Assembly: GCA_030149205.1 (NCBI GenBank)
Contig: JASBSB010000004.1
Location: 30,001-62,000 of the forward strand
Source: Candidatus Heimdallarchaeota archaeon
GTDB taxonomy: Archaea > Asgardarchaeota > Heimdallarchaeia > Heimdallarchaeales > Kariarchaeaceae
Length of the DNA stretch: 32,000 nucleotides
Direction of reading: 5' to 3'
Shown: piece by piece, positions 1 to 32,000 of the stretch
Layout: every line of letters starts with the position of its first letter
Position numbering within the stretch: the stretch's first letter is position 1
Notes under the pieces: model-generated
Database searches by the model: none
Told to the model about the DNA's origin: nothing
The model's input: only the letters and a program-made list of their open reading frames with translations
Position numbers and translations under genes: made by a program

Positions 1-191
1 AAAGAAAGAGCAGCTCCAAAAAACATTCCACCCAAACCAGTCAAATATTTGGATGCAGAGGTAACTGGGAGTACTAAACCAGATATGAAACTCATTACAT
101 CTATAAGAGCATATGAGATATCTATAGGTGTCGTATTGGACTCTGGTATTCTGGTGGTTTCTGCTGAAAATTCGTTGAAGTGTAAAAACAC
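1..191 (-). CDS. Partial cassette ORF (toxin-CT-like hydrophobic tail), runs off the left edge
   Basis: Not in the ORF track. Manual translation from GTG at 191 gives VFLHFNEFSAETTRIPESNTTPIDISYALIDVMSFISGLVLPVTSASKYLTGLGGMFFGAALS, open to base 1. It starts with the same VFLH as the degenerate leader at 11481. Confidence 0.4.
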   Translation of the reverse strand, partial: MFLHFNEFSAETTRIPESNTTPIDISYALIDVMSFISGLVLPVTSASKYLTGLGGMFFGAALS

Positions 192-308
192 TAATGATTT
201 TCTATTAAAATATTTTTTTTAAGCAGAAGGTCTGGGTCGTTCTAAGATTTTCAGTAGAAAAAAAGATCGTTAAACCAATGTTTTTAATATCGTTAAAATT
301 ATCTATTC

Positions 309-929
309 TTAAATTGAGGGGACAAATCTAACTACAATAAAATACATCGAAAAATAAATTAAATGTATCCAAAGATAGTTACTAATCTCAAATTCTGGGT
401 ACTTAGATGAAACGAACTCCCAGAGTAAAAATCCAGGGTATTTTGATCTTATACATCCCACAGCTTCCCTTTCAATATTGCTTTGAATGTAATTGCCAAA
501 GAAACGATAGCCTAATGCTAAGATGGCTGTAAAAGGTAACCAAAAAAAACTAAGAGCTGGTAAAACGATAACATTCCCTAGTGATATCAGATTATTAAGA
601 ATATTAGAAAAATACAACCAAAACAAAACAATGACAGGAAGGTAAACAAAGATTAGGTGAAAACTTACAAAACCGAAGAATTTTCCACGAGTGCTCACTT
701 CACACTTTATTACCTCCAAGTATCCCAAACTCTTGTTAACCAGAAACAATAGAAAAAAAAGACTAATAGACAACAGGATAAAAATCGCAGTCAAAGTAAA
801 TTGTTTGTTATAATTCACACCTTGATCATTTTGAAACAACTCAGTCAACAATCTAAGGAATATTACAATCGCTATTGTTAGCTCTACAATCAACGTGCTA
901 CCTAAAATAATAATTCTTTGTGAATTCAT
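309..929 (-). CDS. Multi-TM membrane protein, putative immunity partner of 930..2102
   Basis: 206 aa with several hydrophobic segments. Its ATG directly abuts the upstream stop (TAAATG). Confidence 0.75.
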   Translation of the reverse strand: MNSQRIIILGSTLIVELTIAIVIFLRLLTELFQNDQGVNYNKQFTLTAIFILLSISLFFLLFLVNKSLGYLEVIKCEVSTRGKFFGFVSFHLIFVYLPVIVLFWLYFSNILNNLISLGNVIVLPALSFFWLPFTAILALGYRFFGNYIQSNIEREAVGCIRSKYPGFLLWEFVSSKYPEFEISNYLWIHLIYFSMYFIVVRFVPSI

Positions 930-2102
930 TTAAACTTGGACATCTCCTGCAATCAGTCTGTAGACAATTACTAACAAATAGTGGTAATAAATCATTAAAG
1001 TGAAGTAACTAAATAGGTCCGGGATCAAACTTATTGTCATAAATGAGGTGACAAACCCAGAACCAACATCTGCAGATAAGCGTATAGCTATTGGTGTTAA
1101 ATACACGATAAGTGTTGTGATTATTCCAGGTAGTATCTTACTTGAAGCCCAACTGGGAAATAGATTAGAAATTGTACCCTCAGGATTTGCAAGGAAGGGA
1201 ATTAGATTCGACAGTAAATAGCCCCCTATTTTTGCTAAAGATGGTGCCATAGTTAATCCCAATATTCCAAATGAGCTCGCAAGTAAGAGCTGTAACAGAG
1301 CTAATGCGACAACACTTCCGCGGTGATAATATGCCATCCATCTTGCTTCCTCTGGTGATATTTGAATTATGTAAAATAAATTCAACAATGTCTGAGTGAC
1401 AATTGAGACAAGACCAATTCTCTTTGCCTCAAGTGAAATCGGGGTAAGACCATAACCTGATGGCTTTGATGGTGCAACTAGCATGGAAAAGGCTAAAAAT
1501 TCAATTACTAAGTTCAAGGCAAAGAATACAAAGGAATTAATCTGTGGATTTACACCTAATGTCTCTGGTAGCTCTATTCTAGGAAACAAATAAGGTGTAA
1601 GAATACGAAATTCTTCAACACCATCAAAGTTTAAAACCAAATCTAGAGGAGGGGTAATATCCATCTTGATAAAACGAGTTATTCCAGCAAATGTTATTAT
1701 ACCCCCATTACTTTGAGTTGCCACATTTATTGAATACTGAGCGCTGATGGTGTAAAATATGGTGTGTAACAGATTAATAAAAAAACTTTTGACATCTTCT
1801 ACAATTGGTAGGAGTATATTGTTGGCGATGAACTCTCCAGCCTCCTTTACCCCGTCGACGGTGACGCCGTCCTTGATGGTCTGTAGGGCTCTGACTGTGA
1901 AGGTGAAGAACTGGCTCAGCGCTTCCACCAGGGTCGCCCCAGGCTTGCCGATCAGCCCCATCACCCACAGGTTCTGCTGCCAGTTGTCATCCTCATCAAT
2001 ATGTTCAGCAACAAATGGGTGGGTTACCATAGAATTAATTACCACGTTAAATGATTCCTGATGGGTACAAGAATACACAAACCTATTATTCCTTAATATC
2101 AT
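930..2102 (-). CDS. Cassette ORF: leader + conserved anchor + variable hydrophobic C-terminal domain (putative polymorphic toxin CT)
   Basis: Contains VYSCTHQESF, WQQNLWVMGLIGKPGATLV and LQTIKDGVTVDGVKEAG, then several TM-like helices. Probable start is GTG at 2078. Confidence 0.75.
   Translation of the reverse strand: MILRNNRFVYSCTHQESFNVVINSMVTHPFVAEHIDEDDNWQQNLWVMGLIGKPGATLVEALSQFFTFTVRALQTIKDGVTVDGVKEAGEFIANNILLPIVEDVKSFFINLLHTIFYTISAQYSINVATQSNGGIITFAGITRFIKMDITPPLDLVLNFDGVEEFRILTPYLFPRIELPETLGVNPQINSFVFFALNLVIEFLAFSMLVAPSKPSGYGLTPISLEAKRIGLVSIVTQTLLNLFYIIQISPEEARWMAYYHRGSVVALALLQLLLASSFGILGLTMAPSLAKIGGYLLSNLIPFLANPEGTISNLFPSWASSKILPGIITTLIVYLTPIAIRLSADVGSGFVTSFMTISLIPDLFSYFTLMIYYHYLLVIVYRLIAGDVQV
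1806..1985 (-). repeat. GC-rich anchor repeat copy
   Basis: Matches the copies at 8711, 15661, 18677 and 26482. Carries the 6-nt-shorter T-VDG variant shared with 17588 and 24121. Confidence 0.9.
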
Positions 2103-2114
2103 TTAACTTTATCG
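2057..2114 (-). promoter_or_regulatory. Cassette head: BRE/TATA-like box + leader
   Basis: CGATAAAGTTAAAT, 24 nt from TTAA to GTG TAT TCT TGT ACC CAT CAG. Confidence 0.65.
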
Positions 2115-2214
2115 CACATCTGCGTTCCTATTGTATTATTCTGAGTTGTTTCATTGAAGCTTGTTTTGATCTATACCATAGTTATAGAGCACTTGGTGAG
2201 GTTTCTCCCTCAGG

Positions 2215-2925
2215 TTATTTTCTGGATTTTGGACTGCCTAGGATAGAGTTAAAGGACAGAAAAAACACATCTATTAATCCTATCCCCACCAGTCTAAGCG
2301 CTCCATAGAAGAAGATTGGAGGGGAGTAAACATAATCAAGCAAAACAATGATATAAATCAAAAACCAGAAGAAATAGTAGAAAATATCCCAAAATGTAGG
2401 TGTTTTGTGATTTATTATCTTTAGAAAAGAGAGAAGATACTCTAGCGCTACCAATACTGCAACAATCAATTTAAAAAGAATATCTACTTCGAAAAAGTAG
2501 CTAAGCACAAAAAGGAATGCAGTGCCTGCCAATCTTGTTGTCAACAATATGATCCTGTCTCTTTCCATATTATCAAAAAATCGAAAATCAAAGTTTAAAG
2601 AGGGTTCAGTGGCAATATCATATAAAAAGAAAATAGCCAAATAAAGTATCCATGCGCTTTGTGAATCTATTATTTCAGACAATGCCATCAGCATCACAAT
2701 ATAAATAAAAATAATACCAGAGAAAAAAGGAAACTGAATATTTTTCCTCAATTTATCATTGTTCTTATAAAAACTGTAGCCTTTTGACAAAAGCATGACG
2801 ATAAGAATTCCCCAGATTAAGTTTGTACTTACGGAAGGTTCAACCAAAAGATGTATGGGATATAATATCATGGCTAAACTTGACCTTATGTACAAATTAA
2901 GATTTAAGAACTGCTCTGAATTCAT
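2215..2925 (-). CDS. Multi-TM membrane protein, putative immunity family I
   Basis: Paralog of 3583..4326, 17904..18671 and 24709..25488: NxxLR..YP, SK, D..S/TD/E, R..LF.LS, WD and IDxF motifs align. Confidence 0.8.
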   Translation of the reverse strand: MNSEQFLNLNLYIRSSLAMILYPIHLLVEPSVSTNLIWGILIVMLLSKGYSFYKNNDKLRKNIQFPFFSGIIFIYIVMLMALSEIIDSQSAWILYLAIFFLYDIATEPSLNFDFRFFDNMERDRIILLTTRLAGTAFLFVLSYFFEVDILFKLIVAVLVALEYLLSFLKIINHKTPTFWDIFYYFFWFLIYIIVLLDYVYSPPIFFYGALRLVGIGLIDVFFLSFNSILGSPKSRK

Positions 2926-2930
2926 GTGTC

Positions 2931-3305
2931 TTACACCGCTGAGGAAAATCTTTTCAATAAGAATGTAACACCCAGAAATATAAAGGGTAATAAAATACCT
3001 GAAATAAAGCCTTTATCCCAAGTTCCTGTTTGGGCAACAGGATCTGTTTTTCCGAACCTATCCATGAGACCATAAGTTATAAGTTCAGAAATACTTATCA
3101 CTGTTATCCACGATTTCATTACTTGTGTAAGCTCTGCTTCCACAACATTATCGAAGAAATCATCAATTGCAGTTAGCACGAGAAGCCCCCTAGCAGTCAT
3201 CTTAACCAAGAGCGACTCCTTCTTCACTACATCAGTAACTGAATCTGCATCAGGAATCACCTCATTTCCTTTACCACCAAACAAAAACTGTTTTGCTTTG
3301 TACAC
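2931..3305 (-). CDS. N-terminally truncated toxin-CT tail (FGKxDP...FSSAV family)
   Basis: Aligns with the last ~120 aa of 4330..5457 and 25481..27325 (DDFFDNV, DRFGKTDP, FSSAV). Confidence 0.75.
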   Translation of the reverse strand: MYKAKQFLFGGKGNEVIPDADSVTDVVKKESLLVKMTARGLLVLTAIDDFFDNVVEAELTQVMKSWITVISISELITYGLMDRFGKTDPVAQTGTWDKGFISGILLPFIFLGVTFLLKRFSSAV

Positions 3306-3342
3306 CTATCTATGTTTAATTTGTATCTCTTAAGTTTTTTTC
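3300..3342 (-). promoter_or_regulatory. Cassette head (TATA-like box, no CxHQ)
   Basis: GAAAAAAACTTAAG, 24 nt to GTG TAC, which starts the 2931..3305 ORF. Confidence 0.55.
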
Positions 3343-3582
3343 ATGTTTTACTCTCAATTTGACTTATAAAGAAGATTTGAGACAGATTGCCATTTCGAAG
3401 AATCCCTAATTTTTTTTTAGGAGATTAATTGGATATAAATTATTTGAACTCATAAAGTTCACTTATAGGGAATCTTCCCTCCTCAGGTCAGCCTTAATTG
3501 TTAAAAATGAATCAAAATACTATCAATCTGACCCAAACTTTCTGTGTATGAAACCTTTTTGCTAAAGTTAATTTTGTTAGTG

Positions 3583-4326
3583 TTAATTTGAACGTGAAAT
3601 CTTGAATGGACTTAGAGCAAATTTAGGGTTTAAACAGAATATTTCAATCATAATTATATAAAACACACCCTGAATTACGTAAAATAGCTCAGAATGAGAA
3701 TCAACATACTCAAGAATAATCATGAGATAAATTATGAACCAACTTGCAAAATAAAATATTTCCCAGATTGAGAGTTGAGATGGTTTTTTCTTAAGCAACA
3801 CGCTTACTAAGTATGAAACAGAAATTAGTAATATCAGCCCAATTCTTACCTGAGTGACTAAATGGGGAAGGAAGCTCATAAGAAAAAGGGTTAACACCCC
3901 TAAAACCCTAAAATTCAACATAATAAGATTGGTTTTATAAGACCAGAAATTTTTGTCAACTACTAAAACAATTTCTGATTTTTGATAGTCACTAAGAATA
4001 TCAAAGTAGAAAGCGAACCCCAAGAAAAATAGCCAAGAAAGGTAGTTACTTGAGACAAGAGATTGTCCAGCTATATAAAGCCATGGAAAAAAAGACATTG
4101 CATAAACAAGCTTAACATCTAATCTAAGATATTTAACCCATTTATTTCTAAATTTAATTCTAAAATAGTACAAGCTATAGGTCTTGGAGATTATGAAAAA
4201 TACAATAATACCCCACAAAACAATCTGACGGAGGGGATGTTCATAAAATAAATAGACTGGGTAGATCGTCAGGGTTAGGATGGTTCTCAAATAGAAATTT
4301 AATGAAACAAAGAGCTCTGTTTTCAT
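3583..4326 (-). CDS. Multi-TM membrane protein, putative immunity family I
   Basis: 247 aa, paralog of 2215..2925. Starts 3 nt after the stop of 4330..5457. Confidence 0.8.
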   Translation of the reverse strand: MKTELFVSLNFYLRTILTLTIYPVYLFYEHPLRQIVLWGIIVFFIISKTYSLYYFRIKFRNKWVKYLRLDVKLVYAMSFFPWLYIAGQSLVSSNYLSWLFFLGFAFYFDILSDYQKSEIVLVVDKNFWSYKTNLIMLNFRVLGVLTLFLMSFLPHLVTQVRIGLILLISVSYLVSVLLKKKPSQLSIWEIFYFASWFIIYLMIILEYVDSHSELFYVIQGVFYIIMIEIFCLNPKFALSPFKISRSN

Positions 4327-4329
4327 AAT

Positions 4330-5457
4330 CTACACCGCAGATGAAAATATTTTCAAAGTCCAAGTGACTAATAGAAGGACGGTTGGTAAAACAATAGGAG
4401 ATAAGAACTTTTTGTCCCCAAATCCTATTTTTGCCTGTGGGTCAGTTTTACCAAATTTATCCATCAATGCATAGGTTACTACTTCTGAAACACCAATAAC
4501 AGCCAACCATGAGTACATAATGGGTGTTAAGCTCGCATTTATCACATTGTCATAAAAATCATTCACTTGGGCTAAAAAGACAGCTAAAGTATATCCTACC
4601 TTTGCAGCTGGTGTATACTTCTGAGTTGATTGCTTTTCAATTACATCCCTTTCAATCTTTTGATTTTTGCCTTTAAAAATTGTTTTTAAGGACTTTCCTG
4701 TTTCATAAATTAGAAAAGATAATGGTAGTATAAACTTCAATGCTGAGAGCCAGGCTAATAAGAGTTTATCAAATTCATCCAAGTCAGATTTCGTCCAAGG
4801 ATTCAGGTTTCCAGGTGTGACTCGGTTCCTTTCTCGAATCATAATTAGAACACTAAAGAGCAAAACAATAAGACCAGAAACCCGTCCAATCACTGAGCCT
4901 ATCATCATGACCAAGGGCCCACCGGGCATCCAGCCAGTCTTCTGTGACAATGCTTGCAAGATGTATCCTGCGTTAAGAAGGTTTAACCCAATTCCCTGTG
5001 CCCACACAAGGCTGTCGATGCTGTCTGTAGCGGGAGAGGGCGTCTCAGCTCCGAGCACTATTTCAAGCAACACCTTGAGTAAATCCATCTCAATTGACTT
5101 TTGGCCAACACTCAGTCTTATAGTCGAGGTGCCCACGAGCAGCACATCAATGTTGACAGTGACTCCATCAATGTACGATGTCACACCGACACCCGTTTGA
5201 GTTGTGACCGTGTGATGCCCAATGGACAGTTCTTCAGGCATCTGAAATATAGCTGTGATCGTTTTTCGGATCATAGAAACCAGCGCTTCCATTATTGGTT
5301 TGATCACACTGTTCACAAGAAAATCACTAATTACCTTGACCCTAGGGACGTAAACACCTTCCCTGAATACCTCTAGATTAATAAAAGAGTAGCTGTAGTC
5401 ACTTTTACTTGTAAATGACTTCTGATGGAGGCAAGGATACACATATCTGATATACAT
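4330..5457 (-). CDS. Cassette ORF: leader + toxin-CT of the FGKxDP family
   Basis: YVYPCLHQKSF leader. Clear paralog of the C-terminal ~340 aa of 25481..27325 (DSLVWAQGIGL, RERNR, NPWTKxDLDEFDKL, DKFGKxDPQA). Probable start is GTG at 5442. Confidence 0.8.
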   Translation of the reverse strand: MYIRYVYPCLHQKSFTSKSDYSYSFINLEVFREGVYVPRVKVISDFLVNSVIKPIMEALVSMIRKTITAIFQMPEELSIGHHTVTTQTGVGVTSYIDGVTVNIDVLLVGTSTIRLSVGQKSIEMDLLKVLLEIVLGAETPSPATDSIDSLVWAQGIGLNLLNAGYILQALSQKTGWMPGGPLVMMIGSVIGRVSGLIVLLFSVLIMIRERNRVTPGNLNPWTKSDLDEFDKLLLAWLSALKFILPLSFLIYETGKSLKTIFKGKNQKIERDVIEKQSTQKYTPAAKVGYTLAVFLAQVNDFYDNVINASLTPIMYSWLAVIGVSEVVTYALMDKFGKTDPQAKIGFGDKKFLSPIVLPTVLLLVTWTLKIFSSAV

Positions 5458-5477
5458 TTAAGTCATTTAAGTTTATT
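5421..5477 (-). promoter_or_regulatory. Cassette head: BRE/TATA-like box + leader
   Basis: CAATAAACTTAAAT, 24 nt to GTG TAT CCT TGC CTC CAT CAG. Confidence 0.65.
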
Positions 5478-5833
5478 GTACATGCTTACATTGTCGTTTC
5501 ACCCAGATTTAAACGATTTACCTTTATAACAAATATCAAATCCTTTTGATTTATCGAGAAGTCCAGACTCAACGGAAGAAATAACTAAAGATTTCTGACA
5601 ATTAAAATAGATCAATATAAATTTCCTGAATTAAATTTGTTATTCAATTTATAACACCGCTTTTCTATTTTTTACACTGATAATTGTCCGCAAAAGTGTT
5701 AAATAATAGTATTTTGCAAAAATCCTTATTTGTTCTTTTGTTTGTTCTTCTGTATCTCTGCCTTTACAATTTTTGCATATTCAGGAGATGATAGCAAACC
5801 AAACAAAAAAATAAAAATTATTGCATTCCCTAA

Positions 5834-6334
5834 TTAGAAGAGAAATATACTAGATGAAAGATTACTGTTAAATGTACCAAAGATCAAAGTATACAGAAAA
5901 TTGCCTGGGAGAGCATCACAGGTGTCAATGCTACTGTAAATGTTACAAGAAAGAATTGTCTGTCCCACTATCAAATAACCAAACTCTATCATGTAAACAG
6001 CTCCTAAAATCAGATATTTTGTTCTTTCTACTGAATTATCACCATTATCAAGGATTGTGGTAGAATAAAGCAAGAAAGATGATAAGATTAAAGCAAAGCC
6101 AAATGTTATACTAAATAGCACTATGGTTAAAGATAAAGACCCCCTATCCCTTAACTGCCAAATCCAAGGAAAAAATGAAGGTGTAAGAAGGACAGCAGGT
6201 AGGATCAGGGACCAGTTTAACCATCTTATCAGATGATTCTGCCAATACTCAAACCTTAAAATTCCTGTGAAGAAAGATGTGAGCAAAATCAGCAGAAAGA
6301 TGAAAAGACTCAAATCTCTCAATAATCCAATCAC
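5834..6334 (-). CDS. Membrane protein, putative orphan immunity
   Basis: 166 aa, about 4 hydrophobic segments. GTG start overlaps the TGA of 6331..6585 (GTGA). Confidence 0.65.
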   Translation of the reverse strand: MIGLLRDLSLFIFLLILLTSFFTGILRFEYWQNHLIRWLNWSLILPAVLLTPSFFPWIWQLRDRGSLSLTIVLFSITFGFALILSSFLLYSTTILDNGDNSVERTKYLILGAVYMIEFGYLIVGQTILSCNIYSSIDTCDALPGNFLYTLIFGTFNSNLSSSIFLF

Positions 6335-6585
6335 CAGTAAATCACTCCATCATTAATCCTTATATTGTGGAATTGATACTTTAAATATGCAAAATATCCT
6401 ATCAAAAGGGCAATTAGTAAATTTAATGCATAGCTCATAGGTGAAAAAGCGGCTATTGAAGTTATTATCCCAGCTATGCTGTAGATAGCAATAAATGAAA
6501 AGTCTCCAATCATTGGACTCGAAATCTCAACTAACAAGTATGACACTTTAACATCACCCTCGTTGATTTTCCTTTGGATAGACAA
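6331..6585 (-). CDS. Small hydrophobic ORF, possible toxin-CT tail remnant
   Basis: 84 aa with two hydrophobic helices, coupled to the downstream membrane gene as in other cassettes. No leader seen. Confidence 0.45.
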   Translation of the reverse strand: MSIQRKINEGDVKVSYLLVEISSPMIGDFSFIAIYSIAGIITSIAAFSPMSYALNLLIALLIGYFAYLKYQFHNIRINDGVIYW

Positions 6586-7711
6586 CCAAATAGACTGGTG
6601 GTAAGTTTTCCCTTTCTTTCACATATATGGCATATGGCATCCCATGATCATCAATTTCCTTAGGAATTGGGAGGTCAATCCCATCTATCTGTCCATACAG
6701 CTCAAATTCAGATCGAAGGGTTTCATCAAGTCCCTGATACTCTGTGACCAGAATATATTTATAGTCAAGGGTTTGAAAGAACAAATCATCATTGAAATTT
6801 AATGGGTTATAGCGAAGATCTAATAGCAAACCTTTGTTTCCTTGGAAATCAGTTGACATGATTTTTGTGATATTGTTATGCTTTAGATCAAAATATCTTA
6901 TATAATTACCATTGACCCCAAACCTTGGAACTTTGGTAAGAGTAAGGTGAGAAAGGATCAGAACAGGTTCAGATTTGAACCTTGAGAATTTTAAGTATCG
7001 GACTATGATTGTGAGAATCCTGATTAGGGGAAAATAATAGTTTATCAAAAGAATTGTTTTGCTTTGATTTGCTGCCTTTGACTCATTTCTTGTGCTTAGA
7101 ATGAAATCCCGCAATCTTATACTCTGAATGAAATCAATTTGTTGCTCAGCTAAAAATTTTCTAAAGCTAATGCTATCTAACAATGAATTTTTCCAATAGA
7201 AATAAAGAATGACATCAAGGAACAAGATTGAACAACCGACCAAGAGAGAAATTTTTGTTAAGTCAATAGAAATTGTGGTTTCTTTAAGATATCTAAGTAC
7301 CACAATAGTAACAATGACTGATGATACAGACATAAAGGTAATTAACACTGTCCAACGTGAATTAAAGATTGACTTGTAAAAGTTTAAAGGGGTTACGAGT
7401 GTTAGGGCAAATCCAAATGGTACCATGTAAATAGAGAAGAACATCATTATAAGATAATAGGTATCCCCCCAGCTATACTGTATTAAAGAGAAACTCTGAT
7501 TCAATGAAGCAGCACCAATTACTATAGTTTGAGCAACCACTTGCATCAGCAATGAGAGATTTAGTACGCGAAATTCACTAAAGTTTGAGATAAATGGATA
7601 GTCAGTCGCAGCATTTGAATTGATTCTGTTGTAGAAATCATTGATTAACGCAAAAGTGTAAAATTCCGAAAGATAGTCTGCTTCAATCTTAATAGGTTTT
7701 TGTCCATCCAC
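6554..7711 (-). CDS. Multi-TM protein with C-terminal leucine-rich repeats, putative immunity family II
   Basis: N-terminal TM helices followed by LRR-like units: LILSHLTLTKVP, IRYFDLKHNNITKI, LLLDLRYNPLNF. SD-like GAGGT upstream. Confidence 0.75.
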   Translation of the reverse strand: MDGQKPIKIEADYLSEFYTFALINDFYNRINSNAATDYPFISNFSEFRVLNLSLLMQVVAQTIVIGAASLNQSFSLIQYSWGDTYYLIMMFFSIYMVPFGFALTLVTPLNFYKSIFNSRWTVLITFMSVSSVIVTIVVLRYLKETTISIDLTKISLLVGCSILFLDVILYFYWKNSLLDSISFRKFLAEQQIDFIQSIRLRDFILSTRNESKAANQSKTILLINYYFPLIRILTIIVRYLKFSRFKSEPVLILSHLTLTKVPRFGVNGNYIRYFDLKHNNITKIMSTDFQGNKGLLLDLRYNPLNFNDDLFFQTLDYKYILVTEYQGLDETLRSEFELYGQIDGIDLPIPKEIDDHGMPYAIYVKERENLPPVYLVVYPKENQRG

Positions 7712-7716
7712 TTTAC

Positions 7717-9036
7717 TTACCTCGTCATTATTGAGAAGCTCAGAAACCTTAAAAATAAATCAATTGTGTTTATCAAAAGATTGAGCTTTGTATCTGGAAT
7801 GAGTGCATCCAAATTTGAATACTTTTTTGCTGCTTCCTTGAGCTTTTCTTCTGTACTTATGGTGAATCTCTCTGTTTTTGGAGTTTTTTCTCCAGTATTG
7901 ATTATATTTATAAAGGTTAGTACTACTTCTTTCATGGATCCGATATAAGTTAAATCACCACTCATTAATAAATTCTCTGCTGTCCCAACCCTAATACCTA
8001 TCAAATGAGCAATAAACAAGACTGGATCCCCAATTATCAAATCTCTGTCTGCGATTAGTTTGTACAGGAATGAAAACACCTTTGATTGAAATATTTCTTA
8101 AAATATCGGAAATAAGATAAGAGATATTACCTTGGTTGATTTGCTTTTGTCTGAGAGAAGCATTCCTCTATAATAAAACAGGTTGATCACAAACATTGTA
8201 AAATATACCCTTGCCAGGAACTGGTTGATAAACAGGAAGGTCATAGAGTTAAGGCTCGATTTCAGGAGTAGAGCGGTTGCCAATGCAGCAAACAGGTTTG
8301 AAACTGAAAGAGCAATCTGTATCCCTGTAGCCTTCGGCTTGTCTGTGCTGAGCAGTGGGTAGATCAACCAAAAGCTCACCATGTTCAGAGCCTCAATTAT
8401 AAGAACTGAAAAGATGGTGAATCCAGCTGTCCGATAATCAATTAAAAGCGTCTCAATTGATACAGCAACCTCAGAAAGCAGTTTGTTGAAGTTGATGACA
8501 AAAGAGTCAATCTGAAATTTAACATTGTCACCTGTCACAAGCATGGCGAAGCCTAATTTTGTACCTGCGATTGATACTGTGGGAACTGCCCCTGAAGACC
8601 TTGTGACGTCAGGGAAAACGGCACTTAATAGTGAGAACAGACCATCTGTCAGGGTGTTAGTAAAGACCCCCAATACCTGAAGTATGACCTTAAAGACCTC
8701 TGCCATAATATAACTACCGGCCGCCTTGGTCCCGTCGACGAAGCTGGTGACGCCGTCCTTGATGGTCTGCAGGGCTGTGGTACTCATTGTCCAAAGCTTG
8801 CTGACAAAGTCCACCAGGGTCGCCCCAGGCTTGCCAATGATGCTCATCACCCACCGGTTCTGCTGCCAGCTGCCAGCAACATCAACGCACATCGTGATTA
8901 ATCCATCATAGACAAAGTCAGCAAAGATCAGAGAAACAAAATTTGTTGGGTTCAACAAGTCTGCAATACTGTGGTTAGGCAGGATGAGTAAGGTCTCATA
9001 AGAGGTCTGGTGCATACAGGGTACTGGTCTGTTCAT
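7717..9036 (-). pseudogene. Cassette toxin-CT ORF interrupted by one in-frame TAA
   Basis: ORFs 8098..9036 and 7717..8079 share a frame. The TAA at 8098-8100 is followed by open codons EIFQSK leading into the second ORF. Contains MNRPVPCMHQ and the full anchor. Confidence 0.7.
8711..8925 (-). repeat. GC-rich anchor repeat copy
   Basis: Near-identical to 26482..26695 over the TMSTTALQTIKDGVTSFVDG segment. Confidence 0.9.
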
Positions 9037-9084
9037 AAGTAAAAGTACAAGACCATTAAAGCTTCCCTTTATATAAATTTATCC
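9007..9084 (-). promoter_or_regulatory. Cassette head, long variant
   Basis: GGATAAATTTATATA, 22 nt, TTGTAC, 8 nt, ATG-x5-CMHQ. Same layout at 15958 and 18950. Confidence 0.65.
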
Positions 9085-9347
9085 TACAGAAAGTGATCGG
9101 TAGAACAGAAGCTTGATCAAGTATATGTCCTGATGAAAAGAGAGATACAAAAATCTTTGACTATACAATGGAGTTGTTCCTAGCCTATAAGGATTGTAAG
9201 TAGTCACTTTGGAAGCTTAATAACGATATAAATCCTGTAGAAGTGAGAATTTTTGGTTAAAATAACTTCAGCCAAATACAATGTGAACTTATTCATTTAT
9301 TGGTCTATTCAGGATCAAATTCTAATCACGTTCTACTTAAAAAAAAT

Positions 9348-10205
9348 TTACAAAAGATTTTCCACAAAAGGATTATTGACACCCATTATTTCTTGCATGA
9401 GATACAAAATCTGTGTAGATAGTTCATGCTTTTTTATGAAATTTACTATAACACTCTCATTTTGTAGTAAAATGATTGGGGGATAGAGCTGATCCAAATA
9501 TTCCTCAGTCACCTTCAATTTTGTATTAAAAACTTCTATAATCAAATGAGAGGTTGTGTTTGACTGCCTAAATTCTTTTATAACATCTTGGGAAATGTTT
9601 AGGTCTTCTATCGGATTGTTTGAGAGGCTTACAAACAATGTTGATTCAGGAAGGTGTAAAAGCCAATCTGAGGGGAGAATGGTCAATTTTTGGAATGCAA
9701 GGTTTACAAAATAGGGTAACTTTGATCTGTTGGGAGATAACAACGCACCATACCTCCCAATATATCTCAAAAATTGAATTGATTTTTGATAATCATCCCA
9801 GTCCTCCATCCGATTGCGATAAATTAGTGGAATACCTATAAATGCCAAAAAGAAATACATCAGTGGGAAATAAACTCTAATCAATTGAATTAGCAAACCT
9901 TTCTCGAACACAGAGAAATTGGTTAAAAAATCTGGCTGGACAACCATGTATAAAACAAAATATCCCATAGCTCGCTTGGGGGACAATTCAATAGAAACTT
10001 TAATGTGTAAAACTGCGAGGAGTATGAAACTAATGAAGATTAAGAAAATTAAATTAAAGTACCAAACAAAACTATTGGGATTATTGGACAGATTAAACTC
10101 AGTTCCATAGGTTATAAAACTTAGAAATCCAACATCAACAGAAACAATGAATATTGAAATACCAAACCTGTTCCAATATCTATTAATTATATCTGAAATA
10201 TTCAT
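9348..10205 (-). CDS. TM protein with C-terminal LRR-like segment, putative immunity family II
   Basis: About 4 TM helices, then VNLAFQKLTILP and VSLSNNPIEDL. ATGA overlap with the upstream ORF. Confidence 0.7.
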   Translation of the reverse strand: MNISDIINRYWNRFGISIFIVSVDVGFLSFITYGTEFNLSNNPNSFVWYFNLIFLIFISFILLAVLHIKVSIELSPKRAMGYFVLYMVVQPDFLTNFSVFEKGLLIQLIRVYFPLMYFFLAFIGIPLIYRNRMEDWDDYQKSIQFLRYIGRYGALLSPNRSKLPYFVNLAFQKLTILPSDWLLHLPESTLFVSLSNNPIEDLNISQDVIKEFRQSNTTSHLIIEVFNTKLKVTEEYLDQLYPPIILLQNESVIVNFIKKHELSTQILYLMQEIMGVNNPFVENLL

Positions 10206-10636
10206 TGATGTTTCGCCACCAGATCTGCATAGACCACACTAAGTCTCAGGTGATAGATTATGAACTTACAGATGCGAAAAATGCTTACTGGAATAGCAAA
10301 ATTTACTGTAATTTCATAAACAAATTGTTGTGAAATCTTCTTTAGCAGGACTTCAAACTCTTTAGTTGTACTCATAAACTCAATGAAATAAAAGCTTTGA
10401 AATGAAAAAATTGTTATTTTAATTAAATTATAGAAACAGACCATTACCTGCTCTAAAATGGGTTTTAGAAGTTTATTCACTATATAATCCCCGACTCCCC
10501 TCACCTCGTTGACAGTAACGCAGCCCCTGATGGTCTGTTGGTTAATAGACCTGACAATGAAGTCGCTGTGTGTTCCAATTCCAAAGGTTTCCTGATGAAG
10601 GCAAGGGTACACATACCTGATATACATTAAAACCAT
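10202..10636 (-). CDS. Shortened cassette ORF (leader + degenerate anchor + CT end)
   Basis: YVYPCLHQETF and QTIRGCVTVNEVRGVGDY, ending IIYHLRLSVVY. Probable start is GTG at 10612. Confidence 0.65.
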   Translation of the reverse strand: MVLMYIRYVYPCLHQETFGIGTHSDFIVRSINQQTIRGCVTVNEVRGVGDYIVNKLLKPILEQVMVCFYNLIKITIFSFQSFYFIEFMSTTKEFEVLLKKISQQFVYEITVNFAIPVSIFRICKFIIYHLRLSVVYADLVAKHQ

Positions 10637-10650
10637 TTAAGTTTTTCTCA
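10591..10650 (-). promoter_or_regulatory. Cassette head: BRE/TATA-like box + leader
   Basis: GAGAAAAACTTAAAT, 24 nt to GTG TAC CCT TGC CTT CAT CAG. Near-identical to 24250..24308. Confidence 0.65.
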
Positions 10651-10670
10651 CATTTAAGATGGGTTCACCC

Positions 10671-10692
10671 CTCTCCCATCATCACTGGAGAG
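10671..10692. other. Short hairpin between a gene end and a cassette promoter
   Basis: CTCTCC-N10-GGAGAG, next to GGGT-TC-ACCC. Repeated at 24330..24351. Could be a terminator or a binding site. Confidence 0.4.
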
Positions 10693-10697
10693 TCTTT

Positions 10698-11240
10698 TTA
10701 TAAGAACGTTCTAACATAATACAAGTACAACAATGAAGCAATACCAAGAATAAAGGTAAGAAGTGTAGCTAGGTTGGGAAATAGCCGTCTCACATCCTTG
10801 TGATACTCAGTTAATGTTGAATCATGGGTGAAATAAAGCTTGAGAAGAGCAACGAAGAGCAGATGGTCTTGCTGTGTCTTTAGATAAGTTATTGTGTCCT
10901 TTTCCAGTGGAAGTTTGTACTCAATTGATCCAGGTATAGTTATAACCATAATAAACAAGAAGCTGTAATAGAAGGGGTCATCAATGTAACCTTGAAATAT
11001 CACAAGCATAACAAATATACCCCCAAATCCAAAAAATGAATAAATTAATGCATTGTTATAGTACATAAATCGACCACGTCCTCTTTTAAGGTTTAAGTAT
11101 GACTCAGAAAAAGAGTTATACTTCTGTAGCCCAATAAATCTTGAGAGCCTAAATTTCATATAGCTGAGGCTATAAAACATAAGAATGACATAGATTGTAT
11201 ACAGCAATGAAATCAATATCCTGAGTAGCACTAAACTCAC
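10698..11240 (-). CDS. Membrane protein, putative immunity
   Basis: 180 aa with 4 hydrophobic segments. Starts 1 nt after the upstream stop, with GGTGA SD-like motifs. Confidence 0.7.
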   Translation of the reverse strand: MSLVLLRILISLLYTIYVILMFYSLSYMKFRLSRFIGLQKYNSFSESYLNLKRGRGRFMYYNNALIYSFFGFGGIFVMLVIFQGYIDDPFYYSFLFIMVITIPGSIEYKLPLEKDTITYLKTQQDHLLFVALLKLYFTHDSTLTEYHKDVRRLFPNLATLLTFILGIASLLYLYYVRTFL

Positions 11241-11241
11241 C

Positions 11242-11505
11242 CTATTTCACCCTATTTTGTGCATCAGCCCAGAGGTATGTGTTAAGGAAGTGGTACCCAG
11301 TCAAAGAGATACCATACAGACACTTTATTGGTCCCATTCCATATGCAGATGGTTTCTCCTCTATATGTTCCTTTCCTACCTCAATCAGTGATTTTATTAA
11401 TTTAACTGGACTTATAGAACCACCCAGCTTTGTCAACAAGCTGGGGAAGAGTGTAACCGCAGCAAAACTATGAAGGAACACATATCCTTTATTACACCAT
11501 ATCAT
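11242..11505 (-). CDS. Short cassette ORF (degenerate leader + toxin-CT tail)
   Basis: GYVFLHSF resembles RYVYPCLHQESF. Ends LTGYHFL. Probable start is GTG at 11481. Confidence 0.5.
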   Translation of the reverse strand: MIWCNKGYVFLHSFAAVTLFPSLLTKLGGSISPVKLIKSLIEVGKEHIEEKPSAYGMGPIKCLYGISLTGYHFLNTYLWADAQNRVK

Positions 11506-11515
11506 TTAAATCTAT
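11469..11515 (-). promoter_or_regulatory. Degenerate cassette head
   Basis: CAATAGATTTAAAT, 24 nt to GTG TTC CTT CAT. Confidence 0.55.
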
Positions 11516-11580
11516 TGTGCATAAAAATTCAGCTCGATAACTTTCAACAGGTAAATAAACTTATCAGAGAGTATACCAAG

Positions 11581-12390
11581 TTATGATGGGACTTGTTGTA
11601 CATGAGATGGGGTATTCATCCTAAAATCTCTTGCTCTTATAACCCTTTGAATTAAATAGAGAACCAAAATGATTAGGTAATAAGCGTAATTTGAAACAAT
11701 AAAATTGGAAACATCATCAAGAAAATTCAATGGCTTTCCAGATACAACAAATGGGGTGTCCTTAAAGGGGTTAAACAGGAGAAAAAGCCCATAAAGAACC
11801 AGAAGATTCTGATAGACTATTTTAAAAATTTTCTCTGGTGTCAGCCTTCTAAGCTGAAGCGGATCCATCTTTCCTGTTGAAATTGAAAAGAAGATTATGA
11901 TGAGAAGAATCTTTAGCCTGTAAGGAAACGGGACAAACAGATTCCACGTTCCAAACAAGACCAGAAGTAGCACAAAAACCCTTAATTTGTTAGAGGATGG
12001 GGATTGATCATTTTCAAACTCAGCATTGTTAAATGAGAAATCAACAAAAAATAACACAAAAAGCTGAAATACTGTAAGCTCTATCCCTCATCGAAGCCAA
12101 AAAGGTGGGAGATTTCCTATATAGAGGAAAATCCAAACAGATTTTTTGGAAAGAACATCCATATAAACATGATCATCAACTTCATCCTTCTCTTTCATTA
12201 TTAAAAATAGTGAAATCAAAAGAGTAAAAAATATAAAGGACCCAAAAATTATTAAAATAATGCCAATTGGTCTTAATTCTCCGTAGACTTTCACTGAGAA
12301 CCAGTGATTTGAAACACCAAAAAAAATATAAATCTGTGTTAAGAGAACTAAAAATTCTCTGAGCCAAAAAACAATCTCTCTCTTCAACAT
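11581..12390 (-). pseudogene. Multi-TM membrane protein gene split by one in-frame TGA
   Basis: ORFs 12088..12390 and 11581..12057 share a frame. The 30 nt between them read GIELTVFQLF without stops. Confidence 0.6.
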
Positions 12391-12396
12391 CTCAAT

Positions 12397-12718
12397 TCAC
12401 CACCTGTTAGTAATGGATTTAAACACAAATATCTGGAGTAGGTAAAAAATTCCCAAGAAGACTGAAAGCATTTGTATTGCTCTAATGAACCCTTCATTTG
12501 TTGGATCAGTTCCTATCAATACTCGAGTTGTGAGTCCACTTACTCCCATTGCAAAGAGGCTTAGTATCATTGGTACGGTAAGACCTGTATTGAAAATGTC
12601 TGATATGATACTTAGACCTGAAAGTGAGGCTGTTTTCTGTTTCTATTGTTAAAATTGGTTGATGGACACAGCTATGCATAGAACTATTAACCAACGTTGC
12701 CATATATAGTTTTCCCAT
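12397..12718 (-). pseudogene. Cassette leader with out-of-frame toxin-CT tail
   Basis: Leader MHSCVHQ (ATG at 12679). A shifted frame 12642..12397 reads KQKTASLSGLSIISDIFNTGLTVPMILSLFAMGVSGLTTRVLIGTDPTNEGFIRAIQMLSVFLGIFYLLQIFVFKSITNRW. Confidence 0.5.
12659..12716 (-). promoter_or_regulatory. Cassette head with ATG at the position where other copies have GTG
   Basis: GGGAAAACTATATAT, about 25 nt to ATG CAT AGC TGT GTC CAT CAA. Confidence 0.6.
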
Positions 12719-12845
12719 AACCCTTTAGGGTACTGTTAAAACCATAGAGATCGAATACTTCCACAGTGCACAATTTGTTCGAATTAGATGTGACCTCTTC
12801 ATGCTAGGTAGAGGGGGACTGTAAGACTCCTGCTATTAAACTAAC

Positions 12846-13661
12846 CTACTTTTTACCTATGCCAAATGGTAACCCAGATGTCATTCTCCCATAAAAATAG
12901 ATTAACTCACCCAGTAGAAATACCCTTATAAGAAGTTGAAGGAAGTCTGCACTAATTCTAAGTCCAAACAACAAATTTAAGGGGGAAGGGGTGAAAAATT
13001 GACTTGAAACGGGATTCAACACAAGAAAGTAAACCAGAGCAAACTTTACCATCCAAACAATCAGCATCAGATATGTGTTAACATCTTTCTTTACCTGTTT
13101 CATCCACAAAAACACTGTCAGAGGGATGAAGAATCCCCAAAAAGTTACTAACTGAAAGAGCCAGACACCTGGGATCAAATAGATCAGGAACAGAAGAACG
13201 AGAGACACAGCGGGTAGACGGTATGCTTTAGGGTTACCTTTTTCAAGATAGGTTCTCATCAACAGAGCTTTGTTTATTAACAACGGTTGCCAAAACAAGA
13301 AGATAATTCCTAAGAAGAATGCTAAAAAGAATGCGTAGAAACCTGAACCTGAGGAGGTAAAGAATAAAAATGGGATAGCCAAATAGCCTATTTGAAAAAC
13401 TGCATCAGCGATCCCATTATCTTTGTCTGAATGTTCCTCGTTATCAATATACTCCGTAAAGAGAACTGGATCATAGCAGCTAATTATTGCAGTTACCCCT
13501 GTTAATAAAACAAAACCGCCAACTTGATGACGATTGAGTGAAAAACTGACGGAAAGTACGACCAAAAGGTTAAGAGAGAAAAGAATGATAAACTTGATCC
13601 AGAGATACAACTGCAAACCTTCTCCCCTTATTTTTCCTTTGACCAAATTTCTTGACTCCAC
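12846..13661 (-). CDS. Multi-TM membrane protein, possible orphan immunity
   Basis: 271 aa, about 7-8 hydrophobic segments. AAGGTGAG SD-like motif precedes the GTG. Confidence 0.75.
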   Translation of the reverse strand: MESRNLVKGKIRGEGLQLYLWIKFIILFSLNLLVVLSVSFSLNRHQVGGFVLLTGVTAIISCYDPVLFTEYIDNEEHSDKDNGIADAVFQIGYLAIPFLFFTSSGSGFYAFFLAFFLGIIFLFWQPLLINKALLMRTYLEKGNPKAYRLPAVSLVLLFLIYLIPGVWLFQLVTFWGFFIPLTVFLWMKQVKKDVNTYLMLIVWMVKFALVYFLVLNPVSSQFFTPSPLNLLFGLRISADFLQLLIRVFLLGELIYFYGRMTSGLPFGIGKK

Positions 13662-13760
13662 CGTTATAACTCACCTTCAGAAATTACTCTAGAGGAAAAT
13701 GTGCCTGCTGGTATATATAGCACTCTAATAAATATTGGATTGATCATATATCTAAAATCC

Positions 13761-14585
13761 TTATTTATCCTTACTAGACAAATTTTGAACGATTGAGCTA
13801 CCGATTAAAAATAAGAATATAAAAACAAAGAGTCTAAATATTAAACTTGACCACATCATAATTTGAAAGGGCATATTTTTTGTTCTGTATAGTTGTGAGC
13901 TATAGCCAATTAAAAATACGACTGTGATTAAAATGTGTTGGATCAAAGCATTAATTATCTCCCAATTGACTCTAGAGATTGATTTTTTGCTTTCACTAAT
14001 TGGGAAATAGCTATAATCTTTCATTTTATTTATAAAGTCATCAATTGAATTGGAATTTACTAAAATATAATTTATACCATCCCAAATATAGAGCTTGCTT
14101 TTAAAATTTTGACTTAGGGTTGCTTGAAGGTTAAACAAAAATTCTAGCATCAGAAACGGTTGTAAAAAGACGGGGAGAGGAATTATCTTCCTTATATACT
14201 CATTTTGTGGTGTCGTATAAGTTTTCGAAGGATTATCAATAATCTCTTCTTCAATTATTTCAAATATTTCCCTTTTTATTAAGATATTTTTTTTATTTGT
14301 AAAATCAACGTGATTGAACTTCTTGGAATAAATTTTTATCCTTGAGACTAAGAATAGATATATCGTTGCTTGTATTAATACTTCAGTTAAGACTACAAGT
14401 CCTATATAACCCACTTGAGAGGGGAGTCTAGTAAAATCTTCAATAGTTTTTGGACGCATAATTTGGTATACAAAAGGATATAACAAATAAATTAAATAAT
14501 AACGAAGAAAGTAATTTACATTCCCATTATAGAAAATTAATTTTCTGTTGAGAGTGAGTAATTGTTTGATATTCATCTTAAACAC
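13761..14585 (-). CDS. Membrane protein, putative immunity partner of 14578..15987
   Basis: 274 aa with TM segments at both ends. Likely start is ATG 14576, 1 nt after the upstream TAA. Confidence 0.75.
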   Translation of the reverse strand: MFKMNIKQLLTLNRKLIFYNGNVNYFLRYYLIYLLYPFVYQIMRPKTIEDFTRLPSQVGYIGLVVLTEVLIQATIYLFLVSRIKIYSKKFNHVDFTNKKNILIKREIFEIIEEEIIDNPSKTYTTPQNEYIRKIIPLPVFLQPFLMLEFLFNLQATLSQNFKSKLYIWDGINYILVNSNSIDDFINKMKDYSYFPISESKKSISRVNWEIINALIQHILITVVFLIGYSSQLYRTKNMPFQIMMWSSLIFRLFVFIFLFLIGSSIVQNLSSKDK

Positions 14586-15987
14586 GAACTCTAAATCCTA
14601 AGGCATAATTAACTAAGCCAAAGATTATATGGTAGTAAGCATAAAGCATAATAGATTGACCGTAGGCCATAAATCTTGAGGCTTGATCAGCTTTCGCTCT
14701 AGAATCCTTTACTTTTGGAAATGCAAACCTGAATGGTAAGTATCCTGCAATTAAACCCAAACCTGCTCCAATGAGCAACCCAACGAAGTTGTTATCAGAA
14801 AGTGCAGAAAAGTCTAGGTTATAGATCATATTATTTACCTCTTCCCCAACCCTAAAAACAAGACTTATAGATGAAGCCCTTTGTGCTACTAAATTTAATA
14901 TCTTCCACATTAATCCATCTTGTTTTAGAAATGAAACGATTGATTTTGCCAGCTTTAACTTTGAATTTTTATCCATATTTTTGGCTAAGTTTTCAAAAAT
15001 TGTTTTACCAGATCTAATTTGTGTGTTAAGTTTTCCCAATCTTCCATTTCCTGAGTTATATTTAATTATTCCATCATCTATAAACTCACTGCGCTTAGTG
15101 TGTATTTGTTTTAACAGACTTAACCCCATTATTATATGAAATACGGTATTTATGCCAGTAACTTGCTGAAACCTCTTTTTATCATCCCAAAATGTAATCA
15201 AGGGGGCTATATTTGCAATAAGGTTTACGAGTGTTGCAGCCAACACGGCGAAATTAAGAGTCCCTACTGTTTCAGGGGTTGGTGGGAAAGGCTTTGCAAA
15301 AATCTGAATTGCTAAGTGACCGATCAAATCTACAAGGTGTAATCCCAATGCAGTAGATTGTGGGGTGGATAACCCCCCTAATGTTTCAAATTTAAACCCT
15401 GATAAAAAGACCGGATCTAGCACACTAAATTTAAAATTTTTTAAATTATCAGAAGAAATAATCAGGTAAACCCTATTTACATCAAATTGTACTTCTAAAC
15501 CTAACAGAATCGAACTTCCCTCTTTGAGTTTATCTCCAGAAACTGTATCATAACTCAATTGTGGTATCAATGTTGACATTGTAAAGAAGAATGTTTTGAT
15601 TATCATTTTTAATAAAATTTGAATTACAGCATTAATTACTAATTTTAATGTATCAACTATGTATTGTCCAGCCGCCTTGATCCCGTCGACGAAGCTGGTG
15701 ACGTCGTTTTTGATGGTCGTTAAATCATCTTGTGTCACGCTGAACACCCCAAAGAAAAAGTCCACCAGGACCCAGCCGGGGTGCCCAATCAGCCCCATCA
15801 CCCACAGGTTCTGCTGCCAGCTGCCAGCAACATCAACGCACATCGTGAGTAATCTGTCATAGACAAAGTCAGCAAACACCTGAGAAATAAAATTTGCTGG
15901 GTTCAACAAGTGTGCAATACTGTGCTTAGGCAGGATGAGTAAGGTCTCATAAGAGGTCTGGTGCATACAGGTTGCTGATCTATTCAT
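14578..15987 (-). CDS. Cassette ORF: leader + anchor + full-length variable hydrophobic CT
   Basis: 469 aa. MNRSATCMHQ leader and VDVAGSWQQNLW...VTSFVDGIKAAG anchor, several TM helices and a basic helical insert. Confidence 0.8.
   Translation of the reverse strand: MNRSATCMHQTSYETLLILPKHSIAHLLNPANFISQVFADFVYDRLLTMCVDVAGSWQQNLWVMGLIGHPGWVLVDFFFGVFSVTQDDLTTIKNDVTSFVDGIKAAGQYIVDTLKLVINAVIQILLKMIIKTFFFTMSTLIPQLSYDTVSGDKLKEGSSILLGLEVQFDVNRVYLIISSDNLKNFKFSVLDPVFLSGFKFETLGGLSTPQSTALGLHLVDLIGHLAIQIFAKPFPPTPETVGTLNFAVLAATLVNLIANIAPLITFWDDKKRFQQVTGINTVFHIIMGLSLLKQIHTKRSEFIDDGIIKYNSGNGRLGKLNTQIRSGKTIFENLAKNMDKNSKLKLAKSIVSFLKQDGLMWKILNLVAQRASSISLVFRVGEEVNNMIYNLDFSALSDNNFVGLLIGAGLGLIAGYLPFRFAFPKVKDSRAKADQASRFMAYGQSIMLYAYYHIIFGLVNYALGFRVRV
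15661..15876 (-). repeat. GC-rich anchor repeat copy
   Basis: Encodes VFADFVYD..VDVAGSWQQNLWVMGLIGHPGWVLVD..TIKNDVTSFVDGIKAAG. Confidence 0.9.
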
Positions 15988-16035
15988 AAGGAAAAGTACA
16001 AAACCATTAAGGCTTCCCTTTATTTAAATTTATCC
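15958..16035 (-). promoter_or_regulatory. Cassette head, long variant
   Basis: GGATAAATTTAAATA. Near-identical to 9007..9084. Confidence 0.65.
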
Positions 16036-16239
16036 TACAGAAAGTGATCGGTAGAACAGAACATTCTTTGTGGAGAGATTTCCACAGAATTCCTCTACAA
16101 TCAACATCCCTCGTCACCCCCTTAAGCTCCACCGTGCACGCCAGCACTCCGCGTGTTCACTCTCCTCCCCACTGCTTAGCTTTTCTATCTGTCTGTAGTA
16201 TCTTTTGTTTATGAGCTGCTTCAGATAATTCAGTACAAG

Positions 16240-16641
16240 TTAGAAGAATATTCCTAGTGAAGTAGTTAATTCTAATATCGCGATAAATTGAAAGATCTCA
16301 AGCTTTGAGTTAGCAACAATTAACAAAACTATTGTGATAAACGCCAAAAGAGAGGCTTCGCTTAAACTTAAAATCTTCTCATATTCTATATTTGATACAA
16401 ACTGATATTCCTCTATGTACCCATTGTATTCCATGTTTGAGAGATAAAAATCAAAAGTTCTCGGATAAATGATAAAAAACATGAAATGACTAAGTGTTAT
16501 AAAGACAATAGTAAAGACAAAAAAACCTGAGGTAAGCGTTTAATTTAGATAAAGCATCAATTCAGATACCAATAACCCAGAGAGAAGGGAAGCATCAGCA
16601 AAAATGAAAACAATGGACTCAATGTGGAGGTAAGTACACAT
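16240..16641 (-). pseudogene. Degraded hydrophobic ORF with internal TAA
   Basis: ATG at 16641 (MCTYLHIESIVFIFAD) is in frame with 16240..16482 across a TAA at 16540-16542. Confidence 0.4.
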
Positions 16642-16672
16642 TAATTATTCAAGCTGACCCGCAAACTGCTTC

Positions 16673-17233
16673 TTATTCCTCTCCTTTCTGATTTCTGTTT
16701 TTTCTGATTTCTGTTCCAACAGTTGACGCAAAGGCCACGAAGATAAAATCAAACAAGATATAAGGTGAAAAAACATACCTGATCCCAGAAAATGATAGAA
16801 CATAAAATGGTGGATCTGAAACAGATGGGCTATAAGTTATACTAGGTGGCTTTCCTAAAACATTGATGAGAAAGCCAGTCAAGAGTGCTACCAGCAGTGG
16901 AATTGATAACAGCAGTGGTCTAACGACTACAACATAGATTACTCCCTCAAATTCATCATGGGATTTCCAAAAAGAATATTTTTTCCTCAGCATCAGGCGA
17001 AAAGACCAGAGACGGTCATCTATATCAGGGTAAATAAATCCCATAATAACTGAGAAAAACAAAAAATAAATCATAAAATACCAGAAATATAACCACTGAT
17101 AAATCGGTATACCAATTAAAATAATTCCGATCACGGTCAAAAGTAGCCTGTATTTTCGCAAGTTAAATCCAGCTTTTCTGGCAAATAATTGCCTCAGATT
17201 TATTTTAGAACACACGTCTTGAACTCGAAACAC
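16673..17233 (-). CDS. Membrane protein, putative immunity
   Basis: 186 aa with 4 hydrophobic segments, directly downstream of cassette ORF 17262..17765. Confidence 0.7.
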   Translation of the reverse strand: MFRVQDVCSKINLRQLFARKAGFNLRKYRLLLTVIGIILIGIPIYQWLYFWYFMIYFLFFSVIMGFIYPDIDDRLWSFRLMLRKKYSFWKSHDEFEGVIYVVVVRPLLLSIPLLVALLTGFLINVLGKPPSITYSPSVSDPPFYVLSFSGIRYVFSPYILFDFIFVAFASTVGTEIRKNRNQKGEE

Positions 17234-17261
17234 CCCAGACGCTGATCAACGCTATAAGGTT

Positions 17262-17765
17262 TTACAAAAATAATGAGATGTAGTAATACCCAAATTTTAT
17301 TTTCTCTATAGCTGATTCCTTGATATAATATTGCTGTTTCTTGGTATTTATATCTTGATAGGCTTTATTTTGTTCATTGACTAGATCTACTGCATTTTTA
17401 TATTCCACATTTCTATAAGCTAATCCATCTTTGCCCAAATGACTAAACCGATATTCCTTCACCCTTTTATTAATTTCATTAAGGCCTTTTTCCATCTTAG
17501 ATATTTGGTTTTGGTCGTTTTGAAGCATCAGTTTAGGAAGGCGAAGTGCGAAAAAGTTCACCAGTATAGATTTTATACCTCTGGCAATTGGCAGGAGTAT
17601 ATTGTTTGTGGTGAACTCCCCGACAGCCTTTATCCCGACGACGGTGACGCCGTCCTTGATGGTCTGCTGGTTGATAGACCTGACAATGAAGTCGCTGGGT
17701 ATTCCAATTTCAAAGGATTCCTGATGAAGGCAAGCATACACATATCTGATATACATTAAAACCAT
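17262..17765 (-). CDS. Shortened cassette ORF (leader + partial anchor + hydrophilic tail)
   Basis: YVYACLHQESF and QTIKDGVTVVGIKAVGEF..NNILLPI. Probable start is GTG at 17741. Confidence 0.6.
   Translation of the reverse strand: MVLMYIRYVYACLHQESFEIGIPSDFIVRSINQQTIKDGVTVVGIKAVGEFTTNNILLPIARGIKSILVNFFALRLPKLMLQNDQNQISKMEKGLNEINKRVKEYRFSHLGKDGLAYRNVEYKNAVDLVNEQNKAYQDINTKKQQYYIKESAIEKIKFGYYYISLFL
17588..17668 (-). repeat. Short anchor repeat copy
   Basis: Matches 1806..1885 including NNILLPI. Confidence 0.85.
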
Positions 17766-17777
17766 TTAAGTTTATCG
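17720..17777 (-). promoter_or_regulatory. Cassette head: BRE/TATA-like box + leader
   Basis: CGATAAACTTAAAT, 24 nt to GTG TAT GCT TGC CTT CAT CAG. Confidence 0.65.
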
Positions 17778-17903
17778 CACAAAAATCATGTACGTAATCT
17801 TGCCCTCTCATGAAAATTAATGATGGACCCCTTAGTTTACCATATCTTTGCTCCTTGGATTCTGTTTAATCTTCAATCAGTTTCACGGAATAGGTTAACA
17901 CAT

Positions 17904-18671
17904 CTATGTCTCTATAGGAGAGCTATTCTTGTCAAGAGGAAAGTCAATTTTAAGCGTAAACAAATCAATTAAAACTAAATTAAGTAACACCCATGTCTTC
18001 GCAACCACATGGCCATTTACCAATGGAATTGAGTTTGTGATGCTTTCAAAAAATGTGAAGAGTAGCAAATTTCCAAGATAGTTGAGTGTCAGAAAACCAA
18101 GGATACCTAATTTCCAAATCGTAAAGTCAGTCAATGCTATATTCTTGATCATATTTACAAAGTATAACACCATAATCAGAAACATCCCTAAAATTCTTTG
18201 AAGAATCCAGTCACCAGCAAAGAAACTCAAAAAATACAATGAGACTATGGTGATTACCCTAAAAAAGTAGAAACCAATACTATTTTTCTCAAGGGTCTTG
18301 GGAGATATTATAAATTTAAACTTAAATTTCGGGTCATCTGAATTGGAATCTGTGAAAAACATGAGATATAATACCAGTAACATGAAAATTAAGTCTCTAC
18401 TTACTATACTACTGATCAGTATTAGCACACCTATGACATAAAAACCCTGGTAGTTTTCCTTGGGGTCAGGCTCAATTATCCCTCGAAGTGATATCCGACT
18501 AATTATTTTGGAAATAACAAGCAAGATCACCATTCCTCCAAGGAGACCGAAACCTTCCCAACTTGAAAATGTTACATTATTAAGGAGCTGAAAGTAAAGC
18601 ACTATTGGAAACAGCAGTACCATTATCTGCCTCAGAACAAAATTTACAATAGGGATGGGTTTTCGTTTCAT
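17904..18671 (-). CDS. Multi-TM membrane protein, putative immunity family I (orphan)
   Basis: Close paralog of 24709..25488 (NFxLRQ..LLFPI.LY.QL.N.V.F.SWEGFG.LGGM). Confidence 0.8.
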   Translation of the reverse strand: MKRKPIPIVNFVLRQIMVLLFPIVLYFQLLNNVTFSSWEGFGLLGGMVILLVISKIISRISLRGIIEPDPKENYQGFYVIGVLILISSIVSRDLIFMLLVLYLMFFTDSNSDDPKFKFKFIISPKTLEKNSIGFYFFRVITIVSLYFLSFFAGDWILQRILGMFLIMVLYFVNMIKNIALTDFTIWKLGILGFLTLNYLGNLLLFTFFESITNSIPLVNGHVVAKTWVLLNLVLIDLFTLKIDFPLDKNSSPIET

Positions 18672-18979
18672 ATTCTAACTCCGTCGACGAAGCTGGTGAC
18701 GCCCCTTTTGATCTCTGTGAGTGCCTTGTCTGTCAAACTCCACAGTTGGTTCACCGCATCCACCAGGGTCCAGGTGGGATGCCCGATCAGCCCCATCACA
18801 GTTTTCCACAGGTTCTGCTGCCAGCTACCTGTCACATCAACGCACATTATAATCAACCTGCTAATTGTGTGACTATCAAAGACCTGTAAAAGTGTAGATT
18901 TCATCATGTCTTCACCAATGTAGTTAGAGGATGAAAGCCTCAGATGAGGGTGATGTTGACAACTAGTTATTTCGTCCAT
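18668..18979 (-). CDS. Cassette ORF with leader + anchor but no CT domain
   Basis: MDEITSCQHH leader. Ends GVTSFVDGVRI-stop, with an ATGA overlap into 17904..18671. Confidence 0.65.
   Translation of the reverse strand: MDEITSCQHHPHLRLSSSNYIGEDMMKSTLLQVFDSHTISRLIIMCVDVTGSWQQNLWKTVMGLIGHPTWTLVDAVNQLWSLTDKALTEIKRGVTSFVDGVRI
18677..18847 (-). repeat. GC-rich anchor repeat copy
   Basis: VDVTGSWQQNLWKTVMGLIGHPTWTLVD..IKRGVTSFVDG. Confidence 0.9.
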
Positions 18980-19027
18980 AGGTAATGGTACAAGAAAACT
19001 AAGATTTACAGCTTAATAAATTTATCC
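18950..19027 (-). promoter_or_regulatory. Cassette head, long variant
   Basis: GGATAAATTTATTAA, 22 nt, TTGTAC, 8 nt, ATG-x5-CQHH. Confidence 0.6.
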
Positions 19028-19420
19028 TACCAAAGGTAGCAGCTGGATTGGGTTGTTGATACAATGTTTCAGAGAAAACTCCTTGAGGAGGATTCTTCAC
19101 TAAAAAATAATTCTGTGGTTAAGGAGGTCCTCAATTATATGAATAATAGAATTACTATCCGGGGTCGACTCCATTTACCAATATCTGCTAACGTTATCAT
19201 AAAATTTTGATGAGAGAGCTATATCAAAGAATATTGTAAAACCTTAAGCTCTTCTCTAGTTGTATATTTTATCTATATATATTATAAATTATCAACATTA
19301 CGAATTGACACTTGCTCATAGATTAGATTCATCCTTATAATTTGAATTATACTCGTTAGCTTTTGCTTGGGTAAAAGAATTAAATACGCAGGAGCTAACC
19401 TTTGTATTTATACCTCAATT

Positions 19421-20272
19421 CTAGTCCTGTCTTGTGTATAAAGTGAATATTACAAGAAGGAAAGTGGTGGCCCAGATTGTAACAAGACTGAAAGTGTGGA
19501 AATTAAAGGAAACTCCACTGAGAAAAAAATAAATTAAAAAGATAAGACTCCAGTATAAAATCAAGATGTATTCTGCCAATAGGAATAGCCATAAAAAGAG
19601 TCCAGGGTACTTTAAAAGTATTTCTACCAATGGATTAGCAAGCAGCAGTATAAGTAAGGTGGGAGTTTCGTGTGCAAATGGATTATTAACCACTTTCGGA
19701 TCAACTGTTTTGCGGAGGGCAAGCATGCTTCTTCCCATAAGTATCAGGCTCAGAAAATAAACAGAGAAAAATACAAAAGCGGTGATAATTGTGATATACC
19801 ATTCTGGACTGAGGAGGATGAGCATCAGAAAAGCAGAAAACAAAAGTGTTGATTCTTCAAATATCTGTGACTTGTTGATATAATTTTCGGCTTTTGCTCT
19901 AATCTTTATAGAAACATAGGTTAAGAACAACCAAGACAGGTATGATATGACCGCAAAAGATAATTGATAACCACCAACATCAGATAAAGCACCTTTCCTA
20001 AGCAGAAACATTGTGTTAATCAGGAGCAAAATCCATCTTACCCCCCGATTTTTCAGTTTTCCTCTTAGATTTATATTTCCAAAAACCTTGTAAATCCAAA
20101 AATAGGTAAGGATCATTGCAGTTCCTAATAGAATTTGTGAGATTACACCTGTAATGTAATTCTCAGATAAGATATACAGAAGAAGCAATCCAAATGTGGA
20201 AATTGAGACCTTGTGTACCCTCGTCTCAGTCAAGAGTGCAAAAAATTTCACATCCCATTTTCTTTCATTCAA
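19421..20272 (-). CDS. Multi-TM membrane protein, possible orphan immunity
   Basis: 283 aa, about 8 hydrophobic segments, no upstream toxin fragment seen. Confidence 0.75.
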   Translation of the reverse strand: MNERKWDVKFFALLTETRVHKVSISTFGLLLLYILSENYITGVISQILLGTAMILTYFWIYKVFGNINLRGKLKNRGVRWILLLINTMFLLRKGALSDVGGYQLSFAVISYLSWLFLTYVSIKIRAKAENYINKSQIFEESTLLFSAFLMLILLSPEWYITIITAFVFFSVYFLSLILMGRSMLALRKTVDPKVVNNPFAHETPTLLILLLANPLVEILLKYPGLFLWLFLLAEYILILYWSLIFLIYFFLSGVSFNFHTFSLVTIWATTFLLVIFTLYTRQD

Positions 20273-20372
20273 ATATTCATGATATATTATATCCCAGTCT
20301 TCTCTTTCTGATTTGATCCCATTGGAATCGGAACTGGATAATGAGGGTTGTTTGTTTATCCTACATCATCTC

Positions 20373-20621
20373 CTACATCAATGAGTATATTAAGAACTTC
20401 CCAAAATAATATCCAAGCTGTACAAGTAGTAACTCATAAATGGGAACGGAAATTGATTTGATCTCATCAACTTTTTCTAAATCCTTTAGTATTATAAAAG
20501 TATTCCTACCTTTTATATTTTCTATAAATTCATTTTTTACTGGATGAGAGATATACCTTCCTTTACCTTTTTTCTCAAACAATGACCTTATTGCGATTTG
20601 ATCTTTCATCATTTTAATCAA
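20373..20621 (-). CDS. Small hypothetical protein or gene fragment
   Basis: 82 aa, basic N-terminus, GGTGA upstream. No family recognised. Confidence 0.35.
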   Translation of the reverse strand: MIKMMKDQIAIRSLFEKKGKGRYISHPVKNEFIENIKGRNTFIILKDLEKVDEIKSISVPIYELLLVQLGYYFGKFLIYSLM

Positions 20622-20659
20622 ATCACCTATATAATAAAGAGAAGAGGTTCTTACATTCT

Positions 20660-21235
20660 TTAGAATTGAAAAACGATGGATGCTAAATTTATCACCAGAA
20701 ATGAGGTAAAATAAATGTAAACCAGAATTTCTGAAAAATGACCTCTGTTAGAGACTTTAGATTGTTTCTCTTTATCCTGAATGAGCCCATTATCAGCTCC
20801 CCTTTTAGATGAGATTCTTGAGAGAACAAATTCTAACAAAAGGTAAAGAATTACTGTTGTGACTTCCACGACACCAAGAAAAATCAACTGCTTAGCTATA
20901 AGATCAAATAAGACTCCACTCCTTGAGTAGAAATAGATTATAATAAAAGGGGTCATTAATAAAATAACTATCAATGATCCAAGATATATTGTCCTTTCTA
21001 ACTCAGATCTTAGTGTTTTTGTCTTGTAATAGATCATTTTTAGTGAAAATGGTAATATTGAAAGATTCAGACCAACCAAAAAAAACAACAAGCTTATAGA
21101 ATAAAAGACCATGTTGAAAGTCGAAAGTACGAAGAATAGTGCCGAAAAGAAGTACAGAAAGAGGTTTGCTTTCAATAAGAGTTCAAGTGTCTTTTCTGAA
21201 TATGAGGGGTTACATTCTTTTATTAAAAATTTCAT
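20660..21235 (-). CDS. Membrane protein, putative immunity
   Basis: 191 aa, about 5 hydrophobic segments, GAGGT SD-like motif, follows 21260..21517. Confidence 0.7.
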   Translation of the reverse strand: MKFLIKECNPSYSEKTLELLLKANLFLYFFSALFFVLSTFNMVFYSISLLFFLVGLNLSILPFSLKMIYYKTKTLRSELERTIYLGSLIVILLMTPFIIIYFYSRSGVLFDLIAKQLIFLGVVEVTTVILYLLLEFVLSRISSKRGADNGLIQDKEKQSKVSNRGHFSEILVYIYFTSFLVINLASIVFQF

Positions 21236-21259
21236 TGTATTTACCTCAGAGTTTAAAAT

Positions 21260-21517
21260 TCACAACTGTAGCACCTGTGTTGTAAGGGTGAGGAAAATCA
21301 TTTCCGGTATTTTCACAATAATGGTATGAACTCCTTCCCCTATGGGTCTGATGATATTGTTGGAATTGAACTCACCAGCGTATTTCACCCGCTCGTTAAA
21401 GTTGGTGATACAGTCCTTGATGGTCTGCCGAAATACATCTGTCATTGAAAAACGAGTGAATGATCCAGCATCAAATGAATCCTGATGGAAACAGATGTAC
21501 ACATATCTATCATCCAT
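21260..21517 (-). CDS. Truncated cassette ORF (leader + degenerate anchor)
   Basis: YVYICFHQDSF and QTIKDCITNFNERVKYAGEF..NNIIRPI. Probable start is GTG at 21502. Confidence 0.55.
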   Translation of the reverse strand: MDDRYVYICFHQDSFDAGSFTRFSMTDVFRQTIKDCITNFNERVKYAGEFNSNNIIRPIGEGVHTIIVKIPEMIFLTLTTQVLQL

Positions 21518-21538
21518 TAATCTTATTTAAGTTTATTT
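21481..21538 (-). promoter_or_regulatory. Cassette head: BRE/TATA-like box + leader
   Basis: AAATAAACTTAAAT, 24 nt to GTG TAC ATC TGT TTC CAT CAG. Confidence 0.65.
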
Positions 21539-22029
21539 CCCAAATTTTAGTTATTAGAAATTCTAAATCTTTGTGTGGTTTTATTTTTTGTTTAAGTTTG
21601 AGTACTTCATAACCTTTTGCCATTGCAGGGAATAAAAAGCTCAACCAATGACCAGAGATGCAAACACCAAGAAATCCAGCAATTACCAGATCATTTCGGG
21701 GAGGAAAGCCAAACCTAATCTACCACTGCTGCTATACCCGCTTTCAACAAATTCTGTAGTGTTTGCGGTGTTGTTTTTATGATAGGAAATGACTATTTGT
21801 TAGTGGGTCTGGGAACTGTTTTTTATATTAGTTACCTTGTCACAGGGATCTGTGATGATCTTTCAGGAAATTTCCGCATCCATTGACCTTCACTACATTT
21901 AACTACAATGTTTCATCAAGTTTTTTCTCTTTTAGTTAGGAAATGCAGTTTAGCTTGATTAATATAATTTTATTCGGATCACTAACCTAGTAAAGCCTAA
22001 AAAGACAACAATGTGTTGTAAGCTAGTCT

Positions 22030-22509
22030 TCATTGAGCGACTTCAATATTGACGCCAAATATTTCTATTATGTCATCCGAAATTTGAGTTGCCAAATCCA
22101 ATAGCACTTCTGAATCTCGATCTTGAAAGATACTTGCTTTATTCTCGTTCAACTCAGCAATAAGATCATAATAATCTAAATTTTGCTCAATAATAAATTT
22201 TTTAATCTTATCTATTGAAAGAATGTTCTTTGGTGATTCAGAGTTAAAGATCGATTTTTCTGGAATATTGATTATTATTTTCATTCCAGTTGATAAACAA
22301 ACGGGTAGAATTATCAGGATAATGAACACCCCAATGATCTCAACATTCAAAAGGATAGGATTGATTGAAGGCACGAATAATAGAACATAGATATTTGCAA
22401 GGATACTTATTAAAACGAAAAAGAAAAATATTTGAATGCTGTTTTTTCTGCAATTCCGAGCAGAAAAATAAATGATTTTTTGGTCTTTTCTATTTCTTCC
22501 TAACACCAT
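22030..22509 (-). CDS. Two-TM membrane protein, putative immunity
   Basis: 159 aa, GAGGAG SD-like motif, follows the cassette ORF ending at 22533. Confidence 0.65.
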   Translation of the reverse strand: MVLGRNRKDQKIIYFSARNCRKNSIQIFFFFVLISILANIYVLLFVPSINPILLNVEIIGVFIILIILPVCLSTGMKIIINIPEKSIFNSESPKNILSIDKIKKFIIEQNLDYYDLIAELNENKASIFQDRDSEVLLDLATQISDDIIEIFGVNIEVAQ

Positions 22510-22532
22510 AAATTTCTCCTCACTTATTAACC

Positions 22533-23090
22533 CTAGTAAAATACAAGTACCAGGAGTATCCTATATGCTTTTGGTTCCCAACTCATCCGAGCATTTAACA
22601 TTAACAACGTTGCAATAGCTCCCATAGATATAGTCCAAGTACCTCCAAGCAGTAATGTATGTTCAAATACAACTTGGTTTATGTCTAAGGTTTCATAAAT
22701 TAAATCTGTGGATGAAATCAATGGACTTTTAATTATAAATACATTATTATTTACGTTAAATTGTATGCCTTTGATTACTCCTTGTACATCAATGGTTAAA
22801 ACTAGAGTATTTTGCTTTTTAACACAAATAAAATTGTTCAAAAGTTCAACAACATTTCCATCTAACATTGAAATTGTTTTGAAAATAGCAAAAAGCATTG
22901 TTTTTACAGTTATTGCTATAAATTGATGAATTACCTCAAGGACTGCATTCATAATATAACTACCGGCTGCTTTCACCCCATCGACGAAGCTGGTGACGCT
23001 GCTCCTAATACTCTGAAAGTTACTATACATGGTAATTGAGTGCTTTTCAGTTTCGAAATCAAATGACAGCTGATGGAGACAGCAGTACAC
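22533..23090 (-). CDS. Truncated cassette ORF (leader + partial anchor + start of CT)
   Basis: VYCCLHQLSF and SVTSFVDGVKAAGSYIM. The start is taken as GTG 23090; the track's extension to 23354 overlaps 23146..23913. Confidence 0.6.
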   Translation of the reverse strand: MYCCLHQLSFDFETEKHSITMYSNFQSIRSSVTSFVDGVKAAGSYIMNAVLEVIHQFIAITVKTMLFAIFKTISMLDGNVVELLNNFICVKKQNTLVLTIDVQGVIKGIQFNVNNNVFIIKSPLISSTDLIYETLDINQVVFEHTLLLGGTWTISMGAIATLLMLNARMSWEPKAYRILLVLVFY

Positions 23091-23125
23091 AGAAGTAATA
23101 TCCAATGATTTCATATAAAGTTTCC
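23069..23125 (-). promoter_or_regulatory. Cassette head: BRE/TATA-like box + leader
   Basis: AGGAAACTTTATAT, 24 nt from TTAT to GTG TAC TGC TGT CTC CAT CAG. Confidence 0.6.
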
Positions 23126-23145
23126 TCATTCCAGTTGAAGTATGA

Positions 23146-23913
23146 CTAATGACTCTTTCTATCACTAGAAAATACAAATTCGTTGGTGGTTGATGACCCT
23201 TCATCATTTTTAGAAGGTGAGTGATTGACATCCTCTGAAGCATTTGAATGTTGAATTGAGAACTGAAATGGGTAACTTCGTAAGATAGGAACTCCATTAA
23301 TCTCAGAGTTAAAAAATGGCTCAGCGAGGATTTTAAGCAAAAGTAGTAATGCAAACAACATGATTGTGAGTATCAAAAGTGTGTTCGTTGTAAGATAGAC
23401 ACTTAATTTTTCATTTTGCATCCTCCATCCAGAAGAGAGTAATAGAGATAAAAGCATATAAATTCCGGATAACAAAGAAGAGACATATAACCCCTGTCTC
23501 TTCTCCAAGTTGGATCGCAAATTGGTTTTAACTTTAATTACCTTGTAGATGACACCAGTTCCGATAAGGAACGGACAAAATATTGCAAGATAAACAGTGT
23601 AAATATTTATCCATTCTGCATAGGTACTAAAAAGCAGAAATTCGAATGGATAAAGCAGGAACAACAACAAAACGCTGATCTTTAGCAGTATTTGGTCTGG
23701 TAGCTCGATGAGTGTATAGAAAACATAGAAATTAGAAAAGTTAGATAATCCCCACCACATTAGAATGAGAATGCCCTGTAAAGTTAGAGCTACTATCCCT
23801 TGGTGCCTTACTGCATAAAATAATTCCCAAGTCAAGCTGTATACGAAAACCACAGTTAGAGCAGACAGTGTTAGGACAATGTTCTGTTTGTAATATTTAA
23901 GAAACGCTTTCAT
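23146..23913 (-). CDS. Multi-TM membrane protein, putative immunity
   Basis: 255 aa, about 6 TM segments, AAAGGTG upstream, 10 nt after the stop of 23924..24295. Confidence 0.7.
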   Translation of the reverse strand: MKAFLKYYKQNIVLTLSALTVVFVYSLTWELFYAVRHQGIVALTLQGILILMWWGLSNFSNFYVFYTLIELPDQILLKISVLLLFLLYPFEFLLFSTYAEWINIYTVYLAIFCPFLIGTGVIYKVIKVKTNLRSNLEKRQGLYVSSLLSGIYMLLSLLLSSGWRMQNEKLSVYLTTNTLLILTIMLFALLLLLKILAEPFFNSEINGVPILRSYPFQFSIQHSNASEDVNHSPSKNDEGSSTTNEFVFSSDRKSH

Positions 23914-23923
23914 GAATACACCT

Positions 23924-24295
23924 TTAAAATGATTGGTTGTCTATCATCGCATACATCACTGCTAAAACAACATGGTAAAATGTGTAAAACATCATGTATG
24001 TATTAGACTGAATCAAGATATTCCCTGAGGAATCCACAGTCACACTTACTGAAATTATTGTTTCAACAATCTGTAACAGGCCAAGTATTGCTGAGCGATA
24101 CACATTCATCATTTCTTCTGCAATAGGCAGGGGTGTATTGTTGGCTATGACCTCCCCAGCAGCCTTGATCCCGTCGACGGTGACGTCTCCCCTGATGGTC
24201 TGCAGGGCTGTGAAAGTGAAGCTACTGTGTGTTCCAGTTTCATAGGATTCCTGATGAAGGCAAGGGTACACATACCTGATATACATTAAAACCAT
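23924..24295 (-). CDS. Internally deleted cassette ORF
   Basis: YVYPCLHQESY and FTALQTIRGDVTVDGIKAAGE..NN, ending MFYTFYHVVLAVMYAM. Probable start is GTG at 24271. Confidence 0.65.
   Translation of the reverse strand: MVLMYIRYVYPCLHQESYETGTHSSFTFTALQTIRGDVTVDGIKAAGEVIANNTPLPIAEEMMNVYRSAILGLLQIVETIISVSVTVDSSGNILIQSNTYMMFYTFYHVVLAVMYAMIDNQSF
24121..24222 (-). repeat. Short anchor repeat copy
   Basis: Matches the 1806..1910 copy, T-VDG variant. Confidence 0.85.
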
Positions 24296-24308
24296 TTAAG
24301 TTTTTCTC
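24250..24308 (-). promoter_or_regulatory. Cassette head: BRE/TATA-like box + leader
   Basis: Near-identical to 10591..10650. Confidence 0.65.
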
Positions 24309-24356
24309 ACATTTAAGATAGGTTCACCCCTCTCCCATCATCACTGGAGAGTCTTT

Positions 24357-24395
24357 TTATAAAAATGTTCTAACATAGTGCAAGTAGAACAATGT
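24357..24395 (-). pseudogene. 3' end remnant of a paralog of 10698..11240
   Basis: Reads LFYLHYVRTFL-stop, versus LLYLYYVRTFL-stop at 10698. Confidence 0.5.
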
Positions 24396-24708
24396 TTAGG
24401 TGAATATTTTTATAGGTGTTTCTCATGGAGCTTCTTAGCATTGGCCCTTGAAAATTGCTGCCTTCCCCTTTGATGATCTATTGTGTGATTGTTTTAGAGA
24501 CGAGTGGAGGAGATCCTTTAAATGGGGATCCTTTTTATGTGTATAACGGGACACAATTCCATGACTCCTTTCTTCTAAATTTATCATATAGGATTAATTA
24601 TCCTATCCAGAATATCTATGGTAAGTATTCCTTTTCAGAATCTATCAAATTTGAAAGTCAATAGGAAGATTAATCACTAAAAACAGTCTCAAACGAATCT
24701 TTTTATAG

Positions 24709-25488
24709 TTACACAGCTGAGACAACTTTTATTTTGCAAAATGAACAAATCTTGACTGTGAGCCAGTCAAGATACGCAGCAAAAACCAATATTCCAGCCT
24801 TAGAAACTACAAATACTACTAAAACACCTGATCCTCTGTCCGAGATGAAATTTTGTCCCAGAAATGCCAGTGCTATTAAGTTTTCAACAAAAATTAATGC
24901 TATAACACCATAAGCGATTAAGTCCCAACTTCCCAAATCAGATAACAGTTTATCCTGAAAAATGTTAACAAAAAATAGGAGAATAAACAGAAGCAATGCA
25001 GTTATCTTTACTGTATCCCATTCATTGTCTAGGAAACTCAAAACAAAAAGAGAAATTAAGATAATCAATCGAGCAAAAAACAACCTATATTTTCTTACCT
25101 CAAATTTTTTCGATTCAGAGTTAAACACCTTTCTAAGCACAGGATCATCAGAAAAAATATCTGAGGCAATTATGGCATAGATAGCTAGTATCATCAAAAA
25201 TAAATTTCTACTAATTATTACACCCAAAAACCCTAGAATTGAATAGCTGTAATATACCAAATAGTCTTTATCTCTTTCAGTAATTTTATGGAGAAGTATT
25301 CGACTAATTGTTTTAGAAATTATTACTAAGATCATCATTCCTCCTAGGATACCAAACCCCTCCCAGCTTAGGAAAGAGACCCTGTTTTGGAGTTGAATGT
25401 AAAGCATTATTGGAAACAGCAACATAATTACTTGTCGCAGAAAAAAATTCGTTAGACGCAAATTTTCTGGTTCCATAATATCACACAA
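24709..25488 (-). CDS. Multi-TM membrane protein, putative immunity family I
   Basis: 259 aa, paralog of 17904, 3583 and 2215. Likely start is ATG 25476, just after the toxin-like ORF stop. Confidence 0.8.
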   Translation of the reverse strand: MCDIMEPENLRLTNFFLRQVIMLLFPIMLYIQLQNRVSFLSWEGFGILGGMMILVIISKTISRILLHKITERDKDYLVYYSYSILGFLGVIISRNLFLMILAIYAIIASDIFSDDPVLRKVFNSESKKFEVRKYRLFFARLIILISLFVLSFLDNEWDTVKITALLLFILLFFVNIFQDKLLSDLGSWDLIAYGVIALIFVENLIALAFLGQNFISDRGSGVLVVFVVSKAGILVFAAYLDWLTVKICSFCKIKVVSAV

Positions 25489-27325
25489 CTGATGAAAACA
25501 GTTTTAGCACCTCTTTGAATATAAAAAACAAAAAGGGTAAAACCACAAGAGAGTACCCTTTTTTGCTAAAGAAGGTTGCTGCTGCCTGAGGGTCTCCTTT
25601 TCCAAATTTATCCAGCACTGCATAGCTGACGATCTCTCCACTTGCTACGCCTGCGAGCCAGAAGTACATCGTTGGTGTCAGGGGATTATCAATCACATTG
25701 TCCTTAAAATCGTTGTAGCTCGAGATGAAAATATATAAGAGTTTAGCTAAACTCGTCTTAGCTGTTAATTTGTTCTCTTTTGCGAACTCTTCTAAGACCT
25801 TTTTGAATCCATTTTTACCCTCCTTGACTATCGTTTTGACTGCCTTTCCAGCATTATACACTGTATATGAGAATGGTAAAACAAAGATCAGCGCAGAAAG
25901 CCATCCAACCATAAGTTTGTCGAATTCATCAAGGTCTTCCTTTGTCCATGGGTTAAGGTTTACGTCAGCAAAGAGATACCTGTTCCTCTCTCTGAATATA
26001 TTTATGAAAGTCAGTAATAGTACGGCTTGTGATGCAATAAAGAGCCCTAGGGACGTAAGGGTGGCACCCAAGGGGCCCAACACAGGTACAGCCCCATTGG
26101 TCTTTTGTGATAACGCACTGGCAATATAGGCTGCATTAAGCAGAGAGAGCCCTATCCCCTGTGCCCAAACAAGGGAATCAGCACTTGACCCAGCGGGAGA
26201 AAGGGTCTCACTGCCGATGATCAGCTCTAAAATGGTCTGGAATAGATCAACTGTGGTTGTTTTGCCCCCAACCACCATTTTCATTGTTGATACACCAACA
26301 AGCTCTATGGTTATATCTAACACCTTGTTATCGATGTATGAGGTGAGACGGAGGCCATTTGGGATTAGCACGGTGTTATATCCGGGAGAGGTCTCACCAA
26401 GTGTTAAAAACAACGCATTAACGACATTTCGAAAGATAGAGATCAGACCCTCCATTATAGGCTTAATCACCTTGTTGACGAAGAACTCTCCGGCGAATTT
26501 CACCCCATCGACGAAGCTGGTGACGCCGTCCTTGATGGTCTGCAGGGCTGTGGTACTCATTGTCCAAAGCTCACTGACAAAGTCCACCAGGGTCGCCCCA
26601 GGCTTCCCAATGATGCTCATCACAGTGTTCCACAGGTTCTGCTGCCAGCTCCCCGCAACATCGATGTAGGTGTCATAGATGTGGTCAGCAAAGACCAGGA
26701 TGGCAACCTTGGCGACAGCCACATAGTCCAGGCCTGTATTGGGGTCATACCTCAGATTGTTTGGATGGTCAAGGTTCAGCTCAGTGATCAAGGCGTCGTC
26801 CTTCAGGATCACGTTTGCCAGCCGGTTCTGCTGGGGCTCCTCCTTGTACCAGTTGATGATGCGCTCCACTGAGCCAAAGCCATAGTCGTTGATCTTGCCC
26901 CAGACGAAGTCAAAGAGCTTGTACTCCCTGTAGATGACCACATTTCCAATCTTGATGTCATAGCCAAGCCAGCTGTTCAGGATGCTCTTGGTGTTGGCCC
27001 TCAGGCTGTTGAAGTCCTGCACCACCTTCTCCAGCAGCAGAGAGACATCAAAGACCCGGTCCTTGGTGGGTTGTGTCTCACTGGCAGTCTTCATGGAGGC
27101 ACGCGCAGTTGGTGGCACCTGTGCCGCCTGCTTCTCATTGTCCGGGCTCCAGCTGAAGCCTGTCCCCTTGATCAGGGCTGTCAGCACCGAGTGGTTGGCA
27201 GCCAACTGGTGACGTGGGGCAAACTCAAGGGTTTCCTGATGTTTTAGGATTTGAGCTCTGTATCGATTTAACCCGAGCTCAAAGGGTGTAGAATTGCCGC
27301 ATTGAACTCTGTATCTTTGATGCAT
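25481..27325 (-). CDS. Longest cassette ORF: extended GC-rich conserved region + anchor + FGKxDP-family CT (first module of the array)
   Basis: 614 aa. Region ~26480-27240 is visibly GC-rich and contains the full anchor. The C-terminal part is paralogous to 4330..5457 and 2931..3305. No signal peptide seen. Confidence 0.8.
   Translation of the reverse strand: MHQRYRVQCGNSTPFELGLNRYRAQILKHQETLEFAPRHQLAANHSVLTALIKGTGFSWSPDNEKQAAQVPPTARASMKTASETQPTKDRVFDVSLLLEKVVQDFNSLRANTKSILNSWLGYDIKIGNVVIYREYKLFDFVWGKINDYGFGSVERIINWYKEEPQQNRLANVILKDDALITELNLDHPNNLRYDPNTGLDYVAVAKVAILVFADHIYDTYIDVAGSWQQNLWNTVMSIIGKPGATLVDFVSELWTMSTTALQTIKDGVTSFVDGVKFAGEFFVNKVIKPIMEGLISIFRNVVNALFLTLGETSPGYNTVLIPNGLRLTSYIDNKVLDITIELVGVSTMKMVVGGKTTTVDLFQTILELIIGSETLSPAGSSADSLVWAQGIGLSLLNAAYIASALSQKTNGAVPVLGPLGATLTSLGLFIASQAVLLLTFINIFRERNRYLFADVNLNPWTKEDLDEFDKLMVGWLSALIFVLPFSYTVYNAGKAVKTIVKEGKNGFKKVLEEFAKENKLTAKTSLAKLLYIFISSYNDFKDNVIDNPLTPTMYFWLAGVASGEIVSYAVLDKFGKGDPQAAATFFSKKGYSLVVLPFLFFIFKEVLKLFSSVV
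26482..26695 (-). repeat. GC-rich anchor repeat, reference copy
   Basis: VFADHIYDTYIDVAGSWQQNLWNTVMSIIGKPGATLVDFVSELWTMSTTALQTIKDGVTSFVDGVKFAGEFF. Confidence 0.9.
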
Positions 27326-27370
27326 GGACAGATACTATAAAATAAAGACTGGAGCTATATAAGTTTATCC
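27317..27370 (-). promoter_or_regulatory. Cassette head (divergent variant)
   Basis: GGATAAACTTATATA upstream of TAT CTG TCC ATG CAT CAA. A second HQETLEF occurs at ~27225-27245. Confidence 0.55.
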
Positions 27371-27463
27371 AGTGGGAGTTAGATAACTGAGGAACCTCTC
27401 CCCCGTACTTTTGGTTCAGCCAGCCATCCACAGCTATTTATACAATCTCTGCTGAGGGGGGCT

Positions 27464-28366
27464 GTGGCGTTTGACAGCAGCTTCAAGAACATCCTGAAAA
27501 GACTTTTTGCAGGGCTTGGGGTGACGGTAATCACCGAGAGTGAGGTTCCGGTGGCAAACCAGCGTATCGATTTTCTCATCCCTAACAACCCTCGTCTGAA
27601 AGGCACCCCCTTTTTTCATGCACGTGAGCTGGTAATTGGAGAGTTCAAGAGTGAGCGAGACAGGCTCTTCCCTGGGGATCTGTTGATGCTGATCAGCAAG
27701 GCTTACAGCCACCTGGCAGTCAGCTATGGCTATGCTGGCAAGAGAAGCGAGCTCCCGAAAAGCGCACTCAATCAGGTGAGCTGTGTCCTGATCCTGGGTG
27801 GCAACAAGTCAATTGAGACGCTCTCACCGCTTGGGCTGGACTTTCAGGAGCTGGAGGCAGGTGTGCATGAGTATCAGGGACTGCTACACCTTTTGGTGAT
27901 AGAGCTTGACAAGATCAGGGAGATGGGGGATATGGATCTGCTGCTGCTCTTTGCCAGTAAACAGAGAAGAAGACAGGTGATTCAGGATGCTCTCACACAA
28001 AACGACAGGTTTATTAGCTCTGTTAGTTATTTGTTATATAAGAAGGAGTGGCAAGAGATGTCAACAGACCCCGAATCAATCAGTATTAAGGAGGCAGTGG
28101 AATTCTTGGGTGTGGCCAGGGTGATCAATGAGGTGGGGCTGGAGCGAGTGATCCAGGAGGTTGGGATCAACAGGGTGGTTGACGCAGTGGGACTGGAGAA
28201 GGTGGTCGAAGCAGTGGGACTGGAGAAGGTGGTTGACGCAGTGGGATTGGAGAAGGTGGTCGATGCAGTGGGATTGGAGAAACTGGTCAAAAGCATTGAT
28301 CCCAAGAAAATTAGCCCTGAGGTCAAGCAAGCTCTTCAGGATTTGTTGAATAAAATAAATAGCTAA
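27464..28366 (+). CDS. PD-(D/E)XK nuclease-like (Rpn/transposase-like) protein with C-terminal 9-aa repeats
   Basis: E-x7-RIDFLI ... IGEFKS catalytic-type motifs, HEYQGLLHLLVIEL segment and repeated VGLEKVVDA. GC-richer than its flanks. Confidence 0.75.
   Translation: MAFDSSFKNILKRLFAGLGVTVITESEVPVANQRIDFLIPNNPRLKGTPFFHARELVIGEFKSERDRLFPGDLLMLISKAYSHLAVSYGYAGKRSELPKSALNQVSCVLILGGNKSIETLSPLGLDFQELEAGVHEYQGLLHLLVIELDKIREMGDMDLLLLFASKQRRRQVIQDALTQNDRFISSVSYLLYKKEWQEMSTDPESISIKEAVEFLGVARVINEVGLERVIQEVGINRVVDAVGLEKVVEAVGLEKVVDAVGLEKVVDAVGLEKLVKSIDPKKISPEVKQALQDLLNKINS
28103..28291 (+). repeat. Intragenic tandem repeat, about 7 x 27 bp
   Basis: Units such as GCAGTGGGACTGGAGAAGGTGGTCGAA at 28184, 28211, 28238 and 28265, with degenerate units at 28103, 28130 and 28157. 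Confidence 0.9.
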
Positions 28367-28975
28367 GATCATCCATCTCTCAAAATCAGCTTTTATATCA
28401 ATTTATGTGATATTGGATATTGAAAAAGATTAATTTTTAAATTATTTCAATTTCTCTTTAATCTCGATAGTAAGAGCTCAGGCAAAAAATTTACACACGA
28501 ATCCGCTTCAATCCAAGGTTATTTTGGTTAAGATGAACTTATTGGACATACAGTCTTCAAAGTAATTAATATCTTGGCAATTTTTGCTTCTGGAATCCAA
28601 CCCCTTGCTGATGCATTAAACGGTGCTTCAAGGTTTGCCAAAGCAGCTCAATATGTCACAGACTTCTTAGGAGTAATGCAGATCATTAGAGATGCTCCTA
28701 AAGTCTATAATTTATAAGAGCAGCATGTGAAATGGGAAAATTTGGAACATCAAAAGTTCAAAAAAAAAAAAACGTTAAATCTTGCAATTAAATACTTCTA
28801 TTAGTATTGAGCAATACTGAAACTTAATTGTAATAAATAAATTATTGATAAATATTTTGAAGATTTAATTGGAATTATCTAAGTCAAAGTAAAATTCGAT
28901 AAAATATTGGATTATTTTGCAAAATATATTGTATCATATCTTAAAATTTTATTAACTTTAATTGGAACAAAACCC

Positions 28976-30376
28976 ATGAATTATCGAGTAGAAAAAGATT
29001 CGATGGGTGATAAACAGGTTGAGGCAGACAAACTCTGGGGTTCACAAACTCAAAGGTCTCTAGAAAACTTTCAAATCTCAGACAGAAAATTTCCTGTGAT
29101 TTTTATTAAGTCTTTAATTGAGGTCAAAAGAGCTTGTGCAATAGCGAACAAAGAGTTAGGTGATTTAGATCCAAAAATTGCAGATGCAATTATTCAAGCA
29201 GCTGATGAAATTATTGACCAAGACAAGTTTTTGGACATGTTTCCACTGGATATTTTCCAGACTGGAAGCGGAACACAGACCAATATGAATGCAAATGAAG
29301 TGTTATCCAATCGAGCTATACAAATTCTCGGTGGTGAAGTTGGTTCGAAAAAACCAGTTCATCCAAATGACCACGTGAATAAGGGACAGAGCTCAAATGA
29401 TGTGATCCCTGCTGCGATGTACATCTCAGCAATACGTGAAATAAAGGATCGACTGATACCTTCACTAGAAAGATTGATCAAATCATTTCAAATCAAATCT
29501 GAAAGCTTTAAGGACATAATTAAGATTGGAAGAACTCATCTTCAGGATGCAGTTCCTATGAGTCTAGGTCAAGAATTTAGTGCTTATGTCTACCAGTTAA
29601 GCGTATCTCGTCATGCAATTGATGATGCATCTAACCTTCTCAAAGAGCTGGCGCTGGGGGGTACAGCTGTTGGAACAGGTTTAAATGCCAATCCAAAGAT
29701 GCCTCCACGAGCTATTCAAATCATCTCAGAAAGGTTAAAGATACAGTTTTCACCCAATGGGAACAAGTTTGCACTTTTAGCTGGCAAAGAGGCAATGGTG
29801 GCAACGAGTGGTGCTTTGAACACCTTAGCAGTGGCTCTGCTGAAAATTGCCAATGATATCCGTTTGCTAGGTTCAGGTCCTCGTGCAGGTATTGGCGAAT
29901 TAAACCTCCCTGCTAATGAACCAGGCTCTTCAATTATGCCAGGAAAGGTCAACCCAACTCAGGCTGAGATGATGGTTCAGGTTGCTACACAGGTGATGGC
30001 TAATAACCTCGCAATTACAAACGGTGGATTTTTGGGGTTCTACCAATTAAATCTAATGAAACCTCTATTAGTCTCAAATATGATAGAATCTATAAATATT
30101 CTGACAAATGGGATGGATTCATTCAGAGTACATATGGTCGATGGAATTGAACCTAATACCAAACGTCTTGAGTCGTTTGTAGAACAGTCTCTTATGCTTG
30201 CAACTGCTTTGAGTCCATACATTGGTTATGATAAAGCAGCAAGCTTGGCAAAGAAGGCATTTAAAGAAAACAAGACAATTAGGGAAGTGGCATTAGAGGA
30301 ACAAATTATGTCAAGTGAAGAGTTAAACAAGGCACTTGATCTTACTCACATGGTCTTTCCTGAGAAACCACATTAA
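28976..30376 (+). CDS. fumC: Class II fumarate hydratase
   Basis: RVEKDSMG, QTGSGTQTNMN, HPNDHVN, GRTHLQDAVP and the signature GSSIMPGKVNPTQ. Start at ATG 28976 (the ORF track extends to 28907). Confidence 0.96.
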   Translation: MNYRVEKDSMGDKQVEADKLWGSQTQRSLENFQISDRKFPVIFIKSLIEVKRACAIANKELGDLDPKIADAIIQAADEIIDQDKFLDMFPLDIFQTGSGTQTNMNANEVLSNRAIQILGGEVGSKKPVHPNDHVNKGQSSNDVIPAAMYISAIREIKDRLIPSLERLIKSFQIKSESFKDIIKIGRTHLQDAVPMSLGQEFSAYVYQLSVSRHAIDDASNLLKELALGGTAVGTGLNANPKMPPRAIQIISERLKIQFSPNGNKFALLAGKEAMVATSGALNTLAVALLKIANDIRLLGSGPRAGIGELNLPANEPGSSIMPGKVNPTQAEMMVQVATQVMANNLAITNGGFLGFYQLNLMKPLLVSNMIESINILTNGMDSFRVHMVDGIEPNTKRLESFVEQSLMLATALSPYIGYDKAASLAKKAFKENKTIREVALEEQIMSSEELNKALDLTHMVFPEKPH

Positions 30377-30768
30377 TTAAGAAAACCCTCATCCAAATTT
30401 TCAATTTCAGTTTTTGCTTGATTATACCATACTTCAAGAAGTTTATTCATCTCATTTTTTAGGTCATCAAATGATATAGTGGAGTAGAGAAAAGAATGAT
30501 TTCCAGCTTTTCCTGTCTTAACTCGCTCTCTTTTCATGAGGTTCAGCTCAATCAAATGATTCAATGCCCTATTAATTCGGGTTCTTTCACCATTTTGCAA
30601 CTCATCGAGTAAATCTTTAATGGTTGCTGATTGCTTGCCATGAATCAGATGACAAAAAATTTGAAATTCTAAATGATTAAGACCATAAAATGCTTGAACC
30701 AAATCCTGACAACTCTGGTTTCCTCGAATTAATTCAGAAATTTTCAAAAGATGATTTCGTTCAACCAT
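30373..30768 (-). CDS. Archaeal winged-HTH transcriptional regulator (COG3355/TrmB-like)
   Basis: CQDL..FYGL..LE..IF..L, ERTRINRAL..L..L.LM.R, G..FLY and W..QAK.EI pattern. The ORF extends to 30816. Confidence 0.75.
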   Translation of the reverse strand: MVERNHLLKISELIRGNQSCQDLVQAFYGLNHLEFQIFCHLIHGKQSATIKDLLDELQNGERTRINRALNHLIELNLMKRERVKTGKAGNHSFLYSTISFDDLKNEMNKLLEVWYNQAKTEIENLDEGFLN

Positions 30769-30918
30769 ATGATAATTTGGGTTATCCTTTATATATAGAT
30801 AGAGATTGCCACACAACCATTCAGAGACACCTAAAATTTAATTAAATTTTCAGTAGAATCTTCATACTTTTTTAGTATCATTTCATTATCCTTAATTTGA
30901 AACTGAAAATATTATTTT

Positions 30919-31536
30919 GTGACTATTATTGAACTTATTATTGTAATTTCGCTTTGGTGAACTTTTGGTGCCTTTCACTCAATTCTAAGCACAGGTTTTA
31001 TTAAAAATAGGTTTAAATCCTCCGGTATACAATGGTATCGAGTTTTCTACAATTTTGTAGTTTCAGCTCAATTCATATTTATTGTATATTTTTATCCCCC
31101 AGAAATCAGTATACATCTGCTACCCCTTTCATTTGTAAAGGGTTTTGGATTGTTGGTATTACTTATTGGAGGAGGAATTGCACTCCTTGGTTTAAGTCAT
31201 TGGGATCTATTGAATTTTGCAGGATTAATTGAAGACTCTAAATCTGCAATCTCAACCAGTTTTGTCACCTCTGGGGTATATTCATTTACAAGACACCCCG
31301 TCTATCTGGGGAGTATGATTGCGTTGTTTGGATTATATATCTTCGCACCCTATGATCGAAATCTAGGGTATCTAATAGGAATCTCAAGCTATTTTATTGT
31401 GGGGTCTATTTTTGAGGAATGGAAATTGAAAAGTGTCTTTTCTGAATATACGTCTTACAAACTTAATGTTGGTAGATTCTTTCCATCAAATATTAGACAA
31501 CTCAAATATTTTATTAAACAATTTAAGAATTTGTGA
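30919..31536 (+). CDS. Isoprenylcysteine carboxyl methyltransferase/PEMT-family (MddA/NnrU-like) membrane methyltransferase, interrupted by in-frame TGA at 30958-30960
   Basis: GVYSFTRHPVYLG and EEWKL motifs. The upstream in-frame FGAFHSILS and WYRVFYN motifs extend to GTG 30919 across a single TGA. Confidence 0.75.
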
Positions 31537-32000
31537 TTTCTTGATTTCTTCTTCTGCTATAATAGATGAATATCCCAGACAGAGCAAAGAACAGTATGAA
31601 AATGTAACTTACCACAACAGATACTTCGGCAATTCCAAGCTTTGGTATGTTCAAAAACCCGTAGATAAACCCTAGCCTATAATTTCCATAACCGTTCATC
31701 AGAGCATAGGCAAGATAAGCCAGGGGATAAATAACCCAATACAACACATGTTTCCACCTGTAACGAACATTATTGGTCATAAGAAAGTCAAGGATAAATA
31801 AGACTGGGACAAAGAAATGTTGGGAGAAATTTCCAAAAGTCCAAAAATAGGTGTCTGTTGGTGCAATTAGTATTGAGTAGGCTATAAAGGTTATAGAGAT
31901 ATAGACAGTTAATGCTCCCTTTATAGGTCCATTTAAGAATTCTTGTTTTTTGGGGTTCGTCCTCCATAAGAGATACAACCCTAGCCAAATTATTACAAAA
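31523..32000 (-). CDS. Pr6Pr-family (FAR-17a/AIG1-like) membrane protein, 5' partial
   Basis: QHFFVPVLFILDF, YWVIYPLAYLAY and YGFLNIPKLG pattern. The frame is open to the window edge. Confidence 0.7.
   Translation of the reverse strand, partial: FVIIWLGLYLLWRTNPKKQEFLNGPIKGALTVYISITFIAYSILIAPTDTYFWTFGNFSQHFFVPVLFILDFLMTNNVRYRWKHVLYWVIYPLAYLAYALMNGYGNYRLGFIYGFLNIPKLGIAEVSVVVSYIFILFFALSGIFIYYSRRRNQEITNS

What the first reader, a model, noticed from the sequence alone, without database searches (positions are those of the whole stretch)
1..27370. At least 27-kb archaeal array of polymorphic membrane-toxin-CT / immunity-like cassettes
Seen: at least 14 co-oriented modules, each with a shared head, a piece of one conserved GC-rich coding anchor, a divergent hydrophobic C-terminus, and a coupled multi-TM gene (TAAATG, ATGA, GTGA junctions). 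Established: orphan CT/immunity arrays carrying a repeated pre-toxin segment occur in Rhs, CdiA and MafB systems and feed recombinational toxin switching. Inference: this is such a system with membrane-acting C-termini and membrane immunity proteins, in an archaeal genome. I do not recognise the anchor as any named delivery domain.
Basis: partly seen in the sequence, partly recalled or inferred. Interest (0 to 1): 0.92.

Follow-up and report, generated by a model that had tools for sequence, protein, structure and literature searches.

The report
Asgard surface-protein tail cassette array
An Asgard archaeon carries a 42-kb row of self-promoted gene pairs, each a spare, front-truncated tail of a giant lectin-like surface protein plus a tightly coupled membrane-protein gene; the layout matches bacterial swappable toxin/immunity loci but is built from undescribed parts, and toxicity is unproven.

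Summary
The window holds 13 co-oriented minus-strand modules. The array continues past the window start to about 42 kb, and a second, inverted array lies 37 kb away. Each module has an 80-nt promoter/leader "head" and a 5'-truncated piece of one conserved helical domain (the "anchor"). A variable hydrophobic tail and a tightly coupled polytopic membrane gene follow.

In related genomes the anchor sits near the C-terminus of 2,000-2,700-aa proteins with signal peptides and LamG domains. Each of those genes is followed by a membrane-protein gene. This genome has no such carrier; its longest copy (614 aa) is itself a head-led cassette.

New here:
- an "ETL[GS]" motif about 85 aa after the constant/variable junction, in 37 of 44 junction-bearing relatives;
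- a clear recombination mosaic inside the anchor;
- 4 of 13 tails are full length, while almost all partner genes are intact;
- weak, recurrent similarity of the anchor to phage tape-measure proteins.

No toxin, immunity or delivery family matches anything. The toxin/immunity reading is therefore an analogy, about 50% likely. The scan has noted comparable Asgard arrays on other DNA. I rate it a new variant of polymorphic toxin-like systems.

The parts
25481..27325 (-). Module 1: longest cassette (614 aa). Degenerate head leader, full ~265-aa anchor (aa ~66-330), beta-meander, ETLS motif, tail family A.
   Evidence: Homology to the giant proteins of relatives begins at about aa 48.
27326..27400 (-). 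Degenerate head (BRE/TATA-like box) in front of module 1
   Evidence: Alignment A1 and sequence read.
26482..26695 (-). GC-rich anchor core (WQQNLW ... TSFVDGVKxAGEF). It ends at the constant/variable junction and is the recombination tract.
   Evidence: (D1, D7, D8).
24709..25488 (-). Partner family A (255-259 aa, ~8 helices in the model), coupled to module 1
   Evidence: No homologue outside this genome.
23924..24316 (-). Module 2: head (24233-24316) plus a 123-aa truncated tail ORF that ends before the ETL motif
   Evidence: An 81%-identical copy lies in the second array.
23146..23913 (-). Module 2 partner (255 aa, polytopic), 10-nt gap with a GGTG box
   Evidence: 58% identical to the second-array copy; dN/dS 0.39.
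22030..23129 (-). Module 3: weak head (23058-23125). The tail ORF is cut 53 aa after ETL (22533..23129) and is followed by a 159-aa membrane ORF in another frame.
19421..21545 (-). Module 4: head (21464-21545), 85-aa remnant (21260..21517), then membrane ORFs 20660..21235 and 19421..20272
17904..19037 (-). Module 5: long head plus a 103-aa anchor-only ORF (18668..18979), overlapping (ATGA) a family A partner (17904..18671). The tail is deleted.
   Evidence: (D9, D10).
16240..17783 (-). Module 6: head (17703-17783), 167-aa truncated tail ORF, 186-aa membrane ORF (16673..17233), and an 80-aa fragment of partner family C (16240..16482)
12846..16053 (-). Module 7: long head (15982-16053), full cassette of 469 aa (14578..15987, ETLG plus a 269-aa tail), coupled 274-aa partner (13761..14585), and a further 271-aa membrane ORF
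   Evidence: (D5, D10).
10698..12790 (-). Module 8: decayed head/leader remnant (12506..12718) followed by small membrane ORFs (12088..12390, 11581..12057, 10698..11240)
9348..10657 (-). Module 9: head (10574-10657), 144-aa truncated tail ORF, and an ATGA-coupled 285-aa membrane protein
7717..9102 (-). Module 10: long head (9031-9102) plus a full-size cassette split by one in-frame TAA at 8098-8100 (312 + 127 aa). The anchor core is 92-100% identical to module 1, and the 5' part is 85-98% identical to module 7.
   Evidence: (D1, D5).
5834..7711 (-). Module 10 partner: 385-aa protein with TM helices and a sub-threshold LRR match (6554..7711), plus small membrane ORFs 6331..6585 and 5834..6334
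   Evidence: LRR_8 E 8.4e-4, below cut-off. The paralogue outside the window is 27% identical.
3583..5485 (-). Module 11: head (5408-5485), full cassette of 375 aa with tail family A (46-48% identical to module 1), and a family A partner (3583..4326) after a 3-nt gap
2215..3305 (-). Module 12: head-less 124-aa C-terminal fragment of tail family A (2931..3305) plus an intact family A partner (2215..2925)
309..2123 (-). Module 13: head (2042-2123), full cassette of 390 aa (930..2102, ETLG plus a 211-aa tail), and an abutting (TAAATG) 206-aa membrane partner (309..929)
27464..28366 (+). Neighbouring GC-rich PD-(D/E)XK-type nuclease gene with a 27-nt tandem repeat (28174-28288). Possibly associated with the array; not shown to be part of it.

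Best explanation
The locus is a polymorphic 'tail plus partner' cassette array derived from the 3' end of a giant Asgard surface-protein gene.

Shown:
- Each cassette looks like a self-contained unit. It has a BRE/TATA-like head with a short conserved leader and a 5'-truncated piece of the conserved helical anchor.
- After the junction motif (FVDG-V/I-KAAG-E/Q-F/Y) come a sequence-variable helix and beta-meander, an ETL[GS] motif and a ~185-270-aa hydrophobic tail.
- A tightly abutting or overlapping membrane-protein gene follows.
- Cassettes exchange DNA by recombination inside the anchor.
- Relatives carry the same anchor and tail on 2,000-2,700-aa signal-peptide/LamG proteins.

Inferred:
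- The tail is a membrane-inserting effector of one scaffold with many specificities. It is comparable to the ionophore-type CdiA-CT toxins.
- The partner is its cognate protector in the producer's membrane.
- The anchor supplies the homology for swapping tails onto a carrier gene.
- The heads keep every partner gene expressed.
- This genome lacks the carrier, and only 4 of 13 tails are full length while partners are intact. The array here therefore most likely serves mainly as a protector (immunity) repertoire and a reservoir of tails.
For: Array and heads.

Carrier in relatives: open frames of 2,524, 1,184 and 787 aa around the match. P0001 is 2,508+ aa and P0007 is 2,661 aa, both with N-terminal signal-peptide-like sequences, and P0012 is 1,988 aa. 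All three carry Laminin_G_3, with E-values from 4.6e-19 to 3.7e-44. A membrane gene lies directly downstream of P0007 and P0012.

Recombination mosaic: module 10 is 85-98% identical to module 7 across the head and 5' part. It then switches to 92-100% identity with module 1 for about 120 nt. All pairs then fall to 30-50% (D1 and D5).

Covariation: tail family A is followed by partner family A in 3 of its 4 modules. Partner family A never follows another tail type.

Asymmetric decay: 4 full tails (modules 1, 7, 11, 13), one split by a nonsense codon, and 8 truncated or deleted. Every one of them is still followed by an intact membrane ORF, and only one partner fragment was seen.

Other support:
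- dN/dS is 0.13-0.52 for the five partner pairs that gave an estimate.
- Coupled junctions and ribosome-site-like boxes are present.
- Partners belong to several unrelated families, as expected for independently evolved protectors.
- The family is rare and lineage-restricted: 52 hits among 1.84 billion representatives, and 5 of 11 genomes of the same family against 0 of 29 in the rest of the order.
- In sister species the array is not found beside the fumarase gene that flanks it here.
- The analogy with CDI ionophores and their hydrophobic CdiI comes from PMC11630599. The general cassette logic comes from PMC3482391.
Against: No tail, partner or anchor matches any toxin, immunity or delivery family in Pfam, NCBIfam or PHROGs, and the two models built (tail family A, partner family A) match nothing by Foldseek. 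Both models are of modest confidence (pLDDT 66 and 62).

This genome has no carrier or secretion domain, so no delivery route exists here.

In the giant proteins a C-terminal polytopic tail after a huge ectodomain is exactly what a plain membrane anchor looks like.

The tails share one scaffold and one length class, unlike the mixed enzymatic toxins of classical systems.

Cassettes carry their own promoter-like heads, unlike classical silent orphans.

Truncated tail ORFs also show dN/dS below 1 (0.40-0.70), so some may be functional as they stand.

Covariation partly reflects duplication of whole modules.
Confidence: 0.5

Rival explanations
1. Self/non-self recognition or adhesion-specificity system. 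The polytopic tail of the surface protein and its membrane partner form a strain-specific identity pair, in the manner of Proteus IdsD/IdsE or Myxococcus TraA-type kin recognition. The pair gates cell-cell contact, membrane exchange or fusion and does not kill.
For: The tails are variants of one scaffold of constant length with a conserved ETL[GS] frame. This is typical of specificity variation on a single fold. The carrier in relatives is lectin-rich (LamG), which suits adhesion. Tail and partner are both membrane proteins and co-diversify. VARTIG in Thermococcales is a published archaeal precedent for such an open reading (PMC8416519).
Against: Partners belong to several unrelated families (8-helix family A, family C, TM plus LRR-like, 2-TM plus soluble domain). 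A single recognition mechanism would predict homologous partners. Keeping partners while tails decay fits protection better than pairwise identity. There is no carrier in this genome.
Confidence: 0.2
2. Non-conflict paralogue graveyard. The array consists of duplicated and decaying 3' ends of a lost giant surface-protein gene together with its membrane-anchor accessory genes. Segmental duplication and gene conversion keep it in place, and it has no specific present function.
For: 9 of 13 tails are truncated, split or deleted. The carrier is absent. Modules are duplicated within and between the two arrays. A multi-copy nuclease gene and a GC-rich patch sit beside the array, as in a junk-collecting variable island.
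Against: Heads with BRE/TATA-like boxes stay conserved (15 copies at E<1e-4). dN/dS is below 1 in every pair that gave an estimate. Coupled junctions and ribosome-site-like boxes are preserved. Partner ORFs are intact at family-typical lengths. The same cassette design, with a different head, recurs in another genus.
Confidence: 0.15
3. Derivative of a phage-tail or tailocin tape-measure-like protein, or of another mobile element. The anchor plus hydrophobic tail is a membrane-penetrating tape-measure module, and the array belongs to a viral or mobile-element arsenal, not to a cellular surface-protein system.
For: Members of the family give about 16 hits to 7 PHROG tape-measure families (best E 5e-5). 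Pfam Tape_meas_lam_C scores E 0.07 on the same motif. Among the five sub-threshold hits in the PDB sequence search are FtbJ (the best) and a tape measure protein. An integrase and toxin-antitoxin genes lie beside the P0007 locus.
Against: All hits are below curated or significant levels and fall on one amphipathic helical motif. No other phage family was hit by the window proteins scanned against PHROGs. The carriers have Sec-type signal peptides and LamG domains, not tail proteins. The array is flanked by ordinary genes: fumarase, zf-PARP, DegV and an EamA transporter.
Confidence: 0.05

Closest known systems
Polymorphic toxin systems with orphan CT/immunity cassettes (Rhs, CdiA, MafB), as defined by Zhang et al. 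2012 (PMC3482391)
   Same: In relatives, a large secreted multidomain protein with a conserved pre-C-terminal region and a sharp constant/variable junction. Variable C-termini. A cognate small gene immediately downstream. Downstream cassettes that keep a piece of the conserved region. Evidence of recombination within that region.
   Different: No known trafficking, repeat, releasing-peptidase, toxin or immunity domain. The tails are all one polytopic scaffold. Every cassette has its own promoter-like head and start codon. This genome has no full-length carrier. The organism is an Asgard archaeon, and that paper states classical systems are scarce in archaea.
CDI ionophore toxins CdiA-CT/CdiI (Halvorsen et al. 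2024, PMC11630599)
   Same: A hydrophobic helical C-terminal effector predicted to span the membrane. A hydrophobic, membrane-located cognate protector. Many divergent cognate pairs on one scaffold. In this window, paralogous partners are 19-41% identical within partner family A.
   Different: No CdiB/CdiA two-partner secretion, FHA repeats or VENN motif. Tails are ~185-270 aa with 3-8 hydrophobic segments, against a five-helix bundle. Partners are 160-385 aa and polytopic, against 72-100-aa two-helix CdiI. No activity has been shown.
VARTIG module of Thermococcales (Makarova et al. 2021, PMC8416519)
   Same: An archaeal, lineage-restricted module. It has a large secreted protein whose C-terminal part is hypervariable through recombination, followed by variable downstream genes. 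Its function is open between conflict and self/non-self discrimination.
   Different: VARTIG is built on Ig domains and has no array of promoter-bearing truncated cassettes. Here the variable part is a membrane-embedded tail and the carrier has LamG domains.
Phage tail tape-measure proteins
   Same: Long amphipathic helices with W/F...(I/V)K-type motifs, followed in many cases by hydrophobic, membrane-inserting segments. Weak recurrent profile hits.
   Different: All hits are sub-threshold. No tail genes are present. The proteins are Sec-secreted lectin-domain proteins.

Membership tests
Polymorphic toxin system (Zhang et al. 2012) | Full-length toxin protein with an N-terminal trafficking or secretion domain | tested here: inconclusive
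   Present in relatives: signal-peptide-like N-termini and LamG domains in P0001 and P0007, and LamG in P0012. Absent from this genome with three searches. The assembly is 93.5% complete.
Polymorphic toxin system (Zhang et al. 2012) | Conserved region followed by polymorphic C-termini with a sharp junction | tested here: met
   Identity falls from 92-100% to 30-50% after the FVDGxKAAG motif. Tails are unalignable between most cassettes.
Polymorphic toxin system (Zhang et al. 2012) | The C-terminus is a recognisable toxin domain or is demonstrably toxic | tested here: not met
   No match in Pfam, NCBIfam or PHROGs, and none by Foldseek for the one tail model built. Toxicity itself cannot be tested with these tools.
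Polymorphic toxin system (Zhang et al. 2012) | Cognate immunity gene immediately downstream that covaries with the toxin | tested here: inconclusive
   Adjacency and coupling are met. Covariation is met for family A. Partners match no immunity family, and protection cannot be tested.
Polymorphic toxin system (Zhang et al. 2012) | Stand-alone cassettes that recombine with the main gene | tested here: met
   At least 13 cassettes in the window carry anchor pieces, and there is a mosaic between cassettes. Recombination with a carrier gene is inferred, not seen.
Polymorphic toxin system (Zhang et al. 2012) | Releasing peptidase or pre-toxin processing motif | tested here: inconclusive
   The giants share an N-domain with invariant His and Cys but it has no Pfam or PDB match. 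There is only a language-model lead to Peptidase_C80, carried by 13% of members of a cluster scoring 0.87. The ETL[GS] and VPPxARxSM motifs are candidate sites only.
CDI (CdiB/CdiA/CdiI) | Two-partner secretion, FHA repeats, VENN motif | tested here: not met
   No such Pfam domains in the giants or the cassettes. There is no outer membrane in archaea (established knowledge).
Phage tape-measure protein | Significant profile match and a tail-gene neighbourhood | tested here: not met
   Best PHROG E-value 5e-5 for single members. Pfam scores 13.6 bits against a cut-off of 23. PDB profile hits have E 0.16-1.9. No phage genes were seen in the array.
VARTIG (Thermococcales) | Ig-domain large protein (arCOG07710) | tested here: not met
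   Pfam finds only LamG/pentaxin-type domains in the giants.

The most novel reading that the evidence does not exclude
An Asgard-specific contact system. A giant lectin-bearing surface protein hands a whole polytopic membrane domain, released at the conserved ETL[GS] site, directly into the wall-less membrane of a neighbouring cell. A tape-measure-like helical anchor acts as the insertion device. A genomic library of self-promoted cassettes supplies both new tails and the matching protectors. This would be a new delivery principle for membrane effectors or identity tags in the archaeal lineage closest to eukaryotes.
Probability: 0.2. Interest if true: 0.88.

Novelty: new variant of a known kind. 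Interest (0 to 1): 0.68.

Why it matters
Classical polymorphic toxin systems are reported as scarce in archaea (PMC3482391). Archaeal contact-dependent toxin systems had been predicted but not characterised as of 2021 (PMC8416519).

Asgard archaea live by intimate cell-cell contact, and how their surfaces tell partners from rivals is unknown. This locus offers a concrete, testable set of about 20 tail/partner pairs, a defined constant/variable junction, a conserved candidate processing motif and a recombination signature. All are tied to giant lectin-like surface proteins. If the tails are membrane effectors, this would be a conflict or recognition system of a kind my searches found undescribed for this lineage, built from entirely undescribed domains.

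It also shows a variant design, in which every cassette carries its own promoter and leader. I did not find that design described for the bacterial systems in the papers I read.

Tried and rejected
- Complex prediction of tail family A with partner family A gave no verdict. It is not used either way.
- Structure models of the 614-aa protein (aa 66-614, pLDDT 66) and of partner A (pLDDT 62) gave no Foldseek match in the PDB or in the AlphaFold DB clusters. The fold stays unassigned.
- The protein-atlas search on the 614-aa protein found nothing above 0.75.
- Rfam and tRNA scans of the window were empty. The GC-rich patch is therefore not an RNA gene.
- The search for related loci in genome contigs returned nothing.
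- Word-indexed searches of 5.8 billion proteins with partner A and with tail A found only the window's own proteins.
- I looked for the orthologous locus next to fumarase in same-genus genomes. No array lies there in G001, and the contig ends in G003. A strain-level comparison of cassette content was therefore not possible.
- The idea that the neighbouring nuclease is a dedicated part of the system is weakened. It is multi-copy in relatives (5-9 matches per genome), and of the 26 matches only one sits on a contig that also had an anchor match.
- The caspase-like label for the N-domain of the giants could not be confirmed. One weak lead only.
I found one borderline hit (E 0.001), outside the window.
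- No array protein has a homologue elsewhere in this genome, so no sharing with the other cassette array noted on another contig.
- Literature searches found no description of this family.

Full report
**Where the window lies.** The window is bases 30001-62000 of a 271-kb contig in a 3.3-Mb, 12-contig genome that is 93.5% complete. The genome encodes Ribosomal_S8e and ESCRT-II Vps25, both above the Pfam cut-off. Vps25 matched none of the 14 control prokaryotes. This supports an Asgard archaeon, as earlier notes of this scan also state.

All sizeable ORFs from 309 to 27325 lie on the minus strand. Direct-repeat analysis finds twelve repeat families of two to six copies.

- Heads. An ~80-nt "head" profile built from six copies recovers 15 copies genome-wide at E<1e-4 (best 6.5e-23). 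All lie in this array or in a second, oppositely oriented array at contig positions 94.7-100.8 kb. The head holds a BRE/TATA-like box (GATAAACTTAAATG) and the start of the ORF, with a conserved leader (Y-x-C-x-H-Q-E-S-F). A longer head variant serves three modules, and a degenerate copy precedes the 614-aa ORF itself.
- Anchor. Eleven in-window ORFs match residues ~204-330 of the 614-aa protein. The heads join the anchor at three discrete points, around aa 204, 226 and 256.
- Junctions. Junctions with the downstream gene are tight: TAAATG, ATGA, overlaps of 4-8 nt or gaps of 10 nt or less in 9 of the 13 junctions checked. GGTG/GAGG boxes sit before four of the remaining partner starts.
- Extent. 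I count 13 modules in the window. At least six more lie beyond its left edge, and the array ends next to ordinary genes (zf-PARP, DegV, a PLP enzyme).

**The parent exists, but not here.** Searching relatives with the 614-aa protein places residues ~31-306 at the end of open frames of 2,524, 1,184 and 787 aa. An exhaustive HMMER search of 1.84 billion representatives finds only 52 relatives. They include proteins of 2,661 aa (anchor at 2129-2379) and 1,988 aa.

These giants begin with signal-peptide-like N-termini. Each has a conserved N-domain with invariant His and Cys and LamG-type lectin domains (Laminin_G_3, E 4.6e-19 to 3.7e-44), followed by the anchor and a hydrophobic tail. Each giant gene is followed directly by one or two membrane-protein genes.

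This genome has no trace of the N-terminal ~2,100 residues by three searches. The 614-aa gene is simply the longest head-led cassette. Its homology to the giants starts near aa 48, just before a conserved VPPxARxSM...PTENRVFDV motif.

The family was found in 5 of 11 genomes of the same taxonomic family and in 0 of 29 from the rest of the order. A different genus has the same cassette design with a different head (MGFRIRxVDxLYTLP) and its own TATA-like box.

**Anatomy of the variable part.** The constant/variable junction is the motif FVDG-(V/I)-KAAG-(E/Q)-(F/Y).

Of 44 family members in which this junction was recognised, 37 carry an ETL[GS] motif 78-91 residues later (median 85). It is followed by a tail that is 185-271 aa long in all but three truncated copies. 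Four of the other seven are too short to reach the motif. Chance would give this tripeptide in that span in roughly one protein in ten (my estimate).

The AlphaFold model (pLDDT 66) shows a 67-residue helix across the junction. A well-predicted small beta-meander (pLDDT ~90) and long helices follow.

The "divergent C-termini" are therefore versions of one scaffold, not unrelated domains. ETL[GS] is a second conserved landmark and could be a hinge or a processing site; that is inference.

**Recombination.** Module 10 (7717..9102) is 85-98% identical to module 7 from 70 nt upstream of the start to about 200 nt into the ORF. It then becomes 92-100% identical to module 1 for about 120 nt, while its identity to module 7 drops to 45-65%. 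After that, all pairs fall to 30-50% (D1 and D5).

This is a crossover mosaic inside the anchor. The anchor core is 53-62% GC against a 35% genome. The 3' end of the giant gene in a same-genus relative is similarly GC-enriched, at 0.53-0.57 against ~0.41. This would fit biased gene conversion (inference).

**Tail and partner relations.**

- Tail family A comprises module 1, module 11, the fragment in module 12 and one copy in the second array. It is followed by partner family A in three of those four cases.
- The five family A partners (236-259 aa, ~8 helices in the model) never follow another tail type. Two of them follow anchor-only stubs whose tail has been deleted.
- Partners overall fall into several unrelated families. 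One is a TM protein with a sub-threshold LRR match.
- Neither tail A nor partner A has any relative outside this genome among 5.8 billion proteins.
- No array protein has a homologue elsewhere in the genome.

**Asymmetric decay.** Four in-window tails are full length (modules 1, 7, 11, 13). Module 10 is split by one in-frame TAA; read through, it has the family-typical length of 439 aa. Eight others are truncated before or soon after ETL, or deleted.

All of them are still followed by an intact membrane ORF. Only one partner fragment was seen (16240..16482).

Paralogous partner pairs give dN/dS of 0.13-0.52. The short tail stubs give 0.40-0.70.

**Interpretation.** The architecture mirrors polymorphic toxin loci, whose C-terminal diversity arises by recombination with stand-alone cassettes (PMC3482391). 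The closest functional analogue is the family of CDI ionophore toxins, whose membrane-spanning helical CTs are neutralised by hydrophobic, highly polymorphic CdiI proteins (PMC11630599).

Three features favour a protector role for the partners:
- partners are retained while tails decay;
- partner families are heterogeneous;
- junctions are tight enough for translational coupling.

Five points limit the claim:
1. Nothing matches a known toxin, immunity or delivery family, by sequence or, for the two proteins modelled, by fold.
2. The carrier is missing here.
3. A polytopic C-terminus after a giant ectodomain could be only an anchor.
4. The single scaffold also suits a recognition system.
5. The promoter-bearing heads differ from classical silent orphans.

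I put the effector/protector reading at about 0.5, recognition at 0.2, a functionless paralogue graveyard at 0.15 and a phage-derived element at 0.05.

**Tape-measure signal.** Members of the family give about 16 hits to seven PHROG tape-measure families (best E 5e-5). Pfam Tape_meas_lam_C scores E 0.07 on the same motif. Among the five hits of a profile search of PDB sequences are FtbJ (E 0.16, the best) and a tape measure protein (E 1.9).

All of these are sub-threshold and fall on one amphipathic helix. No phage gene accompanies them. I treat this as a lead for a membrane-insertion role, not as family membership.

**Earlier notes of the scan.** Comparable "tail plus partner" arrays have been noted on other Asgard DNA and elsewhere in this genome. 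Two follow-up reports that overlap or touch this stretch were withheld. I used these notes only as leads and checked what I could.

My literature searches found no published description of this family.

Noticed in passing
window 27464-28366 (+); contig C1:101061-101456; L032:3317-4093: A PD-(D/E)XK-type nuclease gene with a 27-nt tandem repeat (x4.3 at 28174-28288) sits beside the head end of this array. A broken 80%-identical copy sits at the end of the second array. A 42%-identical homologue sits next to a cassette in another genus. The gene is also multi-copy (5-9 matches per genome) in relatives, mostly away from cassettes, so it may be a mobile or island-associated gene and not a recombination factor.
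   Followed up: partly
window ~26000-28400: A GC-rich patch (0.45-0.60 against a genome value of 0.35) covers the anchor half of the 614-aa gene and the nuclease gene. The anchor end of the giant gene in a same-genus relative is also GC-enriched, but in a more distant relative (L036) it is not. Biased gene conversion or foreign origin are both possible.
   Followed up: partly
G000:C1:94069-100780 (+), beyond the window: A second, inverted array holds three head-led cassettes. One pair (97757..98131 plus 98137..98880) is a copy of window module 2, with very different synonymous divergence in the tail stub (dS 0.20) and the partner (dS 0.79). This suggests exchange between the arrays.
   Followed up: partly
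window 6554-7711 (-) and L025:7608-8729 (-): Two paralogous partner proteins combine N-terminal TM helices with sub-threshold leucine-rich-repeat matches (LRR_8 E 8.4e-4; LRR_1 E 0.017).
   Followed up: partly
window 10659-10735 and 24317-24394 (-): The ~80 nt upstream of two heads are 92% identical. They contain two short inverted repeats (GTTCTA...TAGAAC and CTCTCC...GGAGAG), which could be terminators of the preceding unit or regulatory sites.
   Followed up: no
L036:17999-21020 (relative carrying P0007): The giant gene and its partner are followed by a tyrosine integrase and several toxin-antitoxin-type genes (MJ0235-like, TumE, DUF433). In that genome the locus lies in a variable island.
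   Followed up: no
P0001, P0007, P0012 N-terminal ~300 aa (relatives): A conserved N-domain of the giants has invariant His (VAHG) and Cys (H-x-C) residues but no Pfam or PDB match. A language-model search gives weak leads to DUF4347 and Peptidase_C80 clusters. It may be an autoprocessing peptidase.
   Followed up: partly
window 30373-30816 (-) and 31150-31999: A small ORF whose sequence looks like a winged-helix regulator (not scanned against any family library) and two membrane-protein ORFs flank fumarase on the far side. They show no similarity to array proteins.
   Followed up: no

What the first reader, a model, noticed from the sequence alone, without database searches (positions are those of the whole stretch)
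2057..27370. Every cassette carries its own BRE-TATA box placed exactly 24 nt from a GTG/ATG leader start
Seen: (A/G)ATAAA/GAAAA + CTTAAAT-like boxes lie exactly 24 nt upstream of GTG in nine copies (GTG at 2078, 3305, 5442, 10612, 11481, 17741, 21502, 23090, 24271) and about 25 nt upstream of ATG at 12679, although the spacer sequence varies. A long variant (22 nt to TTGTAC, then ATG) occurs at 9007, 15958 and 18950. Established: the archaeal TSS lies about 25 nt from the TATA box and leaderless mRNAs are common. Inference: a portable promoter-leader module is grafted onto each orphan, so cassettes are independently expressed. The module could also act as the insertion site for cassette capture.
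Basis: partly seen in the sequence, partly recalled or inferred. Interest (0 to 1): 0.85.

Follow-up and report, generated by a model that had tools for sequence, protein, structure and literature searches.

The report
Shared leaderless promoter heads on cassettes
In this Asgard (Heimdall-group) archaeon, almost every unit of a species-private array of toxin/immunity-like membrane-protein genes starts with the same ~70-110 bp "head" (an ordinary archaeal promoter, a start codon placed where transcription should begin, and a short conserved peptide). The stored gene copies therefore look individually switched on, unlike the silent spare copies of comparable bacterial loci, but no RNA data could be obtained.

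Summary
All ten short heads lie on the minus strand at the stated coordinates. Each has BRE/TATA (consensus CGATAAACTTAAATG), exactly 21 more bases, then GTG (once ATG). The window holds 11 matches against 0.76 expected by chance.

Across the genome, TATA-like words peak at the same distance (-28) from candidate ATG and GTG starts. Head genes lack a Shine-Dalgarno motif; most genes close downstream have one. This fits one transcription unit per head, with a leaderless first gene.

GTG is the likely start. It never varies synonymously, while the neighbouring Tyr, Cys, His and Gln codons do, and the 24 bases upstream show no protein-level conservation.

The bodies are not unrelated orphans. They are about 20 paralogues of one family, found only in two arrays on this contig.

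The same head is nevertheless joined to the body at six or more different points, including directly at GTG. The only outside relative has an orphan with no head. "Portable promoter-leader module" therefore holds as a description, but how it arose is unknown. Nothing supports a capture site.

The scan noted similar shared promoters on archaeal cassettes in other genomes.

The parts
27323..27374 (-). Promoter of the first, longest family gene (614 aa, ATG 27325). BRE/TATA GGATAAACTTATATA at 27356-27370, predicted start of transcription about 27334, 9-nt leader.
24242..24311 (-). Short head, GTG at 24271 (VYPCLHQESY). A second CTTAAATG box lies 17 nt upstream.
23061..23130 (-). Short head, GTG at 23090 (VYCCLHQLSF), TATA variant CTTTATATG.
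21473..21542 (-). Short head, GTG at 21502 (VYICFHQDSF). No ATG at -24 (ATA there).
18908..19031 (-). Long head. Degenerate box GGATAAATTTATTAA at 19013-19027, GTAC at 18991, ATG at 18979 (MDEITSCQHH...).
17712..17781 (-). Short head, GTG at 17741 (VYACLHQESF), consensus box CGATAAACTTAAATG.
15916..16039 (-). Long head. GGATAAATTTAAATA at 16021-16035, GTAC at 15999, ATG at 15987 (MNRSATCMHQTSYET...).
12650..12719 (-). Degenerate short head with ATG in place of GTG at 12679 (MHSCVHQ...). The ORF is only 57 aa.
11478..11521 (-). Promoter and GTG (11481) only, fused to the last 79 codons of a tip. An SD-led partner gene follows (10698-11240).
10583..10652 (-). Short head, GTG at 10612 (VYPCLHQETF). 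A second CTTAAATG box lies 17 nt upstream.
8965..9088 (-). Long head. GGATAAATTTATATA at 9070-9084, GTAC at 9048, ATG at 9036 (MNRPVPCMHQTSYET...).
5413..5482 (-). Short head, GTG at 5442 (VYPCLHQKSF), on an intact 370-aa gene. The in-frame ATG at -24 is followed by TAA.
3300..3345 (-). Promoter plus GTG TAC (3305) only, fused to the C-terminal 117 residues of a 5442-type tip. TAG lies directly before the GTG.
2049..2118 (-). Short head, GTG at 2078 (VYSCTHQESF), joined further upstream in the constant region (WQQNLW...) of an intact 382-aa gene.

Best explanation
Each head is the 5' control-and-start unit of one transcription unit in a species-private array of polymorphic, toxin/immunity-like membrane-protein genes.

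Its parts, numbered from the G of GTG as +1:
- a short conserved TGTG word at -40 to -37;
- an A-rich BRE (GATAAA) at -35 to -30;
- a TATA box (CTTAAATG) at -29 to -22;
- a 21-nt AT-rich spacer of invariant length;
- an initiator-like T|G step.

TBP, TFB and RNA polymerase should start transcription at or within a base or two of that GTG. The message would then be leaderless. GTG is read as the initiator and is followed by the conserved peptide M-Y-x-C-x-H-Q-x-S-F. The partner genes behind it are translated from Shine-Dalgarno sites on the same transcript.

The copies are homologous. The head was spread with the cassettes by duplication and recombination. It is kept by selection, possibly helped by gene conversion, while the flanks have diverged beyond recognition. 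The exact 24-nt spacing therefore reflects common descent plus the fixed geometry of the archaeal pre-initiation complex.

Because the head is one of only two nucleotide-level homology blocks shared by all cassettes, it probably also serves as a crossover point. That would explain why it now sits on bodies truncated at different places.

Shown here: sequence, spacing, genome-wide register, presence or absence of SD motifs, and codon-level selection. Inferred: the start of transcription, protein synthesis, any function of the peptide, and toxin/immunity roles.
For: (1) Repeat and spacing. About 22 heads, none outside the two arrays. No indel between -40 and +30 in 19 short-type heads (15 with the peptide, 4 with the promoter and GTG only).

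(2) Genome-wide register, arrays excluded.
- TTAAA upstream of the first ATG of long ORFs peaks at -28, exactly where it lies in the head.
- TATA-like hexamers at -29 to -27 precede 5.5% of candidate ATG and 4.6% of candidate GTG starts, against 1-2% at control offsets. TTG shows no excess.
- Those promoters show A at -35 to -32, some C at -36/-37 and T at -1, as the head does. This matches the published TATA/BRE/Inr T(A/G) scheme (PMC7289017).

(3) Unit architecture. In array 1 every GTG/ATG-start head gene except 3305 (box CTTAAGAG) has a TATA word at -28/-29 and no GGTG/GAGG/GGAG motif. The long heads and the first gene carry their box 9-12 nt further from the ATG. About two thirds of genes starting within 30 nt of the preceding stop have such a motif and no TATA at that distance. 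The 16S rRNA ends GGATCACCTCCT.

(4) GTG as the start.
- It is GTG in 14 of the 15 heads that carry the peptide and ATG in the other, and GTG again in the 4 promoter-only heads. GTA, GTC and GTT never occur.
- Neighbouring codons vary synonymously: Tyr TAC/TAT 8:5, Cys TGC/TGT 7:7, Gln CAG/CAA 12:3.
- Synonymous share of pairwise codon differences is 31% downstream and 11% upstream. The upstream value is close to the 6.5% seen in the wrong frames.
- Three heads have a stop between -24 and the GTG. Four deletion derivatives keep the promoter and GTG and little else.

(5) Selection.
- Promoter identity averages 64%, against 30-32% in the 40 nt further upstream and at +91 to +130.
- Pairs whose bodies are saturated at synonymous sites still align from -40 to about +30.
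- dN/dS is 0.23-0.74 for family genes, truncated ones included, and for partners. They have therefore been translated.
Against: An in-frame ATG sits at -24, inside TTAAATG, in 13 of 15 short heads. The frame from it is open in 16 of 19 heads, while the other two frames carry stops in 12 and 16 of 19. Gene callers in public data often start there.

G at -22 is conserved far beyond what the genome's TATA profile requires.

I know of no direct demonstration that GUG works at the 5' end of a leaderless message in Asgard archaea; only the genome-wide statistics here support it.

All copies are paralogues from one genome, so the counts are not independent. Gene conversion could mimic selection.
Confidence: 0.68

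Rival explanations
1. The TATA-like box is incidental. Translation starts at the in-frame ATG at -24 (or -15). The cassettes are read from transcripts that begin further upstream, for example read-through from the first gene's promoter. 'Exactly 24 nt' would then be eight conserved codons.
For: ATG at -24 in 13 of 15 short heads. Frame open in 16 of 19 heads, against frequent stops in the other two frames. G at -22 conserved beyond TATA needs. Public gene calls start there for several members. The whole 43-kb array is on one strand with short gaps.
Against: The eight upstream codons are not conserved as amino acids: 11% of differences are synonymous, against 6.5% in wrong frames. Upstream entropy shows no three-base periodicity. 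Three heads have a stop or no ATG there, and 3305 has TAG directly before GTG. No SD motif precedes the ATG. Most copies have no promoter-like box at the right distance upstream of it. The GTG codon never varies synonymously. The long heads and the first gene have no ATG at that place.
Confidence: 0.12
2. The head is first of all a recombination element, a dedicated site or homology block at which tips and partner genes are captured, swapped or deleted. Its promoter activity is secondary. This is the reader's 'capture site', an archaeal analogue of an integron attachment site with a built-in promoter.
For: Pairwise homology between cassettes starts abruptly at -39 to -42, even for pairs 84-92% identical downstream. 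At least four unrelated upstream contexts occur. The same head is joined to bodies at six or more points, three of them within 3-6 nt after GTG. Head subtype disagrees with join point. The outside relative's orphan has no head.
Against: Of the twenty proteins scanned (ten from the array, ten flanking or control genes), none hit a recombinase or integrase family. No recurrent inverted repeats or attC-like structures lie at cassette ends. Breakpoints at the edge of a conserved block are expected from ordinary unequal crossing-over. Codon-level selection on the peptide and the genome-typical promoter register point to expression as the conserved function.
Confidence: 0.12
3. The heads are relics. 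The array is a graveyard of recently duplicated, decaying gene fragments, and the heads look conserved only because of recent copying or gene conversion, not because they work.
For: Many head-led ORFs are short (57-167 aa) and look truncated. Several heads are identical or nearly so. The family is confined to one genome.
Against: dN/dS is 0.23-0.74, also for truncated members and partners. Heads stay 60-88% identical between cassettes whose bodies and upstream flanks are no longer alignable. Spacer length is invariant although the coding leader just behind it tolerates indels.
Confidence: 0.08

Closest known systems
Archaeal core promoter of leaderless mRNAs (BRE + TATA box + Inr; reviewed in PMC7289017)
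   Same: An A-rich BRE next to a 7-8 bp TATA box. Pyrimidine/purine T|G at the predicted start. The start codon sits where transcription should begin. The register matches this genome's own modal TATA-to-start distance.
   Different: The head is conserved well beyond the core elements: TGTG at -40, much of the spacer, and G at -22. It continues into a conserved peptide. It is a private repeat of one locus, and it uses GTG rather than ATG.
Orphan toxin/immunity modules of bacterial CDI and Rhs loci (Poole et al. 2011, PMC3150448)
   Same: A first long gene is followed on the same strand by many 5'-truncated copies. These share a constant stretch, have different C-terminal tips, and are each followed by their own small partner gene. 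A nucleotide-conserved constant block could allow tip swapping.
   Different: Bacterial orphans generally lack translation initiation signals and are co-transcribed with the main gene. Here each truncated copy has its own predicted promoter, start codon and leader peptide. The organism is an archaeon, no known toxin, trafficking or immunity domain is present, and toxicity is untested.
The 955-aa relative and its orphan on metagenome contigs L011/L024
   Same: 44-46% identity over about 255 residues of the constant region. It has a membrane-rich tip, a small membrane partner, and a downstream orphan 92% identical in DNA to the main gene over 302 nt.
   Different: The main gene has a Sec-type signal peptide and a 390-residue N-terminal domain that is absent from the window's genome. 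Its orphan starts 3 nt after the partner's stop, with no BRE/TATA head and no YxCxHQ peptide.
Integron cassette arrays, including archaeal integrons (Ghaly et al. 2022, PMC9668308; cited from an earlier scan note, not read here)
   Same: A one-strand array of many small accessory units with recurrent boundary sequences.
   Different: No integrase and no attC-like imperfect palindromes were found. The recurrent element is at the 5' end and is a promoter plus coding start, whereas integron cassettes are typically promoterless.

Membership tests
Archaeal BRE/TATA core promoter driving a leaderless mRNA | AT-rich 7-8 bp TATA box about 25-30 bp upstream of the transcription start | tested here: met
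   CTTAAATG at -29 to -22 from the GTG. Genome-wide, TATA words peak at the same offset (-28) from candidate starts.
Archaeal BRE/TATA core promoter driving a leaderless mRNA | A-rich BRE directly upstream of TATA | tested here: met
   GATAAA or GAAAAA at -35 to -30. The genome-wide profile is A-rich at -35 to -32 with C at -36/-37.
Archaeal BRE/TATA core promoter driving a leaderless mRNA | Initiator: pyrimidine at -1, purine at +1 | tested here: met
   T at -1 in 14 of 15 heads, G (once A) at +1. Genome-wide, T at -1 is 49-66% in TATA-bearing starts.
Archaeal BRE/TATA core promoter driving a leaderless mRNA | No Shine-Dalgarno motif before the first gene; distal genes SD-led | tested here: met
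   Head genes have none. About two thirds of genes starting within 30 nt of the preceding stop have GGTG, GAGG or GGAG at -14 to -4. The 16S tail is GGATCACCTCCT.
Archaeal BRE/TATA core promoter driving a leaderless mRNA | Mapped 5' triphosphate end at or within a few nt of the start codon; TBP/TFB binding | not testable with these tools
Polymorphic toxin/immunity locus with orphan cassettes (CDI/Rhs type) | Constant N-terminal part, variable C-terminal tips, each tip with its own adjacent small partner gene | tested here: met
   20-member family with a shared core and several tip types. Partner families co-vary with tips.
Polymorphic toxin/immunity locus with orphan cassettes (CDI/Rhs type) | Orphans lack their own initiation signals and depend on recombination into the main gene | tested here: not met
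   Every truncated copy has a BRE/TATA box and a start codon. Bacterial orphans lack these.
Polymorphic toxin/immunity locus with orphan cassettes (CDI/Rhs type) | Recognisable toxin, trafficking or immunity domains; demonstrated toxicity and protection | tested here: inconclusive
   No Pfam family for members or partners. No Atlas lead. AlphaFold model at pLDDT 49.6. Toxicity is not testable here.
Integron-like cassette array | Adjacent tyrosine recombinase and attC-type imperfect inverted repeats at cassette ends | tested here: not met
   No integrase among the twenty proteins scanned, ten from the array and ten flanking or control genes. Only 4 unrelated short inverted repeats in 27.5 kb.

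The most novel reading that the evidence does not exclude
The head is a dedicated 'activation adaptor': a roughly 100-bp unit holding a promoter, a leaderless start and an 18-24-residue leader peptide. An unknown recombination process at -40 and at the GTG/GTAC word repeatedly joins it to 5'-truncated tips, and even to lone partner genes. Every stored cassette of an archaeal conflict locus thereby becomes an autonomous, expressed gene. This would be a way of using spare cassettes that I did not find described for bacterial polymorphic toxin loci or integrons.
Probability: 0.15. Interest if true: 0.75.

Novelty: new variant of a known kind. Interest (0 to 1): 0.45.

Why it matters
Promoters and translation starts of Asgard archaea are hardly mapped. 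This locus offers about 22 natural variants of one promoter with a fixed TATA-to-start distance and a GTG start. It is a ready-made test set for leaderless initiation in the closest archaeal relatives of eukaryotes.

If the family is a conflict system, its spare cassettes would be individually expressed rather than silent. That changes what such arrays are for: a standing repertoire rather than a store. The promoter itself is ordinary, though. The family is private to one genome, and every functional statement is still in silico.

Tried and rejected
- Relatives of the head:
  - protein search in 46 genomes of the same order found none;
  - a head DNA pattern in the same genomes gave only a 21-codon chance ORF in two related genomes;
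  - exact-pattern scans of metagenome contigs and genome contigs found none;
  - a profile search of 1.84 billion representatives returned ten proteins whose lengths (and, for the two read, sequences) match the genome's own ORFs, plus three repetitive false hits;
- Function of the family: Pfam gave nothing and the ESM Atlas gave nothing above 0.75. The AlphaFold2 model has mean pLDDT 49.6 with residues 1-35 at about 30, so no fold search was run.
- Terminators: T5 or longer runs lie in 11 of 18 gaps before heads, which is not clearly above chance in a 35% GC genome.
- A palindrome in the spacer (ATATC-A-GATAT) and a TGTG...TGTG direct repeat flanking the promoter were considered. Both were dropped because they are not kept across copies.
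- Rfam and tRNA scans of the window were empty.
- One call was wasted on a too-short protein.

Full report
WHAT IS THERE

The window is contig C1:30001-62000 of a 3.3-Mb, 35% GC archaeal genome. Earlier scan notes place it in the Heimdall group of Asgard archaea; I did not test that placement. All coordinates in the finding are first bases of codons on the minus strand.

Read on that strand, each site shows the following: (T)GTG, CGATAAACTTAAATG, 21 nt, then GTG TAY nnn TGY nnn CAY CAR, which encodes V/M-Y-x-C-x-H-Q-x-S-F. All nine GTGs and the ATG at 12679 have exactly 24 nt between ...CTTAA and the start codon.

A relaxed pattern, AAAYTTAWATR-N21-RTG with up to 1 mismatch, gives 11 window matches, all on the minus strand. 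Chance expectation is 0.76.

The true layout is GGATAAATTTAWATA (degenerate in the third copy), 21 nt, GTAC, then ATG 12 nt later, with ATGs at 9036, 15987 and 18979. The first and longest gene of the array (614 aa, ATG 27325) has the same box at 27356-27370 and a 9-nt leader.

Genome-wide there are about 22 heads. All lie on C1 between 17 and 100 kb, in one minus-strand array (57.3 to 14 kb) and a smaller inverted plus-strand array (94 to 100.8 kb). The exact 15-mer occurs seven times there and nowhere else.

IS IT A PROMOTER AT LEADERLESS DISTANCE?

I excluded the arrays and examined the upstream regions of long ORFs across the genome.
- TTAAA peaks at offset -28 from the first ATG, the offset it has in the head.
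- TATA-like hexamers starting at -29 to -27 precede 5.5% of candidate ATG and 4.6% of candidate GTG starts. At four control offsets the figure is 1-2%, and TTG shows no excess.
- The profile of those promoters is A-rich at -35 to -32, has some C at -36/-37, and has T at -1 (49% before ATG, 66% before GTG). The head matches it position by position: C-36, GATAAA, CTTAAAT, T-1, G+1.
- This is the published archaeal scheme of TATA box, A-rich BRE and Inr T(A/G) (PMC7289017).

The head is therefore a typical promoter of this genome, with the start codon where a leaderless message would begin. The genome also appears to use GTG in that position elsewhere.

TRANSCRIPTION-UNIT ARCHITECTURE

A table of all array-1 genes shows a clean split.
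- Every GTG/ATG-start head gene except 3305 (box CTTAAGAG) has a TATA word at -28/-29 and no GGTG, GAGG or GGAG motif.
- The long heads and the first gene carry their box 9-12 nt further from the ATG.
- About two thirds of the genes that start within 30 nt of the preceding stop have such a motif 4-14 nt before their start, and no TATA at that distance.

The 16S rRNA ends GGATCACCTCCT. A leaderless first gene followed by SD-led distal genes is the textbook archaeal operon layout. Oligo-T runs in the gaps before heads are frequent, but not clearly more so than chance.

WHICH START CODON?

An in-frame ATG lies inside the TATA box at -24 in 13 of 15 short heads. The frame from it is open in 16 of 19 heads, and public gene calls often start there. 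Five observations argue against it as the start.
- The eight upstream codons are not conserved as amino acids. Only 11% of pairwise codon differences are synonymous, against 6.5% in the two wrong frames and 31% downstream.
- Upstream entropy has no three-base period.
- The GTG codon is GTG in 14 of the 15 heads that carry the peptide and ATG in the other, and GTG again in the 4 promoter-only heads. GTA, GTC and GTT never occur. The adjacent codons vary freely at the third base: TAC/TAT 8:5, TGC/TGT 7:7, CAG/CAA 12:3.
- Three heads carry a stop or lack the ATG, and 3305 has TAG directly before the GTG.
- The long heads and the first gene have no ATG at that place.

I put GTG as the start at about 0.8. 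G at -22 is conserved beyond what the TATA profile needs, and I cannot explain that.

IS IT A GRAFTED, PORTABLE MODULE?

The bodies are not unrelated orphans. All-against-all BLAST groups 20 ORFs into one family. The family has a conserved core (WQQNLW..IIGKPGATLVDF....QTIKDGVTVDGVKAAGEF), a beta-rich middle and membrane-helix-rich C-terminal tips of several types. Several families of partner genes follow the tips and co-vary with them. Intact genes beginning VYxCxHQ exist:
- in the window: 5442 (370 aa) and 2078 (382 aa);
- elsewhere on C1: 27748, 24561, 94800 and 98959.

Even so, the head behaves as a discrete unit.
- Pairwise blastn alignments begin abruptly at -39 to -42, even for pairs 84-92% identical downstream. 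They end at +21 to +31 when the bodies differ. At least four unrelated upstream contexts occur.
- Mean identity from -40 to -1 is 64%, against 30-32% in the 40 nt further upstream and at +91 to +130.
- The homologous leader (C-x-HQ-x-S-Y/F-E-T ... H-S) is joined to the body at six or more different points:
  - at a point matching residue ~391 of the 939-aa metagenome relative P0002 (in the 614-aa first gene);
  - at about residue 195 of the first gene (long heads);
  - at WQQNLW (2078; C1 17302);
  - at QTIKDG (typical short heads);
  - at about residue 495 (3305);
  - inside the last 79 codons of another tip (11481);
  - eight codons before a stop, ahead of a lone partner gene (C1 19715).
- The two WQQNLW-joined bodies carry promoters whose nearest relatives (88%) sit on short-type bodies.

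The only relative outside this genome is a 955-aa protein on metagenome contigs L011/L024. It has a Sec-type signal peptide, a small membrane partner and a tyrosine integrase nearby. Behind it lies a classical orphan that is 92% identical in DNA to the main gene over 302 nt. That orphan starts 3 nt after the partner's stop, with no TATA head and no YxCxHQ peptide.

'The same promoter-leader module on differently truncated copies' is thus a fair description, and the head looks like an innovation of this lineage. Nested deletions that keep the head, unequal crossing-over between heads, or true grafting would all give this picture, and I cannot tell them apart.

Long and short heads may be related by loss of 24 nt between two GTAC words. 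That loss would turn a 12-nt-leader ATG start into a leaderless GTG start. This is inference.

CAPTURE SITE?

I scanned twenty proteins: ten from the array (five or six family members, the rest neighbouring genes) and ten flanking or control genes. None hit a recombinase family. The 27.5 kb holds only four unrelated short inverted repeats, so there is nothing attC-like. The shared -40 breakpoint is what ordinary recombination within a conserved block would leave. This part of the reading has no positive support.

ARE THE CASSETTES ALIVE?

Nei-Gojobori dN/dS between paralogous pairs is 0.23-0.74.
- The 115-aa pair (24271 against C1 97781) gives 0.48.
- The 124-aa 3305 gene against the tip of 5442 gives 0.23.
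- The partner pairs give 0.29-0.50.

This fits translated genes rather than dead fragments. Some units, such as 12679 (57 aa), do look degenerate.

WHAT THE FAMILY IS

This remains unknown. There is no Pfam family, no Atlas lead, and only a low-confidence model whose first 35 residues are disordered.

The layout resembles bacterial CDI/Rhs loci: a first long gene, then truncated copies with different membrane-rich tips, each followed by a small membrane partner. In those loci, however, orphans generally lack initiation signals and are co-transcribed with the main gene (PMC3150448). Here each copy has its own predicted promoter and start.

The family and the head are absent from 46 genomes of the same order, from two public contig collections, and from 1.84 billion cluster representatives apart from the genome's own proteins.

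LIMITS

Everything rests on paralogues within one genome, so the counts are not independent events, and gene conversion could mimic purifying selection.

VERDICT

- The promoter and leaderless reading is well supported in silico.
- The 'portable module' reading is supported as a description but not as a mechanism.
- The 'capture site' reading is unsupported.
- The promoter is ordinary. The unusual point is that every spare cassette of a toxin/immunity-like array has one. I file it as a new variant of a known kind, of moderate interest.
- Earlier scan notes report similar shared promoters on archaeal cassettes in other genomes. I took those as leads only.

Noticed in passing
window 10651-10658 and 24310-24317 (minus strand): Heads 10612 and 24271 carry a second CTTAAATG box 17 nt upstream of the main one. 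By the same spacing rule it would start transcription near the in-frame ATG at -15, giving two possible leaderless starts 15 nt apart.
   Followed up: partly
window heads, position -22 (for example 10634, 17763): G at -22, which makes the ATG inside TTAAATG, is kept in 14 of 15 short heads. Only about 10% of this genome's TATA-bearing promoters have G there. Unexplained.
   Followed up: partly
window 9024-9048, 15975-15999 versus short heads: Long heads read GTAC at +1 and again 24 nt later (GTACCCTGT). Short heads read GTGTACCCTTGC at +1. Loss of the 24 nt between the two GTAC words would convert the long form into the short leaderless form, with the Tyr-Pro and Val-Pro codons read from the same bases in shifted frames.
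   Followed up: partly
L024:6324-10754 (same element as L011): The metagenome relative has a 955-aa main gene with a Sec signal peptide, an 85-aa membrane partner and a 431-aa orphan sharing 302 nt at 92% identity with the main gene. A tyrosine integrase lies nearby, and there are no head modules.
   Followed up: partly
G000:C1:94069-101336 versus window 1-28366: A second, smaller array lies inverted about 36 kb away. Both arrays abut copies of the same nuclease-like gene (window 27464-28366; fragment at C1 101058-101336), so the housekeeping segment between them sits between inverted repeats.
   Followed up: no
window 26000-28000: GC content jumps to about 50% (genome 35%) over the 5' part of the 614-aa first gene and the divergent nuclease-like gene. 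Earlier scan notes also flagged this.
   Followed up: no
window 6554-7711: One partner-position gene has a weak leucine-rich-repeat match (LRR_8, E = 8e-4, below Pfam's cut-off).
   Followed up: no
window 17782-17786 and C1 heads 94800, 41481: A T4-T5 run sits directly upstream of the TGTG word in several heads (for example GATTTTTGTGCGATAAAC). It could be a terminator abutting the promoter, but it is not present in all copies.
   Followed up: partly

Follow-up and report, generated by a model that had tools for sequence, protein, structure and literature searches.

A cassette array in an Asgard archaeon with putative C-terminal displacement in a polymorphic surface-protein system

Organization of the locus

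The window, the whole stretch of 32,000 nucleotides that was analysed, contains 11 minus-strand genes bearing nested, 5′-truncated copies of one GC-rich anchor. The array reaches beyond the window to about 42 kb in all, and a second array, inverted, lies 37 kb from the first; outside the window, anchor copies are located on the minus strand at C1:17216, 24490, and 25645 and on the plus strand at C1:94872, 97856, and 99047. Members of the system were found in a single Heimdall-group family only. Its longest representative here, the main gene, belongs to no named family in Pfam or NCBIfam and is built of a diverged leader, a conserved pre-tail domain of about 240 aa, the anchor, and a type-A hydrophobic tail. 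The main gene and its partner comprise the following features.

25481..27325, minus strand: main gene, 614 aa; open reading frame, longest cassette
26471..27235, minus strand: pre-tail domain, main codons 31-285, rich in GC at third codon positions (GC3 profile); proposed homologous-recombination handle
26472..26662, minus strand: anchor proper, the handle segment that recurs in orphan cassettes, up to the VDGxKxAG switch point (blastn, alignments)
26201..26209, minus strand: ETL motif (E373-T374-L375 of main) within an otherwise variable tail, at least 90% conserved among 35 members
24709..25488, minus strand: partner gene of main, family I-A, polytopic membrane protein (about 7 TM), with an 8-nt overlap at the stop codon of main

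Orphan cassettes and membrane-protein genes follow downstream.

23924..24295, minus strand: orphan cassette with leader, anchor from QTI, SF deletion, and truncated tail; 123 aa, versus 313 aa for its paralogue C1:23644-24585
23146..23913, minus strand: partner gene, 6 TM, 58% identical to the array 2 gene C1:98137-98880
22533..23129, minus strand: orphan cassette with leader (YCCLHQ) and anchor from VTSF; likely start at 23129 or 23114
21260..21517, minus strand: orphan cassette with anchor from QTI and a tail of only about 40 aa (alignment)
20660-21235 and 19421-20272: membrane genes behind the 21260..21517 cassette
18668..18979, minus strand: orphan cassette with its stop exactly at the switch (VDGVRI*) and its tail deleted, overlapped by 4 nt by the next gene
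17904..18671, minus strand: intact I-A partner gene right behind this tail-less anchor, 39% identical to main's partner and 77% to C1:24723-25490 (family alignment)
17262..17765, minus strand: orphan cassette with leader, anchor from QTI, SF deletion, and a short atypical tail
14578..15987, minus strand: orphan cassette, 469 aa, with long-form head, anchor from VFAD, GHPGW variant, and full-length FETLG tail
13761-14585 and 12846-13661: membrane genes behind the 14578..15987 cassette
10202..10636, minus strand: orphan cassette with leader and degenerate anchor from QTI; 4-nt overlap with partner gene 9348-10205
8098..9036, minus strand: orphan cassette, 312 aa, with long-form head and anchor from VFAD, the anchor 92% identical in nucleotides to main's (blastn, alignment)
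4330..5457, minus strand: orphan cassette with degenerate anchor and type-A tail (46% identical to main's), followed by I-A partner 3583-4326
2931..3305, minus strand: 5′-cut type-A tail fragment, last 124 aa only, followed by intact I-A partner 2215-2925
930..2102, minus strand: orphan cassette, 390 aa, with leader, anchor from WQQ, SF deletion, and full PETLG tail
309-929: partner gene of the 930..2102 cassette

The head of the array is faced by a divergent plus-strand gene (27464..28366, 300 aa) that is GC-rich (GC3 0.61) and contains tandem 9-residue repeats. It has no match in Pfam or NCBIfam searches, and an 80-82% identical fragment of it lies inverted beside the tail of array 2 (C1:101058-101456).

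Cassette heads

Every copy, the main gene included, has its own TATA-like box and a conserved short leader. The cassette-head module, delineated by repeat families D2 and D11 and by alignment, starts with a BRE/TATA-like box, GATAAAyTTAwAT, and continues into a leader encoding ...IRYVYxCxHQxSF.

17703..17783, minus strand: cassette-head module, reference copy
2040-2120, 5404-5484, 10574-10654, 21464-21544, 24233-24313: other cassette-head copies
9031-9094, 15982-16045, 18974-19037: long-form heads
near 27326-27375: head of main

Among 25 matches to the 13-nt box in the genome, 13 lie within the two arrays on the coding strand, and a homologous leader (LM..IR.V.P) heads cassettes in another genus. 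Since each copy carries both box and leader, the copies represent transcription-unit cassettes rather than bare truncated fragments. The main gene opens with a diverged version of this leader and is therefore a cassette too, the longest one, and not a remnant attached to a parent.

A promoter-like box on every copy and a leader conserved across two genera also fit an ordinary lineage-specific family of small membrane proteins that arose by tandem duplication and divergence, each gene acting independently from its own promoter, with the leader peptide as a sorting or secretion signal. The nearly equal conservation of the three codon positions in the leader (0.85, 0.91, and 0.75) lends weak support to a selected peptide. 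However, the leader joins the handle at no fewer than five different points, which counts against simple duplication, an explanation that we consider improbable overall.

Mosaicism of the anchor copies

A blastn search of the genome with the main gene recovered copies of the anchor (main nt 26662-26472; E-values from 1e-60 to 3e-4) at window positions 1983-1819, 8883-8731, 15834-15682, 17670-17643, 18838-18678, 21428-21368, 22999-22963, and 24212-24179; a weak copy near 10540 was recovered through blastp. The first-pass annotation had proposed that the copies share a 3′ end and differ at their 5′ starts. Both features are borne out: every copy stops at the VDGxKxAG switch point in the alignments, and the starts of blastp homology (8931, 15879, 2003, 24211, 17666, 21451, 10537, and 23060) agree within 5-60 nt with those noted before (8925, 15876, 1985, 24222, 17668, 21430, 10540, and 23000).

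The shared variants from which shuffling had been proposed recur in the alignments as well. The 2-codon insertion after NLW is present in main, the 18979 copy, and C1:25744 (protein and codon alignments), GHPxW is common to the 15987 and 18979 copies, and TMSTTALQT unites main, the 9036 copy, and C1:17326. A fourth variant, the 6-nt SF deletion, marks C1:17326 and C1:94776 outside the window as well as the 2102, 10636, 17765, and 24295 copies within it. Shared indels thus occur in conflicting combinations. In a recombination test on seven long copies with 42 informative sites, 339 of the 861 site pairs were incompatible, and the PHI statistic (0.19-0.27, against a permuted mean of 0.40) was reached in none of 5000 permutations. 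In one copy, C1:25744, the exchange can be seen directly: the 5′ part resembles main, whereas the 3′ part is identical to the 18979 copy. The earlier suggestion of recombination or gene conversion among the copies is therefore supported, whereas duplication and divergence would predict a single tree in place of this strong mosaicism.

The parent gene in relatives

The anchor is the end of the conserved pre-tail domain of about 240 residues, which in relatives closes giant secreted LamG proteins of 1,200 to more than 2,600 aa. Residues 34-286 of main align with the C-terminal ends of reading frames from relatives that are 2524, 1184, and 787 aa long; in the relative G003, the homologue of this segment terminates a secreted LamG protein of more than 2508 aa. 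Laminin_G_3 domains are present in P0001 (more than 2508 aa), P0007 (2661 aa), and P0012 (1988 aa), and the N-terminus of P0001 displays a signal-like hydrophobic stretch. In the assembly studied here, which is 93.5% complete, neither a LamG domain nor a homologue of any giant N-terminal part was found. The postulated GC-rich parent gene, unseen in the window, thus exists in relatives in the form of the G003 giant, but it is absent from the assembly as searched and is not GC-rich throughout: GC3 of the G003 gene ranges from 0.25 to 0.50 over 2300 codons and rises to 0.71-0.76 only in the last 200. If the locus had arisen by duplication of a small membrane-protein family, the giant proteins of relatives would be secondary fusions.

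The GC step at the switch point

The drop in GC expected at the anchor boundary is present. Between the 150 nt before and the 150 nt after the switch, GC falls from 0.56 to 0.45 in main, from 0.60 to 0.48 in the 9036 copy, from 0.56 to 0.27 in the 15987 copy, and from 0.61 to 0.36 in the 2102 copy. Within main, GC3 is 0.63-0.93 in the handle (codons 31-285) and about 0.45 from codon 286 onwards, while GC1 and GC2 are unchanged. Handle GC3 is 0.76-0.80 as compared with a genome mean of 0.311 (SD 0.071; 99.9th percentile 0.688) in 80-codon windows. Orphan cassettes from three genera show the same profile, with GC3 of 0.59-0.84 in the anchor, mostly 0.29-0.55 in the tails, and 0.29-0.50 in the leaders.

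Because handles from the three genera share only 36-49% protein identity, the bias is being upheld and is not the legacy of a single transfer. The giant P0007, which has no orphan cassette within 6.7 kb downstream, exhibits baseline GC3 (0.22-0.33) in its pre-tail domain. The occurrence of the step in three genera, together with its absence from P0007, points to recombination rather than a single transfer event as the driving force of GC enrichment. We infer that repeated gene conversion among handles pushes third codon positions toward G and C. Two observations weigh against this reading. GC3 peaks in a handle segment (main codons 91-165) that is single-copy in the genome, so that conversion between array copies alone is insufficient and exchange between strains or import must be invoked; furthermore, GC3 is moderately raised (0.51-0.54) in P0012, which has no orphan within the 10 kb examined.

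Other high-GC3 spots in the genome are IS transposase copies, that is, imported DNA, and the GC-rich patch continues across the divergent neighbouring gene. Both observations accord with the duplication model, according to which the GC-rich stretch, handle and neighbouring gene together, would have come from foreign DNA and spread by duplication. In contrast to this expectation, the GC3 rise is confined to the tract common to the copies and recurs in handles as diverged as those of the three genera, although synonymous sites would long have relaxed after a single import.

Tails and partner genes

The tails are hydrophobic and carry a shared ETL motif, and a gene for a polytopic membrane protein lies behind each. 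The candidate view that tails past the switch are unrelated was rejected, as they are 30-38% identical in blastp comparisons and have the motif in common. Type-A tails are always followed by an I-A partner, and the stop codon of the tail gene overlaps the partner start codon by 4-8 nt. I-A partners are 19-41% identical to one another; the alignment of five members (A2) has 14 invariant positions. In two cassettes the tail is deleted exactly at the switch and in one more only a tail fragment is kept, yet an intact I-A gene is retained in all three. Several other tails are cut to 40-85 aa.

An AF2 model of main (mean pLDDT 66) comprises a helical pre-tail, a small beta domain (316-360), and long helices (378-613; pLDDT 43-82) with only generic helical matches (Z of at most 9.1). 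Searches of Pfam, NCBIfam, PDB profiles, Foldseek, VIA-align, and Atlas features for a toxin fold or family returned only hits at chance level or generic helical ones.

Most likely, judging from the analogy to CDI ionophore toxins and pore-forming colicins, the tail would depolarise membranes as a toxin and the partner would confer specific immunity to it. An alternative, to which we assign a distinctly lower though not negligible probability, retains displacement and conversion but holds tail and partner to be a matched membrane pair instead of weapon and antidote. Such a pair could anchor a giant adhesin and mediate self/non-self recognition or cell compatibility, comparable to Proteus IdsD/IdsE or Myxococcus TraA, or else it might vary in order to escape viruses that use the tail and partner proteins. 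The same alternatives have been proposed for the archaeal VARTIG module (Makarova et al. 2021, PMC8416519). The lack of a recognizable toxin fold in these searches favors a matched pair, and the single, divergent tail architecture with its ETL motif would equally fit a variable membrane anchor. Likewise, a tail with hydrophobic helices placed behind a signal-like N-terminus would by default enter the producer's own membrane. On the other hand, partners remain intact after loss of the tail precisely at the switch, which an antidote would be expected to do and a member of a recognition pair would not, and the large stock of partners behind decayed tails resembles bacterial orphan-immunity islands.

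Comparison with known systems

Makarova and colleagues reportedly described archaeal polymorphic toxin systems in mBio in 2019, in which, as here, a large surface protein ends in a variable C-terminal part. When compared with polymorphic toxin systems sensu Zhang et al. 2012 (PMC3482391), the locus displays a conserved region that gives way to a variable C-terminal module at a fixed point (VDGxKxAG), a co-varying downstream gene (type-A tail and I-A partner, with overlapping codons) whose protective role is putative, and downstream orphans that contain part of the conserved region and recombine. A large secreted protein was found in relatives (P0001, P0007, and P0012) and not in the 93.5% complete assembly. 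Membership features of Rhs/YD-repeat, CdiA/CdiB, and VARTIG systems were not found by Pfam in main and the giants.

Two of the closest known systems are bacterial. Rhs loci of Enterobacteriaceae (PMC2935791) likewise have a conserved GC-rich core, a fixed junction, an AT-rich variable tip, and a small downstream gene, and tips that have been displaced follow downstream, each after a core fragment of its own length; in Rhs loci, such dissociated tips can be told by their core homology and a local GC peak (Jackson et al. 2009, PMC2935791), the two traits seen here. In contrast to Rhs, main and the giants of relatives lack YD repeats and an Rhs core (only Laminin_G or Pentaxin in Pfam), the junction reads VDGxKxAG instead of PxxxxDPxGL, the host is archaeal, the tips all belong to a single divergent superfamily of membrane modules, every orphan comes with a conserved leader and promoter-like box, and the second array is inverted. 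CDI ionophore tails consist of a variable entry domain and a membrane-spanning helical bundle, and their immunity proteins are polymorphic, with about 30% identity within a group (Halvorsen et al. 2024, PMC11630599). CdiA-CT/CdiI of the EC93 type, which also has orphan cdiA-CT/cdiI modules, resembles the present system in its giant surface protein, its variable tail with membrane helices, and the adjacent polymorphic membrane partner, one group of which is only about 20-40% identical. For the tail studied here, whose toxicity is putative, no sequence or fold match to CDI ionophore toxins, with their five-helix membrane bundle, was found; no CdiB, TPS domain, FHA repeat, or VENN motif was detected in Pfam scans of main and the giants. 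Moreover, delivery would have to differ, since the host, identified as archaeal by its SSU rRNA and TATA-type promoters, has no outer membrane. VARTIG of Thermococcales (PMC8416519) shares a large archaeal surface protein made hypervariable in its C-terminal part by recombination, variable downstream genes, and a polymorphic-toxin-like organisation. There, however, the C-terminal one of several Ig domains varies, whereas in the present case it is a membrane tail behind a LamG giant, accompanied by long orphan-cassette arrays; Pfam detected no Ig domain in main or the giants.

A model for cassette displacement

By analogy to these systems, the locus is probably an Rhs/CDI-style "C-terminal displacement" array of a lineage-specific polymorphic surface-protein system, with putative toxin and immunity roles. 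According to this model, the giant LamG protein of relatives ends in the helical pre-tail of about 240 aa, the fixed VDGxKxAG switch, and a variable membrane-inserting tail made up of a small beta domain, the ETL motif, and long hydrophobic helices, with the polytopic partner translationally coupled behind it. Incoming tail-plus-partner cassettes would bring their own promoter, short leader, and piece of handle, and recombination with the resident gene would take place within this GC-rich segment. The former tail would then be shoved downstream behind a handle fragment as long as that carried by the incoming cassette; displacement with fragments of varied length would yield nested 5′ truncations with a common 3′ end, and handles would become mosaic through repeated gene conversion.

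As the assembly lacks the giant delivery part, the approximately 20 cassettes may serve mainly as an immunity store and recombination reservoir. The system would thus represent a layout that bacteria employ for strain-against-strain toxins and antidotes, assembled in an Asgard archaeon from protein families that have no database names.

Organization of the cassettes

The genome around the window (C1:30001-62000; positions with no prefix are window positions, and C1, C2, C3 and C7 are contigs of this genome) comprises 3.3 Mb at 35.5% GC on 12 contigs. An archaeal SSU rRNA is present, and the TATA-type boxes preceding genes are consistent with an archaeal host. Every gene of the anchor-repeat finding lies on the minus strand. 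The longest, here called main, encodes 614 aa and contains a GC3-rich domain of about 240 residues, the handle, whose end (nt 26662-26472) is the anchor repeated in orphan cassettes; the tail begins beyond a switch point, VDGxKxAG. By blastn of main against the genome, eight additional anchor copies were found in the window, with a weaker one near 10540, along with three copies upstream of the window and three plus-strand copies 37 kb off. A single-protein search of the genome contigs for related loci gave no match. The cassettes form two arrays, one of about 20 members over C1:15355-57325 (array 1) and one of about four further members on the opposite strand at C1:94069-100780 (array 2), which at 42 kb and 7 kb occupy approximately 1.5% of the genome.

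Cassettes are ordered as a head box, a leader, a handle fragment with its tail and one to several polytopic membrane genes, which often overlap the tail stop codon by 4-8 nt. The head carries a BRE/TATA-like box, GATAAAyTTAwAT, 13 of whose 25 genome-wide matches lie on the coding strand within the arrays. In short-form cassettes, an in-frame GTG occurs 22 nt past this box, a spacing that would fit a leaderless archaeal transcript. The short leader (...IRYVYxCxHQxSF) is conserved across cassettes, with all three codon positions almost equally conserved; its CUGAUGA was considered as part of a hammerhead ribozyme and discarded, an Rfam scan of the window giving no matches. In cassettes of another genus (genome G007), a TATA-like box precedes a related leader, LMGFRIRxVDP..., and the junction with the handle lies at W[VI]SALW. 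Main opens with RYRVQCG...FELG, a diverged version of the cassette leader (RYVYPCLHQESFEIG), so that main is itself a cassette, with the longest handle of all.

Recombination among the copies

The first-pass annotation had described the copies as sharing one 3′ switch point while starting at different places, with shuffled variants and a drop in GC at the boundary. Protein and codon alignments bear this out: every copy ends at VDGxKxAG, the starts differ (VFAD, VDV, WQQ, QTI, VTSF; the coordinates proposed for them are right to 5-60 nt), and each of the listed indels and motifs is real and occurs in conflicting combinations. In the long copies, GC falls at the switch from 0.56-0.61 to 0.27-0.48; in main, GC3 falls at codon 286 from 0.63-0.93 to about 0.45, with codon positions 1 and 2 flat in GC. 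The proposal that these patterns arose by repeated recombination or gene conversion is supported. Among the seven long copies, 339 of the 861 site pairs drawn from 42 informative sites are incompatible, and at each of three window sizes all 5000 permutations gave a PHI statistic far above the observed one. The cassette C1:25744 has the look of a recombinant, its first 75 nt being main-like and its last 60 nt identical to the copy at 18979. A single tree free of conflict, which would have spoken against recombination, does not fit the copies. The Logan contigs of the source run break at the repeats over the window and hold no independent evidence of rearrangement; apparent joints between them reflect paralogues that map with 85% likeness.

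The parent gene

A GC-rich parent gene, unseen in the window, had also been postulated. Residues 34-286 of main match the C-terminal ends of very long open frames in genomes of the same family (G003, 2524 aa; G011, 1184 aa; G007, 787 aa at a contig end), so the postulated parent does exist, but in relatives. It is a giant LamG gene that is GC-rich in the handle alone. The giant of G003 combines a signal-like hydrophobic N-terminal segment with Laminin_G_3 domains. A HMMER scan of 1.84 billion representatives returned only 49 relatives; LamG domains occur in two of the giants among them, which measure 2661, 1988 and 1199 aa. In this assembly, a search found neither a LamG domain nor a homologue of the N-terminal part of any giant. 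The pre-tail domain, as delimited in an alignment of 15 members, spans about 240 conserved residues with the anchor at its end. Its profile matches in five of 11 further genomes from the host's own family. No match came from 71 genomes of other families in the class, nor from 370 more of the phylum that are at least 70% complete.

Origin of the GC-rich handle

Against a genome mean GC3 of 0.311 (SD 0.071, 80-codon windows), the handle, at 0.76-0.80, falls in the top 0.1% of windows. The G003 giant has a GC3 of 0.25-0.50 across 2300 codons and then of 0.71-0.76, and in the cassettes of G007, G001 and G002 the anchor lies at 0.59-0.84, with tails mostly at 0.29-0.55 and leaders at 0.29-0.50. Since the handles of relatives are only 36-49% identical in protein sequence, the GC3 bias is being maintained and is not the remnant of one import. 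Over a comparison of only about seven loci, handle GC3 can be set against the presence of cassettes: the locus of the 2661-aa giant (P0007), where a single tail and membrane gene are accompanied by an integrase and no orphan cassette occurs within 6.7 kb, has a handle at baseline (0.22-0.33), and the handle of the 1988-aa giant (P0012) is intermediate.

The simplest account would be GC-biased repair: heteroduplexes formed in an often-recombining tract would be repaired with a bias towards GC and thereby yield the GC3-rich handle. Two observations weaken this account. The part of main where GC3 peaks is single-copy in this genome, so that exchange between strains would have to contribute, and the remaining high-GC3 spots are imported DNA in the form of IS transposases. 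The sole other coding regions that match the handle in GC3 are two near-identical copies of a transposase-like ORF (C2:372021-372833 and C3:2-919; GC3 0.7-0.8), which looks like a recently imported IS element. A secreted subtilisin-like protein with a long run of YWSVP pentapeptide repeats (C2:183505-185382, minus strand) reaches a local GC3 of 0.70-0.71.

Tails and their membrane partners

The tails of cassettes 9036 and 2102 are 38% and 31% identical to that of main over 250-290 residues, and are, as judged from these alignments, related domains rather than unrelated ones. About 90 residues beyond the switch stands an ETL motif, conserved to at least 90% across 35 proteins. In the AF2 model of main (mean pLDDT 66), a helical pre-tail domain and one long helix running through anchor and switch are followed in the tail by a confident five-strand beta unit (316-360), the ETL loop and long hydrophobic helices to the end. 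Main matched no named family and no recognised fold in any database searched: Foldseek of the 614-aa model against the PDB returned nothing at E <= 0.001, VIA-align wide yielded nothing beyond generic helical hairpins (Z <= 9.1), and Atlas feature searches with tail and pre-tail domain stayed at chance level (0.76-0.79). A PDB profile search with A4 that hit only a phage tape-measure protein and FtbJ (E = 0.02-0.04), and a weak match of Pfam Tape_meas_lam_C to the anchor helix (E = 0.07), were judged compositional. The cassette at 17262-17765 (minus strand) runs beyond the switch into about 120 aa of charged, coiled-coil-like sequence; the beta unit, ETL motif and hydrophobic helices of other tails are missing, and it may be a deletion fusion or another kind of tail.

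One class of tails, type A, occurs at the following positions.

Type-A tails (alignment A3)
25481-27325 (-), main
4330-5457, array 1 cassette
2931-3305, array 1, fragment
C1:94776, array 2 cassette

In all three array 1 cases, the next gene belongs to a polytopic membrane family, I-A, five aligned members of which share 19-41% identity and 14 invariant positions. The gene behind the array 2 tail (C1:95902-96714) gave no BLAST match to I-A. In cassettes 18668-18979 and C1:25487-25744 the reading frame ends precisely at the switch (VDGVRI*), with an intact I-A gene directly behind it; a number of further tails are shortened to 40-85 residues, with the membrane gene behind each of them intact. 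In bacterial orphan-immunity genes, too, the partner is retained while the tail is lost. This likeness is the main argument for regarding tail and partner as a putative toxin/immunity pair rather than a recognition pair. Complex prediction for the type-A tail (A3) with the I-A partner (A2), run without controls, gave a score of 0.00 that weighs neither for nor against the pairing, and the I-A model (pLDDT 60) was too poor for a fold search. A 385-aa membrane protein in the partner position at 6554-7711 (minus strand) has a weak LRR_8 match (E = 8e-4, below the Pfam cut-off) and a 27% identical paralogue at C1:17608-18729.

Flanking repeats and possible tail switching

Divergent from main lies a GC-rich gene of 300 aa with 9-residue tandem repeats, whose family is present in 3-9 copies per genome.

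Copies of the 300-aa gene family
27464-28366 (+), intact gene at the head of array 1
C1:101058-101456 (-), fragment beside the tail end of array 2
C7:429719-430594 (-), copy in a housekeeping context
G007:C215:3362-4093, copy in a related genome

With one exception, GC3 in this family is 0.58-0.61 beside arrays versus 0.33-0.52 elsewhere (0.34 in the C7 copy); the exceptional copy, in G007, has a GC3 of 0.58, with no cassette found on its contig. An array-type copy in G007 stands immediately upstream of a cassette. The fragment beside array 2 is inverted and 80-82% identical to the intact head copy, from which it is separated by 43 kb; such an inverted repeat would be compatible with an earlier inversion. 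Upstream of the G003 giant lies a gene that is not homologous to the 300-aa gene adjoining main. At that giant's locus (L020, contig G003:C209), inverted handle copies lie on either side of the gene body, at 1-300 (minus strand) and 9964-10272 (plus strand); they are 97.6% identical, with six differences over about 247 aligned positions, and identical in protein over about 80 aligned residues. Were these two copies to undergo homologous recombination, the gene body would be inverted and joined to the other tail. The flanking inverted handles and the copies of the 300-aa gene point to a possible active switching mechanism.

No tyrosine integrase was found near the arrays of this genome. At locus L051 of a relative (GCA_026702845.1, JADCLS010000017.1; 17999-19606), P0007 is followed by a 2-TM gene, a tyrosine integrase and toxin-antitoxin-type small genes; no anchor repeat usable as an att site was found there.

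The expressed tail might be exchanged reversibly, as in antigenic-variation and shufflon systems, if three features acted jointly: promoter-bearing cassettes, oppositely oriented arrays (inverted handles in G003) and a GC-rich putative Rpn-like nuclease gene at the array borders in two genera. The full proposition—that GC-biased gene conversion in an Asgard archaeon has left its mark in the handle, and that the locus switches tails in a programmed way instead of being a passive store of dead cassettes—is a long shot.

Relation to known systems and significance

Dissociated Rhs tips are recognised by a GC peak together with core homology (Jackson et al. 2009, PMC2935791), and the genetic pattern found here is that of Rhs "C-terminal displacement"; however, the YD repeats that define Rhs were not found in main or the giants. 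Nearest in protein logic, as far as function can be read from the genes, are the CDI ionophore toxins, in which a variable domain is joined to a bundle of membrane-spanning helices and the polymorphic membrane immunity proteins share about 30% identity within a group (PMC11630599), but the TPS, FHA and VENN features of CdiA were not found. The nearest described archaeal module is VARTIG (PMC8416519), whose Ig domain was likewise not found. Lacking the hallmarks of Rhs, CdiA and VARTIG, the locus resembles them in its working but is a member of none. We infer that, in this Heimdall-group lineage, it represents a variant of polymorphic toxin/immunity design, with putative roles for tail and partner.

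The locus is a concrete candidate for a set of cassettes supplying a predicted membrane-active tail to a giant surface protein, built from families that carry no database annotation. The rise in GC3 from 0.31 to 0.8 exactly over the tract common to the copies recurs in diverged relatives with arrays and is absent in one relative with no spare cassettes at the examined locus; it makes the locus an unusually clear natural setting in which to test whether recombination enriches GC in an archaeon.
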